Notes under the pieces: generated by a model
Seen by the model: only the letters and a program-made list of their open reading frames with translations
What the model was told of the DNA's origin: nothing
Databases searched by the model: none
Shown: positions 1 through 64,000 of the stretch, one piece after another
How positions within the stretch are numbered: the stretch's first letter is position 1
How the letters are laid out: each line of letters opens with the position of its first letter
Made by a program: the position numbers and the translations under genes
NCBI GenBank assembly: GCA_039621445.1
Contig: CP154954.1
Location: 15,147,805 to 15,211,804, forward strand
DNA from: Euglena gracilis
Lineage: Eukaryota
Reading direction: 5' to 3'
Length of the DNA: 64,000 nt

Positions 1-637
1 AAAGGTAGAAAGCTACCGCCACACGGGAATGGCCCGTGAGTTCCATACAAACGCTGGGGCAATGCGCCTCGCCGTCGAGGAACACGCCAAGGTAAGAATG
101 CCTTACCTCTGGACCGATGGCGACTGGGAGACACAGGTTTACCCCCTGTTCTCCAAGCGTCAGCACGGCGGATACGCCTTGCCACTGTGGCCTCCTGAAG
201 AACACGATTTAGTGGACTTCAGAGGTTGGTTGGCGGCTGTATTACGGCCCCATACTGCAAGAGCTCGGACAGCGAAGTGGATGTATGACATCAACTTCAA
301 GCAGACCCCGGGGATGCCTCCGCAGGTGTCTGCGAATCACCCCCGGATGAATTACATCATCTGGCCGGTGATGCTGCCCAGAATTTTCTGGGAACAGCTC
401 CAACGGTACCTTCAGCACATTGCTGACCGTACCAGGGAGAAGCTGCCGGACAGTTGGATCAAGGACTGGGAGACCCCATCCTTTGATGTCAAAGATCCGG
501 AGCACAACACCATCCGGAGCGAATCAGCTCCGCAGCGTTCCCCACGCCAACTGGAGTTGGTTGAGGACCCATTAGGGGACCCTCAACACGACTATTGGCG
601 TGAGGTGCGCGAACGCCCAGCCGATAAAGGCAGGTGA
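1..637 (+). CDS. C-terminus of accessory ORF Z (unknown function), 5' end outside window
   Basis: ORF 29..637 matches the C-terminal 202 aa of ORF 42431..43450. Confidence 0.65.
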   Translation, partial: KVESYRHTGMAREFHTNAGAMRLAVEEHAKVRMPYLWTDGDWETQVYPLFSKRQHGGYALPLWPPEEHDLVDFRGWLAAVLRPHTARARTAKWMYDINFKQTPGMPPQVSANHPRMNYIIWPVMLPRIFWEQLQRYLQHIADRTREKLPDSWIKDWETPSFDVKDPEHNTIRSESAPQRSPRQLELVEDPLGDPQHDYWREVRERPADKGR

Positions 638-752
638 GGTGGCTGTAAGCGCCAATGCGGCGTCTTTCAGAAACCTCGTCAGGTATTTGCCTGACACCCT
701 GTTCGGGTATTTGCCCGAACACCCCTTCGAAGACCCTTTGCGGTATATATAT

Positions 753-1553
753 TATATACCGCCCGAAAGGCAATGGTAGAGCCGAGGCAGCCGTGAAATC
801 CGTTGTCAATATGCTTCGCCTTTCACTGGCTGACTCGGGTAAGAATTGGTTATCCGTTCTTCATTGGTGTTTATTTTACATCAATACGTTGCCAGGGTTG
901 GTATTAGCACACTCACCGTACAAAATTGTTTTCGGACGAGACCCTCCGGCCATAAGGGATATCCCCTCGGAGAGACCCGCCCGAAGTAGTGTCAGCTGTG
1001 AAACGTGGTTTGCAGAAGTGGAATCACTCCGCCCTGCAGTCCAATCACGTGTCACAGAAATTCATTCCAACAAACGGAAATCGTTTTTACAAAACTTCAA
1101 CACACCCGTGTATAGTCCAGGTGACCGCGTGTGGGTACGGAATAGCCGCACCCGCATGCAATCTTCCAAGCTAGATCCTCTTTGGCTCGGCCCATGCGAA
1201 ATTTTGGAGAGATTAGGTAGTATCGGGCGATATAAAGTTGCCTTGCCCAACGGGATTTAGGACGTCCATATGGACGACTTCAAACCGTACCTAAGCCCCC
1301 CAGACGGAAAGACTATCACCTGCCTATATTTTAAGCCCCGTTCCAGATTACCTGAAACGGACGACTTTGTGGTCGATAAGATAATAGAGCACAAGGTCGA
1401 CAGGGGTGTGCACTACTGGAAAGTTTGCTGGAAAGGGTATGGGCCAGAGAGGACACTTGGGAGCCAGCATCCAGTTTTGTTGGACATATCCAGCAGTATT
1501 GGAAGCTGTGGAACAAGCGCAATAACATAGACATAAACATAAACACTTTCTGA
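753..1553 (+). pseudogene. pol: Integrase C-half + GPY/F-like region + chromodomain (family A), disrupted
   Basis: YRPKGNGRAE (integrase catalytic Glu region), SPYKIVFG, WLGP, FVVDKIIEH..YWKV.WKGY; in-frame TAG at 1258-1260 (GAG in the copy at 36788) and a 1-nt deletion near 1450. Confidence 0.85.
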
Positions 1554-1743
1554 AACGATTTCGTTTCGGAGAATGTGTGTGTTTTATGTGAATGTTTCGC
1601 GTTTATACCCCCCCCTGCACTCATCTTCTGTCTTTCTCACAGAGTTTTTGATTAGACAGAAGCCTTCTTTTTTCAGTGCACCAGCACTCAAAGCTACTGA
1701 CAAAAAGGTTTCCCTTCGCTGCAGTCGTCGTTCGGGTAGCATC

Positions 1744-3259
1744 ATGCTGCCTGGGCGCGGACCTGGACCAGGTCCACCATGGCCGCAGCCTCCTGGCGCT
1801 CCATACCCCCAGTACCCTCAGTATGCTGAGGCCCCGATTCCGGGTGCCCCACATGCTGAGAGTGTTTCAGCCCCGGTATTCGCCGCGGCTACCAGCAGCC
1901 GGTCCGCATATGCGTCACCAGATCCATCTGCCGTCCAGCAGCTGGCACCCCAGCCACCAGTGCAGCGCAGATTGCGCCTGCCCCCGTATGCGGGAGAGAT
2001 GATCTTCCGCACTACGGAGACTTTGGAGCGGGCGATGTGTATGTGCGCACACCCCCCAACGGATCCCTTTATGCAAGCCCTTTGGGATGCATACTGTGCT
2101 CAGTTGTTGGTGGTAACCAACACGCCTGTGGCTCAGTGGTGTCCCTGTGGTCAAGCCCTGATGACGGGGAGACAGTATTTCTCGTGGGCATCCGATTCCG
2201 GATTCAAGCCTGGCGAAACAATGATGGACCTTGGCGTGTATGTGCCGCCCATGCTGCAAACGCAGAGGACGGTGGGATCCCACACCGGGCATATGCGTGA
2301 GCATACGCCCCCACCGGTAGGTGAGGCTGTGCATGTCCCACCTGGGATGACGAGAATTTTTGCTCGCCCGCCCTCGCCGCAGCGAATGCCCCCGCGCGAG
2401 CAGCCAGCGGAGCAATTTGTCTCGCAGTACGCGACGCACGCGGATTACCCGCGCGGCGCACGCGTGCTCCCAGCCGGACAGTCGGACGTGCCCCCTGAGG
2501 CATACGTCCAACACATGTTCGTGCACTGGATGCCACAGGCATCACCGGTCTCCCCTGCCCCTGGCGTTGAGCCACGGCGGCTTGGAATCCATAGTGGTGG
2601 AGGATGAACCTCCCCACAGTGTGGCAGCCTGACCGCCCAGTGCACCTCCTGTCCAGACCGGGGATATCCCCCGTCGGCAGGAGGCTCCCCACTACCACAT
2701 GGCACCTCCGGGAACCGAGCAGGATGAGCTTGCTCGGCACTTCCTGCAGGAGCCAGTATTCGCGTCTGAAGAGCACCGGACGAGGTATTACGCCTCTCTG
2801 GCTGCCCTTCAGGGATACACCCCCTACCATCCGTACCAGCCGCAGCTGCGGGTGGCAACCCCGGTTTTACCCGGTGAGCCCCCGGCAGGTGTGGCAGTAT
2901 TACCTGCCACCCTGAAGCGCGACAGGGCTACGGAGAACCTTACCCCACAGCCCAGGCGACCCGAGCCAAGGGACGCGGAAGGCGGTGTGGCGAGGCAGGT
3001 GGAAGCCAGCCAGGATACCCCGACTGGACGACCACCGGCAGAGGCACAGGTGGCGATGAGCCGTCCTGTTGCCGCAATGCCACCGCCGATCCCTCCGGTA
3101 TGGAAGGAGCCGCGACCCCCTGCGTCGAAGCCAAGCCCACGCCAGGCTCCTAGCCAACGCCCAGCCACGCCATCACCGCGACGTGCAGCAGGTCGGCAAG
3201 ATCCCTCCCAAGAGATGGAATGGGAAGGAACCGAACCGACTGCGGCACCGAGCGCCTGA
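1744..3259 (+). pseudogene. Accessory ORFs X and X2 (Pro-rich, unknown), copy A1
   Basis: ATG at 1744; frameshift near 2580 relative to the copy at 37276; TGA at 2630-2632; X2 at 2699..3259. Confidence 0.55.
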
Positions 3260-3432
3260 CCCTCTGGTATTCGCCAGATGGGGAAGGACACTGGCAAGGC
3301 TGAGGGCAAAGGCAAAGGAGAAGGCAAAGGCGTTTGCCGGCAAAGGTAAGGGTGAGGGCAAAGGTGAGGGTAAAGGTAAGGGTACAGGACGTGAGGAGGA
3401 AGAAGAACCTGCGGAAGTCCTCTCGGACTTTG

Positions 3433-5757
3433 CTCCCCTTTTTTCCCAGTCCCTTTTTCACCTTGAGTTTTCCCATCAGGTCCGCTGCCAGCTCCGCGTA
3501 TCCTGGGATGTAGGAGGAGTAGTAGTTGGTGAATCCCAGGAATGCGCGGAGGGCTGTGATGGTTTTCGGGTCTTCCCACTTTTCCAGGGCCATCAGTTTT
3601 CCTGGGGCTGGTCTCCGTTGTCCTCCCCCCAAGATGTGTCCGCAGAATTCCACTTCATGCACAAAAAACTTACATTTTTTTATGTCGGCTACGAGCAGCT
3701 GTTTCTTGAGTGCCTCCATGACTCTGCGGATGTCCTTGTCGTGCTGGAGGATTGTTGCCTCTTCCGTTCCCTGCCAAACTGTGCCTACGATGATGTCATC
3801 TACGTAGGGGTTGGCAATGTCTGCGACCTCCTCCAGGCTGTATTCAATGACCCTCTGGAAAATTGGGACTCCGTTTTTCATCCCCATCACCACTACTTTC
3901 CACTGCTTCGTTCCTCTTGGTGTACTACAGCAGGTGTAGGGTCGGGATTCCTTTCTCATGCGTACCTGATGGAAAGCATCCTTTAGGTCCAACACACTGT
4001 ACATTGCTCGTTGACCCTGTTGGACCAAGATGTCTTCGATGCGGGGGAGGGGGTTTGCGTCTGTCACCGTGGCCTCGTTCAGGGCCCTGAAATACACCAC
4101 CCCCCCTCCACTTTCCCCCTTTCTTGGCCACCACTAACGTGGGGCTGGACCAGTCACTTCTCCCATCCTCCACCTTTTCATCCCTGACCCACTCGTCGAC
4201 CATGTCCAGGAGTGCCTGTCGGCGTTCTCCGGTCATGTGGATGGGTCTTTGTTTTTTTGCCACCGTCCCAGGTTTGAGTTCTATTTTCCCGAAACCCAGT
4301 GGACCCCGTTCAGGGGGGTTTGGGTAGATCTTGTCCCTCAACACCACTCCCTCGTAGTCTTTACGCAGCTTTGCGACCAAATCTGTCACCCTGTCTCCCT
4401 CCACAGCCTGCCCTTCAGGTACGGCTATCACCCCCTGGACCCCCTGTGGGGCTTTGCGTTTTCTGGTTACCAGATGCTGGGCCAGATTTTCCAAAACTGT
4501 TTCGTCTTCAAACAAAAATTCTTCCGTTTCACCTGCTTCTGCTGGCACCTGCAGGTTCATGGCCCGCACTTTGCTGATTTTCTTCAAAATGTTTCTGTCA
4601 CCCTGTTCCCGTTCTCTTACTCCTTTCCAACTTGTCAGCAGGAGCAATGGTTCCCCTATCAGGGCCAGTGAATGTAGGTGTGGAAAAACCCCTAAGTGGT
4701 GTTGCTCCATCCAGGGATACCCCAAAATGGCATCCACCTGGATTGCCGCGTCGTGGAAGGTCCCCGTGGTTGTCCATTCCCTTGTGTTGTCTTGGTTGAA
4801 AATCTGGGCCGTGAATTTCAGTGTTAGTGTCGTTTCATGCAACCCTCCCCCCATCCGTGTGCCGTCGGCAGTGACGAGGGCCAAGGGGTGGTTTGACACC
4901 GTGAAGGCTCCTGGGGGTAGGAGGTCTTTTCTGATCAGGTTGGTTTGGTTTGTTTCACCATTCGGGCAGACCGCACGAATGCCAATCAGAAGTTGCTTGG
5001 ACTTCCCCCGTTTCACCACCTGTCCCAACAGTCGTTCCGATGCTGGCCCAAGCAACCGTTTTGGCAGGTGAACGTTTTCATGGTGCCTCCGTGGGATTTT
5101 TGGCTGTGCCGCAGGCTCTTGTGTGTTTTGTTCATCTTTCCAACCAGCCAAATCTTGGATCAGTTTCTCTGGAATTCGATACTTTTTGTTTCTGGAAATA
5201 CTCGTCGTGTTTGAGATTTTCACCCGGTGACCCTTCTGTCCTGGCATCAGGTTGGGACATGTTCTCCCATCACACAGCTTTCCCTGTATTTGCAGGATAT
5301 CTGGGCTGCCCCAGATTCGTGTTGGCTTTTTGTGCCCCCAGTCGGAGTATTGACAATAATCCACATCAACAAATGGATATGGTTTCACGTACTCCCTGTG
5401 TCTGAGGTACCCGTGTCTGGGATTTTCCCGCCACCATTTCTGCGGTCGCAGGAATTTCACGATCTCCAGGGCCTTTTTGGCCAATGCGTCCCCCTTCTCC
5501 AGTTGTCTTGGTCTGGTTGTGAGTGCCAGGCTGAATTCCGTACAGGGAACTCCACAGTCCACCGTGTGGAATTCCCCAGGTTTCAAAACTTTCTTGTAGT
5601 CCCACGTCAAGACATCCACCTGAAAATATGCCTGCCACTTGGGGTCCAGGTCCACTGTCACCACCTGAAACCCCATTTTTTTGTATGCTTGGCCCACCGA
5701 CTTGGTACCACAGAAAAGGTCCAGCATTTTCCGTTTCGGTTCTGCTGCACGGTCCAA
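3433..5757 (-). pseudogene. pol: Pol part: C5-cytosine DNA methyltransferase (about 5757-5140) + aspartic protease lacking its DTG motif + reverse transcriptase, truncated
   Basis: LDLFCG, VDLD, GVPC, ENP, DYCQY..KPTRIW, RIPEKLI; ILGYPW; LPRIED, DLKDAFHQ, MGMKNG..FQR, YVDD, KCKF, FCGH, LRAFLG; extra C in homopolymer near 4100 (continuous in copy B2). Confidence 0.9.
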
Positions 5758-5766
5758 AACGTTTTT

Positions 5767-6555
5767 TCACGGCAGGTCTGTTTTCCCCAGTGGCTGGTGT
5801 TCATCACCCCCCTCCTCTGTCTCCAAAGGTGGAACATGTTGCACCGTCCCGAAGTTGACCTTGGACGTTGAGTGTGGGGGGGTCATGTGCTGGTGGAAGC
5901 CCGTCAGGTAATCACAGCGTTCCGTGTACCCACACACCAGCAGCACCTCCACTGGCCACTGTGTTTCCCTGCAACCCTTGTCGATCCTGCCAAAAAAATT
6001 GGTTTTTGCGGGAAAAGTCATGGACATGAGGGTCAGTTTTCTGGCCTGTGGGTACCAAACTCGGTGTTTCCACTGAGGCACCACCAAAACTGCGTGGGCC
6101 TGGTCTGTCTGAATTTTTTTGATCACCTGTGGGATTTTGTCGAACGGGGGGTTGATCCACAGGAGGCTGCCCTGCCAATTTTTTTGGAAGGCATCTGTGC
6201 CGTGTGGGCTGCCTGGTCCCCACCAACGCGGGAACCGCTTGTCCTGTTCTGTGGCGAAGGCATCCACCTGTGGTTGCAAACCGACATGTGAGATGATCTT
6301 TTTCACAAAACTGTCCTGCACATAGTACTGGTTGGTGATCCAACGGGAGGCTGCCCGCCCAAATCTGCAGCAAGCCTCCTCCCGTGGCACCTGAGTCTTT
6401 GTGTTTTGTCTTTGTCTGTTTTGTGCTTTCTGGTCTGAACCCCTGGCTCCCTTACCTCCCTCCGTTCGCTGTTTATGCTGTGGTAATGGCTCCTTTCTGT
6501 CCCCCTGTTCGGTTTGTTTTCTCAGAGAGTCGCCCCTCTCGTCCCCTCCCTCCAT
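5767..6555 (-). CDS. N6-adenine (amino) DNA methyltransferase-like ORF, DIRS-MT/phage Dam-like
   Basis: VDAFAT...DAF..NW...LWINPPF..IPQVIKKI..D.A.AVLVVPQW..RVW; NPPF at 6142-6153. Confidence 0.85.
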   Translation of the reverse strand: MEGGDERGDSLRKQTEQGDRKEPLPQHKQRTEGGKGARGSDQKAQNRQRQNTKTQVPREEACCRFGRAASRWITNQYYVQDSFVKKIISHVGLQPQVDAFATEQDKRFPRWWGPGSPHGTDAFQKNWQGSLLWINPPFDKIPQVIKKIQTDQAHAVLVVPQWKHRVWYPQARKLTLMSMTFPAKTNFFGRIDKGCRETQWPVEVLLVCGYTERCDYLTGFHQHMTPPHSTSKVNFGTVQHVPPLETEEGGDEHQPLGKTDLP

Positions 6556-6567
6556 ACCGCAGCTGCT

Positions 6568-9500
6568 TCACTTCTGCCCCTGGGCAGCAACCTGCTGTCC
6601 AGTCTGTGGTGCTGCTGTTTTCTGTGTCCACCGCGGTGGCTGTGGACACTCCCGTTTGAAATGTCCCGGCTGTTCACAGTTGTAACACCGTCCGTCATCT
6701 GGAGGTGGCCCGTACCTGGGCTGTCCGGTTGTCCCGGAGTTCTGTGTCGACTGCCAGGACGGTTGTCCTTTTCCTGAATTTCCCTTCCCGCTCCCCTTCC
6801 CAGACCCTTTTCCCTTGCCTTGGTCAGGATGCGAACCCTGTCCCTTGCCTTTTCCTTTCCCCTTGCTGTAATCCACAGTGGTCCAGCCTGCCCAGCTTTG
6901 GCCCTGATTTTGACTCTGTCCCTGATTGTAGGGGGCTGGGGGCTGGGGTTGTGGGGCACCCGAAGGCTGCCTTTCATTTTCCGGAGTCGGTGGTCTGGGT
7001 TTTCGGGAATTGGAACGGGACCGGGCAGGTGGGGGCGTTTTGCTTCTGGGTCGAGAAGAATTGTTTTCTTTCACCTCCCGGACATACCCCCTTTTGTCAC
7101 TGGATCTTGATCGATGTTCCCGTGGCTGGTTCTGCCACCCCCCGAAATTTTTTCCGAACGTGTCAGATTGTTCCTGACATCTCAGTTCTGTTTCCACCTT
7201 TGCAAACATCTCCTCCAGGGACAGCTTTGTTTGTACCACTGTGAATCTGGGTTGGTGTCCTGAGGCCAGGGCTGTGCCGTTCTTCATCATCAGCAGCTGG
7301 GACGCCCTGCTGCCGTTCAGGCTGATGATGAAATCAGTTCCGTCGGTTGTCACGAGGAACCTTTCGTCAGCCCCAAGTGTGGCTGCCACCAGTCTTGTTA
7401 CGTCTTCCCTGGTTGCGTCTGGGACCCCAGGTACGTTTGTCAGCCCCTTCAATTTCAGAGTGGGTCTGTCTTGGTTACTCCTGTCTTGTTCACGAATGCA
7501 GTTTCTGCGCATCATTTCGGGCATCCGTTCAGCGACCAATGCATACGCATCGTCTGTGGAGGGGTGTTCCAACCGACTGTAGAGCAGTTTGAAGCGTGCT
7601 TCAAACTCCCTCCATGCCCCCAGAGTCAGTTTTCCATCGTACCTGGGTTTCAGGTTTTTCAGCTCCTCCTTTATTGCCAGCTGGGTGTCCCCTTCGTACT
7701 TTTGGCAGAGCCAATTCCAAAATTCCTGATACCTGATTTTTTCCCCCCGTTCTTGTCGTCGCTGGAGCTCCAGCCGGCCCGTCTCGTCTAGGCTTCCCTC
7801 CAAAATTGTTAGTTTCATGTCATCTGTGAGGGGTCCCTGTCCAGCTGACAATCGGTTCAGGTAGATGGGAAATTTCACAGAAAAATCTGCAAAATTTCCT
7901 TGGACGAGCGGTCTGACCAGGTCTTTTGTCATGGCTGCACCCACTGGTCCCATCATCAGCCCAATGGAGGGGGCAGCCTGTGCTGCCACTGGGGCGACAA
8001 CCGTTTCTGCCCCCACATGAAAAATGGGTGTGTATGTGCTGCCGAATTGGGGACCTGCTGTGTTTTGTGGCCCTGGGTTTTTCTTCTGTCACCCATGTGA
8101 ACAGATCCCGCGTTCGTGGCTGTGAGATCTGGCTGGGACCTGTGTTTTCCCGTTGCTGACCCTGCTGTTGCATCATGTTTTTGATTTCCAACAGTTCCCT
8201 CTCCAGTCGCTGCTGGTGTTCCAGCATTGGGTCTGTCGGTTTCGGTCGAGGTTGAAAAGGTTGGGCGTCGGCTGAAAGTTCAAACACAGGTTGGGGTTTG
8301 GGGGGTTGGGTCTTTGACACGGGGGAGTCCTGTCGGATTGAAAGTTTTTTAAATTCTTCTTGTACCGTTTGCACCATTAGGGTTTTTAGGTCAGGGAGGT
8401 CCCAACCCACACCTGGCACAGGTTCTCGGGGTCCTCGGGTCCCCTCCCGGAGCTGTCCTGGGGGTCCTCGGGTCCCCTCCCTGGGCTGTGTTAGGGGGCT
8501 TTGGGGCCCCCAGCCCCCCGTTGGGGTCACTGGCTGTGGGGCCGAGGCTGCTGGCTGTGGGGCTGGGGCCGCTGGCTGGGGTCCCCCCAACCCCATCAGT
8601 TCTGCCCAAGCCTCCGGCTGGGGCCCAGATGCCAGCCCCTGCCCCGTGATGGCTGTGGCTGGGCCTGGGCTTCGCTGCCTTGCTGCAGCAGTTGGCTGGG
8701 GTTCTTGGGTTTGCCCCTTCCCGCTTGGCGGTTCTGTTGTCCGTCTGGACAACTGCCCCACTGGCCCAGGGGCTGGGGTTTCTGGGGTTTTCCCCATCCC
8801 CTGTTGCCGCCGGTCGCTGAGAGAGCTAGAGGCTGCTGAGAAAGAATAAGATTGAGATTTTTCAAAACTTTCTTTTGTCTTTTGTGTCAGTTCAGTCAAT
8901 TCATTTAATCTTTTTTCGGTGGCCTCCCATTTCGTTTGCCACAGTTGGTTCTGACTGTGGAACTCGGCAGTCAGCGATCTACACTGCTGCTGCCAAATTC
9001 CAGAGTCTTGCGCTTCTTTCAGTGTTGTTCGTGTAGTGAGGTCTGTCAGCTGTGCCTCCAACCGTCCCACCTTGTTTACCATCTGTCCCAGTGTGGATGA
9101 CATGTCGATCAACCTGGCCTGGTCACTGGCTTCCTGCGACCCAGTCTTGAAAACCCCCTTTTGCAATTCGCCCAGTACCCTCCTGAATGTCTGGGCCGAT
9201 TCCTCCACCTTGTGTCCCAGCCCGGTCATTTCCTGGTTCAGGCGGGCAAATCTTCTTTTGTTGTCGTCGTTTGAGGCCAGGGTGTCCAGACGTCTGGTCA
9301 AAATGGCCATTTCCTGTGAAAGCTTAGTCATCCGCTGTTCCAATGTTTGATCCTGTTGTCCCTCCGACAGTTGTTCCACCCTTGCGTTCAGCCCTTTCAT
9401 TGCCTTGGTAAAATGTTCTTGTGTTTGTTGAACCCTGTGGTTCAGTTCCTTCAGCGTCTCGTCACAGTTGCCTGCCAGTGTCCCTACCTGGCGTTCTGTC

Positions 9501-10029
9501 TCTGCCTCCCGTGATTTCACCTCCCGTTGACTTTCAGCCAACCCAGCCATTGTCTGTTCGACCCGCTGCATCCGCATCTGCAATTATTGAAGCACCTGCT
9601 CGTTTTGTTTCTGCTGGCCGAGTAATCCTATGAGGTGTTGCCCCTGGGTCTGTGTGCTTCCCCCTGCCACTTGCAGCAAACCCTGGAACCAGTTAGTTTT
9701 TTCGTCCAGCAGCCCAGCCATCACCTTCAGGTCCCGAATCTGTTGTCCCAGGTTCTCAAAGTGTCCCTGGTACAGTCTGTTTTGATTCGTCACCATCCCC
9801 TCCAAGTTTTCAGTTACCGTGGCCAGGTTTGTGGACAGCTCTTCATATCCGCCGTCTGTTCGCCACACCAACCCTTCTGTCCGTTCCCCCTGTGTAATCA
9901 GCTGCTGTTCCAAGCGTGTAAACTGTAGTTCTGTGTGTTTTGAAGTCGTTGTATCACCTCTGTGGTTTTCTGGTTCACAAACTCAGTGGCTCGCCTGAAA
10001 GTTTGCAATTCCTGCTGGAATTCCGTCAT
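6568..10029 (-). pseudogene. gag: Gag with long coiled-coil N-terminus, GKG-rich segment and CCHC zinc knuckle (copy B1, with indels/stop)
   Basis: CYNCEQPGHFKREC; collinear with the uninterrupted 1153-aa ORF 49484..52945; breaks near 9935, 9585 and 8080. Confidence 0.85.
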
Positions 10030-10787
10030 GTTCTGTACGAAACTGGACCACCAGTTTGTGTCGGCGAACCAGTCGTAATGTTCTGGTCCGCCTCAGATTC
10101 CTCCACCCCTGCACCGTTGACCTGGAAGTGGTCTTCGTTCGGGCTCTGTCTTGCCGCTTCCAGGCTCAACAGTTGGTTCTGAGTGTCTGTGCTGGGTTCT
10201 GGGTGGAATGTGAGCTGCAGTGGCTGTGTTTCCTGGTAGATGTCTCCCAGTTCGTCGTCTTCGGCGTCCGTGAACTGTGTCGTCCCTGTTTCCTCCTGAG
10301 TCCTGGGGTTCTGTTCCCCATCTTGTTCCATTTCAACCATCGCAATTGTCATCTGCGACAATTGTGCAATGTCAACGTCGCACCCCAGGGTCCTGGCCAT
10401 GTCTGTGGTCGTTTCTGTGTCGTATTCCCATTGTTCAGGTTCCTGGTTCCATTGCAAGTTTTCTGGGGCGGTCATTGTGAATTCTGTCATTGTGATTCCT
10501 GTTGCTGGGGCATTGAAATGGACATCTGTCTCTGAACCAGCCGACCTAGCGACGGCTGATGAGACAGATTCCTGTGGTTCTGTGGTATTTTCCTGTTGTT
10601 CAGTCCAGCCGCCTTCGGGGGAACTGAAAATGGGCAAAAACCCTCTGCTACCATTTGTACGGGATAACCCCCTTTGCTGCTCCGCTTGTTCCAGGTCCGT
10701 GGGGTTTCCCTGTCCCCGCGTAGGATCGATTACCCTGCCCAGTTGAATTTCAATTCCCCGCGCGGCCTTTGTTAAAAATTGTTTCAT
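10026..10787 (-). CDS. Upstream acidic 253-aa ORF (Gag N-terminal part or ORF0), starting inside the 5' LTR
   Basis: Open in both B copies; ATGA stop/start overlap with gag; reads through the PBS as NGSRG. Confidence 0.55.
   Translation of the reverse strand: MKQFLTKAARGIEIQLGRVIDPTRGQGNPTDLEQAEQQRGLSRTNGSRGFLPIFSSPEGGWTEQQENTTEPQESVSSAVARSAGSETDVHFNAPATGITMTEFTMTAPENLQWNQEPEQWEYDTETTTDMARTLGCDVDIAQLSQMTIAMVEMEQDGEQNPRTQEETGTTQFTDAEDDELGDIYQETQPLQLTFHPEPSTDTQNQLLSLEAARQSPNEDHFQVNGAGVEESEADQNITTGSPTQTGGPVSYRT
10641..10653 (-). promoter_or_regulatory. Primer-binding site, initiator tRNA-Met type
   Basis: TGGTAGCAGAGGG 2 nt after LTR-end CA; complementary to the ...CCUCUGCUACCA 3' end of eukaryotic tRNAi-Met; same 12-mer in family D. 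Confidence 0.85.
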
Positions 10788-11359
10788 TTTCTTGTGTTAA
10801 AAGACCTTTTTCCTTTTTGGGGTTGGTGTGGGGTGGGTCCTTGGGGGGGTCACAAATCGGGCATAAAACACCTGTAGGTCTTGCTCAAAGCAGCGAAATG
10901 CTTTCAAATTGGTGGTCGTGGTCAGTGAAGGTCTTCGGTGCCGGCGAACTGGCGCTTCTTAGGCACACCAGCAGCAACAACTCCTGCTTCAGACTTCACT
11001 TCAGATCACAGGACCAATGCTTGAACAGATAATCAACTTCCACTTCCAATGAAATCTTGACAAACTTGAATTGGCTTGAAACTTGAACCAAATAGGCCAA
11101 TGGCAAATAGATAATCAGATTGAGCAAGGACAGAGTAGTGACAGAGCCCTGTGGAACATGTTGTAAAATCGTGGTTAAAATCTGGTCAGAGGTTAAAATT
11201 CAGTTAGGAGGGGATTATCCTAATTGTTTCACCATTGAAACTGTAGGCCCCTGGTTGGGTCAAGTCCCCTGGTTAGTTCTGTGGGCGCCTGGGTTAGCTT
11301 TTAAGGTTAGCGCCTGAGGTTAGCTAACTTACCCGGGCACTCAGCACCCCTGACTCACA
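10656..11359 (-). repeat. 5' LTR of B1 (about 704 bp)
   Basis: TGTGAG start at the insertion boundary, ...GTACA end followed by PBS; no 3' LTR remains for comparison. Confidence 0.75.
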
Positions 11360-11821
11360 ACCGGTGGGTGGGGACGAGGAACTCCCTCAGGAAGGCGAGA
11401 ACGTGAAGGATATCCTCTACGCTGCTCTACCTGCACCGGCACAGCCTCGGCCAGACGAAGCACCCACTGAGGATATACCTGTGACTGCAACGCCTGTCCC
11501 GACGGCTGAGCCTCAACCCGAGGTGACTGGTATGGTCGTCGAGGATATCCTCGAAGAACCTACCAGCCCCGCAGCACGCACCTCATTAGGAGGCCGCGTG
11601 CTCGGCGCCGTAGTCACCGGCATTACTGCCGTGGCTGCTGCACTAACGCCACGAGGTGGATGCGTAGCATCAAGCTCCGCCGCTGAGGTCGTGGAGATGC
11701 CGGATGTCGGCGTCCCTGCACCCCCATCTCCGGCAGAAGTGCAACCACCGTTAGGGGATGAACCCCTGCCGACAGAGACAGCTGTCGCACGGCTACAACG
11801 GAGGTTCCACCTCCCTAGCAC
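11360..11821 (+). mobile_element. Family A copy A1, right part (ORF Z Pro/Ala-rich segment) up to the gap
   Basis: Matches 40442-40900 and 54276-54740. Confidence 0.85.
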
Positions 11822-11834
11822 NNNNNNNNNNNNN
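11822..11834. other. Assembly gap (13 N)
   Basis: Run of n characters. Confidence 1.
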
Positions 11835-12004
11835 CAACCTCCCAGAAAAAGCGCAGGCACCGCCCCGGAAACACCCACCCCCCCCCCGCTGTCGGTGGTT
11901 ATCCACGACGGCGAGGACCCCCACGGGCCCTCGGCCCCCCGGGACTCGCCGGTCTCGAGGGCGACCGGCGGCGCACAGTGGGGGGTGGCGGCGAACATGG
12001 TCAT

Positions 12005-12240
12005 GGTCGCAGAGGTTTGTTCTGCTGGTTCTGCCAGCAGAATCATTGAGGATTTTTCAGATTCGGTGAACATTGTGGCAGAGATTTGTTCCGCTGGCTC
12101 TGCCAGCAGAATCAGTGCAAAGTTTTCAGATTCGGCTGACATCGCAAGCAAAGGTTGTTTCACTAACCCAGTCAGTGAAAATTTTTCAGAGACGGTCGAC
12201 ACGGTCACAGAGATTTGTTCTGGTGGCTGTGCCAGCAGAA
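12005..12240 (+). repeat. Three imperfect coding repeats (E[V/I]CS.G.ASR)
   Basis: cagag(g/a)tttgtt...gg.t.tgccagcagaat at about 12010, 12079 and 12208. Confidence 0.8.
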
Positions 12241-12899
12241 TGGTGCACGAGGTCAGTTTCATCAACCCAGTGGTCTGTGAATTTTAAGAAGAATCTGCAG
12301 AAATCTGCTCGTTTCCCAGCAATCTGTCCGAGTTTCAGATTGTGATGAAAATTTTCTGAGATCTGTGGCAGAAAGCTGTTTTCAGAACGAAAAGGAAACT
12401 GAATTTTCTGCAGCCCAGTTTTCAGAACCTGTGGCATCATTGCAAATCATGATGGAATCTGTGGCAGAAAACAATTTTCAGGCTGCAGAAACTTTATCGG
12501 CTTCAGGATTTTCAGAAACGACACAGGAATCAGAATCTGATTCTGATTCGGGGAGGGGGTCATTTACATGCATTAGGCCCATCACGGTGGTAGGGCCAGA
12601 AAATTTACAACTGGTTCCACTGCATGGCAGTGACGACGAATCAGACCCCCCAGGTTGTGAAAGCGAATCAGAGGAAGAAAAACAGGCTGAAAACGCAATT
12701 ATTCAGCAAATGGTTATGCAAAGAATGAAAGCTGCTGGCATGTGGCCAGTAAATTTTTCAGGTTTTCAGCAAATTTCTGTGTCGTCACGAGACAGCAGCC
12801 CAGGGCCAGAACAAAAAATTTTGTGTTTAACAGCCCAGCCAGAACCATTGCTGTTAACACAGAGTTCAGAATCGCAGTCAGCACAGCCAGCTGCAGCCC

Positions 12900-13265
12900 A
12901 GCTGCAGGTTTTTCAGCCAGCCCAGCCGTTTTCGGCTGAGATATCTGTCCCAGCCCAGATTCCTGGGCAGGTTTTTCACCCAGCCCAGCAGTTTTCGGCT
13001 GAGTCATCTGTCCCAGCAATCATGGAGCCAGCCCAGATGACTTTACAAGGTTTTTCAGTCCAGCCCAGCAGTTTTCGGCTGAGTCATCTGTTCCAGCAAT
13101 CATGGGGCCAGCCGAGAGGACTTCAGAGTTTCTACATCCAGCCCAGCAGTTTTCGGCTGAGTCATCTGTTCCAGCAATCATGGGACCAGCCCAGATGCAT
13201 GGGCAGGTTTTTCAGCCAGCGTTAACAGTGTCTTCAAACACAGGCCCAGCCCAGATTTTTCAGCC
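12900..13265 (+). repeat. Four or more imperfect 60-80 bp coding repeats (PAQQFSAESSVPAIM)
   Basis: cagcccagc(a/c)gttttcggctgag recurs near 12917, 12981, 13061 and 13139. Confidence 0.85.
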
Positions 13266-16158
13266 AATTCAGCCAGATTTTCCACAGACCCAGCCACAGA
13301 ATTTACAGCCAAACACCAGTTTTTCTGCAGAAACTGGGTCCGAAAACCCTGAAAATCAGCATGATGTGGAAATGGAATCGGGCTATGGCCAATCTGATGA
13401 TGATTGGAACAACTGGGGTGAAGAAATCAGTTGCAAAATTGAATGTTTACATGGCAGACTTTTGGTGCAGGAAGGAAAAAATCCTGAAAAAACGGCTGAA
13501 AATCTGGTGGGGGAGGCAGAAAACAGGCTAAATCAGGCATTGGCCATGTCACAGGGGCAGACATTGAATCTGGTCAATGAGGCATTGGGCATGCATGATG
13601 GGCGAATGGCTGATCACATTGCCATGGTGAAACGTGAAATTCAGGCTGAACTGAGTGCAACTGTAAACGACTTGCTTTTGCAGTTTCAGCAAAATGGTGA
13701 AATGGTGCAAAATCTGGCCCAATGCCAAAGGCATTTGTTGAGTGTGGAAATGGAACGGCAGTTTGCTGAAAAAGTGAAGAAAGTGGAGGATGGAGTTAAC
13801 TCGTTTTTTGAGGCCCAGGTTGAGGGGTTGAGAAAAAATGAGAGGGATTTTTCTCAGAAACTGTCGATTTTGGAAAAATCTGTGGGGGAGATGCACGTGG
13901 TGGTGCAACAAGTGGGGGAGAAGGAAAAACAGCAGGAAATTGCTGTTAATCAGGTCAAATCTGCAGTCGGTGAGCTAAGCTCTGGTCTGGAGGGACGCTT
14001 TGGGATCATTTTTCAGCAATGCAAAGGTTTGGGGGAGACTGAGTGTGCCAAATTTCAGGCACAGGCTGAGAAATTGAAGGAATTTTCACAGTCCCTGGAG
14101 CGAGAGAGCAAAGCTCTGAATGATCGTTTGGGGAGGTTGGAGAATTTTCTGGGTCGGAAAGATTTTCCCATTGAGAAAGTCTGTGACCTGATTAACAAGA
14201 GTGAGGAAACAATTCGGTTGGAGGTGCAAAGGGAGTTGGGGCTGCAAACGAGAAAGAATTTGGAGGTCATTATCAGTGAAATGTTGCAGGAAAGGTTGAG
14301 GCTGAGTGAAAGGGAGGGGCAGTTTGAGAAAGTTCGGGCTGAAATGGAAAATTCGATGAAACAGCAGGTTGGAGTTTTACTGCAACAGCAGTCCAGTGAA
14401 CTTTTTAAAGAACAGCAGGAGCGGAAAAAATTGCAACAAAAGCTGGATTTATTTCAGGCTGAGTTTTTGGTGATGAAAAATCAGCAAGCTGCATCTGCCA
14501 AATCTGCGACAGTGGATCTGACAAGGGAAACGGGAGAAAAATCAGCTGGAAATTCAGAAATCGAGGAGTTTGATCTTTTTGGTTACAACGATTTACCTGC
14601 GATTGAGAAAAATCCGGTTGAAATTGAAGGCTATGAATACGCTGAACCAGGATCACATGCGACACATGTCAGGCAGGTTTGTGCACGACCTGTGGGGGCA
14701 GTGCCTGCAGGTGCAGGGCTGGTTTCATCGAATGCAGTGGCAACACATCAATTGATGAAAAACCTGGTAGCTCCAAATTTTTCTGGACAGCCAAAAGACT
14801 GGTCGTCCTTTGTGCGGGATTGGGATCAATATTTCAGGACGTTGGTTAATTTACAGAATGGAAATATGTCTGATCCACTCAAACTTCGGCTTTTTGCAAT
14901 GACTCTGGACGACACAAATCAGAAGGAATTGCAATTCCGAATAGAATTGAACGGAAAAACATCTTTCGAGGAGGAATTTGACAGGCTTGAAGGGAAATAT
15001 GCTGGAACTCAGTCCGACTGTGCCAGAAAAAAATGGTATGATGTCAACCTTGTGAACCAAGGGAAAATTACCGTACAGGAATGGCGAGATTTTGTCATAA
15101 ATTTCAGAATAGCCTGGAGACAGGTGAAAAGCGCCACAGACGATGAGGCAGAAAGACTGGTCAAGGGAAAACTGCCAAATTTAATTTTGCATTGGGTCGC
15201 CGATGAGGAGGAAAGGAAATCAACGTGTGGACCGAAAGTCAAAATGTACCCTGGAGTGCCTGCAACCGAGGAAAACATTATTTGTGCTGTGGAACGTGTC
15301 ACTGGGGAAAAGCCCTGCAAGGTTTCGAAAGTTTCACCGCTGGAGTTCGAAGTCTTTTTGCCCAACACTACAATTTGCGACAAACTGAAAGAGGTCAGTG
15401 GGAAACCAATCACAGGCACGGACAAAAGGATCAAAATTGTGGAGGAACAGCCAAAAAATGGGAGTTGAAGAAATTTTCCGTTTTGTTGAGCGAAAATTGT
15501 CTTCCAGGGCTTCTCAAGACATGATACACAGTTCCAGGGAGCCAAATGCATTTGGAAACCGGAGGGCCAGGTCTGCTAAGGCAGATCGGGCCAAGGGGTC
15601 CAGGACACCCTCCCCAACACGGTCAGCCAAGGGGGGCGAAACGGTGGCAAAACCGTCCGTTGGAAAATCAGATTCACAGGTGGCAGCTCCTGCGACCAAT
15701 GCAAACGTGAACCCCCCCGTGCAAAATCCAGTGCCAGTGATTCGATCACAGTCATTGCCACCCCCCCAGCAATCTCAATTTGGCAATGGGGGGGGATGGA
15801 GAAATGATTCTGGGTGGAATTCCAATGCCAATGCCAATTTTCAGGGAAATCAGTGGTGGCACTCAAATCAACAGAATTTTGATTCACAGTCTGGTGGTGG
15901 CAAAGGGAAAGGCAAAGGCAAGGGCAAAGGAAACAATTCTTGCGGGAAAGGAAACAATGGAAATGACTGGTCTAGGGGAAAGGGCCAGGATGGTGGAAAA
16001 GGCAAAGGAAAAGGAAGGGGGAAAGGAAACCGTTGCTAGGACAGCCGGGGTGGACCGTTGGGGGCGGGAGCCGCCCCGGGCTCGCATACCCAGCCCCACA
16101 CAAAGACATACGCAAATCCCAGGTGGCATGAGAAATGTCGTGCGAGTGAAAACACACG

Positions 16159-18372
16159 ATGAAAAATCTGCCATCCCAGGAGATCTCTGCGCAAGGTGTG
16201 TCCAGTGTGTCGGGTGTGTGTGTGCGTGACGTGCAAATCTGTGATTCAGCCCAAATCTGTAAAAAACCAGACCTCATAAGAGGTCGTGCACAGCCTTCCG
16301 TAAAGAAAAGAGCTTTAGACCTTTTTTGCGGTAAAGGCTCGGTTGGGGATTGCCTGAGAGAGCAGGGGTTTAAGGTTGTGTCAGTGGACATAAACCCCAG
16401 ATTTAACCCAACCCACTGTGCAAATATTTTGGAGTGGAGATATTGGAGGTACCCCCCCGGATATTTTCAGATCATCGCTGCGGGGGTGCCCTGTACAGAA
16501 TATAGCTTGGCCAAAACATTGGGAGTCAGAAATTTGGAGGGGGCAGATCGGCTGGTCAAAAAAACTTTGGAGATTGTCGAATATTTCAAGCCAAAATTGT
16601 GGTGGATTGAAAATCCCCGTCATGGACTTTTGCGGAAAAGACCCTGTGTTCAAAATCTGACTTTTGTCGATGTTGATTATTGTCAATTTTCAGATTGGGG
16701 ATATCAAAAGCCCACCCGAATCTGGGGGAGCGAAAATCTGAGCAAGCTACAAAACAAACTTTGTGATGGCCAGACCTGCCCGAATTTGATTCCTGGGGGG
16801 AGGAGTCACCGAGAAAAGTTGGGAGGATATGGAATGACAGTTGGCACCCAGAAAAAATGGAGGATGCCCAAACAACTGGTGGAGTATTTGTTAACCGTGT
16901 TGGAACGAAAAAGCGGATATCGTAGGGAGGATTATGCTGTTAGGAAAGTTTGTATGGAGGAAATTGAGAAGGAATTTCGGGTTAAGGCGGAACGGGATTG
17001 TTTTGCAACCAGCCAAAATGCCAGGTGTGAAAAGTTTTACGGGGAGGATGATGATGCCATGAAAAAGGATTGGGGGGCGGAGGAAACGTTGTGGATGAAC
17101 CCCCCCTGGACTTTGTGGCCTGAGGTGGCTGAAAAATTGCAAAATTCCAATTGTCGGGCAATTTGTATTTGCCCAGACTGGAATAGAAAAAAAAAAAAAA
17201 ATCTGGTGGCTATGGCTGTCAAAAAGATTTATTTTCCCAAGGGGACAAAGTTGTTTGAGGCTGATGGGAGGATTTTGAGGGGTACCCGTTGGGGGGTGTG
17301 GGCCTTGTTGATCGATAGAAGGCAACCCTCCCAGGGGGGGGCAGCCCCGGGGAAGAAAAAATTGGTGCGGCTGAAAAAAAGAATGTTGAGGGGGACGAAA
17401 ACTCGGGGAGGATCGAAGAAACTTGGGGAGGACAGACAATTGCTGTTAAGAACTCAGATTAAGTTGGCAAATGGGGAGGAAAAAACGGCCAGAATTTTGA
17501 TTGACACGGGGGCGGAGGCAAACCTCATTCGACAAGGGTTGATAGGGGAACACCTAATGTATCCTGCTAAGGACCCGTTAAGGTTTGAAACTGCCAATGG
17601 GCAAACTTTGGCGGGGGGGAGCAGATGTGCAAAGGTGAAAATGATCCTTCAACAAAATTGGAATGAGGAAAGGGAAATTGAGTGTGTGGAATATGAGGTC
17701 GAATTTTATGAGGCAAACATCAAAGTTGATGCAATTCTTTCTTATCCATGGTTGGCGGAGGCAAAACTGGGAATTTTTCCACACCACAAGGCGTTGGTGA
17801 AAGACAGCCCCGACCTGATTTTTTTGCGTGGTGTTGAAAGACGGAGGGGTCCGCAAAAATTCAGGGATGACACAAAATTTTCAGTGGACAATGTGACTGT
17901 GGCGGACGGGTCTTCGTTTGGGTTGCAAAAACTTGGTCTTTGTTTGCCATTGGAGGGGTTGGACCAGGAATTGCAATTTTTGAGCGATGAGGACCTAGGG
18001 GAGGTTGCCACAAATTTGGAGGGAAGTGACCGCCCAGTGCAAGTTATCAACCGAATGATAATTGCAAGGGAGGGGGAGGACAAAAAAGAGGAGGAACGGG
18101 TAGTCAAGTTGAGGGAACAAGTTTTGGAAGATTACCGGGGGACGGTATTTCGGTCATCGCCATTTCCAGACCCCCCCGAAAGAGGACAATATGGTTATGC
18201 ATACATACCTTTGAAGGAGGGGGCAAAGCCAACCAGACAGAAGCCTTTTTTCATGCACGGTGAGAGAAAAGAGGCACTTGAAAAAATCACACAAGACTGG
18301 CTCGACAAAAAATACATTGAGCCAGCCACAGCCAAAAATTCTGAATGGCTGTCCCAGACTTTTCCAGTTCCA
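16159..18372 (+). CDS. pol: Pol N-part, open frame: C5-cytosine MTase (about 16306-16900) + N6-adenine-type MTase (about 16930-17320) + aspartic protease + RT N-terminus
   Basis: ALDLFCG, VDIN, GVPC, WWIENP, DYCQF..KPTRIW, RMPKQLV; DCFAT..NARCEKFY.EDDDAMKKDW..LWMNPPW; LIDTGA, ILSYPW; open until the deletion junction. Confidence 0.92.
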
Positions 18373-21007
18373 ACGGGACTAGGAGGCCTGCACCGGGTAA
18401 GTTACGAGCGATCGAAAAGTGGGAGGTTCCAAAAACAATTACGGCTTTGAGAGCCTTTTTGGGATTCACAAATTATTACAATGCATACATTCACATGTAT
18501 GCGGAAGTGGCTGCCCGACTGCAAGACAAATTGAAAGTCCCCAGGGAGGTGGGAAAGAAAGGAAGTCGAAAACCTGTGGAATTTGATGGGGAGGATTTAA
18601 AAGCTTTTGAGGAGCTGAAAAAAAGGTTGTGTTCGGGCCTAATGTTGCAACGGGTAGACCCAGATAAACCCTTTGTGCTAAGGGTTGATGCCAGTGGGTA
18701 CGCCGTGGGGGCAACGTTAGAGCAAATGAAGGAGGGGGGAGGAAGACCCACAGCCCAAGATGTGATTGAGAAAAAAACTGTGCCAGTGGCTTTTATGTCT
18801 CGAAAATTGACCGAGGGGCAAAGAAAATGGACCCCCAGGGAGTTGGAGACGTACGCCATAATTTTGGCACTACAAAAATGGGAAAGTTGGATTGGATTGC
18901 AACCCGTTTTGGTTTTAACCGACCACCAAAGTTTGGAGTCTTGGACAAGGGAAGTCCTAGACACCCCCAGTGGTCCGGTTGGGAGGAGGGCGAGATGGCA
19001 CCAAATTTTCTCCAAGTATGATTTGACGGTGGGATATATCCCGGGTAAAGAAAACACCATAGCCGATATCCTTAGTCGGTGGGCATACCCAGCTTCACAG
19101 GCCCTAAGGGACATAAGTAAGCACGGGTCAGCCGAAGACAAGGATGAAATGGAAAATTTTATCCGGGAGGAAAAAGAAGAGGAAAAACAGTGTTTGGAGA
19201 TAAGAATCAAAAACCAGCCCAATTTACGTAATGCCTGGATACGGGGGGTGACAACCCGTAGTGGCAAAAACGTAACACCTGAGGAGGAAAAAGGAGAGTG
19301 CACAAGGAGGGGAACCGAGGGTGGGGTAGACCCAGGAGGAAAAGACACCCCTGTGGACACCCACTCACAAGGGCCCAGGAAAGAAAAGAAACGAGTTCAT
19401 TTTTGGGATGAGAAAGTGGGGGGGGAGACGACCCCTGTCCCGGAGACGGCTGAAAGTTCGAGGGGGGACACTCGTATGGAAGTGGGGGACGCCCTGCCAA
19501 GTACGACCCCTAAGGATATTAAGCCCGTATGGGAGCGTGATTGGGGGGAAGCATATTCCCACTGCCCCACATGGAAAGAAAAATGGGTAGCTACCAAAGG
19601 TGATTCAATTTGGCCAAAGGGCTTCAAAGTGCTAAATGGCCAATTGTTTTTCGAGGAAAAGTTGTGTGTGCCTGAAAGTTTTCAACACTTGGTGATTCAA
19701 GAAATTCACGAGTTTTTGGGGCACGTTGGCCCTGAAAAAGTTTGGAAACACATGACAATCCGTTTTGTTTGGGCTGATGAAAAGGCTGCAAAGCAACTCA
19801 ACCAAAATTGCAGCAAAAATTGTTCCACATGCCAAGCGAGTGTGAGGGGGGAGAGTTTGAAAGGACCGATCGAGTCCACACCCATACCCCCTGCACTAAT
19901 GACAAGTGTTGCCATCGATTTGTTTCGAATGCCAAGGGTTTTACACGATGGGGGGGAGTACGACACCCTAGCCCTTTGTGTGGATAGGCATTCGGGTTGG
20001 ATTGTGGGGGTTGCATGCAAGGACAAGGGATTAACCGGTGCCAAGTTGGCTAAGGAAATGGTGAAAAATCAGTGGAGGCCTTTTGGGGTTCCCTCGGTCA
20101 TCTCAAGTGACCAAGGGAGCCATTTCACAAGCACTTGGTGGAAAAACATGTGTGCACTTTTGGGGATTAGGCAGGCGTATTCCCAAGCGTACCACCACCA
20201 AGCAAACGGGAGGGTTGAGAGAGCCGGACAGCAGGTAATGGAGGTGTTGAGAAAATTGTACGTGGAGGAAAAAATTAATTGGGTTGAAGCTTTACCCCAA
20301 GTTTTGGACCGAATTCACGACGTAAAGGGGGAAAGCGGATTGAGCCCATATGAAATTGTGACTGGAAGGGAAAGACCATTAGCAGGGGTACCCTACCAAC
20401 CACCCAAAGAATGTGAGGATTCGGTGGAGTTTTTCCATAGGATGCAAGACATTGATGGGAGGGTGGCTAGGATACTCAACAAAAAGCATGAGGAGGAGGT
20501 GGCAAGGATAAATAAGGGGAGGAAAGAAATGGAACCCCTAAAGGTGGGGACGACGGTTTGGTATAGGAGACCCGAGGGGTCGGGTGAGAAGCTTGACTCT
20601 AGGTGGGTGGGACCTGGGGTCGTGAAGGGTAGAGAAGGGGAACGGAGTTATGTAATTGAGATGAAACCTGGGGTAGAGACAAAAGCTCATAGGAGTTTTT
20701 TGAAGGAATATCGGGAACCCCAAGTTGAAGGTAAGGGGGTGCCTCTTTTTATTATAAACGGACCGAAAAAGAAGAACAGGCATTACCTGATGAGTGGGAG
20801 GTGGAAAAAATTCTAAGGCACCGGAAAGGAAAAGATGGAAAATGGGAATTTTTGACCAAGTGGGTCGGATATGAGGACGGGGAGGAGACCTGGGAACCGG
20901 CTGGAAATTTCATTCACAGATTCAGTGAAGAGTTTGTGAAGTATTGTCGTGAGAAAAAAGTGAAAATGGACATAATGTCCGAATTAAAAATTGATGGTGG
21001 GCCGTAG
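18373..21007 (+). pseudogene. pol: Pol C-part: RT connection, RNase H, integrase (HHCC, DDE), chromodomain; frameshift near 20750
   Basis: LRAFLG, VDASGYAVGA, ELETYAI, LTDH; H..GH...C..C, AIDLF, SDQGSHF, NGRVER, WVGP; VEKILRHR..EFLTKWVGY..ETWEP. Confidence 0.93.
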
Positions 21008-21429
21008 GCTCTAAGGTGAGCCATAAGGCCCTGTCCAAGGCTCTACGGTGAGCCTAATGGGAAGGCAAAGTGCTGTTTTTAACCCAACACCAAAATTCAA
21101 AAAGCTGGCTTTGCACGTCCGTGTGTGTGTTTGTGCGCACATGTACACGACAGTGTGAAAGGAAGAATGTACAAATGCAAGGATTTGCAAGGAGAATGGA
21201 GAAAGGTAAAAAAAAGGCCCCGCAAGGGGGCCGGGGCACCACAGTATATTCGCTGTACGTTCGCTATATTGCCGTCCGCTGTCTCCCTTCCCTCCCTCTA
21301 CCTTACCCCGCTGCCCTTACACCTTACCCCACATTGCCGTCACGTCCCATATGGTGGTGTTGTAAGGAGTCCTTTTCAAAGCATTGGATATGTGGATGAT
21401 GTGGTTGGGAGTCCATGGTCACATAATGA

Positions 21430-21930
21430 GCCCCCCTTTCGGTTTGACAAATATCCCCCCGGCCCGAGGAGGGGGGGGGGGGCGCTTGATTTTTTAAAAA
21501 AAACCCCCCGGCCCGAGGAGGTGGGGGGGGTTTTTATTTTTTTTAAAAAAAATCCCCCGGCCCGAGGGGGGGGGGGGGGCGTTTGATTTTTGGACAAAAA
21601 TCCCCCCGGCCGGAGGGGGGGGGGGGGCGTTTGATTTTTGGACAAAAATCCCACCGGCCCGAGGAGGGGGGGGGGCGTTTGATTTTTGGACAAAAATCCC
21701 CCGGCCCGAGGAGGGGGGGGCGCTCGATTTTTGGGCAAAAATCCCCCCGCCCCAAGGAGGGGGGGGGGCCGCTCTCTTTTTTGACAAATATCCCCCCGGC
21801 CCGAGGAGGGGGGGGGCGCCAACCGAATTTTTACCAAAAATCCCCCGACCCGTTGGAAAGGGGGGGGGGCAGATCTTGGTGAAGACCCTCATGCCACCCG
21901 TGAGAAGCGGGGGGGGGGGGCAGCCAAAAA
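21430..21930. repeat. Tandem array of about 9 units of about 48 bp in the 3' UTR of element C
   Basis: Consensus aaaatc(c)nggcccgagga(g)ncgtttgatttttggac; ccggcccgagg-like cores near 21459, 21507, 21557, 21606, 21654, 21701 and 21795. Confidence 0.9.
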
Positions 21931-22134
21931 TCCATTGGTTGGTGAACTGAATCTTTCCCAAGGGTTCAAAGGCACTTGAAAGCCATAGTCCCTGAATTTT
22001 GTTTCCCGTTTGGTTGGTTCAAGGGATCATGTGTGGGACATAGGCTTTGGGTGAAGGAGTGCCGATTGGAGGAGTTTCCCCCTCTTTGGTGAGGAGGGGG
22101 GGGGGGCGAGTTTTTGTTGTCCGACTAAGGTCGC

Positions 22135-22145
22135 AAGGGAGGGGG
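22135..22145 (+). promoter_or_regulatory. Polypurine tract of element C
   Basis: aagggaggggg directly before TGTCGGCC. Confidence 0.75.
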
Positions 22146-22732
22146 TGTCGGCCGCCGGCTTTCGCCAGCAGCCAAAAATTGCCAGAAAGCGCAAATTTCA
22201 AAGTCGCGGGTAACAGCCAATCAGTTAAAAAAACCCGCGACTTAAATTGGAAGCGGGTCAAATTTCAAAGACCTTTCAAATTCTTTTTGTTCACAGAACT
22301 TGAGGGGTTTTCCCCATCATTTGGCAAAGAGGAAATACATTGAATTGGATTTGATCAATCACATTGTTGAATTGGTATTGACAGTTACATTGTTGGTCAT
22401 TACATTGTTGGTGGAGTTATTGAAGGCAATTTGGTATTGGAATCAAGGACACCCTACAACACCGCCATCACCACCGCCGCCTATATTCCCTATACCCCTC
22501 TTCCTTGCCCCAGGTTGTTTTTTTCCATCACATTCTGTCACTCTCACAGATTTCCAACATTGTGATTGCTTCCCCGGTGGGTTGGGATTCATTTCAGATT
22601 CAGTGGGTTGGTTTTTGCCTACAAGGTGTGCGTGAGAGAGAGAGAGAGAGGTGAGATTTTCACACCAAATGGCAGATTTTTCGGTGTTCACCAAATTTTC
22701 AGAAAACATTAAAAAAACGATCCAGGAGGCAT
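22146..22732 (+). repeat. 3' LTR of element C, truncated by the junction with element D
   Basis: TG after PPT; similarity to 63509-64000 starts essentially at this TG; contains a gag-like start (MADFSVFTKF, 22669) at an offset like those in the B and D LTRs. Confidence 0.75.
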
Positions 22733-24660
22733 ATTGCCCCCCGCGGCACCCGAGCCATTGGCACTCTGGGCCCCCGGCGTGGACTGGGTCTGGGGGTCTG
22801 TGGTTGCCGGGGGCACTCTGGCTTCGGGGCCTCGGGGGTCCTCGCTCTCCGGCCCCACTCCTCTGGGTGGCTGCGGTAGCTCCTGGATGGGGGGGCAAAA
22901 ATTTCAAAATTTTCGATTTTCTTTTCCAAAACGAAAAGCCGATTTTTTATTTCGGCATTTTCTTTTGGTGCCCCCTTCATTGTTGAGTCCACCTCCAGGA
23001 GCAGGGCGTTGTGGGCCTGGATCACCTGCCCGTGGGTGGTGACCTCGGCCCACAGCTCCTGCAGGCTGTGGCCCTGCCCCTCAGCCCTGGCCCTTAGCTC
23101 CCTTATGTCCTCCCTTATGGTCCCTTGTTGTTCGGCGATGGCTGTGGCCTGTCCGTCCAGCTGTGCTCGAAAATTTTGCAGGGCCTGTGCAATCCCTGCA
23201 TTTCTTTCTCGCAGCCCCCCGAGTTCACCCGTCAGCTGGTTCAATTTTTGGTCCAGGGCCTCGGCCTGGGCCTGCTGCCGCCCGCTGGCCAGGTCCTGGC
23301 TCCTCATCACCTCCTCCGTCGTCCGGACGGAGGTGATGAGCAGCTCCTCAAAATTTTTCACCCGCCCAGCCATCGCCTCGTTGAACCCCGGCCCTTCAGC
23401 TGGCTGGTGACCCTGGCTGGCGATGGCCTCGAGACCCTGGACCCGCTGGGCTAGTTGGGCCACCGTCCCGAGGCCTTCGCTCAGCCGGCTGGTCACCAGC
23501 TCGCTGAGGGCTGTCATTCCCCCAGCAAAATTTTCCCCTTGCCCCTGCTGCAGCCTTTGAAAATTTTCAGCCAGCTGGGACGCTAGCCCAGCCTGGGTTC
23601 TTTCCATTTGCTGCACCACTCCTTGAAAGTTTTCCGTGACCCGCTGAAACTGCAGGGACACCAACTGCTCCAGGCGGCTAACTGAAGCAGCTGTGGTGGC
23701 CCCCGCTTCAGCAAGCCGACTTTGCAGGTCGCCAACCCAACCGTCCAACCGCTGGATCTCCTGCCCCAGAACCACTGAGGCAGCGGCCTGTGCCTCCGCC
23801 TCCTCCCACAGCCTCTGGGGGGGGTGCGGGGGGTGCCTCCCCTTCGGGCTCTGTTCTGGCACCAACCCCCCCTGGGCCGTCTGGTCCTCGTCCTCCACCA
23901 TTTCCCCTGCTGGGGGCAGCTCCTGCAGTTGCCATTGGGTGGTTCCGTCTGAGGCATGTCCTTGGGGCCCATCATGCCCGGGCCCGGCATGCACCAGCGA
24001 GCAATGGTCGGGTCCGGCTGGGAAATGCCCAGACACGACATGGCTCACCGGCGCATGTGCCGGCCCGGCATCCCCAGGGTTCTGCCAGGGCCCCGCCTCC
24101 AATAGAAGGGGCTGGGCATGGCTTGCAAATTCTTCTTCGTCTTCTTCTTCTGCTGGTTCTTCCTCCTCTTCTTTGATCTTCCCTCGCATTGCAAATTGCC
24201 ACATGACCTGCCTGGTCATGTCATGCACAAACCCTGGCATGACCAAGCTGGGCATGCCGGATAGCAGTCCCAGGCTGCCGGGCAGTGCCAAGCCGGACCC
24301 AGAAGATTGTTGCTGCTGGGGGTCCGGCTGGGCTGGCCCAGCAATGGCCAGGAGCTGCTGGCCCTGGCCGTAATGGCTGGGGCTGCCATGGCTGTGGCGT
24401 GTGTCGTCTTCGTCCTCCTCCTGGTATTCTGGGAGTTCCCCAGGCTCACATAGTGTGAGCCCAGAGGGCTCAAACCCCCCTCTGCTACCATGTAGGGGTT
24501 GCCCCTCCTGAGGTCCCTGGGGAGGGACCCCTGGCGGCGCAACCCGCGTAGGATCGTTTTTGTTTGAGCCCGTCGGGCCCACCTGGTGGGGGGTTTCCCC
24601 TTGGAGGAAAAATGGGGTAGGGGTGGGTGTTGTTGAGGATGGTGATGTTGAAAATGACAT
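22733..24660 (-). pseudogene. Gag-like N-terminal region (acidic/Pro-rich then coiled coil), 3'-truncated
   Basis: ORF 22699..24675; first ATG at 24660 lies within the LTR; same layout as B; no capsid or knuckle motif reached. Confidence 0.6.
24479..24490 (-). promoter_or_regulatory. Primer-binding site, initiator tRNA-Met type
   Basis: TGGTAGCAGAGG directly after LTR-end CA. Confidence 0.85.
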
Positions 24661-25159
24661 ACTTTTGAGGTCCAATCAATTAAACTTGAATGAATAATCA
24701 ATAATACTCAATGACTTGAACTTGTTTGCTTGAACTTGTTTGATTGTTGCAAATGCAAACACAATTGAATGCCAAATGACAAATAAAACAGAGTGTAAAC
24801 AGAGCCCTGCACAGAAAATGTGCAATTGGAGGGAGGCTACAGCTGGGGGGGCCACTTGGTATACTTTGCGCAATTCTTAATGAATTGCGCCATCCCAAGC
24901 GCCCACCAAGGGGGTGCGCATGCTTGCGCAAAGCCCAGCAGGGCTTGCACATCCCCTTGGGGGTTGCCTGTTGGCCCCCTCCAACTGCCCCCTCCTTTAC
25001 CTTCCCTGGCTTGGTCAAAATGGACTGTGGGGCCCCCTTGGGGGCCAGTGGGGCCTCAAAAGGCCCTTGGGGACCTTGGAGCCCCCTCGCGGCCCTTCGT
25101 GGCCCCTTTGGGCCCCCTTGGGACACCACCTTGGGGCGGGCACCCTCGGACCGCGCACA
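24491..25159 (-). repeat. 5' LTR of element D (about 669 bp)
   Basis: TG...CA ends bounded by PBS; shares CAGGGCTCTGT with the B LTR. Confidence 0.7.
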
Positions 25160-28100
25160 AGCTGGAATTCTGCTGGAATTACTTGCAGGAAGTTGGCAAA
25201 TATTGCCAGAGGAATTTCGAAAGTGCGGGTATTGACCTTGCAAACTATCGGGAAACCTTTGACAAAATGTGCCAACAACTCCCGCAACACTTCCGGCAAA
25301 TTAGTGAATGCATGCATGAAGCGGAAACGCGGAATGACTCCAAGTTTCTGCACTTGCATGACTCACTACAACGGTTATCGGGACAAATGGAGTCCTGTTC
25401 ATCCGCGTTGTTGCATTTGCAACAACAGTTGCATGCACGAGATTCCTCGTCTGCAACATCCAACAGTGGTGTATTTGTGTCTATGGACCATTTCACCACA
25501 TTGTCCGCAACTTTCCATGAATCGCAACACCGCATTATGCAGTTGTGCGATGAAACGGAAAAGTTTCGGCAATTCCAGTCACAAGCCAACGAGAATTTTG
25601 CTCCCCACACGTATGTGTGGCAGTTGGAGGAGCGACTTTCCCGTTTGGAGCAGAAAACCTGCTATTGTGACTCGAATCGGGTTGGATTATCCAATCTGAG
25701 CGCGAAAGTCGCGGAAATGGCACAACGGCAGGATTCCCTGCAGTTGCAGTTGCAACCCGACATTGGCGGGATTAACTCGGCCATTGCGGGTTTGCAACAA
25801 AGCTATTCCGCACTTTCCCACCGAGTTCCGGACATTAGCGGCATTCAGACTGCTATTGGAGAACTCCAGACCCGGTATGCATCGGTGTCTACCAAAGTAA
25901 CGGAAATGCAGTCTCTACCTGCAGGTTCCAGTTCTCGGATTACCGAGAACCCTGATTTCAAGGCATTTTATGACAAAATGCTCACTAACAATCAGGAAAC
26001 CTTGCAAGATTTCTGCAACAGCCTATTACGGCTTGAGGAATCGGTGAATCGGAATGCCCGATCCACGCAAAGTGAGATTACCAGGTTGGATGAGCGAATT
26101 TCCGCGTTGTTGGATAACCCACAACCTGGAAATTTGCCCATGGGTACCACAACCGTGTTGTCGGATAACCCTGCACCGGTTGCACCCACCACCACACCAA
26201 CCAAGGTGACATCACCCTTGCAGATTCTCTCAAATGCTGTAAAAGCATTAATGGGACAATTCCAATTATTGGATAAGTCTCACGGGAAACTTGTCCAAGA
26301 TGTTACCGGAATTTCCGAAAGGATTCCGCACTTGGATGACTTTTCCCGTTACCGCAAGCGTATTCGCGCTTTGGAGGATCAAGTTGACCGTATTTGCGGC
26401 CAACTCCAATTCGTTGAGCATTTGGAGCAAAGTGTGCATGACTTGTCTGTGGATTTGGATAATGTGTCCAACCAACAGCGGGTTTCACACCGCAATTCGG
26501 CAGTATGCATTGCCGAAGATGCGCCAAATGTTCCAGAGTCGCGTTTTCATAACCCGGCTCTGGGTGCACATGCACCACCACCACCCGTGTCCCGAGTGTC
26601 ACAATCCGCGATCCGGCGAATTGTGCCACCATTGGCCTTGTCCACAACCCAAAACCAGTTTTCGGATGAATTTCCCATTACGGGAACCGAATTCGCGGAA
26701 AACACGGCGATTCCGCCAAGTCTCCACCAAGAAATCCGTCATTCCATGCTTGTGCGTGGAATGAGCCAAACCCGTACACCGGGAGTGGGTCACATGTTGC
26801 ATGCGCGACATACCCCTACACCGGAGAGTCTCCCTAGTACGGGTGACCAACAGGGTTTGCGACCGGATTTCCGGTACCAGGATTCACCTTCACCAGAAAT
26901 TTCGCGATTCCGACAAGAATCCGGAAAGGATACGCTTGGTGCTCGAGCGTACCCGGGCCCGAATCCACGGAATACGACCGAGGGCCAACGGGTTTTTCAG
27001 AAAGACTTCAAGGGCACCATCGCAATCGCGAATAAGGTGAAACCCCAGTGGGATGGTGATCCAACCACATGGAGACAGTTTTTCCGGGACTGGGAGTACT
27101 ACTGGGCATTGAAAGGGCCAACCCAGGACACAAACCCGGAGGTGATCAAGATAGAATTCATCGATTGCCTCCCTAGGGATGAAAAGGAGCGCGCGCGACA
27201 ACTCGTCATTCGCTACCGCGTTTCCTTTGATGACCTGGTGGAGCAATACGCTTCCACCAGTTCAAGTTTGGTCGCTAGGATTACCCTGGAGACCAAGTGG
27301 CGGCAATGCGCCCCACCAGACCGCAAGTGGAAGTCCATTGACCTTTGGTATGCCAAATGGTTGGGACTTGCCGCTGAAGTGGATTAACTCAGTGAAAAGC
27401 AAATGCGCGAACAGTTTGACGCTGTTCTAATGCATTTCACGCCTAGCCTCATCAAGGATATCCATCGTGAGGAGTTGGCCGGTAATGCAATGACTCTTGA
27501 CCAACGCTGGAACTACGTTTCCAAGCAATTGAAGCTATCACAGCTTCTTGGTCAGATTCAATCCGCGTATACCGCACACCCAACCGCTGGATTACCGGCT
27601 GGTTCGGTAAACGCATTGCAAAAATCACCGGTTTCACCTACTTCACCCACCACGGGATCGAAAACGCGATACCCGCGTTCTTCGGACCAAGCCACGGATA
27701 AAGTGTGCTTTGTGTGCAACAAATCGGGACATATGTCTCGGGAATGTCCTAATCCTGAAGCGCGTAAGCGTATTCAGAGTCCGCGAGGCTCGACCTCATC
27801 ACGTGGTTCGGGTTCCTCCGCGTTTTCACGCCAATCGGGCAATTCACGGTCATCGGGTCCCCGTTACGGTGGTATTAGCCCCCGGATCCCGTTCCGCGAT
27901 GAGCGGAAACACGGTACCCCTCGGGGTAGGTCACCCGGTGCCCTGGCCAAGAAGCGTGATTCTCATCGCGAGACATCGCGATCGCGTTCGCGAAGTGGAT
28001 CATCCTCTTCGCGATCCTCATCGGGAAAACCCCGATACACCGGTCACGGTCGACGGGATACCCAGTCACCACGACGGTTTGCCGGGAAATCGGGAAACCG

Positions 28101-28437
28101 ATCCCCCCGTTACCCAGACTCGCGACACAAATCTCGGCGTTCGCTTTGTGGATCGAGTGATCACCACTCATCCAAATGTCCGCGTTCTCGTTCTCCCCGC
28201 CCTGGCCAACGTCATCGCGGTATGAATCGCGGTGACAAGGGTCACTCCTCCAACCGCCATAAAGTCGGTTTCAAGATATCTTGTTTGGAGGATGACACCC
28301 CGGCTTCAAGCAGGGAGGGGGATGAGACCACGGATACCGATTTCGACGAGGCCCGCATGGCGGTGCGCACGTTGAAATCCGTTTATACCTCTAAAAGGCC
28401 CATAGCCGGCTATTCGGCCGGTTCGGACCTGGAGTAG
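25160..28437 (+). pseudogene. gag: Gag of family E (coiled coil, capsid-like core, CCHC knuckle, SR-rich tail)
   Basis: KPQWDGDPTTWRQFFRDW, CFVCNKSGHMSREC, degenerate second knuckle; internal TAA at 27385-27387; TAG at 28435-28437. Confidence 0.85.
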
Positions 28438-31400
28438 GGGAGCCCGAGGTCCGAGGGCACGGACCTCTGGGCTGATGAACAGATGGAGGTAGGACCTGAT
28501 CAACCCTGCCCCCCCTGCCCATCTGCCTTCCTGGTCGGTACCCGGAAAATTTTCGGGTCCCCCACCCCCCACTCCAACTTTCCGCTCGGAATGTTGTGCA
28601 AAGTAGGAAAGGGTTCATGGGAAAGCTGGCAAGAAAACGTATTTTCGCCAGACCCTTCACTTTGCTTACCCCCCATGGAACTTTTGGTCCAAGCGGAAAT
28701 CAAAATCCAAAATTTTTGTACAAAAGTCAAAATTGTCATTGACACTGGTTGTCGCATTGCACTACTTTTTCGGTTCGGGTTGATACCAACCCCCCTCTTG
28801 GTGAAAGCCAAGAAGCCGATCAAAATTACGACGGCTGACAACACCCTCATGTGCGGTGGTGACTTGGGATGCTTTTTGGACATTGTCCTACCCCTCATCC
28901 CCAAGCACCACTCACACCCCCCCCAACCGCAAAATTTTCCGGATACCTGGGGATATGAATCCGGAATCCATGGTTCTGACGTAATCCTGGGATACCCCTT
29001 TTTACGTCAGCACCGGCCGGTAGTGGATTGCCACTCCCACGGTTCGCGCACATCACCATTCTCCTCATTGCCCCCCAAACCCTCATCACCTGTGGCGTCA
29101 ACCGCGATAGCCACCAATTTTTCCACACCGTTTTCGAAAACTTTTACCCCGTTACCAACCACACCAACCAACGTTTTCCACACCGGGTGTACCGAGAAAG
29201 TTCACCCCCTGCCCGTTGACACACTAACTTCCGTTCCCCGTGAGGCAGGGCAAGCAAGTAGCGGTACCCCCCTCGTTCCACTGGGTTACAAGACGAAAGT
29301 CCAAAGGACTGAAGTAATCACGGTGTCGAGTAGTCGCCCAGCTGCACTAATACCACGTTTTCCACCAGATGTATCGCTTTCAGATACATCTGTACACCCC
29401 CCAGCAGCTACAAAAGCGCATCCCAACTTTTACACACACCCCCACCAGACCAACATGCGCGACCAGGACCACTACTCCGACACTTCCTTCCAATGTGTGC
29501 ACTGTAGGAGAATTTCCGCCCAGCCAGATTTCGATTGTGGATGTCTAGTCCAAACACCAACACTAATCCCGATTTCGCGTAACCATACACTTGGTTGCGG
29601 ATCGCAATGCGCGACCGTACATCAAGTGCTCCAACAGCGAGGTATTGCCTTGTTGTTCGGGACCGCGAAATCCGTGTCACACACCTCCCCCACCTCCATC
29701 TGGCATGATATGGACTGGGTATGCACCCATCCAACCCATCAACCCTTGGGAATGCCCCTTGGGAGTGTGGATGACACACCCTGGACCTATGTTTGCGGAT
29801 CCCTGAATTGCGTTACCGCTCTTCAACCCGCGAACCAGGTCGACACCTACGCGATGCGCGTATGGAACGCATTTAAATTTGGTCAATACCGTATTTTGGA
29901 GGAATGCTTCTCCACAATCGCGGCTTTGGCTGATTCCTTCGATTTGTCGTTGGAAATTGATGCGTTCTCATCAAAAGCGCATGCGCGCTTGTCGCGATAT
30001 TGGTCGACATTCAAACACATTTCTTAAATTCTGGGGTGATACGGTGCTATGGATGCACCCTCCCCCAAAACTTATCCCGGATGTGGTGGAGAAAATCCTC
30101 CGCGATGAAGCGCGAGGAGCTCTCCTCATACCCGTCAATCCGAATGCGGATTGGTTTCACCAACTATCCCATGTGTGTTTTCATTGGTGGGATTTACCCG
30201 CTGATGTACCACTATTTGAGGATTTTTGTGGTATATTATTACCACCTGTTAAAGAAATCATTTTTCGCGTTTGTTTCTTTGACGCATTCGGAATATCCGA
30301 TGTGCGTGTGCCAAGATACCTTGGCACCAATGGGGATGCCACACCCTCAACGCAGATTTCTGCGGTCATTGAGAGTGCGGACCAACATCCCAAGTCTGCT
30401 GATTATTGTTCGCGAATTGCTCGCGAATTTTATGGTGTACTGGATAATCCAGTTTACGCCTGCGACATCGACCCCGCGATTCGCGGTCCGTTCGGTGTAT
30501 GCAAAATCGAGCTCAAGGATGGCGCTAAACCCATGCACCAGAAATTTTTCCGTTGTTCGGGTGAACGCGAACAGGCTCTCAACGAGATGATTGAGAAGCT
30601 CATTCAGCGGAAGTGGATTATCCCTTCCAAGAGCGAGTGGACATCACAAGCTTTTGTGGTGCCCAAACCCGCTGACCAGTCTGGTCAGAAGAAGTGGAGA
30701 CTGGTGCTGGATTACCGGTACCTGAACTACCAAACGAAGGATGACCCCTTCCCGTTACCGCTGATCGAGGATTTGATCACAAAACAATCGGATAACCGGT
30801 TGTGGTCAATCTTTGATCTGGAAGACGGTTTCCATCAGATGCATTTGCATCCTGATTCGCAACCGTACACGGCATTCGTGACATCCAAGGGTGTGTACCA
30901 ATGGACGGTACTCCCCATGGGTGTTAAGAATGGCCCAGCCATGTTTCAACGCATGATCCAGTGGGTTTTGCGCGATTTACCGTTTGCTCTGGTGTACATC
31001 GATGATGTACTGGTGGGAACCCAACCGCCATCCGCGAAATCGGGCGAGGATATCCTCGACCCGCATTATCGCGATGTGCGCGCGGTATTATCCGCGTTCC
31101 AAAAGCATGTGCTTTTTGTGAAGGGTTCCAAAATGCACCTGTTTCGCAAAATTATTAAGTTTTGCGGACACATCCTGAGCAACGGGCAGCGTAAAGCCGC
31201 ACCCAGTAAGATGGAGGCCATTAGGAAATGGACTCCTGAGGTCATTAAGACCTTAACACATTTAAAAGGATTTTTGGTATTAGCCTAATATTACGCGATT
31301 TACATGAAAGATTTCGCGAAAATCGCGGTACTCCTAACCCGACAACTCAAACATCGGACACCCGATAACGCAAAAGTCATTTGGGATGACCAAATGCGCG

Positions 31401-32317
31401 AGGCCTTGAATAAAATCAAGGACTTGCTCCTCGAGAACGTGGTTCTCGATATCGCGGATCCATACAAACCGTATGTCCTGGAGGTCGACAGCAGCGATTA
31501 CGCTGTTGGCGGGGTTCTTAGCCGGCATAATGCGGCAAAGGAACTCCGACCTGTGGTTTTTTTCAGCAGGAAGCTACAGGGCGACAACGGGAAAGGACAG
31601 GTTAAATGGAGCATTCGCGAAAAGGAGACATATGCCATTGTGCTAATTCTCCAGAAATTCCGCAGCTGGATAGCCAGCAGCCTTGTCCAGATATTGGTGT
31701 TGACGGATCATGAAGCCTTCAACACTGGTATACCGAGGACCTGAACAAGGCCATGTCATCAGTTGGCAGAAGATGCCGATGGCATGAGTTCTTGAGCCAG
31801 TTTAACCTGGTGGTAGTTTATACCCCAGGTCATACGCAAAAGGTTGCGGATCCTCTCAGCCGAGCCCCCTGGTATTGTCCTGGGAACCCGGATGAGGGTG
31901 ATGCGACTTTTCATGGCAGCCATGAGGCTGACCAGTTCGCACGTGGATCCGACGCTGCGGACAACATGCTCGATTCACTACCGGTTTCCCGGGTGTATCG
32001 CAGCATCGCCATTTCACCATTGCGTGGAAGGCGCCGGCGTGGACGCACTGCCGGACCCCGTCGCATTACGCGTACGGAAACTCCTACCCCCCTATTTTTC
32101 CGCGAATGGGATTATTCGCGTGACCCTATATATAGTACCATTGTGAATAGACTTCGTAATGGTGAATCCATAGAGAATTACTCTCTATCACCATTGCGGC
32201 TTATTTTCCGGAATGATTCTGGTTATAAATATATGTATACCCCAAGACCTGGTTGATGATGTGATTTTGAGCTATCACAACCATGGTCACCCTGGGGCCC
32301 CCAAACTGCTTTCACTA
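28438..32317 (+). pseudogene. pol: Pol of family E: protease, spacer, N6-MTase-like domain (about 29880-30290), RT, RNase H, integrase N-terminus
   Basis: VIDTG, ILGYPFL; IDAFSS..W..LWMHPPP.LIPDVVEKI..LLIP..W; LDYRYLN, DLEDGFHQ, YIDD; VDSSDYAVGG, EKETYAI, LTDH; YHNHGHPG; frameshifts or stops near 30020, 31287, 31716 and 32235. Confidence 0.9.
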
Positions 32318-33002
32318 TGTTCCCGCCCGTGGGCGCCCGAATTGTTTCAATTCAACGGCTTTCCGGCTTCTCGACCGCTGCGAGCGGCGAAAAAGCCGTG
32401 GAAAACGGCTGAAAAGCCGTGTTGAACAGCGAAGATGCCGTTTCTCCGTGCCCTTTTGGCGGAAAAGCCGTTTGGCCGGCGGCACTGGCGCAAAAGGCGG
32501 CTTTTTTGTACTCCGTCGCGGAAAACCGACAAGGAAGGAAGGGACACCGCGGGCGAAGCACAAAGGCCTTGGGAAACTGAGGCCCCCCCTTCTCTCTCCG
32601 CCGGCCCACGACGCAAAAAAAAACGCCCATTTTCTTTGCTGTGGCCTTTTTTTTAACATGGCTGGCTTTCCCCGTTTGTTTCGACAACATATTTGCCAAC
32701 CCCTCAACTAACAAGGAAAAGCAACTCTCATCGCAAAGTGTTCGTGACAAATTGCGGGACAAAACTGTTCTGGAGTTCTGGGACAAAAGTGCGGGACATC
32801 TCAAAAGAAGGGTTGCTGTCACTGCTGTGCCTCCGCCACTTTGTTCTGCAACGAGTGCAGTATAAGCTCTTGAAAAGCAGAAGCGTATATCTGGCCGAAT
32901 TGCACCATTTCTCGTTCAGCTGTCGGGCAGGGGAAAAAATTCCTCTACGAAAAAGAGGAGTCCAGAATGAGGCTCACAACCAGAACAAAACATGCATTGC
33001 AC
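32318..33002. repeat. Unidentified insertion starting TG that interrupts the E integrase; contains a 65-bp motif also found near 59004-59067
   Basis: Integrase similarity stops at TGTTCCCG; gtactcc.tcg.ggaaaaccga.a.gg.aggaagggacaccg.gggcgaag.acaaag occurs twice in the window. Confidence 0.45.
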
Positions 33003-33320
33003 ACATGGTGGCCATCATGGGGCATGATGGCAGATGGCCATCCTGGGTTGTGATGGCCATCAAGGGTCATGATGGACATCAAGGGTCATGATGGCCATCA
33101 CAGGTCATGATGGCCATCAGGGCCATCAGGTGTCATCATGGCCATCATGGATATTGATGGGCATCAAGGGTCATGATGGCCATCATGGGTCATGATGGCC
33201 ATATGGGTCAGGATGGCCATCATGGGTCATTATGGCCATCATGTCATGAATATGGGTCAGGATGGGCATCATGGATCTTGATGGCCATGGGTTGTGATGC
33301 ACCTCATGACAACCATGGAC
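33003..33320. repeat. 9-bp-period palindromic minisatellite (catgatggc/catcatggg type)
   Basis: Dense ATGATGGCCATCAT-type units. Confidence 0.92.
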
Positions 33321-33513
33321 AGAAAAATGGCCCTAAAGTGCTAAGTGGGGGGCGAAAAAAACAAAAAAAGCAAATATCCCCAAACTGGAAAAACCAAATC
33401 CAACAAGAAACATTTTTTTTCAAGAGCTTTGATGGAAGGAATTGAACAAACTCTTTACAATCAGGGGTTTTTTCAGACGGGGGGGGAGGGGATCGGCAGA
33501 CACCCACCAACAT

Positions 33514-33750
33514 GGCCAAAAATGCATGAAATTGCACCTCTTTCAAAATTTTCGAGGCCAGAAAAGATATACTCACCAGCCCGTACCCCACCCCCCCAGT
33601 GGGGGGGGGGCACGGGGTCCAAGGGCCACCAAAATTGGCCAGAAATGCATGAAATTGCACCTCTTTCAAAATTTTCGAGGCCAGAAAAGATATACCCACC
33701 AGCCCGTACCCCACCCCCCAGTGGGGGGGGGGCAGGGGGTCCAAGGGACC
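33514..33750. repeat. Direct repeat, two copies of about 120 bp
   Basis: ggcca.aaatgcatgaaattgcacctctttcaaaattttcgaggccagaaaagatatac... at 33514 and 33637. Confidence 0.9.
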
Positions 33751-34244
33751 CACCCACCCCACCCCCTCCCCCCCGGGGAGGTGTCCAAGGCTTAAAAAAA
33801 AAACCCTGTTTCCAATCACCTGCGTTCATGGGGGAACCCATGGTCAGGGACCATAGGCCACTGTAGAACGGCTGGTTCAACATCAGGCTTTTGCTCAAGG
33901 ACCTGGGGGGGGGGGGGCTAATCGGCTGGACTCTGGAAAAAAAATTGACTTGCTAGACCCCCCCCCTCCACCCCCCGGTCCGGGGGTCCCCGCAGCTGGA
34001 AAAAATTTTCCTGCGAGGTGGAAGTGAGGTTTTTAATCGGTCTTTGGCTGATTTTGTTCCAAAAATTCCCCAAATTGGACTAGCCGCAGTCCAGCCCCCC
34101 CCCCCTCCAGGGGTACTGCAATCCCTTAAGCAAAAGCCTGTTCAACACGGAAGGTTGAAGTGCTTGTGCAGCGCAACTTCAGGCTCAACTTTTGCTCGGT
34201 CTTCCGAGCATTCAGGAGCCACAGTGAGGGACATTGAATGAATG

Positions 34245-36241
34245 CTGCACCCCCATCTCCGGCAGAAGTGCAACCACCGTTAGGGGATGAACCCCTGCCG
34301 ACAGAGACATATGTCGCACCGGCTACAACGGAGGTTCAACCTCCCGTAGCACCTGCGCCAGCGGTTGTGGAGGATCAACCTCCTCGACCGGATGTCGAAA
34401 TGGAACTGGAGGAAGTACCCCCACGACCACCGACACCGCGCAGGATCCCTGCCGTCCCGAGGACAATGGCAGAGTTTATGGGAGTGTCAGCGCCTGTGGA
34501 AGCACCGATTCCGGTGACGACCACAGCACCACGCCCCGTCGGGCAGGATGACCCTGCTCGGCGCAGGGCGGCTGAACAACCCCAGGAACGAGTGCCGACC
34601 CCTCGGAGCGTCATGCGCGATCCAGCGGTCATTATGCCCGCTTCGCCCAGACGGCAAACGTCTGCTCCGGCACCATCGGCTCCTGATACCAGGAGGAAGC
34701 CACAGGCGTCGCCTCCTGATTCCGGGAGTGCGAAGCCGAAAGGAGGCAAACCGGGTGCTGTACCCTTTAAACCCCCTGCCAAAGGCGATGATGGGAAACC
34801 ACCACCGAAAGGTAGCGCTGGAGGTCAGACTGGCGGACAGTCGAAAGGCCCTACGACAATGCACGACTATTCAGCCGTTACATCGTCCGGGTACGGCAAG
34901 AGCAAACCGAAAGGTAAGGCTCATGGTCGACAGGCCCAATCTTCCGCCGGATCGACGGATGAGGAGCAGGATGAATCTTCTTCACCTCCCGTGTCTGCGG
35001 ATGCCCATCTCTGGACTCAGGATATCCTGACCAGACTAGGCACCGTGGAAGAGAGGACGAAGAAACTGGCTGCTATTAGGCACCAGAAAGGGTCACATAA
35101 TCGATGGATTCAGCCCCTCTTCGTCCGAGGAGAACCTTTCCACTATGTCCCGGAACATACCTGGACATTCTGGAACAGGCGCTCACCCAGAGTACTGGCA
35201 CAGTACTTTGGCGAGGATTGTGTGTTGGATTTCCAGCACGGCACGTCATTTGCCTGAACGTGCACCGTGTGCCACCATCTGCGGCACTACCAACCGCTTG
35301 TGCATGTGTGCAAGCGGCAGGTGCAATCCACGACGTTCCATCACAGGGCATATGTGCCGAACTGTGTGGCGCTCGTATGTGGCGAGTGCCTGAACGCCTG
35401 GAAGCACAGCTTGAACTACTCCTACAGTGAGAATGCTCACGACAGGGATATCCCTGCCTTGTGCATCAACTGTACAGGGGCCAAGTTCGTGCAGACTGCT
35501 GATGGAGCAGTCACCACCATTGTCCCCCAGCACTTGGAGACACTGGAGAAGTGGAAGAAGGAGTACAAGCAGGTGGAAGGCCGCCTGAACCACTCCGACT
35601 TCCGAAAGGTAGAAAGCTACCGCCACACGGGAATGGCCCGTGAGTTCCAGACAAACGCTGGGGCAATGCGCCTCGCCGTCGAGGAACACGCCAAGGTAAG
35701 AATGCCTTACCTCTGGACCGATGGCGACTGGGAGACACAGGTTTACCCCCTGTTCTCCAAGCGTCAGCACGGCGGATACGCCTTGCCACTGTGGTCTCCT
35801 GAAGAACACGATTTAGGGGACTTCAGAGGTTGGTTGGCGGCTGTATTACGGCCCCATACTGCAAGAGCTCGGACAGCGAAGTGGATGTATGACATCAACT
35901 TCAAGCAGACCCCGGGGATGCCCCCGCAGGTGTCTGCGAATCACCCCCGGATGAATTACATCATCTGGCCGGTGATGCTGCCCAGAATTTTCTGGGAACA
36001 GCTCCAACGGTACCTTCAGCACATTGCTGACCGTACCAGGGAGAAGCTGCCGGACAGTTGGATCAAGGACTGGGAGACCCCATCCTTTGGTGTCAAAGAT
36101 CCGGAGCACAACACCATCCGGAGCGAATAAGCTCCGCAGCGTTCCCCACGCCAACTGGAGTTGGTTGAGGACCCATTAGGGGACCCTCAACACGACTATT
36201 GGCGTGAGGTGCGCGAACGCCCAGCCGATAAAGGCAGGTGA
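34245..36241 (+). pseudogene. Accessory ORF Z, copy A2 (stops at 35255 and 36128)
   Basis: ORFs 34238..35257 and 35267..36130 are in one frame and match 41822-43450. Confidence 0.7.
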
Positions 36242-36356
36242 GGTGGCTGTAAGCGCCAATGCGGCGTCTTTCAGAAACCTCGTCAGGTATTTGCCTGACA
36301 CCCTGTTCGGGTATTTGCCCGAACACCCCTTCGAAGACCCTTTGCGGTATATATAT

Positions 36357-37084
36357 TATATACCGCCCGAAAGGCAATGGTAGAGCCGAGGCAGCCGTGA
36401 AATCCGTTGTCAATATCGTTGCCAGGGTTGGTATTAGCACACTCACCGTACAAAATTGTTTTCGGACGAGACCCTCCGGCCATAGGGGATATCCCCTCGG
36501 AGAGACCCGACCGAAGTAGTGTCAGCTGTGAAACGTGGTTTGCAGAAGTGGAATCACTCCGCTCTGCAGTCCAATCACGTGTCACAGAAATTCATTCCAA
36601 CAAACGGAAATTTTTTTTACAAAACTTCAACACACCCGTGTATAGTCCAGGTCACCGCGTGTGGGTACGGAATAACCGCACCCGCATGCAATCTTCCAAG
36701 CTAGATCATCTTTGGCTCGGCCCATGCGAATTTTTGGAGAGATTAGGTAGTATCGGGCGATATAAAGTTGCCTTGCCCAACGGGATTGAGGACGTCCATA
36801 TGGACGACTTCAGACCGTACCTAAGCCCCCCAGACGGAAAGGCTATCACCTGCCTATATTTCAAGCCCCGTTCCAGATTACCTGAAACGGACGACTTTGT
36901 GGTCGATAAGATAATAGAGCACAAGGTCGACAGGGGTGTGCACTACTGGAAAGTTCGCTGGAAAGGGTATGGGCCAGAGGAGGACACTTGGGAGCCAGCA
37001 TCCAGTTTTGTTGGACATATCCAGCAGTATTGGAAGCTGTGGAACAAGCGCAATAACATAGACAAAAACATAAACACTTTCTGA
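36357..37084 (+). pseudogene. pol: Integrase C-half + chromodomain, copy A3 (about 74-bp deletion near 36415)
   Basis: FVVDKIIEHKVDRGVHYWKVRWKGYGPEEDTWEP is a canonical chromodomain pattern. Confidence 0.9.
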
Positions 37085-37275
37085 AACGATTTCGTTTCGG
37101 AGAATGTGTGTGTTTTATGTGAATGTTTCGCGTTTATACCCACCCCTGCACTCATCTTCTGTCTTTCTCACAGAGTTTTTGATTAAGATAGAAGCCTTCT
37201 TTTTTCAGTGCACCAGCACTCAAAGCTACTGACAAAAAGGTTTCCCTTTGTTGCAGTCGTCGTTCGGGTAGCATC

Positions 37276-38792
37276 ATGCTGCCTGGGCGCGGACCTGGAC
37301 CAGGTCCACCATGGCCGCAGCCTCCTGGCGCGCCATACCCCCAGTACCCTCAGTATGCTGAGGCCCCGATTCCGGGTGCCCCACATGCTGAGAGGGTTTC
37401 AGCCCCGGTATTCGCCGCGGCTACCAGCAGCCGGTCCGCATATGCGGCACCAGATCCATCTGCCGTCCAGCAGCCGGCACCCCAGCCACCAGTGCAGCGC
37501 AGATTGCGCCTGCCCCCGTATGCGGGAGAGATGATCTTCCGCACTACGGAGACTTTGGAGCGGGCGATGTGTATGTGCGCACACCCCCCAACGGATCCCT
37601 TTATGAAAGCCCTTTGGGATGCATACTGTGCTCAGTTGTTGGTGGTAGCCAACACGCCTGTGGCTCAGTGGTGTCCCTGTGGTCAAGCCCTGATGACGGG
37701 AGACGGTATTTCTCGTGGGCATCCGATTCCGGATTCAAGCCTGGCGAGACAATGATGGACCTTGGCGTGTATGTGCCGTCCATGCTGCAAACGCAGAGGA
37801 CGGTGGGATGCCACACCGTGCATATCTGTGAGCACACGCCCCCACGGGTAGGTGAGGCTGTGCATGTCCCACCTGGGATGACGAGAATTTTTGCTCGCCC
37901 GCCCTCGCCGCAGCGAATGCCGCCGCGCGAGCCGCCAGCGGAGCAATTTGTCTCGCAGTACGCGACGCACGCGGATTACCCGCGCGGCGCACGCGTGCTC
38001 CCAGCCGGACAGTCGGACGTGCCCCCTGAGGCATACGTCCAACACATGTTCGTGCACTGGATGCCACAGGCATCACCGGTCGCCCCTGCCCCTGGCGTTG
38101 AGCCACGGCGGCAGGTGGAGTCCATAGTGGTGGAGGATGAACCTCCCCACAGTGTGGCAGCCTGACCGCCCAGTGCACCTCCTGTCCAGACCGGGGATAT
38201 CCCCCGTCGGCAGGAGGCTCCCCACTACCACATGGCACCTCCGGGAACCGAGCAGGATGAGCTTGCTCGGCACTTCCTGCAGGAGCCAGTATTCGCGTCT
38301 GAAGAGCACCGGACGAGGTATTACGCCTCTCTGGCTGCCCTTCAGGGATACACCCCCTACCATCCGTACCAGCCGCAGCTGCGGGTGGCAACCCCGGTTT
38401 TACCCGGTGAGCCCCCGGCAGGTGTGGCAGTATTACCTGCCACCCTGAAGCGCGACAGGGCTACGGAGAACCTTACCCCACAGCCCAGGCGACCCAGCCC
38501 ACGGGACGCGGAAGGCGGTGTGGCGAGGCAGGTGGAAGCCAGCCAGGATACCCCGACTGGACGACCACCGGCAGAGGCACAGGTGGCGATGAGCCGTCCT
38601 GTTGCCGCAATGCCACCGCCGATCCCTCCGGTATGGAAGGAGCCGCGACCCCCTGCGTCGAAGCCAAGCCCACGCCAGGCTCCTAGCCAACGCCCAGCCA
38701 CGCCATCACCGCGACGTGCAGCGGATCGGCAAGATCCCTCCCCAGAGATGGAATGGGAAGGAACCGAACCGACTGCGGCACCGAGCGCCTGA
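37276..38792 (+). pseudogene. Accessory ORFs X (37276-38165, frameshift near 37700) and X2 (38232-38792)
   Basis: Complementary frameshifts in A1 and A3 allow one roughly 296-aa X to be reconstructed; X2 is in frame after a TGA. Confidence 0.55.
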
Positions 38793-40449
38793 CCCTCTGG
38801 TATTCGCCAGATGGGGAAGGACACTGGCAAGGCTGAGGGCAAAGGCAAAGGAGAAGGCAAAGGCGTTTGCCGGCAAAGGTAAGGGTGAGGGCAAAGGTGA
38901 GGGTAAAGGTAAGGGTACAGGACGTGAGGAGGAAGAACAACCAGCGGAAGTCCTCTCGGACTTTGAGCAAATGCTCAGGTTCAAGGAGGAGCTGGAGGAC
39001 GAAGGCTGGCGAATGCAGCATGATTACCATGTTGCAGGAAACCGCCCCGTCACCCCTCCACAAGCTGTCATCGATGTGGTATTACACCACACTGAGAACA
39101 GAGTCAGACAATTCCATTACGGAATTGATCTGTACGCCTTCGAAGGTGAAGGTGGCAGACCCTTGCTGGATGCCCAGCCAGGTTTGTGGGAGCTCTGGTT
39201 TTGGCTGGGATACCCCTGCCAGAACTGGAGGCTCTTCAGCGATTCCACTGGTCGCAGTTACCTGCACCAGTTAGGATTCCGGGACCAGCATGTGTTGGCC
39301 CGGAGGCTGAAGGCCTACTTCGAATGTATTCACTCGGTAGGACCCCTCAGAGTCCAGTGGAAATACTACCCCCTGAACCCCGACATCGAACGCCTGATCG
39401 AGGTGTTGTGGTGCAACAACCTCCAGGTTTGGCTGGTGAGCCATTACGGCTCCACCTTCCGCGTTAAGCGTGTTTCCCTGGCTTACCCACAGAGGTATGA
39501 CCTCTGTTGTAAGTACTGCGGGCAGGAACTTCCTGTCGACTTCTGGGGATTCGGCGTCCGCGGAAGTCCTCCACCGCCTCGTGATAACCCGGGCCTGAAG
39601 ATGGGACGCCGCATGCTTATGCATGTGTGCCGCGACGCCCCGGATCTCCAGGGCAAAAGTCACCGCGTCCGCAAGCAGCGTGTTTTTATGCTGCACCAGT
39701 TCTGGTGGCGAGCCTGGACCACCTACGTCATGGAGGTGTATGTACATCTCCGTGACCCCCAGGACGACAGGCCTGGTATGGAAAGCTTGCCACCGGATTA
39801 CGGCGATCCCATTGAGGGTCCTCGTCGTCGTCGGGTCATCGCCGACCTGCGCCGCAACTGGCACCTGGCTGATATCAGCCTGGAAGAACACTTGCGGCGA
39901 CAGTTCGGCGGTACCCTCGACCCGGAGGTATTCCTCCAGTTGATGATGCACCCGAAGGCCGTCCTCGACCTGCGTATGCCGATTCTGGCATGCGTTCAGG
40001 AGTTAAAGGATGGCTTTTTCGAGGTCTGGACGGATACGTGTTACCTCGGATTCCTGGCCCGAACAGGCCTGCCAACGCCTGGGTGCAGCCATCATGGCCG
40101 CCACCCTGGCCCAACAGCGCCAGCAGCAGTACGCTGGCCTTTTACAGGCTGCCGGATACTCAGGGATGCCGATGGCATCCCGACGATCCTCGTTCGCCCG
40201 AGGATCTGCGTGCCTTCATCGCCCCGGAGGATGAACCTCTGGCGCGAAGGAGACGTGAGGCGTCAGTCGCTTCCACCACCGCGATTCCGCGGCGGGAGGA
40301 ACGCGAACGCAGCCCCTCCGTCACAATTCTGGAGGCAGCGCCGCCGTCTCCGACAGGAACGGCTGTATCCTTGGTCTCTGCCCCGCGAGCGGCAGGGGAA
40401 CGATCAGTTTCCCCGGCCCCCGCGGCGGCTCCCGTCTGTCCACCGGTAG
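38602..40449 (+). CDS. Accessory ORF Y (615 aa, unknown; GKG repeat, aromatic-rich globular core, CxxC..HxC)
   Basis: Long open frame with protein-like composition over about 38870-40050; complete only in this copy; true start uncertain. Confidence 0.65.
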   Translation: MPQCHRRSLRYGRSRDPLRRSQAHARLLANAQPRHHRDVQRIGKIPPQRWNGKEPNRLRHRAPDPLVFARWGRTLARLRAKAKEKAKAFAGKGKGEGKGEGKGKGTGREEEEQPAEVLSDFEQMLRFKEELEDEGWRMQHDYHVAGNRPVTPPQAVIDVVLHHTENRVRQFHYGIDLYAFEGEGGRPLLDAQPGLWELWFWLGYPCQNWRLFSDSTGRSYLHQLGFRDQHVLARRLKAYFECIHSVGPLRVQWKYYPLNPDIERLIEVLWCNNLQVWLVSHYGSTFRVKRVSLAYPQRYDLCCKYCGQELPVDFWGFGVRGSPPPPRDNPGLKMGRRMLMHVCRDAPDLQGKSHRVRKQRVFMLHQFWWRAWTTYVMEVYVHLRDPQDDRPGMESLPPDYGDPIEGPRRRRVIADLRRNWHLADISLEEHLRRQFGGTLDPEVFLQLMMHPKAVLDLRMPILACVQELKDGFFEVWTDTCYLGFLARTGLPTPGCSHHGRHPGPTAPAAVRWPFTGCRILRDADGIPTILVRPRICVPSSPRRMNLWREGDVRRQSLPPPRFRGGRNANAAPPSQFWRQRRRLRQERLYPWSLPRERQGNDQFPRPPRRLPSVHR

Positions 40450-43400
40450 GTGGGGACGAGGAACTCCCTCAGGAAGGCGAGAACGTGAAGGATATCCTCT
40501 ACGCTGCTCTACCTGCACCGGCACAGCCTCGGCCAGACGAAGCACCCACAGAGGATATACCTGTGACAGCAACGCCTGTCCCGACGGCTGAGCCTCAACC
40601 CGAGGTGACTGGTATGGTCGTCGACGATATCCTCGAAGAACCTACCAGCCCCGCAGCACGCACCTCATTAGGAGCCCGCGTGCTCGGCGCGGTAGTCACT
40701 GGCATTACTGCCGTGGCTGCTGCACTAACGCCACGAGGTGGAGGCGTAGCATCAAGCTCCGCCACTGAGGTCGTGTAGATGCCGGCTGTCGGCGTCCCGG
40801 CACCCCCATCTCCGGCAGAAGTGCAACCAACGTTGGATGATGAACTTCTGCCGACAGAGACATCTGTCGCACGGCTACAACGGAGGTTCCACCTCCCGTA
40901 GAACCTGCGCCACCGGTTGTGGAGGATCAACCTCCTAGACCGGATGTCGAAATGGAAGTGGAGGAGATACCCCCACGACCACCGACACCGCGCAGGATCC
41001 ATGCTGTCCCGAGGACAATGGCAGAGCTTCTGGGAGTGTCTGCGCCTGTGGCAGCACCGATTCCGGTGACGACCACAGTACCACGCCCCTTCGGGCAGGA
41101 TGAACCTGCTCGGCGCAGGACGGCTGAACAACCCCAGGAACGAGTGCCGACCCCTCGAGAGTGAAATTGGGTCGGTGTTTGAATCTCGAAGGACCGCCCT
41201 TAGGGTTGGAGCTGGCCCTGTCCTCCCACACAACCCAATGCCCCCCCCCGCTCCCTGACTTTTCCGTCATATTGCAGCAATCAAGCGGTACTTAATGGCT
41301 CAGGCGCGTGCTCCGCCAGCGTCCAACAATCCTTCGCTTAACGCGAGAGATCGCAGCATTAAATGCATCCCAAAGAATGCCTGCCGCGACTTGGGTGCCC
41401 CCCCTCGAGCTCGCATTGCACCCCGACCCGGGCCCTTCTGCCGCAGTCAACCAGTCCCAAAAAACTGAGGTCGTCGAGGACCCACCCACCCCAGACGCCG
41501 ATTCAATTCCCAAGTCTTTCTCCCCGCCCACCGAGAACGGGTGGCCTCATTCCACAGGTATCGGCCCGAGACCACGCGCATCTGTCCTGTGTTCGGTTGT
41601 CCACCCCGCACCCCTGTCTCCTCATAACACGGTGGGGAACCCCCCCTCTTCCCACTCGTTATTTTTTTCACTACCGCTGTTATCCTTTCTTTACCCACTC
41701 CCTCTTTTTACCCACCAGCTTGCGTCCCTCCACTTTTTTCGAGTTTGTCTCCACGACTAGGTTCCCCCAATGAACCTGAAGCCGCAGCGCTTCTCAACCC
41801 CTTCCCCGCCCCGCGAGCGTCATGCGCGATCCAGCGGTCATTATGCCCGCTTCGCCCAGACGGCAAACGTCTGCTCCGGCACCATCGGCTCCTGATACCA
41901 GGAGTAAGCTACAGGCGTCGCCTCCTGATTCCGGGAGTGCGAAGCCGAAAGGAGGCAAACCGGGTGCTGCACCCTGTAAACCCCCTGCCAAAGGCGGTGA
42001 TGGGAAACCACCACCGAAAGGTAGCGCTGGAGGTCAGACTGGCGGACAGTCGAAAGGCCCTACGACAATGCACGACTATTCGGCCGTTACATCGTCCGGG
42101 TACGGCAAGAGCAAACCGAAAGGTAAGGCTCATGGTCGACAGGCCCAATCTTCCGCCGGATCGACGGATGAGGAGCAGGATGAACCTTCTTCACCTCCCG
42201 TGTCTGCGGATGCCCAGCTCTGGACTCAGGATATCCTGACCAGACTAGGCACCGTGGAAGAGAGGACGAAGAAACTGGCTGCTATTAGGCACCAGAAAGG
42301 GTCACATAATCGATAGATTCAGCCCCTCTTCGTCCGAGGAGAACCTTTCCACTATGTCCCGGAACATACCTGGACATTCTGGAACAGGCGCTCACCCAGA
42401 GTACTGGCACAGTACTTTGGCGAGGATTGTGTGTTGGATTTCCAGCACGGCACGTCCTTTGCCTGGACGTGCACCGTGTGCCACCATCTGCGGCACTACC
42501 AACCGCTTGTGCATGTGTGCAAGCGGCAGGTGCAATCCACGACGTTCCATCACAGGGCATATGTGCCGAACTGTGTGGCGCTCGTATGTGGTGAGTGCCT
42601 GAAAGCCTGGAAGCACAGCTTGAACTACTCCTACAGTGAGAATGCTCACGACAGGGATATACCTGCCTTGTGCATCAACTGTACAGGGGCCAAGTTCGTG
42701 CAGACTGCTGATGGAGCAGTCACCACCATTGTCCCCCAGCACTTGGAGACACTGGAGAAGTGGAAGAAGGAGTACAAGCAGGTGGAAGGCCGCCTGAACC
42801 ACTCCGACTTCCGAAAGGTAGAAAGCTACCGCCACACGGGAATGGCCCGTGAGTTCCATACAAACGCTGGGGCAATGCGCCTCGCCGTCGAGGAACACGC
42901 CAAGGTAAGAATGCCTTACCTCTGGACCGATGGCGACTGGGAGACACAGGTTTACCCCCTGTTCTCCAAGCGTCAGCACGGCGGATACGCCTTGCCACTG
43001 TGGCCTCCTGAAGAACACGATTTAGTGGACTTCAGAGGTTGGTTGGCGGCTGTATTACGGCCCCATACTGCAAGAGCTCGGACAGCGAAGTGGATGTATG
43101 ACATCAACTTCAAGCAGACCCCGGGGATGCCTCCGCAGGTGTCTGCGAATCACCCCCGGATGAATTACATCATCTGGCCGGTGATGCTGCCCAGAATTTT
43201 CTGGGAACAGCTCCAACGGTACCTTCAGCACATTGCTGACCGTACCAGGGAGAAGCTGCCGGACAGTTGGATCAAGGACTGGGAGACCCCATCCTTTGAT
43301 GTCAAAGATCCGGAGCACAACACCATCCGGAGCGAATCAGCTCCGCAGCGTTCCCCACGCCAACTGGAGTTGGTTGAGGACCCATTAGGGGACCCTCAAC

Positions 43401-43450
43401 ACGACTATTGGCGTGAGGTGCGCGAACGCCCAGCCGATAAAGGCAGGTGA
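39990..43450 (+). pseudogene. Accessory ORF Z, copy A3 (Pro-rich N-half, 8-Cys finger, C-terminal domain), interrupted
   Basis: Stops at 40776 and 42314, insertion 41158-41814; C-terminal 339 aa open. Confidence 0.7.
41158..41814. mobile_element. Unidentified insertion of about 657 bp in ORF Z
   Basis: Absent at the same site (cccctcg|gagcgtc) in the copies at about 34605 and 54992. Confidence 0.7.
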
Positions 43451-43565
43451 GGTGGCTGTAAGCGCCAATGCGGCGTCTTTCAGAAACCTCGTCAGGTATT
43501 TGCCTGACACCCTGTTCGGGTATTTGCCCGAACACCCCTTCGAAGACCCTTTGCGGTATATATAT

Positions 43566-44369
43566 TATATACCGCCCGAAAGGCAATGGTAGAGCCGAGG
43601 CAGCCGTGAAATCCGTTGTCAATATGCTTCGCCTTTCACTGGCTGACTCGGGTAAGAATTGGTTATCCGTTCTTCATTGGTGTTTATTTTACATCAATAC
43701 GTTGCCAGGGTTGGTATTAGCACACTCACCGTACAAAATTGTTTTCGGACGAGACCCTCCGGCCATAAGGGATATCCCCTCGGAGAGACCCGCCCGAAGT
43801 AGTGTCAGCTGTGAAACGTGGTTTGCAGAAGTGGAATCACTCAGCCCTGCAGCAGTCCAATCACGTGTCACAGAAATTCATTCCAACAAACGGAAATCGT
43901 TTTTACAAAACTTCAACACACCCGTGTATAGTCCAGGTGACCGCGTGTGGGTACGGAATAGCCGCACCCGCATGCAATCTTCCAAGCTAGATCCTCTTTG
44001 GCTCGGCCCATGCGAAATTTTGGAGAGATTAGGTAGTATCGGGCGATATAAAGTTGCCTTGCCCAACGGGATTTAGGACGTCCATATGGACGACTTCAAA
44101 CCGTACCTAAGCCCCCCAGACGGAAAGACTATCACCTGCCTATATTTTAAGCCCCGTTCCAGATTACCTGAAACGGACGACTTTGTGGTCGATAAGATAA
44201 TAGAGCACAAGGTCGACAGGGGTGTGCACTACTGGAAAGTTTGCTGGAAAGGGTATGGGCCAGAGAGGACACTTGGGAGCCAGCATCCAGTTTTGTTGGA
44301 CATATCCAGCAGTATTGGAAGCTGTGGAACAAGCGCAATAACATAGACATAAACATAAACACTTTCTGA
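43566..44369 (+). pseudogene. pol: Integrase C-half + chromodomain, copy A4
   Basis: Same sequence and lesions as 753-1553. Confidence 0.85.
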
Positions 44370-46350
44370 AACGATTTCGTTTCGGAGAATGTGTGTTTTA
44401 TGTGAATGTTTCGCGTTTATACCCCCCCCTGCACTCATCTTCTGTCTTTCTCACAGAGTTTTTGATTAGACAGAAGCCTTCTTTTTTCAGTGCACCAGCA
44501 CTCAAAGCTACTGACAAAAAGGTTTCCCTTCGCTGCAGTCGTCGTTCGGGTAGCATCATGCTGCCTGGGCGCGGACCTGGACCAGGTCCACCATGGCCGC
44601 AGCCTCCTGGCGCTCCATACCCCCAGTACCCTCAGTATGCTGAGGCCCCGATTCCGGGTGCCCCACATGCTGAGAGTGTTTCAGCCCCGGTATTCGCCGC
44701 GGCTACCAGCAGCCGGTCCGCATATGCGTCACCAGATCCATCTGCCGTCCAGCAGCTGGCACCCCAGCCACCAGTGCAGCGCAGATTGCGCCTGCCCCCG
44801 TATGCGGGAGAGATGATCTTCCGCACTACGGAGACTTTGGAGCGGGCGATGTGTATGTGCGCACACCCCCCAACGGATCCCTTTATGCAAGCCCTTTGGG
44901 ATGCATACTGTGCTCAGTTGTTGGTGGTAACCAACACGCCTGTGGCTCAGTGGTGTCCCTGTGGTCAAGCCCTGATGACGGGGAGACAGTATTTCTCGTG
45001 GGCATCCGATTCCGGATTCAAGCCTGGCGAAACAATGATGGACCTTGGCGTGTATGTGCCGCCCATGCTGCAAACGCAGAGGACGGTGGGATCCCACACC
45101 GGGCATATGCGTGAGCATACGCCCCCACCGGTAGGTGAGGCTGTGCATGTCCCACCTGGGATGACGAGAATTTTTGCTCGCCCGCCCTCGCCGCAGCGAA
45201 TGCCCCCGCGCGAGCAGCCAGCGGAGCAATTTGTCTCGCAGTACGCGACGCACGCGGATTACCCGCGCGGCGCACGCGTGCTCCCAGCCGGACAGTCGGA
45301 CGTGCCCCCTGAGGCATACGTCCAACACATGTTCGTGCACTGGATGCCACAGGCATCACCGGTCTCCCCTGCCCCTGGCGTTGAGCCACGGCGGCTTGGA
45401 ATCCATAGTGGTGGAGGATGAACCTCCCCACAGTGTGGCAGCCTGACCGCCCAGTGCACCTCCTGTCCAGACCGGGGATATCCCCCGTCGGCAGGAGGCT
45501 CCCCACTACCACATGGCACCTCCGGGAACCGAGCAGGATGAGCTTGCTCGGCACTTCCTGCAGGAGCCAGTATTCGCGTCTGAAGAGCACCGGACGAGGT
45601 ATTACGCCTCTCTGGCTGCCCTTCAGGGATACACCCCCTACCATCCGTACCAGCCGCAGCTGCGGGTGGCAACCCCGGTTTTACCCGGTGAGCCCCCGGC
45701 AGGTGTGGCAGTATTACCTGCCACCCTGAAGCGCGACAGGGCTACGGAGAACCTTACCCCACAGCCCAGGCGACCCGAGCCAAGGGACGCGGAAGGCGGT
45801 GTGGCGAGGCAGGTGGAAGCCAGCCAGGATACCCCGACTGGACGACCACCGGCAGAGGCACAGGTGGCGATGAGCCGTCCTGTTGCCGCAATGCCACCGC
45901 CGATCCCTCCGGTATGGAAGGAGCCGCGACCCCCTGCGTCGAGCCGTCCCTTTGCCCCCAACAGACTCACCCCCGCGGCCGTCCGGTATGGAAGGAGCCG
46001 CGACCCGGTATGGAGGAATCCTCCCCTGCTGCTCGAAGCAGCCCCACGACCCAGGCTCCTAGCTAGCAACGCCCAGCAGCACACGCATCATCACCGCGAC
46101 GTGCAGCAGGTCGGCAAGATCCCTCCCAAGAGATGGAATGGGAAGGAACCGAACCGACTGCGGCACCGAGCGCCTGACCCTCTGGTATTCGCCAGATGGG
46201 GAAGGACACTGGCAAGGCTGAGGGCAAAGGCAAAGGAGAAGGCAAAGGCGTTTGCCGGCAAAGGTAAGGGTGAGGGCAAAGGTGAGGGTAAAGGTAAGGG
46301 TACAGGACGTGAGGAGGAAGAAGAACCTGCGGAAGTCCTCTCGGACTTTG

Positions 46351-48673
46351 CTCCCCTTTTTTCCCAGTCCCTTTTTCACCTTGAGTTTTCCCATCAGGTC
46401 CGCTGCCAGCTCCGCGTATCCTGGGATGTAGGAGGAGTAGTAGTTGGTGAATCCCAGGAATGCGCGGAGGGCTGTGATGGTTTTCGGGTCTTCCCACTTT
46501 TCCAGGGCCATCAGTTTTCCTGGGGCTGGTCTCCGTTGTCCTCCCCCCAAGATGTGTCCGCAGAATTCCACTTCATGCACAAAAAACTTACATTTTTTTA
46601 TGTCGGCTACGAGCAGCTGTTTCTTGAGTGCCTCCATGACTCTGCGGATGTCCTTGTCGTGCTGGAGGATTGTTGCCTCTTCCGTTCCCTGCCAAACTGT
46701 GCCTACGATGATGTCATCTACGTAGGGGTTGGCAATGTCTGCGACCTCCTCCAGGCTGTATTCAATGACCCTCTGGAAAATTGGGACTCCGTTTTTCATC
46801 CCCATCACCACTACTTTCCACTGCTTCGTTCCTCTTGGTGTACTACAGCAGGTGTAGGGTCGGGATTCCTTTCTCATGCGTACCTGATGGAAAGCATCCT
46901 TTAGGTCCAACACACTGTACATTGCTCGTTGACCCTGTTGGACCAAGATGTCTTCGATGCGGGGGAGGGGGTTTGCGTCTGTCACCGTGGCCTCGTTCAG
47001 GGCCCTGAAATACACCACCCCCCTCCACTTTCCCCCTTTCTTGGCCACCACTAACGTGGGGCTGGACCAGTCACTTCTCCCATCCTCCACCTTTTCATCC
47101 CTGACCCACTCGTCGACCATGTCCAGGAGTGCCTGTCGGCGTTCTCCGGTCATGTGGATGGGTCTTTGTTTTTTTGCCACCGTCCCAGGTTTGAGTTCTA
47201 TTTTCCCGAAACCCAGTGGACCCCGTTCAGGGGGGTTTGGGTAGATCTTGTCCCTCAACACCACTCCCTCGTAGTCTTTACGCAGCTTTGCGACCAAATC
47301 TGTCACCCTGTCTCCCTCCACAGCCTGCCCTTCAGGTACGGCTATCACCCCCTGGACCCCCTGTGGGGCTTTGCGTTTTCTGGTTACCAGATGCTGGGCC
47401 AGATTTTCCAAAACTGTTTCGTCTTCAAACAAAAATTCTTCCGTTTCACCTGCTTCTGCTGGCACCTGCAGGTTCATGGCCCGCACTTTGCTGATTTTCT
47501 TCAAAATGTTTCTGTCACCCTGTTCCCGTTCTCTTACTCCTTTCCAACTTGTCAGCAGGAGCAATGGTTCCCCTATCAGGGCCAGTGAATGTAGGTGTGG
47601 AAAAACCCCTAAGTGGTGTTGCTCCATCCAGGGATACCCCAAAATGGCATCCACCTGGATTGCCGCGTCGTGGAAGGTCCCCGTGGTTGTCCATTCCCTT
47701 GTGTTGTCTTGGTTGAAAATCTGGGCCGTGAATTTCAGTGTTAGTGTCGTTTCATGCAACCCTCCCCCATCCGTGTGCCGTCGGCAGTGACGAGGGCCAA
47801 GGGGTGGTTTGACACCGTGAAGGCTCCTGGGGGTAGGAGGTCTTTTCTGATCAGGTTGGTTTGGTTTGTTTCACCATTCGGGCAGACCGCACGAATGCCA
47901 ATCAGAAGTTGCTTGGACTTCCCCCGTTTCACCACCTGTCCCAACAGTCGTTCCGATGCTGGCCCAAGCAACCGTTTTGGCAGGTGAACGTTTTCATGGT
48001 GCCTCCGTGGGATTTTTGGCTGTGCCGCAGGCTCTTGTGTGTTTTGTTCATCTTTCCAACCAGCCAAATCTTGGATCAGTTTCTCTGGAATTCGATACTT
48101 TTTGTTTCTGGAAATACTCGTCGTGTTTGAGATTTTCACCCGGTGACCCTTCTGTCCTGGCATCAGGTTGGGACATGTTCTCCCATCACACAGCTTTCCC
48201 TGTATTTGCAGGATATCTGGGCTGCCCCAGATTCGTGTTGGCTTTTTGTGCCCCCAGTCGGAGTATTGACAATAATCCACATCAACAAATGGATATGGTT
48301 TCACGTACTCCCTGTGTCTGAGGTACCCGTGTCTGGGATTTTCCCGCCACCATTTCTGCGGTCGCAGGAATTTCACGATCTCCAGGGCCTTTTTGGCCAA
48401 TGCGTCCCCCTTCTCCAGTTGTCTTGGTCTGGTTGTGAGTGCCAGGCTGAATTCCGTACAGGGAACTCCACAGTCCACCGTGTGGAATTCCCCAGGTTTC
48501 AAAACTTTCTTGTAGTCCCACGTCAAGACATCCACCTGAAAATATGCCTGCCACTTGGGGTCCAGGTCCACTGTCACCACCTGAAACCCCATTTTTTTGT
48601 ATGCTTGGCCCACCGACTTGGTACCACAGAAAAGGTCCAGCATTTTCCGTTTCGGTTCTGCTGCACGGTCCAA
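46351..48673 (-). pseudogene. pol: C5-cytosine MTase + protease remnant + RT (copy B2, frameshift near 47765)
   Basis: ORFs 47741..48673 and 46059..47759; motifs as in B1. Confidence 0.9.
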
Positions 48674-48682
48674 AACGTTTTT

Positions 48683-49471
48683 TCACGGCAGGTCTGTTTT
48701 CCCCAGTGGCTGGTGTTCATCACCCCCCTCCTCTGTCTCCAAAGGTGGAACATGTTGCACCGTCCCGAAGTTGACCTTGGACGTTGAGTGTGGGGGGGTC
48801 ATGTGCTGGTGGAAGCCCGTCAGGTAATCACAGCGTTCCGTGTACCCACACACCAGCAGCACCTCCACTGGCCACTGTGTTTCCCTGCAACCCTTGTCGA
48901 TCCTGCCAAAAAAATTGGTTTTTGCGGGAAAAGTCATGGACATGAGGGTCAGTTTTCTGGCCTGTGGGTACCAAACTCGGTGTTTCCACTGAGGCACCAC
49001 CAAAACTGCGTGGGCCTGGTCTGTCTGAATTTTTTTGATCACCTGTGGGATTTTGTCGAACGGGGGGTTGATCCACAGGAGGCTGCCCTGCCAATTTTTT
49101 TGGAAGGCATCTGTGCCGTGTGGGCTGCCTGGTCCCCACCAACGCGGGAACCGCTTGTCCTGTTCTGTGGCGAAGGCATCCACCTGTGGTTGCAAACCGA
49201 CATGTGAGATGATCTTTTTCACAAAACTGTCCTGCACATAGTACTGGTTGGTGATCCAACGGGAGGCTGCCCGCCCAAATCTGCAGCAAGCCTCCTCCCG
49301 TGGCACCTGAGTCTTTGTGTTTTGTCTTTGTCTGTTTTGTGCTTTCTGGTCTGAACCCCTTGCTCGCTTACCTCCCTCCGTTCGCTGTTTCTGCTGCGGT
49401 AATGGCTCCTTTCTGTCCCCCTGTTCGGTTTGTTTTCTCAGAGAGTCGCCCCTCTCGTCCCCTCCCTCCAT
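48683..49471 (-). CDS. N6-adenine-type MTase-like ORF (copy B2)
   Basis: DAFAT..DAF..W..LWINPPF. Confidence 0.85.
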   Translation of the reverse strand: MEGGDERGDSLRKQTEQGDRKEPLPQQKQRTEGGKRARGSDQKAQNRQRQNTKTQVPREEACCRFGRAASRWITNQYYVQDSFVKKIISHVGLQPQVDAFATEQDKRFPRWWGPGSPHGTDAFQKNWQGSLLWINPPFDKIPQVIKKIQTDQAHAVLVVPQWKHRVWYPQARKLTLMSMTFPAKTNFFGRIDKGCRETQWPVEVLLVCGYTERCDYLTGFHQHMTPPHSTSKVNFGTVQHVPPLETEEGGDEHQPLGKTDLP

Positions 49472-49483
49472 ACCGCAGCTGCT

Positions 49484-52400
49484 TCACTTCTGCCCCTGGG
49501 CAGCAACCTGCTGTCCAGTCTGTGGTGCTGCTGTTTTCTGTGTCCACCGCGGTGGCTGTGGACACTCCCGTTTGAAATGTCCCGGCTGTTCACAGTTGTA
49601 ACACCGTCCGTCATCTGGAGGTGGCCCGTACCTGGGCTGTCCGGTTGTCCCGGAGTTCTGTGTCGACTGCCAGGACGGTTGTCCTTTTCCTGAATTTCCC
49701 TTCCCGCTCCCCTTCCCAGACCCTTTTCCCTTGCCTTGGTCAGGATGCGAACCCTGTCCCTTGCCTTTTCCTTTCCCCTTGCTGTAATCCACAGTGGTCC
49801 AGCCTGCCCAGCTTTGGCCCTGATTTTGACTCTGTCCCTGATTGTAGGGGGCTGGGGGCTGGGGTTGTGGGGCACCCGAAGGCTGCCTTTCATTTTCCGG
49901 AGTCGGTGGTCTGGGTTTTCGGGAATTGGAACGGGACCGGGCAGGTGGGGGCGTTTTGCTTCTGGGTCGAGAAGAATTGTTTTCTTTCACCTCCCGGACA
50001 TACCCCCTTTTGTCACTGGATCTTGATCGATGTTCCCGTGGCTGGTTCTGCCACCCCCCGAAATTTTTTCCGAACGTGTCAGATTGTTCCTGACATCTCA
50101 GTTCTGTTTCCACCTTTGCAAACATCTCCTCCAGGGACAGCTTTGTTTGTACCACTGTGAATCTGGGTTGGTGTCCTGAGGCCAGGGCTGTGCCGTTCTT
50201 CATCATCAGCAGCTGGGACGCCCTGCTGCCGTTCAGGCTGATGATGAAATCAGTTCCGTCGGTTGTCACGAGGAACCTTTCGTCAGCCCCAAGTGTGGCT
50301 GCCACCAGTCTTGTTACGTCTTCCCTGGTTGCGTCTGGGACCCCAGGTACGTTTGTCAGCCCCTTCAATTTCAGAGTGGGTATGTCTTGGTTACTCCTGT
50401 CTTGTTCACGAATGCAGTTTCTGCGCATCATTTCGGGCATCCGTTCAGCGACCAATGCATACGCATCGTCTGTGGAGGGGTGTTCCAACCGACTGTAGAG
50501 CAGTTTGAAGCGTGCTTCGAACTCCCTCCATGCCCCCAGAGTCAGTTTTCCATCGTACCTGGGTTTCAGGTTTTTCAGCTCCTCCTTTATTGCCAGCTGG
50601 GTGTCCCCTTCGTACTTTTGGCAGAGCCAATTCCAAAATTCCTGATACCTGATTTTTTCCCCCCGTTCTTGTCGTCGCTGGAGCTCCAGCCGGCCCGTCT
50701 CGTCTAGGCTTCCCTCCAAAATTGTTAGTTTCATGTCATCTGTGAGGGGTCCCTGTCCAGCTGACAATCGGTTCAGGTAGATGGGAAATTTCAAAGAAAA
50801 ATCTGCAAAATTTCCTTGGAGGAGCGGTCTCACCAGGTCTTTTGTCATGGCTGCACCCACTGGTCCCATCATCAGCCCAATGGAGGGGGCAGCCTGTGCT
50901 GCCACTGGGGCGACAACCGTTTCTGCCCCCACATGAAAAATGGGTGTGTATGTGCTGCCGAATTGGGGACCTGCTGTGTTTTGTGGCCCTGGGTTTTCTT
51001 CTGTCACCCATGTGAACATATCCCGCGTTCGTGGCTGTGAGATCTGGCTGGGACCTGTGTTTTCCCGTTGCTGACCCTGCTGTTGCATCATGTTTTTGAT
51101 TTCCAACAGTTCCCTCTCCAGTCGCTGCTGGTGTTCCAGCATTGGGTCTGTCGGTTTCGGTCGAGGTTGAAAAGGTTGGGCGTCGGCTGAAAGTTCAAAC
51201 ACAGGTTGGGGTTTGGGGGGTTGGGTCTTTGACACGGGGGAGTCCTGTCGGATTGAAAGTTTTTTAAATTCTTCTTGTACCGTTTGCACCATTAGGGTTT
51301 TTAGGTCAGGGAGGTCCCAACCCACACCTGGCACAGGTTCTCGGGGTCCTCGGGTCCCCTCCCGGAGCTGTCCTGGGGGTCCTCGGGTCCCCTCCCTGGG
51401 CTGTGTTAGTGGGCTTTGGGGCCCCCAGCCCCCCGTTGGGGTCACTGGCTGTGGGGCCGAGGCTGCTGGCTGTGGGGCTGGGGCCGCTGGCTGGGGTCCC
51501 CCCAACCCCATCAGTTCTGCCCAAGCCTCCGGCTGGGGCCCAGATGCCAGCCCCTGCCCCGTGATGGCTGTGGCTGGGCCTGGGCTTCGCTGCCTTGCTG
51601 CAGCAGTTGGCTGGGGTTCTTGGGTTTGCCCCTTCCCGCTTGGCGGTTCTGTTGTCCGTCTGGACAACTGCCCCACTGGCCCAGGGGCTGGGGTTTCTGG
51701 GGTTTTCCCCATCCCCTGTTGCCGCCGGTCGCTGAGAGAGCTAGAGGCTGCTGAGAAAGAATAAGATTGAGATTTTTCAAAACTTTCTTTTGTCTTTTGT
51801 GTCAGTTCAGTCAATTCATTTAATCTTTTTTCGGTGGCCTCCCATTTCGTTTGCCACAGTTGGATCTGACTGTGGAACTCGGCAGTCAGCGATCTACACT
51901 GCTGCTGCCAAATTCCAGAGTCTTGCGCTTCTTTCAGTGTTGTTCGTGTAGTGAGGTCTGTCAGCTGTGCCTCCAACCGTCCCACCTTGTTTACCATCTG
52001 TCCCAGTGTGGATGACATGTCGATCAACCTGGCCTGGTCACTGGCTTCCTGCGACCCAGTCTTGAAAACCCCCTTTTGCAATTCGCCCAGTACCCTCCTG
52101 AATGTCTGGGCCGATTCCTCCACCTTGTGTCCCAGCCCGGTCATTTCCTGGTTCAGGCGGTCAAATCTTCTTTTGTTGTCGTCGTTTGAGGCCAGGGTGT
52201 CCAGACGTCTGGTCAAAATGGCCATTTCCTGTGAAAGTTTAGTCATCCGCTGTTCCAATGTTTGATCCTGTTGTCCCTCCGACAGTTGTTCCACCCTTGC
52301 GTTCAGCCCTTTTATTGCCTTGGTAAAATGTTCTTGTGTTTGTTGAACCCTGTGGTTCAGTTCCTTCAGCGTCTCGTCACAGTTGCCTGCCAGTGTCCCT

Positions 52401-52945
52401 ACCTGGCGTTCTGTCTCTGCCTCCCGTGATTTCACCTCCCGTTGACTTTCAGCCAACCCAGCCATTGTCTGTTCGACCCGCTGCATCCGCATCTGCAATT
52501 CTTGAAGCACCTGCTCATTTTGTTTCTGCTGGCCGAGTAATCCTATGAGGTGTTGCCCCTGGGTCTGTGTGCTTCCCCCTGCCACTTGCAGCAAACCCTG
52601 GAACCAGTTAGTTTTTTCGTCCAGCAGCCCAGCCACCACCTTCAGGTCCCGAATCTGTTGTCCCAGGTTCTCAAAGTGTCCCTGGTACAGTCTGTTTTGA
52701 TTCGTCACCATCCCCTCCAAGTTTTCAGTTACCGTGGCCAGGTTTGTGGACAGCTCTTCATATCCGCCGTCTGTTCGCCACACCAACCCTTCTGTCCGTT
52801 CCCCCTGTGTAATCAGCTGCTGTTCCAAGCGTGTAAACTGTAGTTCTGTGGTGTTTTGAAGTCGTTGTATCACCTCTGTGGTTTTCTGGTTCACAAACTC
52901 AGTGGCTCGCCTGAAAGTTTGCAATTCCTGCTGGAATTCCGTCAT
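49484..52945 (-). CDS. gag: Gag, 1153 aa, uninterrupted
   Basis: Coiled-coil N-third, Pro/Gln linker, capsid-like core, GKG-rich segment, CYNCEQPGHFKREC. Confidence 0.9.
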   Translation of the reverse strand: MTEFQQELQTFRRATEFVNQKTTEVIQRLQNTTELQFTRLEQQLITQGERTEGLVWRTDGGYEELSTNLATVTENLEGMVTNQNRLYQGHFENLGQQIRDLKVVAGLLDEKTNWFQGLLQVAGGSTQTQGQHLIGLLGQQKQNEQVLQELQMRMQRVEQTMAGLAESQREVKSREAETERQVGTLAGNCDETLKELNHRVQQTQEHFTKAIKGLNARVEQLSEGQQDQTLEQRMTKLSQEMAILTRRLDTLASNDDNKRRFDRLNQEMTGLGHKVEESAQTFRRVLGELQKGVFKTGSQEASDQARLIDMSSTLGQMVNKVGRLEAQLTDLTTRTTLKEAQDSGIWQQQCRSLTAEFHSQIQLWQTKWEATEKRLNELTELTQKTKESFEKSQSYSFSAASSSLSDRRQQGMGKTPETPAPGPVGQLSRRTTEPPSGKGQTQEPQPTAAARQRSPGPATAITGQGLASGPQPEAWAELMGLGGPQPAAPAPQPAASAPQPVTPTGGWGPQSPLTQPREGTRGPPGQLREGTRGPREPVPGVGWDLPDLKTLMVQTVQEEFKKLSIRQDSPVSKTQPPKPQPVFELSADAQPFQPRPKPTDPMLEHQQRLERELLEIKNMMQQQGQQRENTGPSQISQPRTRDMFTWVTEENPGPQNTAGPQFGSTYTPIFHVGAETVVAPVAAQAAPSIGLMMGPVGAAMTKDLVRPLLQGNFADFSLKFPIYLNRLSAGQGPLTDDMKLTILEGSLDETGRLELQRRQERGEKIRYQEFWNWLCQKYEGDTQLAIKEELKNLKPRYDGKLTLGAWREFEARFKLLYSRLEHPSTDDAYALVAERMPEMMRRNCIREQDRSNQDIPTLKLKGLTNVPGVPDATREDVTRLVAATLGADERFLVTTDGTDFIISLNGSRASQLLMMKNGTALASGHQPRFTVVQTKLSLEEMFAKVETELRCQEQSDTFGKNFGGWQNQPREHRSRSSDKRGYVREVKENNSSRPRSKTPPPARSRSNSRKPRPPTPENERQPSGAPQPQPPAPYNQGQSQNQGQSWAGWTTVDYSKGKGKGKGQGSHPDQGKGKGSGKGSGKGNSGKGQPSWQSTQNSGTTGQPRYGPPPDDGRCYNCEQPGHFKRECPQPPRWTQKTAAPQTGQQVAAQGQK

Positions 52946-53703
52946 GTTCTGTACGAAACTGGACCACCAGTTTGTGTCGGCGAACCAGTCGTAATGTTCT
53001 GGTCCGCCTCAGATTCCTCCACCCCTGCACCGTTGACCTGGAAGTGGTCTTCGTTCGGGCTCTGTCTTGCCGCTTCCAGGCTCAACAGTTGGTTCTGAGT
53101 GTCTGTGCTGGGTTCTGGGTGGAATGTGAGCTGCAGTGGCTGTGTTTCCTGGTAGATGTCTCCCAGTTCGTCGTCTTCGGCGTCCGTGAACTGTGTCGTC
53201 CCTGTTTCCTCCTGAGTCCTGGGGTTCTGTTCCCCATGTTGTTCCATTTCAACCATCGCAATTGTCATCTGCGACAATTGTGCAATGTCAACGTCGCACC
53301 CCAGGGTCCTGGCCATGTCTGTGGTCGTTTCTGTGTCGTATTCCCATTGTTCAGGTTCCTGGTTCCATTGCAAGTTTTCTGGGGCGGTCATTGTGAATTC
53401 TGTCATTGTGATTCCTGTTGCTGGGGCATTGAAATGGACATCTGTCTCTGAACCAGCCGACCTAGCGACGGCTGATGAGACAGATTCCTGTGGTTCTGTG
53501 GTATTTTCCTGTTGTTCAGTCCAGCCGCCTTCGGGGGAACTGAAAATGGGCAAAAACCCTCTGCTACCATTTGTACGGGATAACCCCCTTTGCTGCTCCG
53601 CTTGTTCCAGGTCCGTGGGGTTTCCCTGTCCCCGCGTAGGATCGATTACCCTGCCCAGTTGAATTTCAATTCCCCGCGCGGCCTTTGTTAAAAATTGTTT
53701 CAT
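52942..53703 (-). CDS. Upstream acidic 253-aa ORF (copy B2)
   Basis: Nearly identical to 10026..10787. Confidence 0.55.
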   Translation of the reverse strand: MKQFLTKAARGIEIQLGRVIDPTRGQGNPTDLEQAEQQRGLSRTNGSRGFLPIFSSPEGGWTEQQENTTEPQESVSSAVARSAGSETDVHFNAPATGITMTEFTMTAPENLQWNQEPEQWEYDTETTTDMARTLGCDVDIAQLSQMTIAMVEMEQHGEQNPRTQEETGTTQFTDAEDDELGDIYQETQPLQLTFHPEPSTDTQNQLLSLEAARQSPNEDHFQVNGAGVEESEADQNITTGSPTQTGGPVSYRT

Positions 53704-54275
53704 TTTCTTGTGTTAAAAGACCTTTTTCCTTTTTGGGGTTGGTGTGGGGTGGGTCCTTGGGGGGGTCACAAATCGGGCATAAAACACCTGTAGGTCTTGC
53801 TCAAAGCAGCGAAATGCTTTCAAATTGGTGGTCGTGGTCAGTGAAGGTCTTCGGTGCCGGCGAACTGGCGCTTCTTAGGCACACCAGCAGCAACAACTCC
53901 TGCTTCAGACTTCACTTCAGATCACAGGACCAATGCTTGAACAGATAATCAACTTCCACTTCCAATGAAATCTTGACAAACTTGAATTGGCTTGAAACTT
54001 GAACCAAATAGGCCAATGGCAAATAGATAATCAGATTGAGCAAGGACAGAGTAGTGACAGAGCCCTGTGGAACATGTTGTAAAATCGTGGTTAAAATCTG
54101 GTCAGAGGTTAAAATTCAGTTAGGAGGGGATTATCCTAATTGTTTCACCATTGAAACTGTAGGCCCCTGGTTGGGTCAAGTCCCCTGGTTAGTTCTGTGG
54201 GCGCCTGGGTTAGCTTTTAAGGTTAGCGCCTGAGGTTAGCTAACTTACCCGGGCACTCAGCACCCCTGACTCACA
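53557..54275 (-). repeat. 5' LTR (54275-53572) and PBS (53569-53557) of B2
   Basis: TG..CA followed by TGGTAGCAGAGGG. Confidence 0.75.
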
Positions 54276-56629
54276 ACCGGTGGGTGGGGACGAGGAACTC
54301 CCCCAGGAAGGCGAGAACGTGAAGGATATCCTCTACGCTGCTCTACCTGCACCGGCACAGCCTCGGCCAGACGAAGCACCCACTGAGGATATACCTGTGA
54401 CTGCAACGCCTGTCCCGACGGCTGAGCCTCAACCCGAGGTGACTGGTATGGTCGTCGAGGATATCCTCGAAGAACCTACCAGCCCCGCAGCACGCACCTC
54501 ATTAGGAGGCCGCGTGCTCGGCGCCGTAGTCACCGGCATTACTGCCGTGGCTGCTGCACTAACGCCACGAGGTGGATGCGTAGCATCAAGCTCCGCCGCT
54601 GAGGTCGTGGAGATGCCGGATGTCGGCGTCCCTGCACCCCCATCTCCGGCAGAAGTGCAACCACCGTTAGGGGATGAACCCCTGCCGACAGAGACATCTG
54701 TCGCACCGGCTACAACGGAGGTTCAACCTCCCGTAGCACCTGCGCCAGCGGTTGTGGAGGATCAACCTCCTCGACCGGATGTCGAAATGGAAGTGAAGGA
54801 GATACCCCCACGACCACCGACACCGCGCAGGATCCCTGCCGTCCCGAGGACAATGGCAGAGTTTATGGGAGTGTCAGCGCCTGTGGAAGCACCGATTCCG
54901 GTGACGACCACAGCACCACGCCCCGTCGGGCAGGATGACCCTGCTCGGCGCAGGGCGGCTGAACAACCCCAGGAACGAGTGCCGACCCCTCGGAGCGTCA
55001 TGCGCGATCCAGCGGTCATTATGCCTGCTTCGCCCAGACGGCAAACGTCTGCTCCGGCACCATCGGCTCCTGATACCAGGAGTAAGCTACAGGCGTCGCC
55101 TCCTGATTCCGGGAGAGCGAAGCCGAAAGGAGGCAAACCGGGTGCTGTACCCTGTAAGCCCCCTGCCAAAGGCAGTGATGGGAAACCACCACCGAAAGGT
55201 AGCGCTGGAGGTCAGACTGGCGGACAGTCGAAAGGCCCTACGACAATGCACGACTATTCGGCCGTTACATCGTCCGGGTACGGCAAGAGCTAACCGAAAG
55301 GTAAGGCTCATGGTCGACAGGCCCAATCTTCCGCCGGATCGACGGATGAGGAGCAGGATGAACCTTCTTCACCTCCCGTGTCTGCGGATGCCCAGCTCTG
55401 GACTCAGGATATCCAGACCAGACTAGGCACCGTGGAAGAGAGGACGAAGAAACTGGCTGCTATTAGGCACCAGAAAGGGTCACATAATCGATGGATTCAG
55501 CCCCTCTTCGTCCGAGGAGAACCTTTCCACTATGTCCCGGAACATACCTGGACATTCTGGAACAGGCGCTCACCCAGAGTACTGGCACAGTACTTTGGCG
55601 AGGATTGTGTGTTAGATTTCCAGCACGGCACGTCCTTTACCTGGACGTGCACCGTGTGCCACCATCTGCGGCACTACCAACCGCTTGTGTATGTGTGCAA
55701 GCGGCAGGTGCAATCCACGACGTTCCATCACAGGGCATATGTGCCGAACTGTGTGCCGCTCGTATGCGGCGAGTGCCTGAACGCCTGGAAGCACAGCTTG
55801 AACTACTCCTACAGTGAGAATGCTCACGACAGGGATATCCCTGCCTTGTGCATCAACTGTACAGGGGCCAAGTTCGTGCAGACTGCTGATGGAGCAGTCA
55901 CCACCATTGTCCCCCAGCACTTGGAGACACTGGAGAAGTGGAAGAAGGAGTACAAGCAGGTGGAAGGCCGCCTGAACCACTCCGACTTCCGAAAGGTAGA
56001 AAGCTACCGCCACACGGGAATGGCCCGTGAGTTCCAGATCGACGCTGGGGCAATGCGCCTCGCCGTCGAGGAACACGCCAAGGTAAGAATGCCTTACCTT
56101 TGGACCGATGGCGACTGGGAGACACAGGTTTACCCCCTGTTCTCCAAGCGTCAGCACGGCGGATACGCCTTGCCACTGTGGCCTCCTGAAGAACACGATT
56201 TTAGTGGACTTCAGAGGTTGGTTGGCGGCTGTATTACGGCCCCATACTGCAAGAGCTCGGACAGCGAAGTGGATGTATGACATCAACTTCAAGCAGACCC
56301 CGGGAATGGCCCCGCAGGTGTCTGCGAATCACCCCCGGATGAATTACATCATCTGGCCGGTGATGCTGCCCAGAATTTTCTGGGAACAGCTCCAACGGTA
56401 CCTTCAGCACATTGCTGACCGTACCAGGGAGAAGCTGCCGGACAGTTGGATCAATGACTTGGAGACCCCATCCTTTGATGTCAAAGATCCGGAGCACAAC
56501 ACCATCCGGAGCGAATAACCTCCGCAGCGTTCCCCACGCCAACTGGAGTTGGTTGAGGACCCATTAGGGAACCCTCAACACGACTATTGGCGTGAGGTGC
56601 GCGAACGCCCACCCGATAAAGGCAGGTGA
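54276..56629 (+). pseudogene. Accessory ORF Z, copy A4 right part (stops at 55291 and 56516, frameshift near 56200)
   Basis: ORFs 54280..55293, 55378..56280 and 56108..56518 match the other Z copies. Confidence 0.7.
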
Positions 56630-56634
56630 GGTGG

Positions 56635-56798
56635 CTGTAAGCGCCAATGCGGCGTCTTTCAGAAACCTCGTCAGGTATTTGCCTGACACCCTGTTCGGGT
56701 ATTTGCCCGAACACCCCTTCGAAGACCCTTTGCGGTATTCGCCGCTAGTAAGTTCCCAACGGGATGCTGCCATGTGCAGGATTCCGTGCGCATGCACA
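56635..56798 (+). repeat. Candidate start of the family A 3' LTR or 3' UTR with three hairpins; only copy not cut by the tandem junction
   Basis: TGTAAG follows the ORF Z stop and a weakly purine-rich tract; right end uncertain. Confidence 0.35.
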
Positions 56799-59227
56799 CC
56801 CCTCTCCCCTCTCCACTCTCGCGGGCGTGCGACACGCAGCGCACAGGGCCGACGGCCTCTTTTTTTTCTTTCCCTTTTTCTTTTCGGCCGTTTGATGCCA
56901 TAAGGCTGCCAGACAGCACCACATTTCTGGCCTAAGCCGACCCCCCACTCCTCTCTACTTTCCCCCCGGGGCAAATGCTGTCCCCGGCAGTTGGTTTTGT
57001 AGAATAGGATTTTTCTTTTGCGTGGTCAGGTTTGACTGGCCAGAGGCCCGCTCCTTCCACACCCTCCCCACGGGTTTTCCTGTAATTCCCATGGACCCAA
57101 CCCCAAGTACCTTTGGCACACCCAAACTGGGTGGATGGGTTTGCTTGGCATGTAAACCTGCCAGCCCCATTTTCCCCAGTGGGCTATAATATTCTATACA
57201 CCCATAAGCCACCGCAAAGTAGGTGAAACCATTTTCCGCGTTTTGGGCTTTTTGGGTCCCCCTCTTTCCGCCCCCCCCATTTTGACCCTGTGCGACGGAA
57301 AGGGCCCCTGTGTATGCGCTAGGGTGAACCTCCCACAGACCAGGTCTGTGTCCGAAATCCCTATGGCCAGAATGCCTGGTCCAAAAGGGAAATCGGGCAT
57401 AGCCCTGGAAGGGGGATGTGTACCAGGCGTATGCTTCTGTCCACTTCCGTTAAGGAAGATAGGATGGAAGCAGATCCTATTATGATTTCCTAATGGGTGC
57501 CCCTTCTCTCTCCATAGGTGGTTTTCTTATTCTTTTATATTCTTGTTCCTTCCTTTCCTCCGGACCGGACTTGTATACCCAGTCCGTCCTCCCTGCATTG
57601 CTCTGTGCTTTGCTTCTTGGGAAGTGGGAAAAGGGTTTTTTCTGTTGCTCTGATTTTCAGTTCCCAAGTAGGTGCGCCAAGGCGAAAGCGAAGGCTTTTT
57701 GAGAATTGGGAAAGGGGAATCGGGAATCAGACGTACACTCAAACACAAGGGGCCAAACTTCACAAACAGAAAGCCAAACACAGAACTCTAGAATTCTGGA
57801 AATACGGTTGTTTTTTTTCTTCGTGAAAACATGTCAGCCCCTCGGTGGCTCGGCAGGCAACTTTCGTAGTTGCACCCCGACCCACCTAGAGAGCCCCGCA
57901 AAGGGCCGTTCTAAGAATGAGTTTCTTGTGGAGGGTGTGGATAAAAACCCCATACCATATGGTGATTGTGAACAAATTACTCACACACGCGCCGCACCTG
58001 GTGGACCGTGCGGCACCGTACGTTGCGATGCTCCCCACCGTTGAACCCCGTTGCACATTCACCCACCCCCCAAATCTGTTACGTACACGGGATGCGGCGT
58101 GTCCTTTTCTGCTGCCCCCCCCCCCACCGTTACTTCCACGGGGTAAGGCGTCGCATCTTGGGCTGACCCCCCCTAGTTGTTCTAACCAACCGCATACATA
58201 ATAATTTTATTTGCAATCCAAATTGCTTCTTTTTGTACGGACACCTTATTTTTTACTTTCTTTTTTTAAACTTTCCCCAAGACTTCACTAAGCAAGGGAG
58301 TGCAAACGGGTCCTAACCCAAATATGTGCCAAAATTTGCCTTAGTGGGGCCAAAAATCATTGAAATTCGATTTTTTTGTTGTCATTTTGAATTTAGCCCG
58401 CGGAAGGGATTATGATAGTCATCTTGAAGGCCTGAACACAATTTTTTCCTGGCAGGGCCGCTTCTTTGAAGCTTTCAACACGGCCGACCACTTTTTCACA
58501 GTAGGAGTTGTCATTTTCCCTAATTCACGTAAGAAAGTCCCCACCGGAACACAACAAATCCAAAATGCATTAAAAGTGCATTAAAATGACGAACCCACTC
58601 CCAGCCCCGGCAGGAACATGGTCTTCTGACCACTGTCTTCCAGGGTCCGTGTCCATCACTTTGGGAGATTTGGTTTGGGGAAGTTTATTTTAAGGAAAGG
58701 CATGGCCTAAACAGGTCAAAGTGCGACATGTTTCGGTCCGTCGCTTAAAAAATCCAGGCAGGGTCTTATTTTTGGGAGTCTTTTTTTTGACCGACTCCCG
58801 CCCGAAAAAAGCACCTTTTTACAGGTTTTCAAAGCAGTAAAAAATTTCCTTCCGCACCCCATTTATTCATTGGTGAAGGTTTGCATTTAGCGTAATTTTT
58901 ACACTTTAAAAATTTGAAATTTTTTAAATTTCAATATTTTTTTAAATTTCAATATTTTATGTGCGAAATTGGTTTTTTTTGGGTAATTTCTCCGCAGAAA
59001 CGTTTCGTACTCCCTCGAGGAAAACCGATACGGGAGGAAGGGACACCGAGGGCGAAGAACAAAGACATCATGAGGCCACGCTTTGCTTCGGCGCTTCAGG
59101 GGGTTCTTATTTTGGGTTTTTCGCTCGATCAGCCCGGCGGCTTTTATTGGGGGGGGGCCTTATTTTTGGGGGGTATGGAGGCCATTTTCAGCCAGTGGGC
59201 TTTTCTCAGCCCTGGATACCCAACAGC

Positions 59228-59295
59228 GACATGTATCTATAATCTATATCTATTTGTGACATGTACCGACATGTATCTATGATCTATATCTATTT
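59228..59295. repeat. Short tandem duplication (gacatgtatctat.atctatatctattt, two copies)
   Basis: Seen directly. Confidence 0.8.
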
Positions 59296-60242
59296 ACTGT
59301 GTCCCTTCGGCTTGCGCCGCCCTTCCCAAAGAGTAAAACCCACAGAGAAGCAATACAGGGCAACCGGGCGAGAGCAGACTAAACAGACGCACGGACCTAA
59401 CCTGACTTCTTAGACGGCCTATCGCAACGTTTCCTCGCTGTCTCATACCCTGACCGATTCAGGATGAAGCACTGTACGATGGTGCTCTGCAGGACGTTCC
59501 TCAAAAATGAAAATAAGAAACCCAGCTGTGACACGCTGTTGGGGCACATTTCCGCAAAATTTGGCGCCATTCTGAAAACCAGAAAAGCTGACGCAGATAT
59601 TCCCCTCTGGCGCACTTTCTGAGTATAAACCTGCAAAAAGAGCCGGAAAGCCAAATAAAACGCAACTCAACGCCAGCCGCAAACACAAAGTTGCCTGCGC
59701 TGGTGTTGGCAAGGGGGTGTCCGGTGCCAGTGGTGCTGCGCATATGGTGCTGCTGGCGACGGTCAAGAACGTTGCCCGAACGCGACCTGGTTGCGCAGAC
59801 AACAGGTGGGGCACTCAAATGAAGCATGAGACACGTCTCAGACCATGACGACCACAATGGCCAAAAGCCTCCTCTGCCCCCATCATGTGAAACAGAACGT
59901 TCTTGAAAGGGCGTGCTGACCTGTTTCTTTCACAGGCAAAATCTTGACCACTTTGCCGAGGGACTCGCATGCCCCACTTCAGCATTCTATACGAAGGTGG
60001 ATTTAAGTGGTAATGTTGAGCGGACCGCAGGCGGGTCGGAGTTACTGCGGATGCTCCTTGGCCACATTTCTGTGCACCTTTCAGGTCAGGGTCAATTGGA
60101 CTGCTTTGACATTACTTCAAGCGCACGTCGATGACAAGCTTGTCCAAAGGCAACTTGCGTCTAATGGCAGTATATTCAGACCTGTTGATGTCGAGCGTGG
60201 ATGCCCATTTAATATCTTCAGCCTTCTGGGTGGCAACTGGGT

Positions 60243-60422
60243 ATGATGGCCATCATGGGTCATAATGGCCACCATCATTGGTCATGATGGCCATCATGAG
60301 TCATGATGGGCATCATTGGTCATGATGGCCATCATGGGTCATGATGGGCATCACGGGGCATGATGGGCATCATTGGTCATGATGCGCATCATGGCCATCA
60401 CGGGTCATGATGGCCATGATGG
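60243..60422. repeat. Second 9-bp-period palindromic minisatellite, same family as 33003-33320
   Basis: atgatggccatcatgggtc-type units. Confidence 0.92.
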
Positions 60423-60530
60423 TCGAAAAACGCCCATTTTCGGCTCGAAAACCCCTTTTCCGGGCCCGGGAGGCCAAGAAGCATGGTTTTGGGTAAAAAA
60501 AAAAGTTTTCAATATTTTTCGCCTTTTTTG

Positions 60531-60937
60531 GCCGAAAACGGCTGAGTCCACCAGTGGGAAAAGTGTACAAAATGGCCAAAATCGACCGAAAAACGGCCGT
60601 ATCCCGGGCTACGAACAATTACGGGGAAATCAAAATACTGGTAGATGGAGTGTTCCAAGGGCTTCAAACTAGGTCTCCCGACATTTCCTTAGGTTTTGCT
60701 TCATTTTGGAGAAATTTTGAAAATATTGACTTTTAGCCGAAAACGGCCAAGTTGGACAGTGGAAAAAGTGTACAAAATGGCCCGTTGGCCGAAAACGGGC
60801 ATATCTCGGGCCAGGCGGGGAGTTGCGGGAAAATCAGATGGGACGTTCCAAGGCTTCAAATTCGGTCTCCGGACATATCCTTTGATTTTGCTTCATTTTG
60901 GAGATATTTTCAAAATTGACATTTTTTTGGCCGAAAT
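60531..60937. repeat. Diverged direct repeat, two copies of about 200 bp
   Basis: gccgaaaacggc...aaaagtgtacaaaatggcc...gttccaagg...ttttgcttcattttggaga repeated at 60531 and 60737. Confidence 0.85.
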
Positions 60938-61644
60938 GGCAGATTCCAAAGGGGGGGGGGCTTATCCAGGGGGGGGCGGGCCAATCCTACCAAGTTTGGA
61001 CCCCTTCGCGCGTGAATAACTCGGGCCTGGCGGGGAGTTGGGGGTCAAACCTGGGTGATTCGGAAACTAGGAATCCAGTCGCTCGCAACTGAAAAAAAAA
61101 TCTCGGAAACGGGGCCGGGATCATGGTGATAATCCGCTGGTTCCCGAGGTGGCCCCGAGGGGGGGGGAGGGGGGGAGGGGGGGTTCCCCAGGGGTAAGCT
61201 TCGCTCTTACCATAAAGGGATAAGAGCTCAGCGACCCCCCTATCCTACCCCCTCACCCGGGTTCCACGACTAAAAGAACCCCTGGTACATGACCCAATAA
61301 CTCCTGCGCAACAAGACAGCACATGACAAATCGGTCGGTACAAATGCAAGATGCACCTTCTCCAATGACAAGGGAGGTCGTGTGACAAAGAAAACAAAGC
61401 TTTGGGCGGCGATGTTTCCTGGCGCATGGAACCTTAGTTTGCCTTCTGGGCAGAATTGGACAAAATCTTAGACGGGAGCTGCAAGCCAGATTCTTAATCC
61501 TGAATCCTGGTGGGTTTTTACGACAGTGTGTTCTTTGTGGTCCTCCTTTTCTGGATCGATTGATAAACCAAGGACGTATGATAAACACGGGAAACGCCTC
61601 ATTCTTAGACGGCCGAAATCACACTTAAGGGTTTTTTCTTTGAA

Positions 61645-63508
61645 ATGGGCGCATTTGCGCAAATGTGCAAATTTTACGAATTTTCTGGGACCCTGTACCC
61701 TGACACAGAGAGAACAGATTATGAACTGTGACACTCCTCTATTGAACGGGATTAACCCCAGTAGTTTGGTGTGCAGGCTGCATACCACGTGACCTGGATA
61801 GGGCTGAGGGAGGGAGTGGTCCTCTTGTACATCAAACAGGAGAGAGGCACACACCCTGTGATACGACACTTGGAAATGCTGCTGACGTGCTGGTTGAACT
61901 GACTGGGATGCTACCGCCACCGGTGAGAACACAAGGAGCCTCATTAGATCATACGCTGCAGACTACGTCAGCCAGCCATCACGCAACTGATTTGTGTTTA
62001 TGGGCGCAATTTCGCAAAAAAAACAATTCTTTTTGTGGGCGCACTTGCGCAAATAAAACGTACACCGATGATGTTAAAATGATATGTTTGTGGGCGCAAA
62101 TGCGCCTATAAACAGTTTTTTTGGTGCGCGCATTTGTGCAAATGAGCGCACCAACAGGTTAATGTTTATTTGCGCAAATGCGCCCACCAACATGTATTTT
62201 TACTTTCCATGTTAAAACACACCAATGAGGACCACGACCACACCAGGTTTTAAAACGTGATGGGGGTGTTGGTGTGCGCAATTGCGCAAATAAACACACT
62301 TACGTTTGTGCGCGCATTTGCACAAATGCGCGCGCAAACATTTAATACACCGCTTCAAAATGATGTGTTTGTAGGAGCCTTAGAGCACACAAACAAAGTT
62401 GCTTTTATTTGCGCAAATGCTCGCATTAACACACATCAGTTGTGCTATACCATCTCCTCCTTCGTGACAGCTGACGAACGCAATTCCTCACGTCAACCAT
62501 TGATTTGCACCACGATTATGTGGAGACGAAATTTGTGGTGAGAGGAAGTGTGGAGTGTTCACTGGAACACGGCATAAGACTAGCCACAATTTGCCTGCCT
62601 TACGTGTGTACATTTGTACTGTTGTTACCCGGCCTGAACGGCCTGTTGTTTTGGCGTCATCCGTTTCGCAGTTAAACGTCATGAATTGATGACGTGCAAA
62701 CGACCTGTGACTGCTGGACACCTTTTCTGCAACAGGACTGTGTTACAAGAAGACAATATTTCGCACCTGAAATGCCAGGATGTGTCCGGCCGTAGTCCGT
62801 TTTCTAGTTTTTCTCCATCATTTTTCCCTTGAAATATGTAAAAAAAACACCAATTTTTGTGCATAATTTGGGGATAGCCATGCACTGGCACCACGTTGTC
62901 CCCCCAGTCTCACACCCCGGTTGCGGGGAATAAAGTGGCCGCTAAAGCTGGGTGTCGTTGCACTGGGAAGGTCGATGCCGGCCTGCTGGGTGCTGAAGCA
63001 TCAGCAGCTGATGTGGCTGCAACAGCGGAGCCGAGGCTGCAGGCCAGCGGCAGGGCCGTTGGGACCCAAAAATTGGTGCTGGTGGACGTGCACTGTTACT
63101 GGGTGGCTGTGAACCCACCTTCAAGAGATGCTATGGCTCCATATTTTGTGGGACCTGTCAACGGTCCAAAAACGGCACAATAACACCATATGCCGGAGGA
63201 GACGGTGTGGTCATTTGGGTTGAACCAATTCAAAAGCCACTAAGGGTGGCTGTAGGAGGGCCAAATGAAATTTTACTTCTCCATTGTTTGTTTTTTTGCG
63301 CATTTGCGCGCATCACGTTGTTTTGTGGGCGCAAATGCACAAAAAAACATAATAAATTATACAGTTCCTTCATGTGGTTTATTTGCACATTTGCGCCCAC
63401 AAACAACGTGATGCGCGCAAATGCGCAAATAAACCACATCTGCTCTCGGCGTTTGACGGTTGTGTTTCCGTCACACAGTTCTTCTTTGTATTTATTTGCG
63501 CAAATGCG
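61645..63508. repeat. Clusters of the palindromic motif ATTTGCGCAAAT / GCGCATTTGCGC
   Basis: Many copies at about 61650, 62000-62190, 62275-62425 and 63295-63508. Confidence 0.85.
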
Positions 63509-64000
63509 TGTCGGCCGCCGGCTTTTGCCGGCAGCCAAAAATTGCCCGAAAGCGCAAATTTCAAAGTCGCTGGTAACAGCCAATCAGTTAAAAAAAACCC
63601 GCGATAGAAATTGGAAGCGGGTCAAATTCGTTTGCATCTTCAAATTCTGTTTTTTTGCAGAGCTTGAGGGGTTTTCCCCATTATTTGGCAAAGAAGGGAT
63701 ACCATTGTATTGAATTTGGCATTTACATTCTTGGTGAGAATTCGAAGTGTGGATCACATTGGCGGTGGACTTTGAATTGCAATTCATATTGGCTATTGAA
63801 GTCAATTTGGAATTGAAATCAAGAAGGTGACCCTACAACACCGCCACCCTCACCGCCGCTCCTATTCCCTATACCCCTCTTCCTTGCCCCAGGTTTGCAC
63901 ATTTTCACACATTCACATTTCACAGTTCGTTTTCAATTCTTCACATTCAGCTACTTTCAGTTTTTCACTCTCAAAGATTTAAGTTTCAGTGGGTTGGGTT
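63509..64000 (+). mobile_element. Start of an LTR related to the family C LTR (family F), running off the window
   Basis: TGTCGGCCGCCGGC start inside the GCGC repeat; collinear similarity to 22146-22615; no PPT before it, so a 5' or solo LTR. Confidence 0.75.

Follow-up and report, generated by a model that had tools for sequence, protein, structure and literature searches.

Only recently were retrotransposons recognised that themselves encode the enzymes writing 5mC and 6mA. In a preprint of May 2026 (bioRxiv 10.64898/2026.05.21.726589), this kind of element is described under the names EpiLTRs and DAM-LTRs: LTR elements of the Ty3/Gypsy or chromovirus type which, like those discussed here, contain a Dam-like methyltransferase (MTase), a subset of them combining it with a cytosine MTase and a chromodomain. 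The preprint likewise describes a conserved Asn-Pro-Pro pocket and modular evolution. Its dual-MTase elements occur, according to the main text, in one configuration per host, and the DNMT, as the preprint is described, is sister to DNMT4. In the present material, by contrast, at least eight domain orders are found in one C5-bearing group, and the ~200-residue C5-cytosine MTase domain (C5) is nearest to viral mini-MTases.

Two further systems are given in PMC5890265. KnitGypsy-Dnmt3 from Klebsormidium nitens also has a C5 MTase with conserved catalytic residues inside Gypsy Pol; there, however, the MTase is Dnmt3-type and host-derived, with no adenine MTase reported, while the C5 domain described here groups with small viral enzymes (in a tree without Dnmt3). 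SymbioDIRS-Dnmt3, with two coexisting Pol domain orders, is a precedent for permutation of MTase order, but it is a DIRS element with a tyrosine recombinase, a Dnmt3-type domain and, in that account, no Dam-like partner, whereas the present elements are Gypsy. The MTase domain of DIRS elements and the Dam enzymes of T1-like phages share the Pfam family PF05869 and the motif NPP[FYW] with the N6-adenine MTase domains (N6) of this locus, the sequence comparison having been made to phages only; here, the domain resides inside Gypsy polyproteins in five or more slots. Finally, the putative C5 MTase of Tetraselmis virus 1 (A0A2P0VN45, 218 aa), a viral match of the C5 half in Foldseek (36% identity, TM 0.83 on target, rmsd 2.2, E 3.8e-18), equals it in size and fold, yet it is a stand-alone viral gene and not part of a polyprotein.

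The window, i.e., the whole stretch of 64,000 nucleotides of Euglena gracilis DNA that was analysed, contains between positions 3433 and 32317 defective copies of three Ty3/Gypsy-type lineages, termed B, C and E. Dead copies of three related but distinct chromovirus-like lineages are piled up in this region, and the B, C and E copies in it cannot transpose. We consider it probable that these are three lineages with accessory MTase modules whose layouts are inherited, and that C5 came in once while N6 was exchanged or re-inserted repeatedly. Domain coordinates were obtained with HMMs built locally from relatives and run on the six-frame translated window. The surroundings comprise the following features.

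1–3432, plus strand: element A (context), a chromovirus-like remnant and the host of B
11822–11834: assembly gap (13 N) that parts the A/B block from C
34245–41161: uninterrupted copy of element A
36401–37084: integrase (INT) C-terminus and chromodomain of the uninterrupted A copy

Of the description of the families as co-nested in the earlier note, the part that holds is the insertion of B within A; C is separated from the A/B block by the N-gap. A self-comparison of the window for direct repeats revealed no LTR pair flanking B, C or E. Since these copies are truncated or abut the gap, the missing LTRs are a property of the copies and not of the families. An alternative genetic code behind the in-frame stops was considered and rejected, because TGA, TAA and TAG all occur and relatives have a sense codon at the stop between N6 and C5 of B. 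The element families are abundant: positions 12400–32317 are covered by 111,766 contigs from one DNA run, and metatranscriptome contigs, which may derive from DNA, lie over 30/30 bins of the same interval.

Element B is present in two copies, B0 and B2.

3433–11360, minus strand: element B, copy B0, a 3'-truncated Gypsy-type remnant (ORFs and stop codons; junctions with A by self-BLAST)
6640–6690, minus strand: B gag zinc knuckle (CCHC; Pfam zf-CCHC 6.2e-7)
5932–6330, minus strand: B Dam-like N6-adenine MTase, NPPF (local HMM 4.3e-44)
5143–5730, minus strand: B mini C5-cytosine MTase (local HMM 3.4e-84)
4660–4947, minus strand: B protease (PR) remnant (local HMM positions 27–122 of 126)
3534–4106, minus strand: B reverse transcriptase (RT; local HMM 6.1e-84; Pfam RVT_1 2.6e-23)
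46023–54276, minus strand: element B, copy B2, with 99.5% identity to B0 and the same junctions
48848–49246, minus strand: B2 N6
48059–48646, minus strand: B2 C5
47577–47863, minus strand: B2 PR
46452–47081, minus strand: B2 RT

B0 reads gag (the zinc knuckle being residues 467–483 of ORF 6568–8088), in-frame TGA, N6, in-frame TGA, C5-PR, frameshift, RT, and ends at 3433, directly past the RT thumb, without RNase H (RH) and INT. B0 and B2 are a 99.5% identical duplicate of a composite that was already dead. The C5 translation retains the motifs FCG..G, PC and ENP; the DTG stretch of PR is absent and, in the alignment, kept in the relative P0023. Pfam sees both MTases of B below its cut-offs (PF05869 against B, 3.5e-5 and 24 bits, cut-off 28.1; PF00145 against B2, 4.7e-3 and 16.8 bits, cut-off 22), and a PDB sequence search with the B N6 frame gave chance matches only (E 0.82).

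Element C lies on the other side of the gap.

11835–21000, plus strand: element C, with gag, C5, N6, PR, RT remnant, RH, INT and chromodomain
16306–16896, plus strand: C mini C5-cytosine MTase (local HMM 8.4e-96; PF00145 2.2e-4)
16930–17316, plus strand: C Dam-like N6-adenine MTase, NPPW (local HMM 1.9e-51; PF05869 3.1e-10)
17437–17808, plus strand: C aspartic protease, DTG present (local HMM 1e-45)
18369–18464, plus strand: C RT remnant, thumb only (local HMM positions 182–213 of 213)
18591–20195, plus strand: C RNase H and integrase (Pfam RT_RNaseH 2.6e-24, Integrase_H2C2 1.1e-6, rve 1.3e-10)
20795–20929, plus strand: C chromodomain, shifted by one frame relative to the integrase (Pfam Chromo 2.6e-11)

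Several frameshifts interrupt this copy, and its RT core is deleted, leaving the last 32 of the 213 profile positions. The N6 domain scores above the Pfam cut-off (PF05869, 40.4 bits; cut-off 28.1) and was also matched to T1-like phage Dam by tblastn, whereas C5 stays just under it (PF00145, 21.2 bits; cut-off 22). In the gag frames of C, Pfam reported no zf-CCHC.

In element E the adenine module occurs without C5.

24799–32317, plus strand: element E, with gag, PR, spacer, N6-like domain, RT and RH
27703–27753, plus strand: E gag zinc knuckle (Pfam zf-CCHC 7.3e-6)
28681–29043, plus strand: E aspartic protease, DTG present (local HMM 2.3e-22)
29044–29886, plus strand: E spacer of ~280 aa with a Cys motif common to P0084–P0086
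29887–30223, plus strand: E Dam-like domain, HPPP, broken into two pieces by a frameshift (local HMM 3.9e-4 and 3.1e-19)
30623–31276, plus strand: E RT (local HMM 9.5e-87; Pfam RVT_1 4e-27)
31289–32256, plus strand: E RNase H and start of the RH-INT linker (Pfam RT_RNaseH_2 2.8e-24)

It has three in-frame stops and two frameshifts, and its truncation precedes INT. The N6-like pieces, at 29887–30009 in one frame and 29975–30223 in the next, were aligned with P0084–P0086; the RH region matches residues 9–264 of the C RH-INT part by tblastn. The spacer has no Pfam match, PF05869 is without a Pfam match in the E frames, and the local HMM detected no C5 domain anywhere in E at E<=1.

The three layouts read in the earlier note are thus found in the translated DNA, and the Pfam matches agree with them: N6, C5, PR, RT in B; C5, N6, PR, RT in C, with RT as a remnant only; and PR, spacer, N6-like, RT without C5 in E. 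The Pol order PR-RT-RH-INT is represented by PR, RT remnant, RH and INT in C, by PR, RT and RH in E, and by PR and RT in B. The three modules C5, N6 and chromodomain are together in C, B retains C5 and N6 but lacks its 3' end, and E has the N6-like domain alone; in terms of the preprint, the EpiLTR trio is complete in C, and the E-type relatives correspond to DAM plus chromodomain.

The cytosine modules of B and C are clearly similar, as had been proposed: they share 50.5% identity, and the motifs quoted for them are read from the translations (GVPCTEFSLA / GVPCTEYSLA, DYCQYSDWGHKKPTRIWGS / DYCQFSDWGYQKPTRIWGS). Across the family, motifs I (FxGxG), IV (PC) and VI (ENV-like) are kept in 75–82 of 82 rows, with PC present in 80/80 filled rows and the glutamate of ENP in 82/82. 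In the ~200-residue domain no TRD and no motifs IX-X were identified; an invariant Cys/His cluster lies where they would sit. The PF00145 match is limited to about positions 2–120 of 324, the first third of the profile, and in relatives it exceeds the cut-off of 22 (P0001, 25.3 bits; P0008, 25.4; P0023, 22.6). An AlphaFold model of the C5-N6 pair of C (pLDDT 86.5) retrieved the folds of DNMT1, DNMT3 and M.HhaI in Foldseek (E about 3e-7, probability 1.0) as well as phage N6 MTases (E about 1e-6).

As to the origin of C5, 41 phage records match the domain, in 30 cases with 80% or more of its length covered. In a tree whose comparison rows were 49 stand-alone, low-GC, viral-type mini C5 MTases from metagenomes and three phage enzymes, with no Dnmt3 rows, a branch with SH-aLRT 97 sets 41/41 retroelement rows apart from the rest. 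This single clade fits one entry of C5 into the retroelement group and so speaks for the one capture assumed earlier. The nearest stand-alone relatives are enzymes of equal size from aquatic dsDNA viruses that infect eukaryotes: the stand-alone locus L024 has an NCLDV/PLV-type Capsid_N neighbour (Pfam), homologous capsids are found in 13 of 80 loci, and among nine scanned L024 neighbour proteins there was no PHROG family. This points to a viral rather than a host donor of the cytosine module, which occupies at least three slots among the relatives: upstream of PR, in the PR-RT interval and in the RH-INT interval.

The adenine module is a Dam-like domain of ~130 residues (PF05869), with the tetrads NPPF, NPPW and HPPP in the translations of B, C and E. 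The likeness of the three is beyond chance, as the local alignment scores (153, 105 and 80) exceed the maximum of the shuffled controls (51; mean 27–29; 300 shuffles each). Numerically, N6 is indeed much more diverged than C5 (30–39% against 50.5% identity), as was claimed, but PR is equally so (29–34%). Relatives pass the Pfam cut-off (P0001, 41.3 bits; P0008, 34; P0023, 31.9), and 130 of the 147 best N6 representatives match PF05869 at E<=1e-3. NPP[FWY] is present in 32/34 N6 domains sitting with C5 and in 109/116 N6-only fragments. Among phages, 661 records were matched at 24.6–34.4% identity, the 15 listed rows bearing a Dam-type annotation.

One alternative is that each lineage took N6 separately from outside Gypsy, for example from co-resident DIRS elements, the route which the preprint proposes for DAM-LTRs as a whole, so that the three slots are independent insertions. 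The N6 domains of types B, C and E do lie in three different, well-supported subclades (97, 99 and 99) straddling the PR/RT split, and the preprint concludes that DIRS-to-LTR transfer took place four times or more, with a complex situation in one of the hosts. Against this, 65/65 retroelement N6 rows group together against the outgroup of four T1-like phage Dam enzymes in a tree without DIRS or other eukaryotic DAM rows; the monophyly of Gypsy N6, demonstrated by these sequences against phages only, is consistent with the preprint, which is described as reporting one eukaryotic DAM clade. Moreover, among the 147 best N6 representatives none (0/147) shows a tyrosine recombinase or another DIRS mark, and those with context carry Gypsy-type PR, RT or C5. 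We regard separate captures as unlikely and prefer repeated exchange or re-insertion of N6, for which the source may have been other Gypsy lineages or DIRS elements.

Incongruence among separate trees, proposed earlier as a check, was observed: in AU tests, the history of N6 departs from those of RT, PR and C5. The N6 tree unites C-type with PR-N6-C5 elements at 99, and P0015, P0017 and P0018 with P0042 and P0051 at 98, while the RT tree places these partners in different clades (100/99 and 96/98). The RT data reject the N6-tree groupings at p-AU 1.9e-5 and 5e-4, the groups having been chosen after the trees were seen; an AU test joining 10 N6 rows was left out because unclassified fragments nest among them. 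When C5 and N6 are aligned for one set of 30 elements, each alignment rejects the tree of the other (p-AU 1e-6 and 3e-80). C5 and PR likewise conflict (p-AU 0.0024 and 2.7e-7). Mutual rejection of the ML trees thus holds for all three modules and not for N6 alone, so that backbone and mobile module differ in degree rather than in kind. All alignments comprise few columns (130–215), and the majority of the large trees come from quick searches in which SH-aLRT was the sole support measure.

Such short, fast-evolving domains might produce conflict as an artefact, and both MTases could then be ancestral and vertically inherited, with a few in-cis rearrangements or losses. This is in line with layouts that are nearly monophyletic on every tree (the six layouts require six changes on each of three trees, the minimum being five) and with an N6 divergence no greater than that of PR; the mutual rejection seen between C5 and PR, too, suggests over-sensitive tests. 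However, strongly supported, conflicting groups stand on both the N6 and the RT side, and the log-likelihood losses are greater for N6 (154–189 units) than for C5 versus PR (66–104), which makes purely vertical descent improbable. The conflict of N6 with the RT, PR and C5 trees favours its repeated exchange or re-insertion. Of the repeated gain or relocation ascribed to N6 in the earlier note, the incongruent history stands, while three outside captures are unsupported and C5 has moved as well. The position of C5 relative to PR changes three times on the C5 tree, four times on the N6 tree and once on that of PR (21 elements), where C5-upstream and C5-downstream elements are cleanly split (UFBoot 82); the RT tree fits that of PR.

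The layouts themselves recur widely. A first metagenome scan with a single-protein query found no relative; in two homologue searches, 87/87 database proteins, which are fragments, carry one of 22 domain strings. A cluster look-up gave a single name, a partial hypothetical protein assigned to Genlisea aurea, which says nothing about the host. The layouts include C5-N6-PR, N6-C5-PR, PR-N6-C5-RT, N6-PR-C5-RT, PR-C5-N6, C5-PR-N6, PR-N6-RT and RT-C5, and six of them were independently confirmed by Pfam. Uninterrupted frames are known for the B-type (P0019, P0023, P0024), the C-type (P0001–P0004) and the E-type (P0084–P0086, P0238–P0252), and N6-PR-C5-RT lies on DNA within a single frame of 1297 aa (L011). 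Elements of like layout group together on the C5 tree (5 B-type rows at 98; 13 PR-C5 rows at 96) and on the RT tree, too. Each layout is, to go by these sequences, a lineage trait common to independent database proteins, so that post-insertion rearrangement of single copies does not account for the order differences. That the orders are artefacts (assembly chimeras, nested insertions read as one, or copy-private rearrangements) is very improbable: the window is nested, duplicated and N-gapped, all three copies are broken, and the preprint warns of such artefacts in one host, but each layout is met again, within one open frame, in independent proteins and contigs of several origins.

With inherited layouts, one entry of C5 and repeated movement of N6, the following course of events can be drawn. 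Gag-Pol of three related Gypsy lineages carries accessory DNA MTase modules, whose orders in B, C and E would have arisen via modular rearrangement and recombination between element lineages. C5 would have changed its position relative to PR once, as on the PR tree, and N6, whose history cuts across the backbone, would for that reason have been swapped or re-inserted several times. In active family members, the MTases may be released from the polyprotein or act inside it, methylating the element's own cDNA or new insertions and thereby conferring host-like 5mC and 6mA marks. This self-methylation model is taken, together with the element class, from the literature (PMC5890265; bioRxiv 10.64898/2026.05.21.726589); in the preprint's account, a heterologously expressed DAM-TE caused no 6mA rise in E. 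coli. More tentatively, modules may have been shuffled freely: a C5 derived from a dsDNA virus of protists (giant virus or polinton-like), captured once and placed in three or more slots; a Dam domain swapped among five or more; and, in E, a Dam fold kept with its tetrad lost. If true, the E lineage would exemplify an MTase turned into a non-catalytic retroelement domain.

Evidence on the E lineage comes from its relatives, which show the full PR-RT-RH-INT order. PR-N6-RT occurs in 8 of 22 relatives of the E tail, seven of the eight running on to INT and a chromodomain (precomputed Pfam, PF00385), and C5 in none (0/22). A non-canonical catalytic motif is found in 14/37 C5-less PR-N6 domains, concentrated in the E subclade. 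NPP[FWY] is degenerate in the E lineage even in long open polyproteins, so the N6-like domain may not be a functional MTase; having lost the canonical tetrad, it is probably non-catalytic or has an altered role. The recurring selection for the adenine MTase that had been suggested is at odds with this lineage. By its description, the preprint differs in this respect from the present degenerate motif in one DAM-only lineage; layout permutations, the viral affinity of C5 and E-lineage decay are what is added to it.

Portable cassettes that tolerate many Gag-Pol positions constrain how the modules are released and used. Lineages with both modules, with one, and with a probably inactive one form a natural comparison set, with which self-methylation could be put to a direct test inside a single host. 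The modules are also of value for annotation, as they are mostly near or below Pfam cut-offs and turn up by the thousand in metagenomes as orphan "Dam" ORFs (E<=1e-3 for 6330 representatives).

The window content is repeat debris of eukaryote-like character, among which three defective Ty3/Gypsy-type copies, termed B, C and E, carry a mini C5-cytosine methyltransferase (MTase) domain (C5) and/or a Dam-like N6-adenine MTase domain (N6) beside protease (PR), reverse transcriptase (RT), RH and INT. Their anatomy was derived from stop-to-stop frames, Pfam scans and profile HMMs, which were built from database relatives and run on the six-frame translation. The three layouts and the motifs quoted in the earlier note are real, as read in frames, translations and HMM matches.

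Features of elements B, C and E in the window
3433 to ~11360, minus strand: element B (frames, Pfam, local HMMs)
5932-6330, minus: B N6 domain, motif NPPF (local HMM)
5143-5730, minus: B C5 domain (local HMM)
4660-4947, minus: B protease remnant, profile positions 27-122 only
3534-4106, minus: B RT (local HMM)
46023-54276: second B copy, 99.5% identical, junctions identical (self-comparison)
11835 to ~21000, plus: element C
16306-16896, plus: C C5 domain
16930-17316, plus: C N6 domain, motif NPPW
17437-17808, plus: C PR, DTG present
20795-20929, plus: C chromodomain, one frame off (Pfam, 2.6e-11)
24799-32317, plus: element E
28681-29043, plus: E PR
29044-29886, plus: E spacer, ~280 residues, no Pfam match
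29887-30009 and 29975-30223, plus: E Dam-like domain, split by a frameshift, motif HPPP
30623-31276, plus: E RT, followed by an in-frame TAA and then RH

In B, the gag is a long, charged- and glutamine-rich frame with a CCHC knuckle, after which an in-frame TGA, N6, a second in-frame TGA, C5, the PR remnant, a frameshift and RT follow, the 3' end at 3433 lying immediately past the RT thumb. The DTG stretch is absent from this PR and retained in its closest relative, P0023. Element C holds C5, N6 and PR in a single frame (16150-18450) downstream of its gag frames; the RT core is deleted to a remnant (profile positions 182-213 at 18369-18464), with RH and INT (Pfam) downstream. In E, an in-frame TAA divides the gag, which has a CCHC knuckle, into two frames, and an in-frame TAG parts gag from PR; this copy is truncated before INT, and the local HMM found no C5 match anywhere in E in the six-frame window.

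The Dam-like domain of C scores 40.4 bits against a curated Pfam cut-off of 28.1; the scores for N6 of B and for the C5 domains lie close to or under the cut-off, and relatives of each type exceed the cut-offs. An AlphaFold model of the C5-N6 pair of C is confident (mean pLDDT 86.5). Its C5 half gave Foldseek matches to the catalytic domains of DNMT1, DNMT3 and M.HhaI (E ~3e-7) and, among viral models, to a putative C5 MTase of Tetraselmis virus 1 (218 residues, 36% identity, TM 0.83 on target, E 3.8e-18), while small viral C5 clusters were also found in a language-model atlas; the viral matches of the N6 half are phage N6 MTases.

The different domain orders are lineage traits. A homologue search with the MTase region of C yielded 83 proteins, nearly all from metagenome assemblies and one filed under Genlisea aurea, and a search with the N6 region of E yielded 4; when these 87 were mapped for C5, N6, PR and RT, 22 domain strings emerged, including C5-N6-PR(-RT), N6-C5-PR, PR-N6-C5(-RT), N6-PR-C5(-RT), PR-C5-N6, C5-PR-N6, PR-N6-RT, C5-PR-RT, PR-C5-RT and RT-C5. 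Six example layouts are independently backed by Pfam, among them RH-C5-INT-chromo in P0057, and in the metagenome contig locus L011, which is DNA, N6-PR-C5-RT lies within a single 1297-residue frame. Elements of like layout fall together on the C5 tree (5 B-type rows at 98, 6 C-type rows at 93, 13 PR-C5 rows at 96) and likewise on the RT tree, and six layouts require 6 changes on matched 21-taxon trees against a minimum of 5. As for E, P0084-P0086 have the same PR-spacer-N6-RT succession, including a Cys motif conserved in the spacer; a search with the E tail gave 22 proteins, none of which matched C5, with PR-N6-RT present in 8 and continuing to INT and chromodomain (precomputed Pfam) in 7 of these. 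Since layouts recur in relatives and cluster on trees, post-insertion rearrangement of single copies, which the earlier note had considered, does not apply as an explanation of the order differences.

Concerning the source of C5, metagenome contigs scanned with alignment A3 as the pattern gave 80 loci, 13 of them retroelement-like (GC 0.46-0.63, or PR, RT or N6 beside C5) and 67 on low-GC contigs (0.23-0.42) whose C5 frame, 204-300 residues long, stands alone. These stand-alone MTases (among them those of L020, L022, L024, L025, L030, L033, L034, L043, L044, L050, L060 and L067) share 31-41% identity with the C5 of retroelements. Of the 80 loci, 13 contain capsid homologues; in L024, a neighbour gene (12528-13949), 5 kb from C5 (6998-7627), encodes an NCLDV/polinton-like major capsid N-terminal domain, and none of nine scanned neighbour proteins there matched a PHROG phage family. 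In phage genomes, tblastn with C5 retrieved 41 records, phage C5 MTases of ~200-260 residues, of which 30 cover at least 80% of the domain. A C5 tree of 93 rows (41 retroelement, 49 stand-alone with full-length domain, 3 phage) separates retroelement (SH-aLRT 97), stand-alone (87) and phage rows (98). With all 41 retroelement rows on one side of a branch, the single C5 capture proposed earlier is supported at this sampling, and the tree fits such an event, the closest stand-alone carriers being eukaryotic dsDNA viruses, with no direction of transfer implied.

The history of N6 is more entangled. Searched with a profile of the three window domains, representative proteins gave 6330 matches at E<=1e-3, falling to 959 at 1e-10 and 58 at 1e-30; among the best 147 new representatives, 130 have a Pfam Dam match and none has a DIRS recombinase. 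Short frames with a Dam-like domain alone make up 112 of these 147 (P0088-P0234), in keeping with the abundant 'orphan DAM' genes of a May 2026 preprint (bioRxiv 10.64898/2026.05.21.726589), which may be mostly retroelement debris. Against phage genomes, tblastn with N6 gave 661 records, T1-like phage Dam enzymes, with 24.6-34.4% identity among the 15 matches listed. A tree with four phage Dam enzymes as outgroup places all 65 retroelement rows in a single group, a weak result from one outgroup type. Within it, relatives with the layout of C join PR-N6-C5 elements (22 rows, 99), those of B fall in a 13-row clade (97) beside PR-N6, C5-PR-N6 and PR-C5-N6 forms, and those of E (5 rows, 99) lie among PR-N6-RT forms without C5. 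The RT tree (23 rows, careful search) is shaped differently: the C-type P0001 groups with C5-PR-RT forms (100/99), P0008 and P0042/P0051 share a single C5-downstream clade (96/98), and the E-type stands apart (100/99). On the RT alignment, the N6 groupings are rejected (p-AU 1.9e-5 and 5e-4); the groups tested had been named only once the trees were known.

Conflict extends beyond N6. In 30 elements with both MTases, the C5 and N6 alignments reject each other's ML tree, with log-likelihood losses of 160 (p 1e-6) and 189 (p 3e-80), and among 21 elements in which PR accompanies both MTases, each of the three modules rejects the others, at losses of 154-188 on the N6 alignment, 86-104 on PR and 66-95 on C5. 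On the PR tree, one split (UFBoot 82) sets elements with C5 upstream apart from those with C5 downstream, a trait that changes three times on the C5 tree and four times on the N6 tree. In our reading, every module has evolved as a mosaic, N6 most strongly, and the movement of N6 could reflect either exchange among Gypsy lineages or re-capture from DIRS elements. Thus, the observation of the earlier note was confirmed, and its interpretation, one C5 capture with repeated gain or relocation of N6, holds in part: single capture and N6 incongruence are supported, but N6 is not alone in its mobility.

Despite deep divergence, catalytic residues have been kept in C5 and in N6. In C5, PC occurs in 80/80 filled rows, the Glu of ENP in 82/82, motif I is largely intact and the Cys/His cluster invariant; NPP[FWY] occurs in 32/34 N6 domains accompanied by C5 and in 109/116 N6-only fragments. 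Among PR-N6 forms without C5, only 23/37 have a canonical tetrad. The 14 others (HPPA twice, HPPL, HPPS, HPPP, HPMF, NPPI three times, NPPV, NPPL, NPSL, NPHY and NAPF) belong to the closest relatives of E in 13 cases, the exception being NAPF in P0175, just outside the E subclade. Six of them lie in open polyproteins of 1313-1805 residues. The HPPP of the window thus reflects a lineage tendency and not only the decay of one copy, and the E-type domain is unlikely to be a canonical adenine MTase. The earlier statement that N6 is much more diverged stands relative to C5 (N6 pairs 30-39% identical, C5 of B and C 50.5%) but not beyond PR (29-34%); RT of B and E is 42% identical. Invariant or almost so in 82 C5 domains are the Cys of DYC, the two Cys of CDGxTC and a His ~10 residues on; they occupy the place of the target recognition domain of larger C5 MTases and possibly form a zinc site. 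Such MTases are proposed to methylate the cDNA of their own element or its new insertions (PMC5890265; main text of bioRxiv 10.64898/2026.05.21.726589), and self-methylation would, going by the literature, fit the element to the 5mC and 6mA landscape of the host; heterologous DAM-TE expression gave no rise in 6mA according to the preprint's main text.

Self-comparison of the window revealed 1-11821 and 42814-54739 to be 99.5-99.8% identical. B sits antisense within element A, a plus-strand chromovirus-like remnant with an INT C-terminus and chromodomain at 36401-37084 and an uninterrupted unit at 34245-41161. Two A units contain antisense B at identical junctions, which indicates duplication of the A+B composite as a block. 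A itself consists of tandem units with a common 362-bp repeat (34247-34608, 40800-41161, 54634-54995), and an A-related region also lies at 54632-56738. The A/B block joins C exactly at a 13-N scaffold gap (11822-11834), leaving their adjacency unconfirmed, and no LTR pair flanking B, C or E was found by self-comparison of the window; therefore, the 'co-nested' arrangement described earlier is shown for B in A only.

All three MTase-bearing copies are dead, carrying in-frame stops, frameshifts, deletions and truncations. An altered genetic code was ruled out, as all three stop codons are present in frame. At the stop between N6 and C5 of B, relatives have a sense codon. At several lesion sites of C and E, most other copies (from sequencing runs over 12400-32317) differ in letter or by an indel, so several of these frame breaks and stops are private to the window copies or a subset. 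The pol region of C is present in 20 sequencing runs from 16 studies of one organism, with 111,766 contigs of one DNA run falling on 12400-32317; contigs from a leaf-litter metatranscriptome, in pieces of 474-981 bases, reach every one of the 30 bins of that interval, though DNA can occur in such libraries.

In the full-text literature, besides de Mendoza et al. 2018, one directly relevant source was found, the May 2026 preprint, whose main text defines DAM-LTRs and 'EpiLTRs' (DAM, DNMT and chromodomain), a definition that element C satisfies, and infers that eukaryotic DAMs form one clade and moved repeatedly from DIRS to LTR elements. There, the DNMT is placed beside DNMT4, whereas the mini-MTase described here has viral affinity. 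Many order permutations within one C5-bearing group, viral affinity of the mini-MTase and a degenerate tetrad in a DAM-only lineage were not found in that main text, and its supplements may bear on each of them. Hence, this kind of element has already been described, and the order permutations, the viral affinity of C5 and the tetrad decay in the E lineage may be additions; the finding is a variant of a recently described element kind.

Several minor features accompany these copies. At the gag-pol boundary of E (28435-28446), GGG stands directly after an in-frame TAG, an arrangement similar to read-through signals of some retroviruses. Its PR-N6 spacer, without a Pfam match, contains a C-x2-C ... 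C-x-C motif kept in P0084-P0086. A minus-strand open frame of 658 residues (22699-24675), proline- and glutamine-rich and single-copy in the window, weakly matches a family of baculovirus envelope proteins, with no significant Pfam family, and could represent gag from another element, 'D'. The CpG observed/expected ratio stands at 0.52 for B, 0.55 for C, 0.47 for the D frame, 0.96 for E and ~0.8 for A; B and C, which bear C5, are CpG-poor copies, a contrast seen in one copy each and therefore no test. Downstream of C lies a tandem array of 8 copies with a period of ~48 bp (21422-21872), and a shorter one (12900-13220) is located upstream, within the gag leader.

Follow-up and report, generated by a model that had tools for sequence, protein, structure and literature searches.

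A broken, high-copy repeat array of Euglena gracilis with chromovirus fragments and a possible post-pol accessory region

Features of the locus

The window analyzed here is a 64,000-nt stretch of Euglena gracilis DNA. Within it, the interval at 37085-43450 follows the stop codon of a chromovirus pol fragment. The features of the interval and its surroundings are listed below; P0015 is a protein of 1236 aa with reverse transcriptase (RT), RNase H, integrase, and chromodomain.

1-3432, plus strand: copy a of the repeat, cut by the window start (Z end, integrase fragment and chromodomain, X, X2, linker); 99.8% identity to 42814-45945
28438-32395, plus strand: 5' part only of a family E chromovirus pol, covering RT (Pfam RVT_1), RNase H (also by Pfam), and the first part of the integrase zinc domain; ends at P0015 residue 846
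32396-34244, no strand: non-coding filler between the broken pol and copy b; no Pfam match in three plus-strand frames; tandem repeats
34245-36350, plus strand: Z copy b (Pro-rich N terminus, Cys/His-rich module, helical part); 98.1% identity to 54632-56738 and 93-99% to 40800-43625
36337-37084, plus strand: integrase C-terminal fragment and chromodomain, copy b; Pfam Chromo, E 3.2e-10; P0015 residues 1015-1236 at 92.8%; pol stop at 37082-37084
37085-37275, plus strand: AT-rich spacer after the pol stop, read from the sequence; an ATG follows at 37276
37276-38165, plus strand: X, with a P/Q/Y-rich start and then a Cys-containing segment; two frames in copy b
38166-38792, plus strand: X2, a 208-codon Pro-rich frame in the frame of late X; stop at 38790-38792
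38793-38970, plus strand: Lys/Gly-rich linker on a 12/18-nt tandem repeat (Tandem Repeats Finder, 38829-38921)
38971-40446, plus strand: Y, conserved body at about residues 1-330; within the 618-codon frame 38593-40446; five relatives
39873-40775, plus strand: upstream extension of the Z frame, overlapping the Y tail; 301-codon frame with a borderline hydrophobic stretch (40668-40730)
40800-43559, plus strand: Z copy c, the Z of the earlier, sequence-only reading, split by a 658-bp insertion (41158-41814); from repeat comparison
43546-46350, plus strand: next period, copy c (integrase fragment and chromodomain at 43546-44366, X, X2, linker); 97.6% identity to 36410-38665; P0015 residues 957-1236 at 91%
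46350-54276, minus strand: fragment of a methyltransferase-bearing LTR element (gag with zinc knuckle, DNMT-like region, RT); Pfam zf-CCHC and RVT_1; truncated at the RT end
54276-56738, plus strand: Z copy d with upstream extension; from repeat comparison

In the pol fragment, Ty3/gypsy-type RT and RNase H were recognized at 29807-31285 (Pfam RVT_1, E 4e-27) and ∼31385-31720 (RT_RNaseH, E 3e-22), respectively. P0015 residues 39-846 align to 29966-32395, with 95-99% identity over residues 39-794 and 63% over residues 795-846, while residues 957-1236 align to the repeat copies at 91-93%. A complete integrase was not found: P0015 residues 847-956, in the region of the Pfam rve match (877-974, catalytic core), have no counterpart in the window. 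The chromovirus copies in the window are fragments of a member, none of them intact, and no copy in the window joins X-Z to an intact pol. The chromodomain lies C-terminal to the integrase, and its Pfam match ends at the pol stop (37084); the integrase fragment of copy b lacks 74 nt present in copies a and c. The filler carries tandem repeats of 19/28/66/85 nt and 123 nt, pieces of which recur at 59003-59064 and 60239-60422.

The window yielded no LTR, primer-binding site, or target-site duplication, and no direct repeat pair brackets gag-pol-X-Z; the element may reach beyond the intact parts. Because no LTR was found, the "env position" previously proposed for the interval is not established.

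Repeat architecture of the window

The interval had been read as a single cassette of ∼5.5 kb downstream of the chromodomain. This proved incorrect. Its Z (40800-43559) is 93-99% homologous to 34245-36416, upstream of that chromodomain; because Z at 40800-43450 is the same sequence as 34245-36350, the interval spans one repeat period. It represents one ∼7.2-kb period of a locally duplicated, broken array (offset from copy b to copy c, 7209-7283 nt) in the order integrase C-terminal fragment and chromodomain, X, X2, Y, and Z. In full, the order is integrase fragment/chromodomain, 190-nt AT-rich spacer, X, X2, Lys/Gly linker, Y, Pro-rich linker, and Z. A 4.7-kb repeat segment occurs four times in the window, at 1-3432 (a), 34245-38965 (b), 40800-46350 (c), and 54632-56738 (d). 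Copies b, c, and d diverge by 1-7% and bear private indels and stops. A larger duplicate of 11.9 kb (1-11821 versus 42814-54739) shows 99.5-99.8% identity.

The placement of X-X2-Y after the pol stop on the sense strand held in all chromodomain-bearing copies (3/3; a, b, and c), which share one progenitor; the Y stretch at 38971-40446 is itself present in copy b only. The three chromodomain copies are not independent, as they have the same truncated integrase and the same breakpoint between Z and integrase. At this single breakpoint, the Z end meets the following integrase fragment, and the junction is chimeric: native integrase sequence leads into position 36355 in 19 contigs of DNA run X1 and 2 of run X15, and one X15 contig continues Z beyond 36350 into the copy d-type continuation. 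Past 56738, copy d has a different, non-coding continuation that contains no integrase fragment and also turns up in run X15, in a contig of 2182 nt. The methyltransferase element takes the place of Y in copies a and c. This element, similar at the protein level to the element at 12-21 kb, is one of two of the DAM-LTR/"EpiLTR" type in the window (12-21 kb and, on the minus strand, 46.3-54.3 kb). At least three element families are pieced together in this region.

Reading frames of the interval

The plus-strand ORFs reported after the chromodomain are present as stop-to-stop frames at 37192-37752 (187 aa), 37392-38162 (257), 38166-38789 (208, X2), 38593-40446 (618, Y), 39873-40775 (301), and 42317-43447 (377, Z core). 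Their described arrangement was also recovered, with late X, X2, and 39873-40775 in one frame and Y in another, overlapping both neighbors. As a measure of chance, the longest ORF on either strand was recorded in 500 dinucleotide shuffles of 37085-43450 (mean, 226 codons; maximum, 467). No shuffle reached 618 codons (0/500), while 377, 301, 257, and 208 codons were reached in 5, 32, 92, and 299 of the 500, respectively. Y and, marginally, the Z core are above chance in the shuffles, and X and X2 are within it. Minus-strand ORFs of 205-243 codons also occur in the interval.

The spacer that precedes X contains polypyrimidine-AG sites (n = 3) at 37155-37172, 37196-37207, and 37241-37257. Apart from the integrase/chromodomain coding fragments, no other stretch is AT-rich; GC also drops below 45% in individual 60-nt windows within Y (39060-39139) and within the 658-bp insertion. 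X forms a single 359-codon frame in copy c (44342-45418), and a frame-shifting 1-nt indel at 37697, found at about one-third of DNA-run depth, is polymorphic among genomic copies. Neither a Pfam match nor a homologue was found for X or X2, and their Pro/Ala-rich composition is uninformative on coding. The X2 frame of copy c continues uninterrupted over ∼180 codons of antisense sequence from an unrelated RT. These sequence data do not establish X or X2 as coding.

The linker is frameshifted relative to P0013, which aligns in two pieces: residues 7-38 in the X2 frame across the X2 stop, and residues ∼39 to 131 in the Y frame. Thus, X2-linker-Y is continuous in the relative, and the frame shift in the present copy falls within the 12/18-nt tandem repeat.

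Y and Z as decayed coding sequences

Among 1.84 billion representative proteins, Y has five relatives at E ≤ 0.001 (1e-18 to 6e-5), three of them at ≤1e-10, with 22-56% identity over the whole alignment. An alignment of four sequences contains 14 invariant columns, 12 of which belong to one motif (Y, P, Q, C, C, D, F, W, G, R, H, and C), comprising YPQ, CxxC, DFWG, R, and HxC, with C180, C183, H218, and C220 invariant. The Y frame is maintained across the diverged relatives P0008-P0013, and its GC2 (0.43) and GC3 (0.68) are similar to those of known pol frames. Because 618 codons were not reached in any shuffle and the relatives, the invariant motif, and the pol-like GC2/GC3 agree, Y is judged to be a real but decayed coding sequence. 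Its tail has a non-coding look in the Y frame.

Z is likewise, on comparative evidence, a real but decayed coding sequence. Its 377-codon frame matches the E. gracilis protein EG_transcript_25142 (EukProt) at 95% identity, and the E. gracilis transcript protein P0002 aligns to copy b at 93%. The sequence-only reading held that Z stops mostly differ between copies and that the ancestral frame was probably open. Both points were borne out. The lesions are a stop at 35255-35257 in copy b; a 1-nt deletion, the 658-bp insertion, and a stop at 42314-42316 in copy c; and, in copy d, where 54244-56277 forms one frame broken by one stop, a stop at 55291-55293 and a 1-nt insertion. The copy b stop corresponds to Trp in the E. 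gracilis transcript, and position 35257 is G in all X1 and X15 depth. It is the transcript match, the Trp in place of a stop, and the copy-specific lesions that identify Z as coding. The GC2/GC3 profile of the Z core is gene-like, as is that of the Y core.

Neither Y nor Z matches a Pfam family. The only PDB match of a Y profile was the RNA polymerase II subunit zinc ribbon 1qyp (E 0.64). The Y structure model is poor (pLDDT 45; 67-82 at residues 110-190 only), and fold searches with this low-confidence model returned nothing significant. From its motif, CxxC...HxC of Y is probably zinc-ribbon-like and a putative zinc-binding site. For Z, comparison with RING/PHD/C1-type profiles gave no Pfam match at E ≤ 1, atlas scores to RING/C1 clusters (0.78-0.82) were under the 0.9 lead level, and the structure model was poor (pLDDT 33); the spacing of its Cys/His residues suggests that the Cys/His-rich module probably binds zinc. 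An earlier description of the interval as not env-like and lacking a transmembrane segment stands in that no env-related Pfam match was found. Its statement on transmembrane segments is qualified by one borderline hydrophobic stretch, the sole one in about 2000 codons, which lies at 40668-40730 and scores 1.72 on the Kyte-Doolittle scale (19 residues).

Copy number, expression, and selection

All parts of the period are very high-copy in the DNA runs and barely transcribed. In run X1, where the repeat family is spread over 19,945 short contigs, summed contig depth was 2e5-8e5 in 29/29 bins from 34034 to 40800, compared with 1.4e4 in the first bin. This depth, which is not equivalent to copy number, differed little between the integrase fragment, X, Y, and Z. 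Matching RNA reads numbered 22 of 12.9 million (X21) and 81 of 8.3 million (X24). None of these few reads carried a spliced leader, at a coverage too low to reveal any. Substitutions between the window copies are neutral everywhere. Because even the integrase/chromodomain fragment is neutral between copies (1 synonymous and 14 non-synonymous substitutions), a dN/dS check is uninformative here.

Interpretation

Taken together, these results are explained best, with about even confidence on our part, if X-Z is the decayed form of an accessory coding region located after pol in a chromovirus, for which a trans-splice acceptor and the ATG at 37276 may have served as the opening. The array would derive from 3' sequence of a Ty3/gypsy chromovirus (family E) present in very many copies. 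We infer that X2-linker-Y, perhaps with X from ATG 37276, and Z were originally one or two long sense frames natively linked to pol, which would have served as "additional ORFs" for zinc-binding accessory proteins, whatever their function; the anti-silencing role proposed earlier is conjectural. Expression may have proceeded from the element transcript, with a spliced leader added in trans at the polypyrimidine-AG sites that closely follow the pol stop; capped-leader trans-splicing is common in Euglenozoa (PMC2920757). All copies here are dead; they would descend from an already broken progenitor that was multiplied at the DNA level rather than by retrotransposition.

A rather unlikely alternative is that Y-Z, with or without X and X2, come from another repeat (a mobile element or an amplified cellular gene pair) into which chromovirus 3' fragments recombined. 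Both the Z/integrase and the chromodomain/X junctions would then be secondary, and X might be untranslated or LTR-like chromovirus sequence. The first junction is demonstrably chimeric, while the second argues the other way, since the chromodomain runs continuously into X in 3/3 copies across an intercistronic-looking spacer. The patchwork of families, with the methyltransferase element replacing Y twice, and the lack of coding evidence for X fit a separate repeat, and nested insertions and chimeric elements have been reported in the Euglena genome (bioRxiv 10.64898/2026.05.21.726589). Moreover, the distant Y relatives P0011 and P0012 are stand-alone proteins of 332 and 470 aa on contigs of 2.0-2.5 kb; therefore, Y could be a cellular or other-element gene. 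On the opposite side, copy d after Z runs into non-coding sequence with no more element genes, and the similar summed depth of all parts is a weak argument of the same kind.

We consider it improbable that the interval consists mainly of a long non-coding tail after pol, like that of long-tailed plant Gypsy lineages, with frames that arise from 55-61% GC and only short pieces ever coding. The lengths reached by shuffled ORFs, the minus-strand ORFs, the X2 frame that stays open through antisense RT, and the lack of homologues or Pfam matches for X and X2 are all in keeping with such an origin. For Y and Z, it was rejected: Y exceeds 500/500 shuffles and shares an invariant motif with its relatives, Z matches a transcript-derived protein that reads through the stop of this copy, and the GC2/GC3 profiles of both cores are gene-like. 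Finally, it is very improbable that the tandem arrangement results in part from faulty assembly of a very high-copy repeat whose real copies are dispersed with other junctions, as the near-identical 11.9-kb duplicate, the extreme abundance of the family, and the mention of assembly artefacts among the possible causes of chimeric elements in Euglena (bioRxiv 10.64898/2026.05.21.726589) might suggest, given that copies b, c, and d differ like real paralogous copies, and it would leave the Y/Z coding conclusions unaffected.

Within the preferred explanation, a post-pol accessory region, we advance a bolder version only tentatively: a major Euglena chromovirus family may carry a ∼6-kb post-pol module with a spliced-leader acceptor, its own ATG, and two undescribed putative zinc-binding families. 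If true, this module would constitute a new class of retrotransposon accessory genes, trans-spliced rather than cis-spliced or frameshifted. We note that Y (YPQ-CxxC-DFWG-HxC) would then be old, with relatives of 24-28% identity in unrelated environmental eukaryotes.

Comparison with known systems

To our knowledge, the content of Euglena LTR elements beyond gag-pol is almost undescribed. If Y and Z belong to the element, they would add two new protein families to the retrotransposon accessory repertoire, in a lineage already noted for elements with epigenetic enzymes, and would provide a test case for spliced-leader trans-splicing of a downstream retroelement gene. If they instead belong to a separate repeat, the present data supply coordinates for an abundant, unclassified Euglena repeat and a motif that is diagnostic of it, as well as a worked example of chimeric arrays that mimic novel element architectures. 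In the 2.4-Gb E. gracilis genome, LTR elements are given as 32.81% in the text and 21.8% in Table 4 of one report, and a further third is unclassified repeat (PMC11252322).

Plant LTR retrotransposons can carry additional ORFs (aORFs) between pol and the 3' LTR (Vicient and Casacuberta 2020, PMC7264820). As described there, these resemble the present frames in following pol in the sense orientation, apparently in many copies of a high-copy family, and in being dispensable for the basic gag-pol cycle. In contrast, the frames reported here reside in a euglenid protist, form a coding block of ∼6 kb, and have neither env-like features nor a Pfam match; a 3' LTR was not found in the window. The LTR retrotransposons of bdelloid rotifers encode ORF3s with a GDSL esterase, a DEDDy exonuclease, or a fusion glycoprotein (Rodriguez et al. 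2017, PMC5408684). Y and Z share with these the character of a modular extra ORF downstream of pol, possibly also found in other contexts (the stand-alone Y relatives), but have no recognizable domains, unlike the enzymatic or env-like ORF3s of that account.

Closer to home are the Euglena DAM-LTR/"EpiLTR" elements (bioRxiv 10.64898/2026.05.21.726589), which come from the same genome and superfamily and have a chromodomain pol and a chimeric nested structure. According to that preprint, their additional enzymes (Dam and DNMT, both known families) lie inside the gag-pol frame, whereas the extra coding sequence here follows the pol stop and matches no known family. The unusually long internal region after pol also recalls the Retand lineage (PMC11963269), although Retand, as presented in that source, is a plant, non-chromovirus lineage and the element considered here is a chromovirus.

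Repeat architecture of the interval

The sequence-only reading had placed X, X2, Y, and Z, four sense-strand frames, in a single cassette downstream of the chromodomain. This arrangement did not hold, as the sequence of Z (40800-43559) recurs with 93-99% identity at 34245-36416, on the upstream side of the 36.9-37.08 kb chromodomain. Self-comparison of the window retrieved a 4.7 kb segment in four copies.

Copies of the 4.7 kb segment (self-comparison) and the retroelement fragment that replaces Y
1-3432, copy a, cut by the window start
34245-38965, copy b
40800-46350, copy c, with a private 658-bp insertion at 41158-41814
54632-56738, copy d
46350-54276 (matching 3432-11360), minus strand, replacing retroelement fragment with gag zinc knuckle, DNMT-like region, and RT

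Because Z also occurs upstream of the chromodomain, the order is Z, integrase fragment plus chromodomain, X, X2, Y, and Z, repeating, with an offset of 7209-7283 nt from copy b to copy c. Rather than a cassette, the interval 37085-43450 is a single repeat period. In copies a and c, a 7.9 kb minus-strand retroelement fragment stands in for the Y body (38965-40442 in copy b); the RT of this fragment ends exactly at the RT/RNase H border. This fragment (46350-54276, duplicate 3432-11360) is akin to the element at 11821-21000, with protein identities of 50% (DNMT-like part) and 72% (end of RT). Positions 1-11821 and 42814-54739 form an 11.9 kb duplication of 99.5-99.8% identity; the explanation is either a segmental duplication of very recent date or an effect of assembling a high-copy repeat. 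No other part of the window matches the 658-bp insertion in Z of copy c (41158-41814), and no clear target-site duplication flanks it; an intron was rejected, as GT-AG borders are absent.

Open frames and chance expectation

All of the plus-strand open frames claimed for 37085-43450 were present in our frame listing. The claimed frame relations were likewise recovered, with late X, X2, and 39873-40775 in one frame and Y in another, overlapping both neighbors.

Stop-to-stop frames
37192-37752, plus strand, X, first frame, 187 codons
37392-38162, plus strand, X, second frame, 257 codons
38166-38789, plus strand, X2, 208 codons
38593-40446, plus strand, Y, 618 codons
39873-40775, plus strand, upstream extension of Z, 301 codons
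42317-43447, plus strand, Z core, 377 codons

Long frames are cheap in this interval because its GC content is 55-61%. Across 500 dinucleotide-preserving shuffles, scored for the longest frame on either strand, the longest frame averaged 226 codons (maximum, 467). Lengths of 618, 377, 257, and 208 codons were reached in 0/500, 5/500, 92/500, and 299/500 shuffles, respectively. On length alone, Y exceeds chance and the Z core does so marginally, while the other frames do not. Codon-usage log-odds, trained on the gag-pol frames of the window and biased by stop absence, placed the frames of X, X2, and Z at the top of the six possible frames; the equally biased score for the Y core was ambiguous between frames despite its homologs. 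Rfam gave no match across the whole window.

Y and Z are real gene segments

Y is a real gene segment. An exhaustive phmmer search of 1.84 billion representatives with Y retrieved five proteins at an E value of ≤0.001, with three at ≤1e-10 and none at ≤1e-30. Three relatives are short and close (45-56% identity over the alignment, 40% for the relative P0009), and two are full-length (332 and 470 aa; 24-28% identity). Fourteen columns are invariant among Y and three relatives, including Y172, P173, Q174, C180, C183, D190, F191, W192, G193, R197, H218, and C220, which places a DFWG signature within a CxxC...HxC motif. The relative P0013, a cluster mate, matches the X2 frame with residues 7-38, which run across the stop of X2, and the Y frame with residues ~39-131; in P0013 itself, the X2 end, linker, and Y form one continuous frame. 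The frame shift relative to P0013 lies within a Lys/Gly-coding tandem repeat of 12/18 nt (38829-38921) and is common to copies a, b, and c. The last ~150 codons of Y resemble out-of-frame sequence, and the Z frame is already open there; this tail would fit an indel in a once-continuous Y-to-Z frame.

Other searches with Y were negative. No Pfam family matched at an E value of ≤1, none of 8000 candidates passed a word-indexed protein search, and the protein atlas gave no usable match. Five of six Y relatives likewise had no Pfam match at an E value of ≤1, and the sixth (P0011) gave two sub-threshold matches (E values of 0.13 and 0.19). The best hit of a Y profile against PDB sequences had an E value of 0.64. 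A structure prediction from seven sequences reached a pLDDT of 45; the model gave no Foldseek match in the PDB at an E value of ≤0.001 and no chain at Z ≥ 5 in VIA-align wide, where each row was a lone long helix. Scans with the Y alignment gave 229 matches in metagenome contigs and 41 in viral contigs, none of which were confirmed. Y as an antisense shadow of a minus-strand pol was rejected, as Pfam found no domain on the minus frames of 38900-40800.

Z is also a real gene segment. Its core has one protein match, the E. gracilis transcript protein EG_transcript_25142 (EukProt EP00667; P0002), at 93-95% identity. The TGA at 35255-35257 in copy b is Trp in the transcript protein, and position 35257 is G in all depth of the public DNA runs X1 and X15. 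Copy c carries a different Trp-to-stop change (42314-42316), and copy d carries a Lys-to-stop change plus a 1-nt insertion; 54244-56277 of copy d is one frame with a single stop. The ancestral Z was therefore open, as had been proposed from the sequence. The two independent Trp-to-stop changes (35255-35257 and 42314-42316) fit deamination decay of methylated repeats, as does the share of transitions (58/100) among sites that differ from the genomic copies in X1.

Z comprises a Pro-rich N-terminal third, a Cys/His-rich stretch, and a helix-rich part. Neither Z nor P0002 matched Pfam at an E value of ≤1, and Z had no match among PDB sequences. The protein atlas gave only sub-threshold leads (scores of 0.78-0.82) to RING/C1-type fingers, and a single-sequence structure model was unusable (pLDDT of 33). 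Zinc binding and any chromatin or silencing role, including the anti-silencing function suggested earlier, are conjecture read from motifs.

X, X2, and the AT-rich spacer

As coding sequence, X and X2 are unproven. They have no homolog and no Pfam family at an E value of ≤1 (the N-terminal frame of X is also without a Pfam match), their lengths are within chance in the shuffles, and their composition is Pro/Ala rich. Frame-shifting indels separate the X/X2 copies, including a +G after 37697 in approximately one-third of X1 depth. Some features do favor coding. X reads through as a single frame of 359 codons in copy c, and in copy b only one stop interrupts the frame shared by late X and X2.

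X also starts at an ATG (37276) directly after a 190-nt spacer, the only such AT-rich one between the chromodomain and the Z end outside integrase/chromodomain coding sequence. Three polypyrimidine-AG sites lie within it, with their AGs at 37172, 37207, and 37257. Because of these sites, and because capped leaders are commonly added by trans-splicing in Euglenozoa (PMC2920757), the spacer may be an intercistronic trans-splice acceptor region. RNA reads over the region were too sparse to reveal strand, ends, or a leader, and none bore one.

A broken pol and a chimeric junction

Upstream of copy b lies a gag-pol with zinc knuckle, RT, and RNase H, the broken pol of a Ty3/gypsy chromovirus (family E). 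Its close relative P0015, a metagenome protein of 1236 aa, combines RT, RNase H, integrase H2C2, rve, SH3, and chromodomain. P0015 residues 39-794 match 29966-32232 at 95-99% identity, residues 795-846 match 32234-32395 at 63%, and residues 957-1236 match the repeat copies at 91-93%, while residues 847-956, the heart of the integrase catalytic core, have no counterpart anywhere in the window. The two pol halves are separated by 1.9 kb of tandem-repeat-rich filler and then Z. In all three chromodomain-bearing copies, the integrase begins at the identical residue; thus, these copies derive from one already rearranged progenitor.

DNA contigs aligned to 33800-40800 support this descent: native integrase sequence runs into position 36355 in 19 contigs from X1 and 2 from X15. 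In a 2182-nt X15 contig, Z continues past 36350 into sequence found in the window only in copy d. The junction between Z and integrase is thus chimeric; in sequence typical of the family, Z is followed by the non-coding stretch starting at 56739. An in-frame Z-integrase-chromodomain fusion protein was rejected, as the common frame stems from a 74-nt deletion private to copy b, with the parts in different frames in copies a and c. Pfam detected only RNase H and Chromo on the three plus frames of 31289-40900, only RT on the minus frames of 40442-47900, and nothing on 56400-64000. The integrase/chromodomain fragment gave 96 pattern matches in metagenome contigs, none of which were confirmed.

Neighboring elements and repeats

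A retroelement at 11821-21000 (plus strand) contains C-5 DNMT-like, Dam-like, aspartic protease, RT, RNase H, integrase, and chromodomain regions (Pfam Chromo, E value of 1.8e-11 at 20747-20974); at its 5' end, position 11821, it interrupts a Z copy. P0015 residues 23-103, upstream of RT, show a sub-threshold Dam match (E value of 2.7e-4; 21.1 bits versus a cutoff of 28.1), and the window counterpart of this region (ORF 28438-30078, plus strand) has no Pfam match at an E value of ≤0.01. Family E may have a degenerate adenine methyltransferase domain of its own.

Two long frames, 22699-24675 (minus strand, 658 codons) and 24799-27384 (plus strand, 862 codons), have weak coiled-coil-type Pfam matches only. 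The latter precedes the family E zinc-knuckle ORF and may correspond to a gag N-terminal region of unusual length. The filler that follows the broken pol contains tandem repeats (33004-33288 and 33504-33747; periods of 19, 28, 66, and 85 nt) and a 123-nt duplication, and units like these reappear at 60239-60422, 3.5 kb past copy d. Eight copies of an ~49 bp repeat (21422-21872) directly follow the pol of the methyltransferase element. A direct repeat pair (22145-22516 and 63508-63895; 80% identical, 41 kb apart) lies with its first member 2.3 kb ahead of the family E gag and its second 6.8 kb past Z copy d.

Copy number, expression, and origin of the repeat

Summed contig depth in X1 was 2e5-8e5 in every bin of 34034-40800, compared to 1.4e4 in the first bin (19,945 contigs). 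Therefore, Z, the integrase fragment, X, X2, and Y, including its window-unique part, are all very high-copy. RNA from 33800-40800 was scarce: public RNA run X21 gave 22 of 12.9 million reads (5/30 bins, mostly at the low-complexity left edge), and X24 gave 81 of 8.3 million, on both strands and in 24/30 bins. Copy-to-copy substitutions within the window were neutral in every frame tested. This includes the known integrase/chromodomain, where 1 synonymous and 14 non-synonymous changes were counted over 186 codons (22% synonymous expected), so such counts are uninformative about the master element. The dN/dS test proposed with the sequence-only reading is non-discriminating here, because the window copies decay as dead DNA.

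The most economical reading, to which we give about an even chance, is a post-pol coding region of a chromovirus, the broken 3' portion of which was multiplied as DNA, with Y replaced in one unit that was reduplicated. In a high-copy chromovirus family, pol would have been followed by a long sense-strand coding region; a single rearranged 3' portion of it, frameshifted by then, would have been multiplied locally at the DNA level. Later, Y of one unit would have given way to another element, and this unit would have been duplicated once more. The main rival, which we regard as less likely, treats Y-Z as a repeat of its own or an amplified gene pair that took up chromovirus tails by recombination. 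The similar depths are weak evidence for one element, because summed depth is not copy number.

The env analogy fails: the region lacks env-like domains, and its sole hydrophobic stretch (40668-40730) is borderline. Our literature search on Euglena and chromoviruses found only one preprint (bioRxiv 10.64898/2026.05.21.726589) and no description of the X-Z post-pol region, and the transposable element libraries supplementing PMC11252322 and that preprint may contain the family. Additional ORFs downstream of pol are well known from plant elements (PMC7264820) and from bdelloid rotifer elements (PMC5408684). Euglena elements with Dam, DNMT, and chromodomain were recently described in that preprint, and the 11821-21000 element matches its 'EpiLTR' type.
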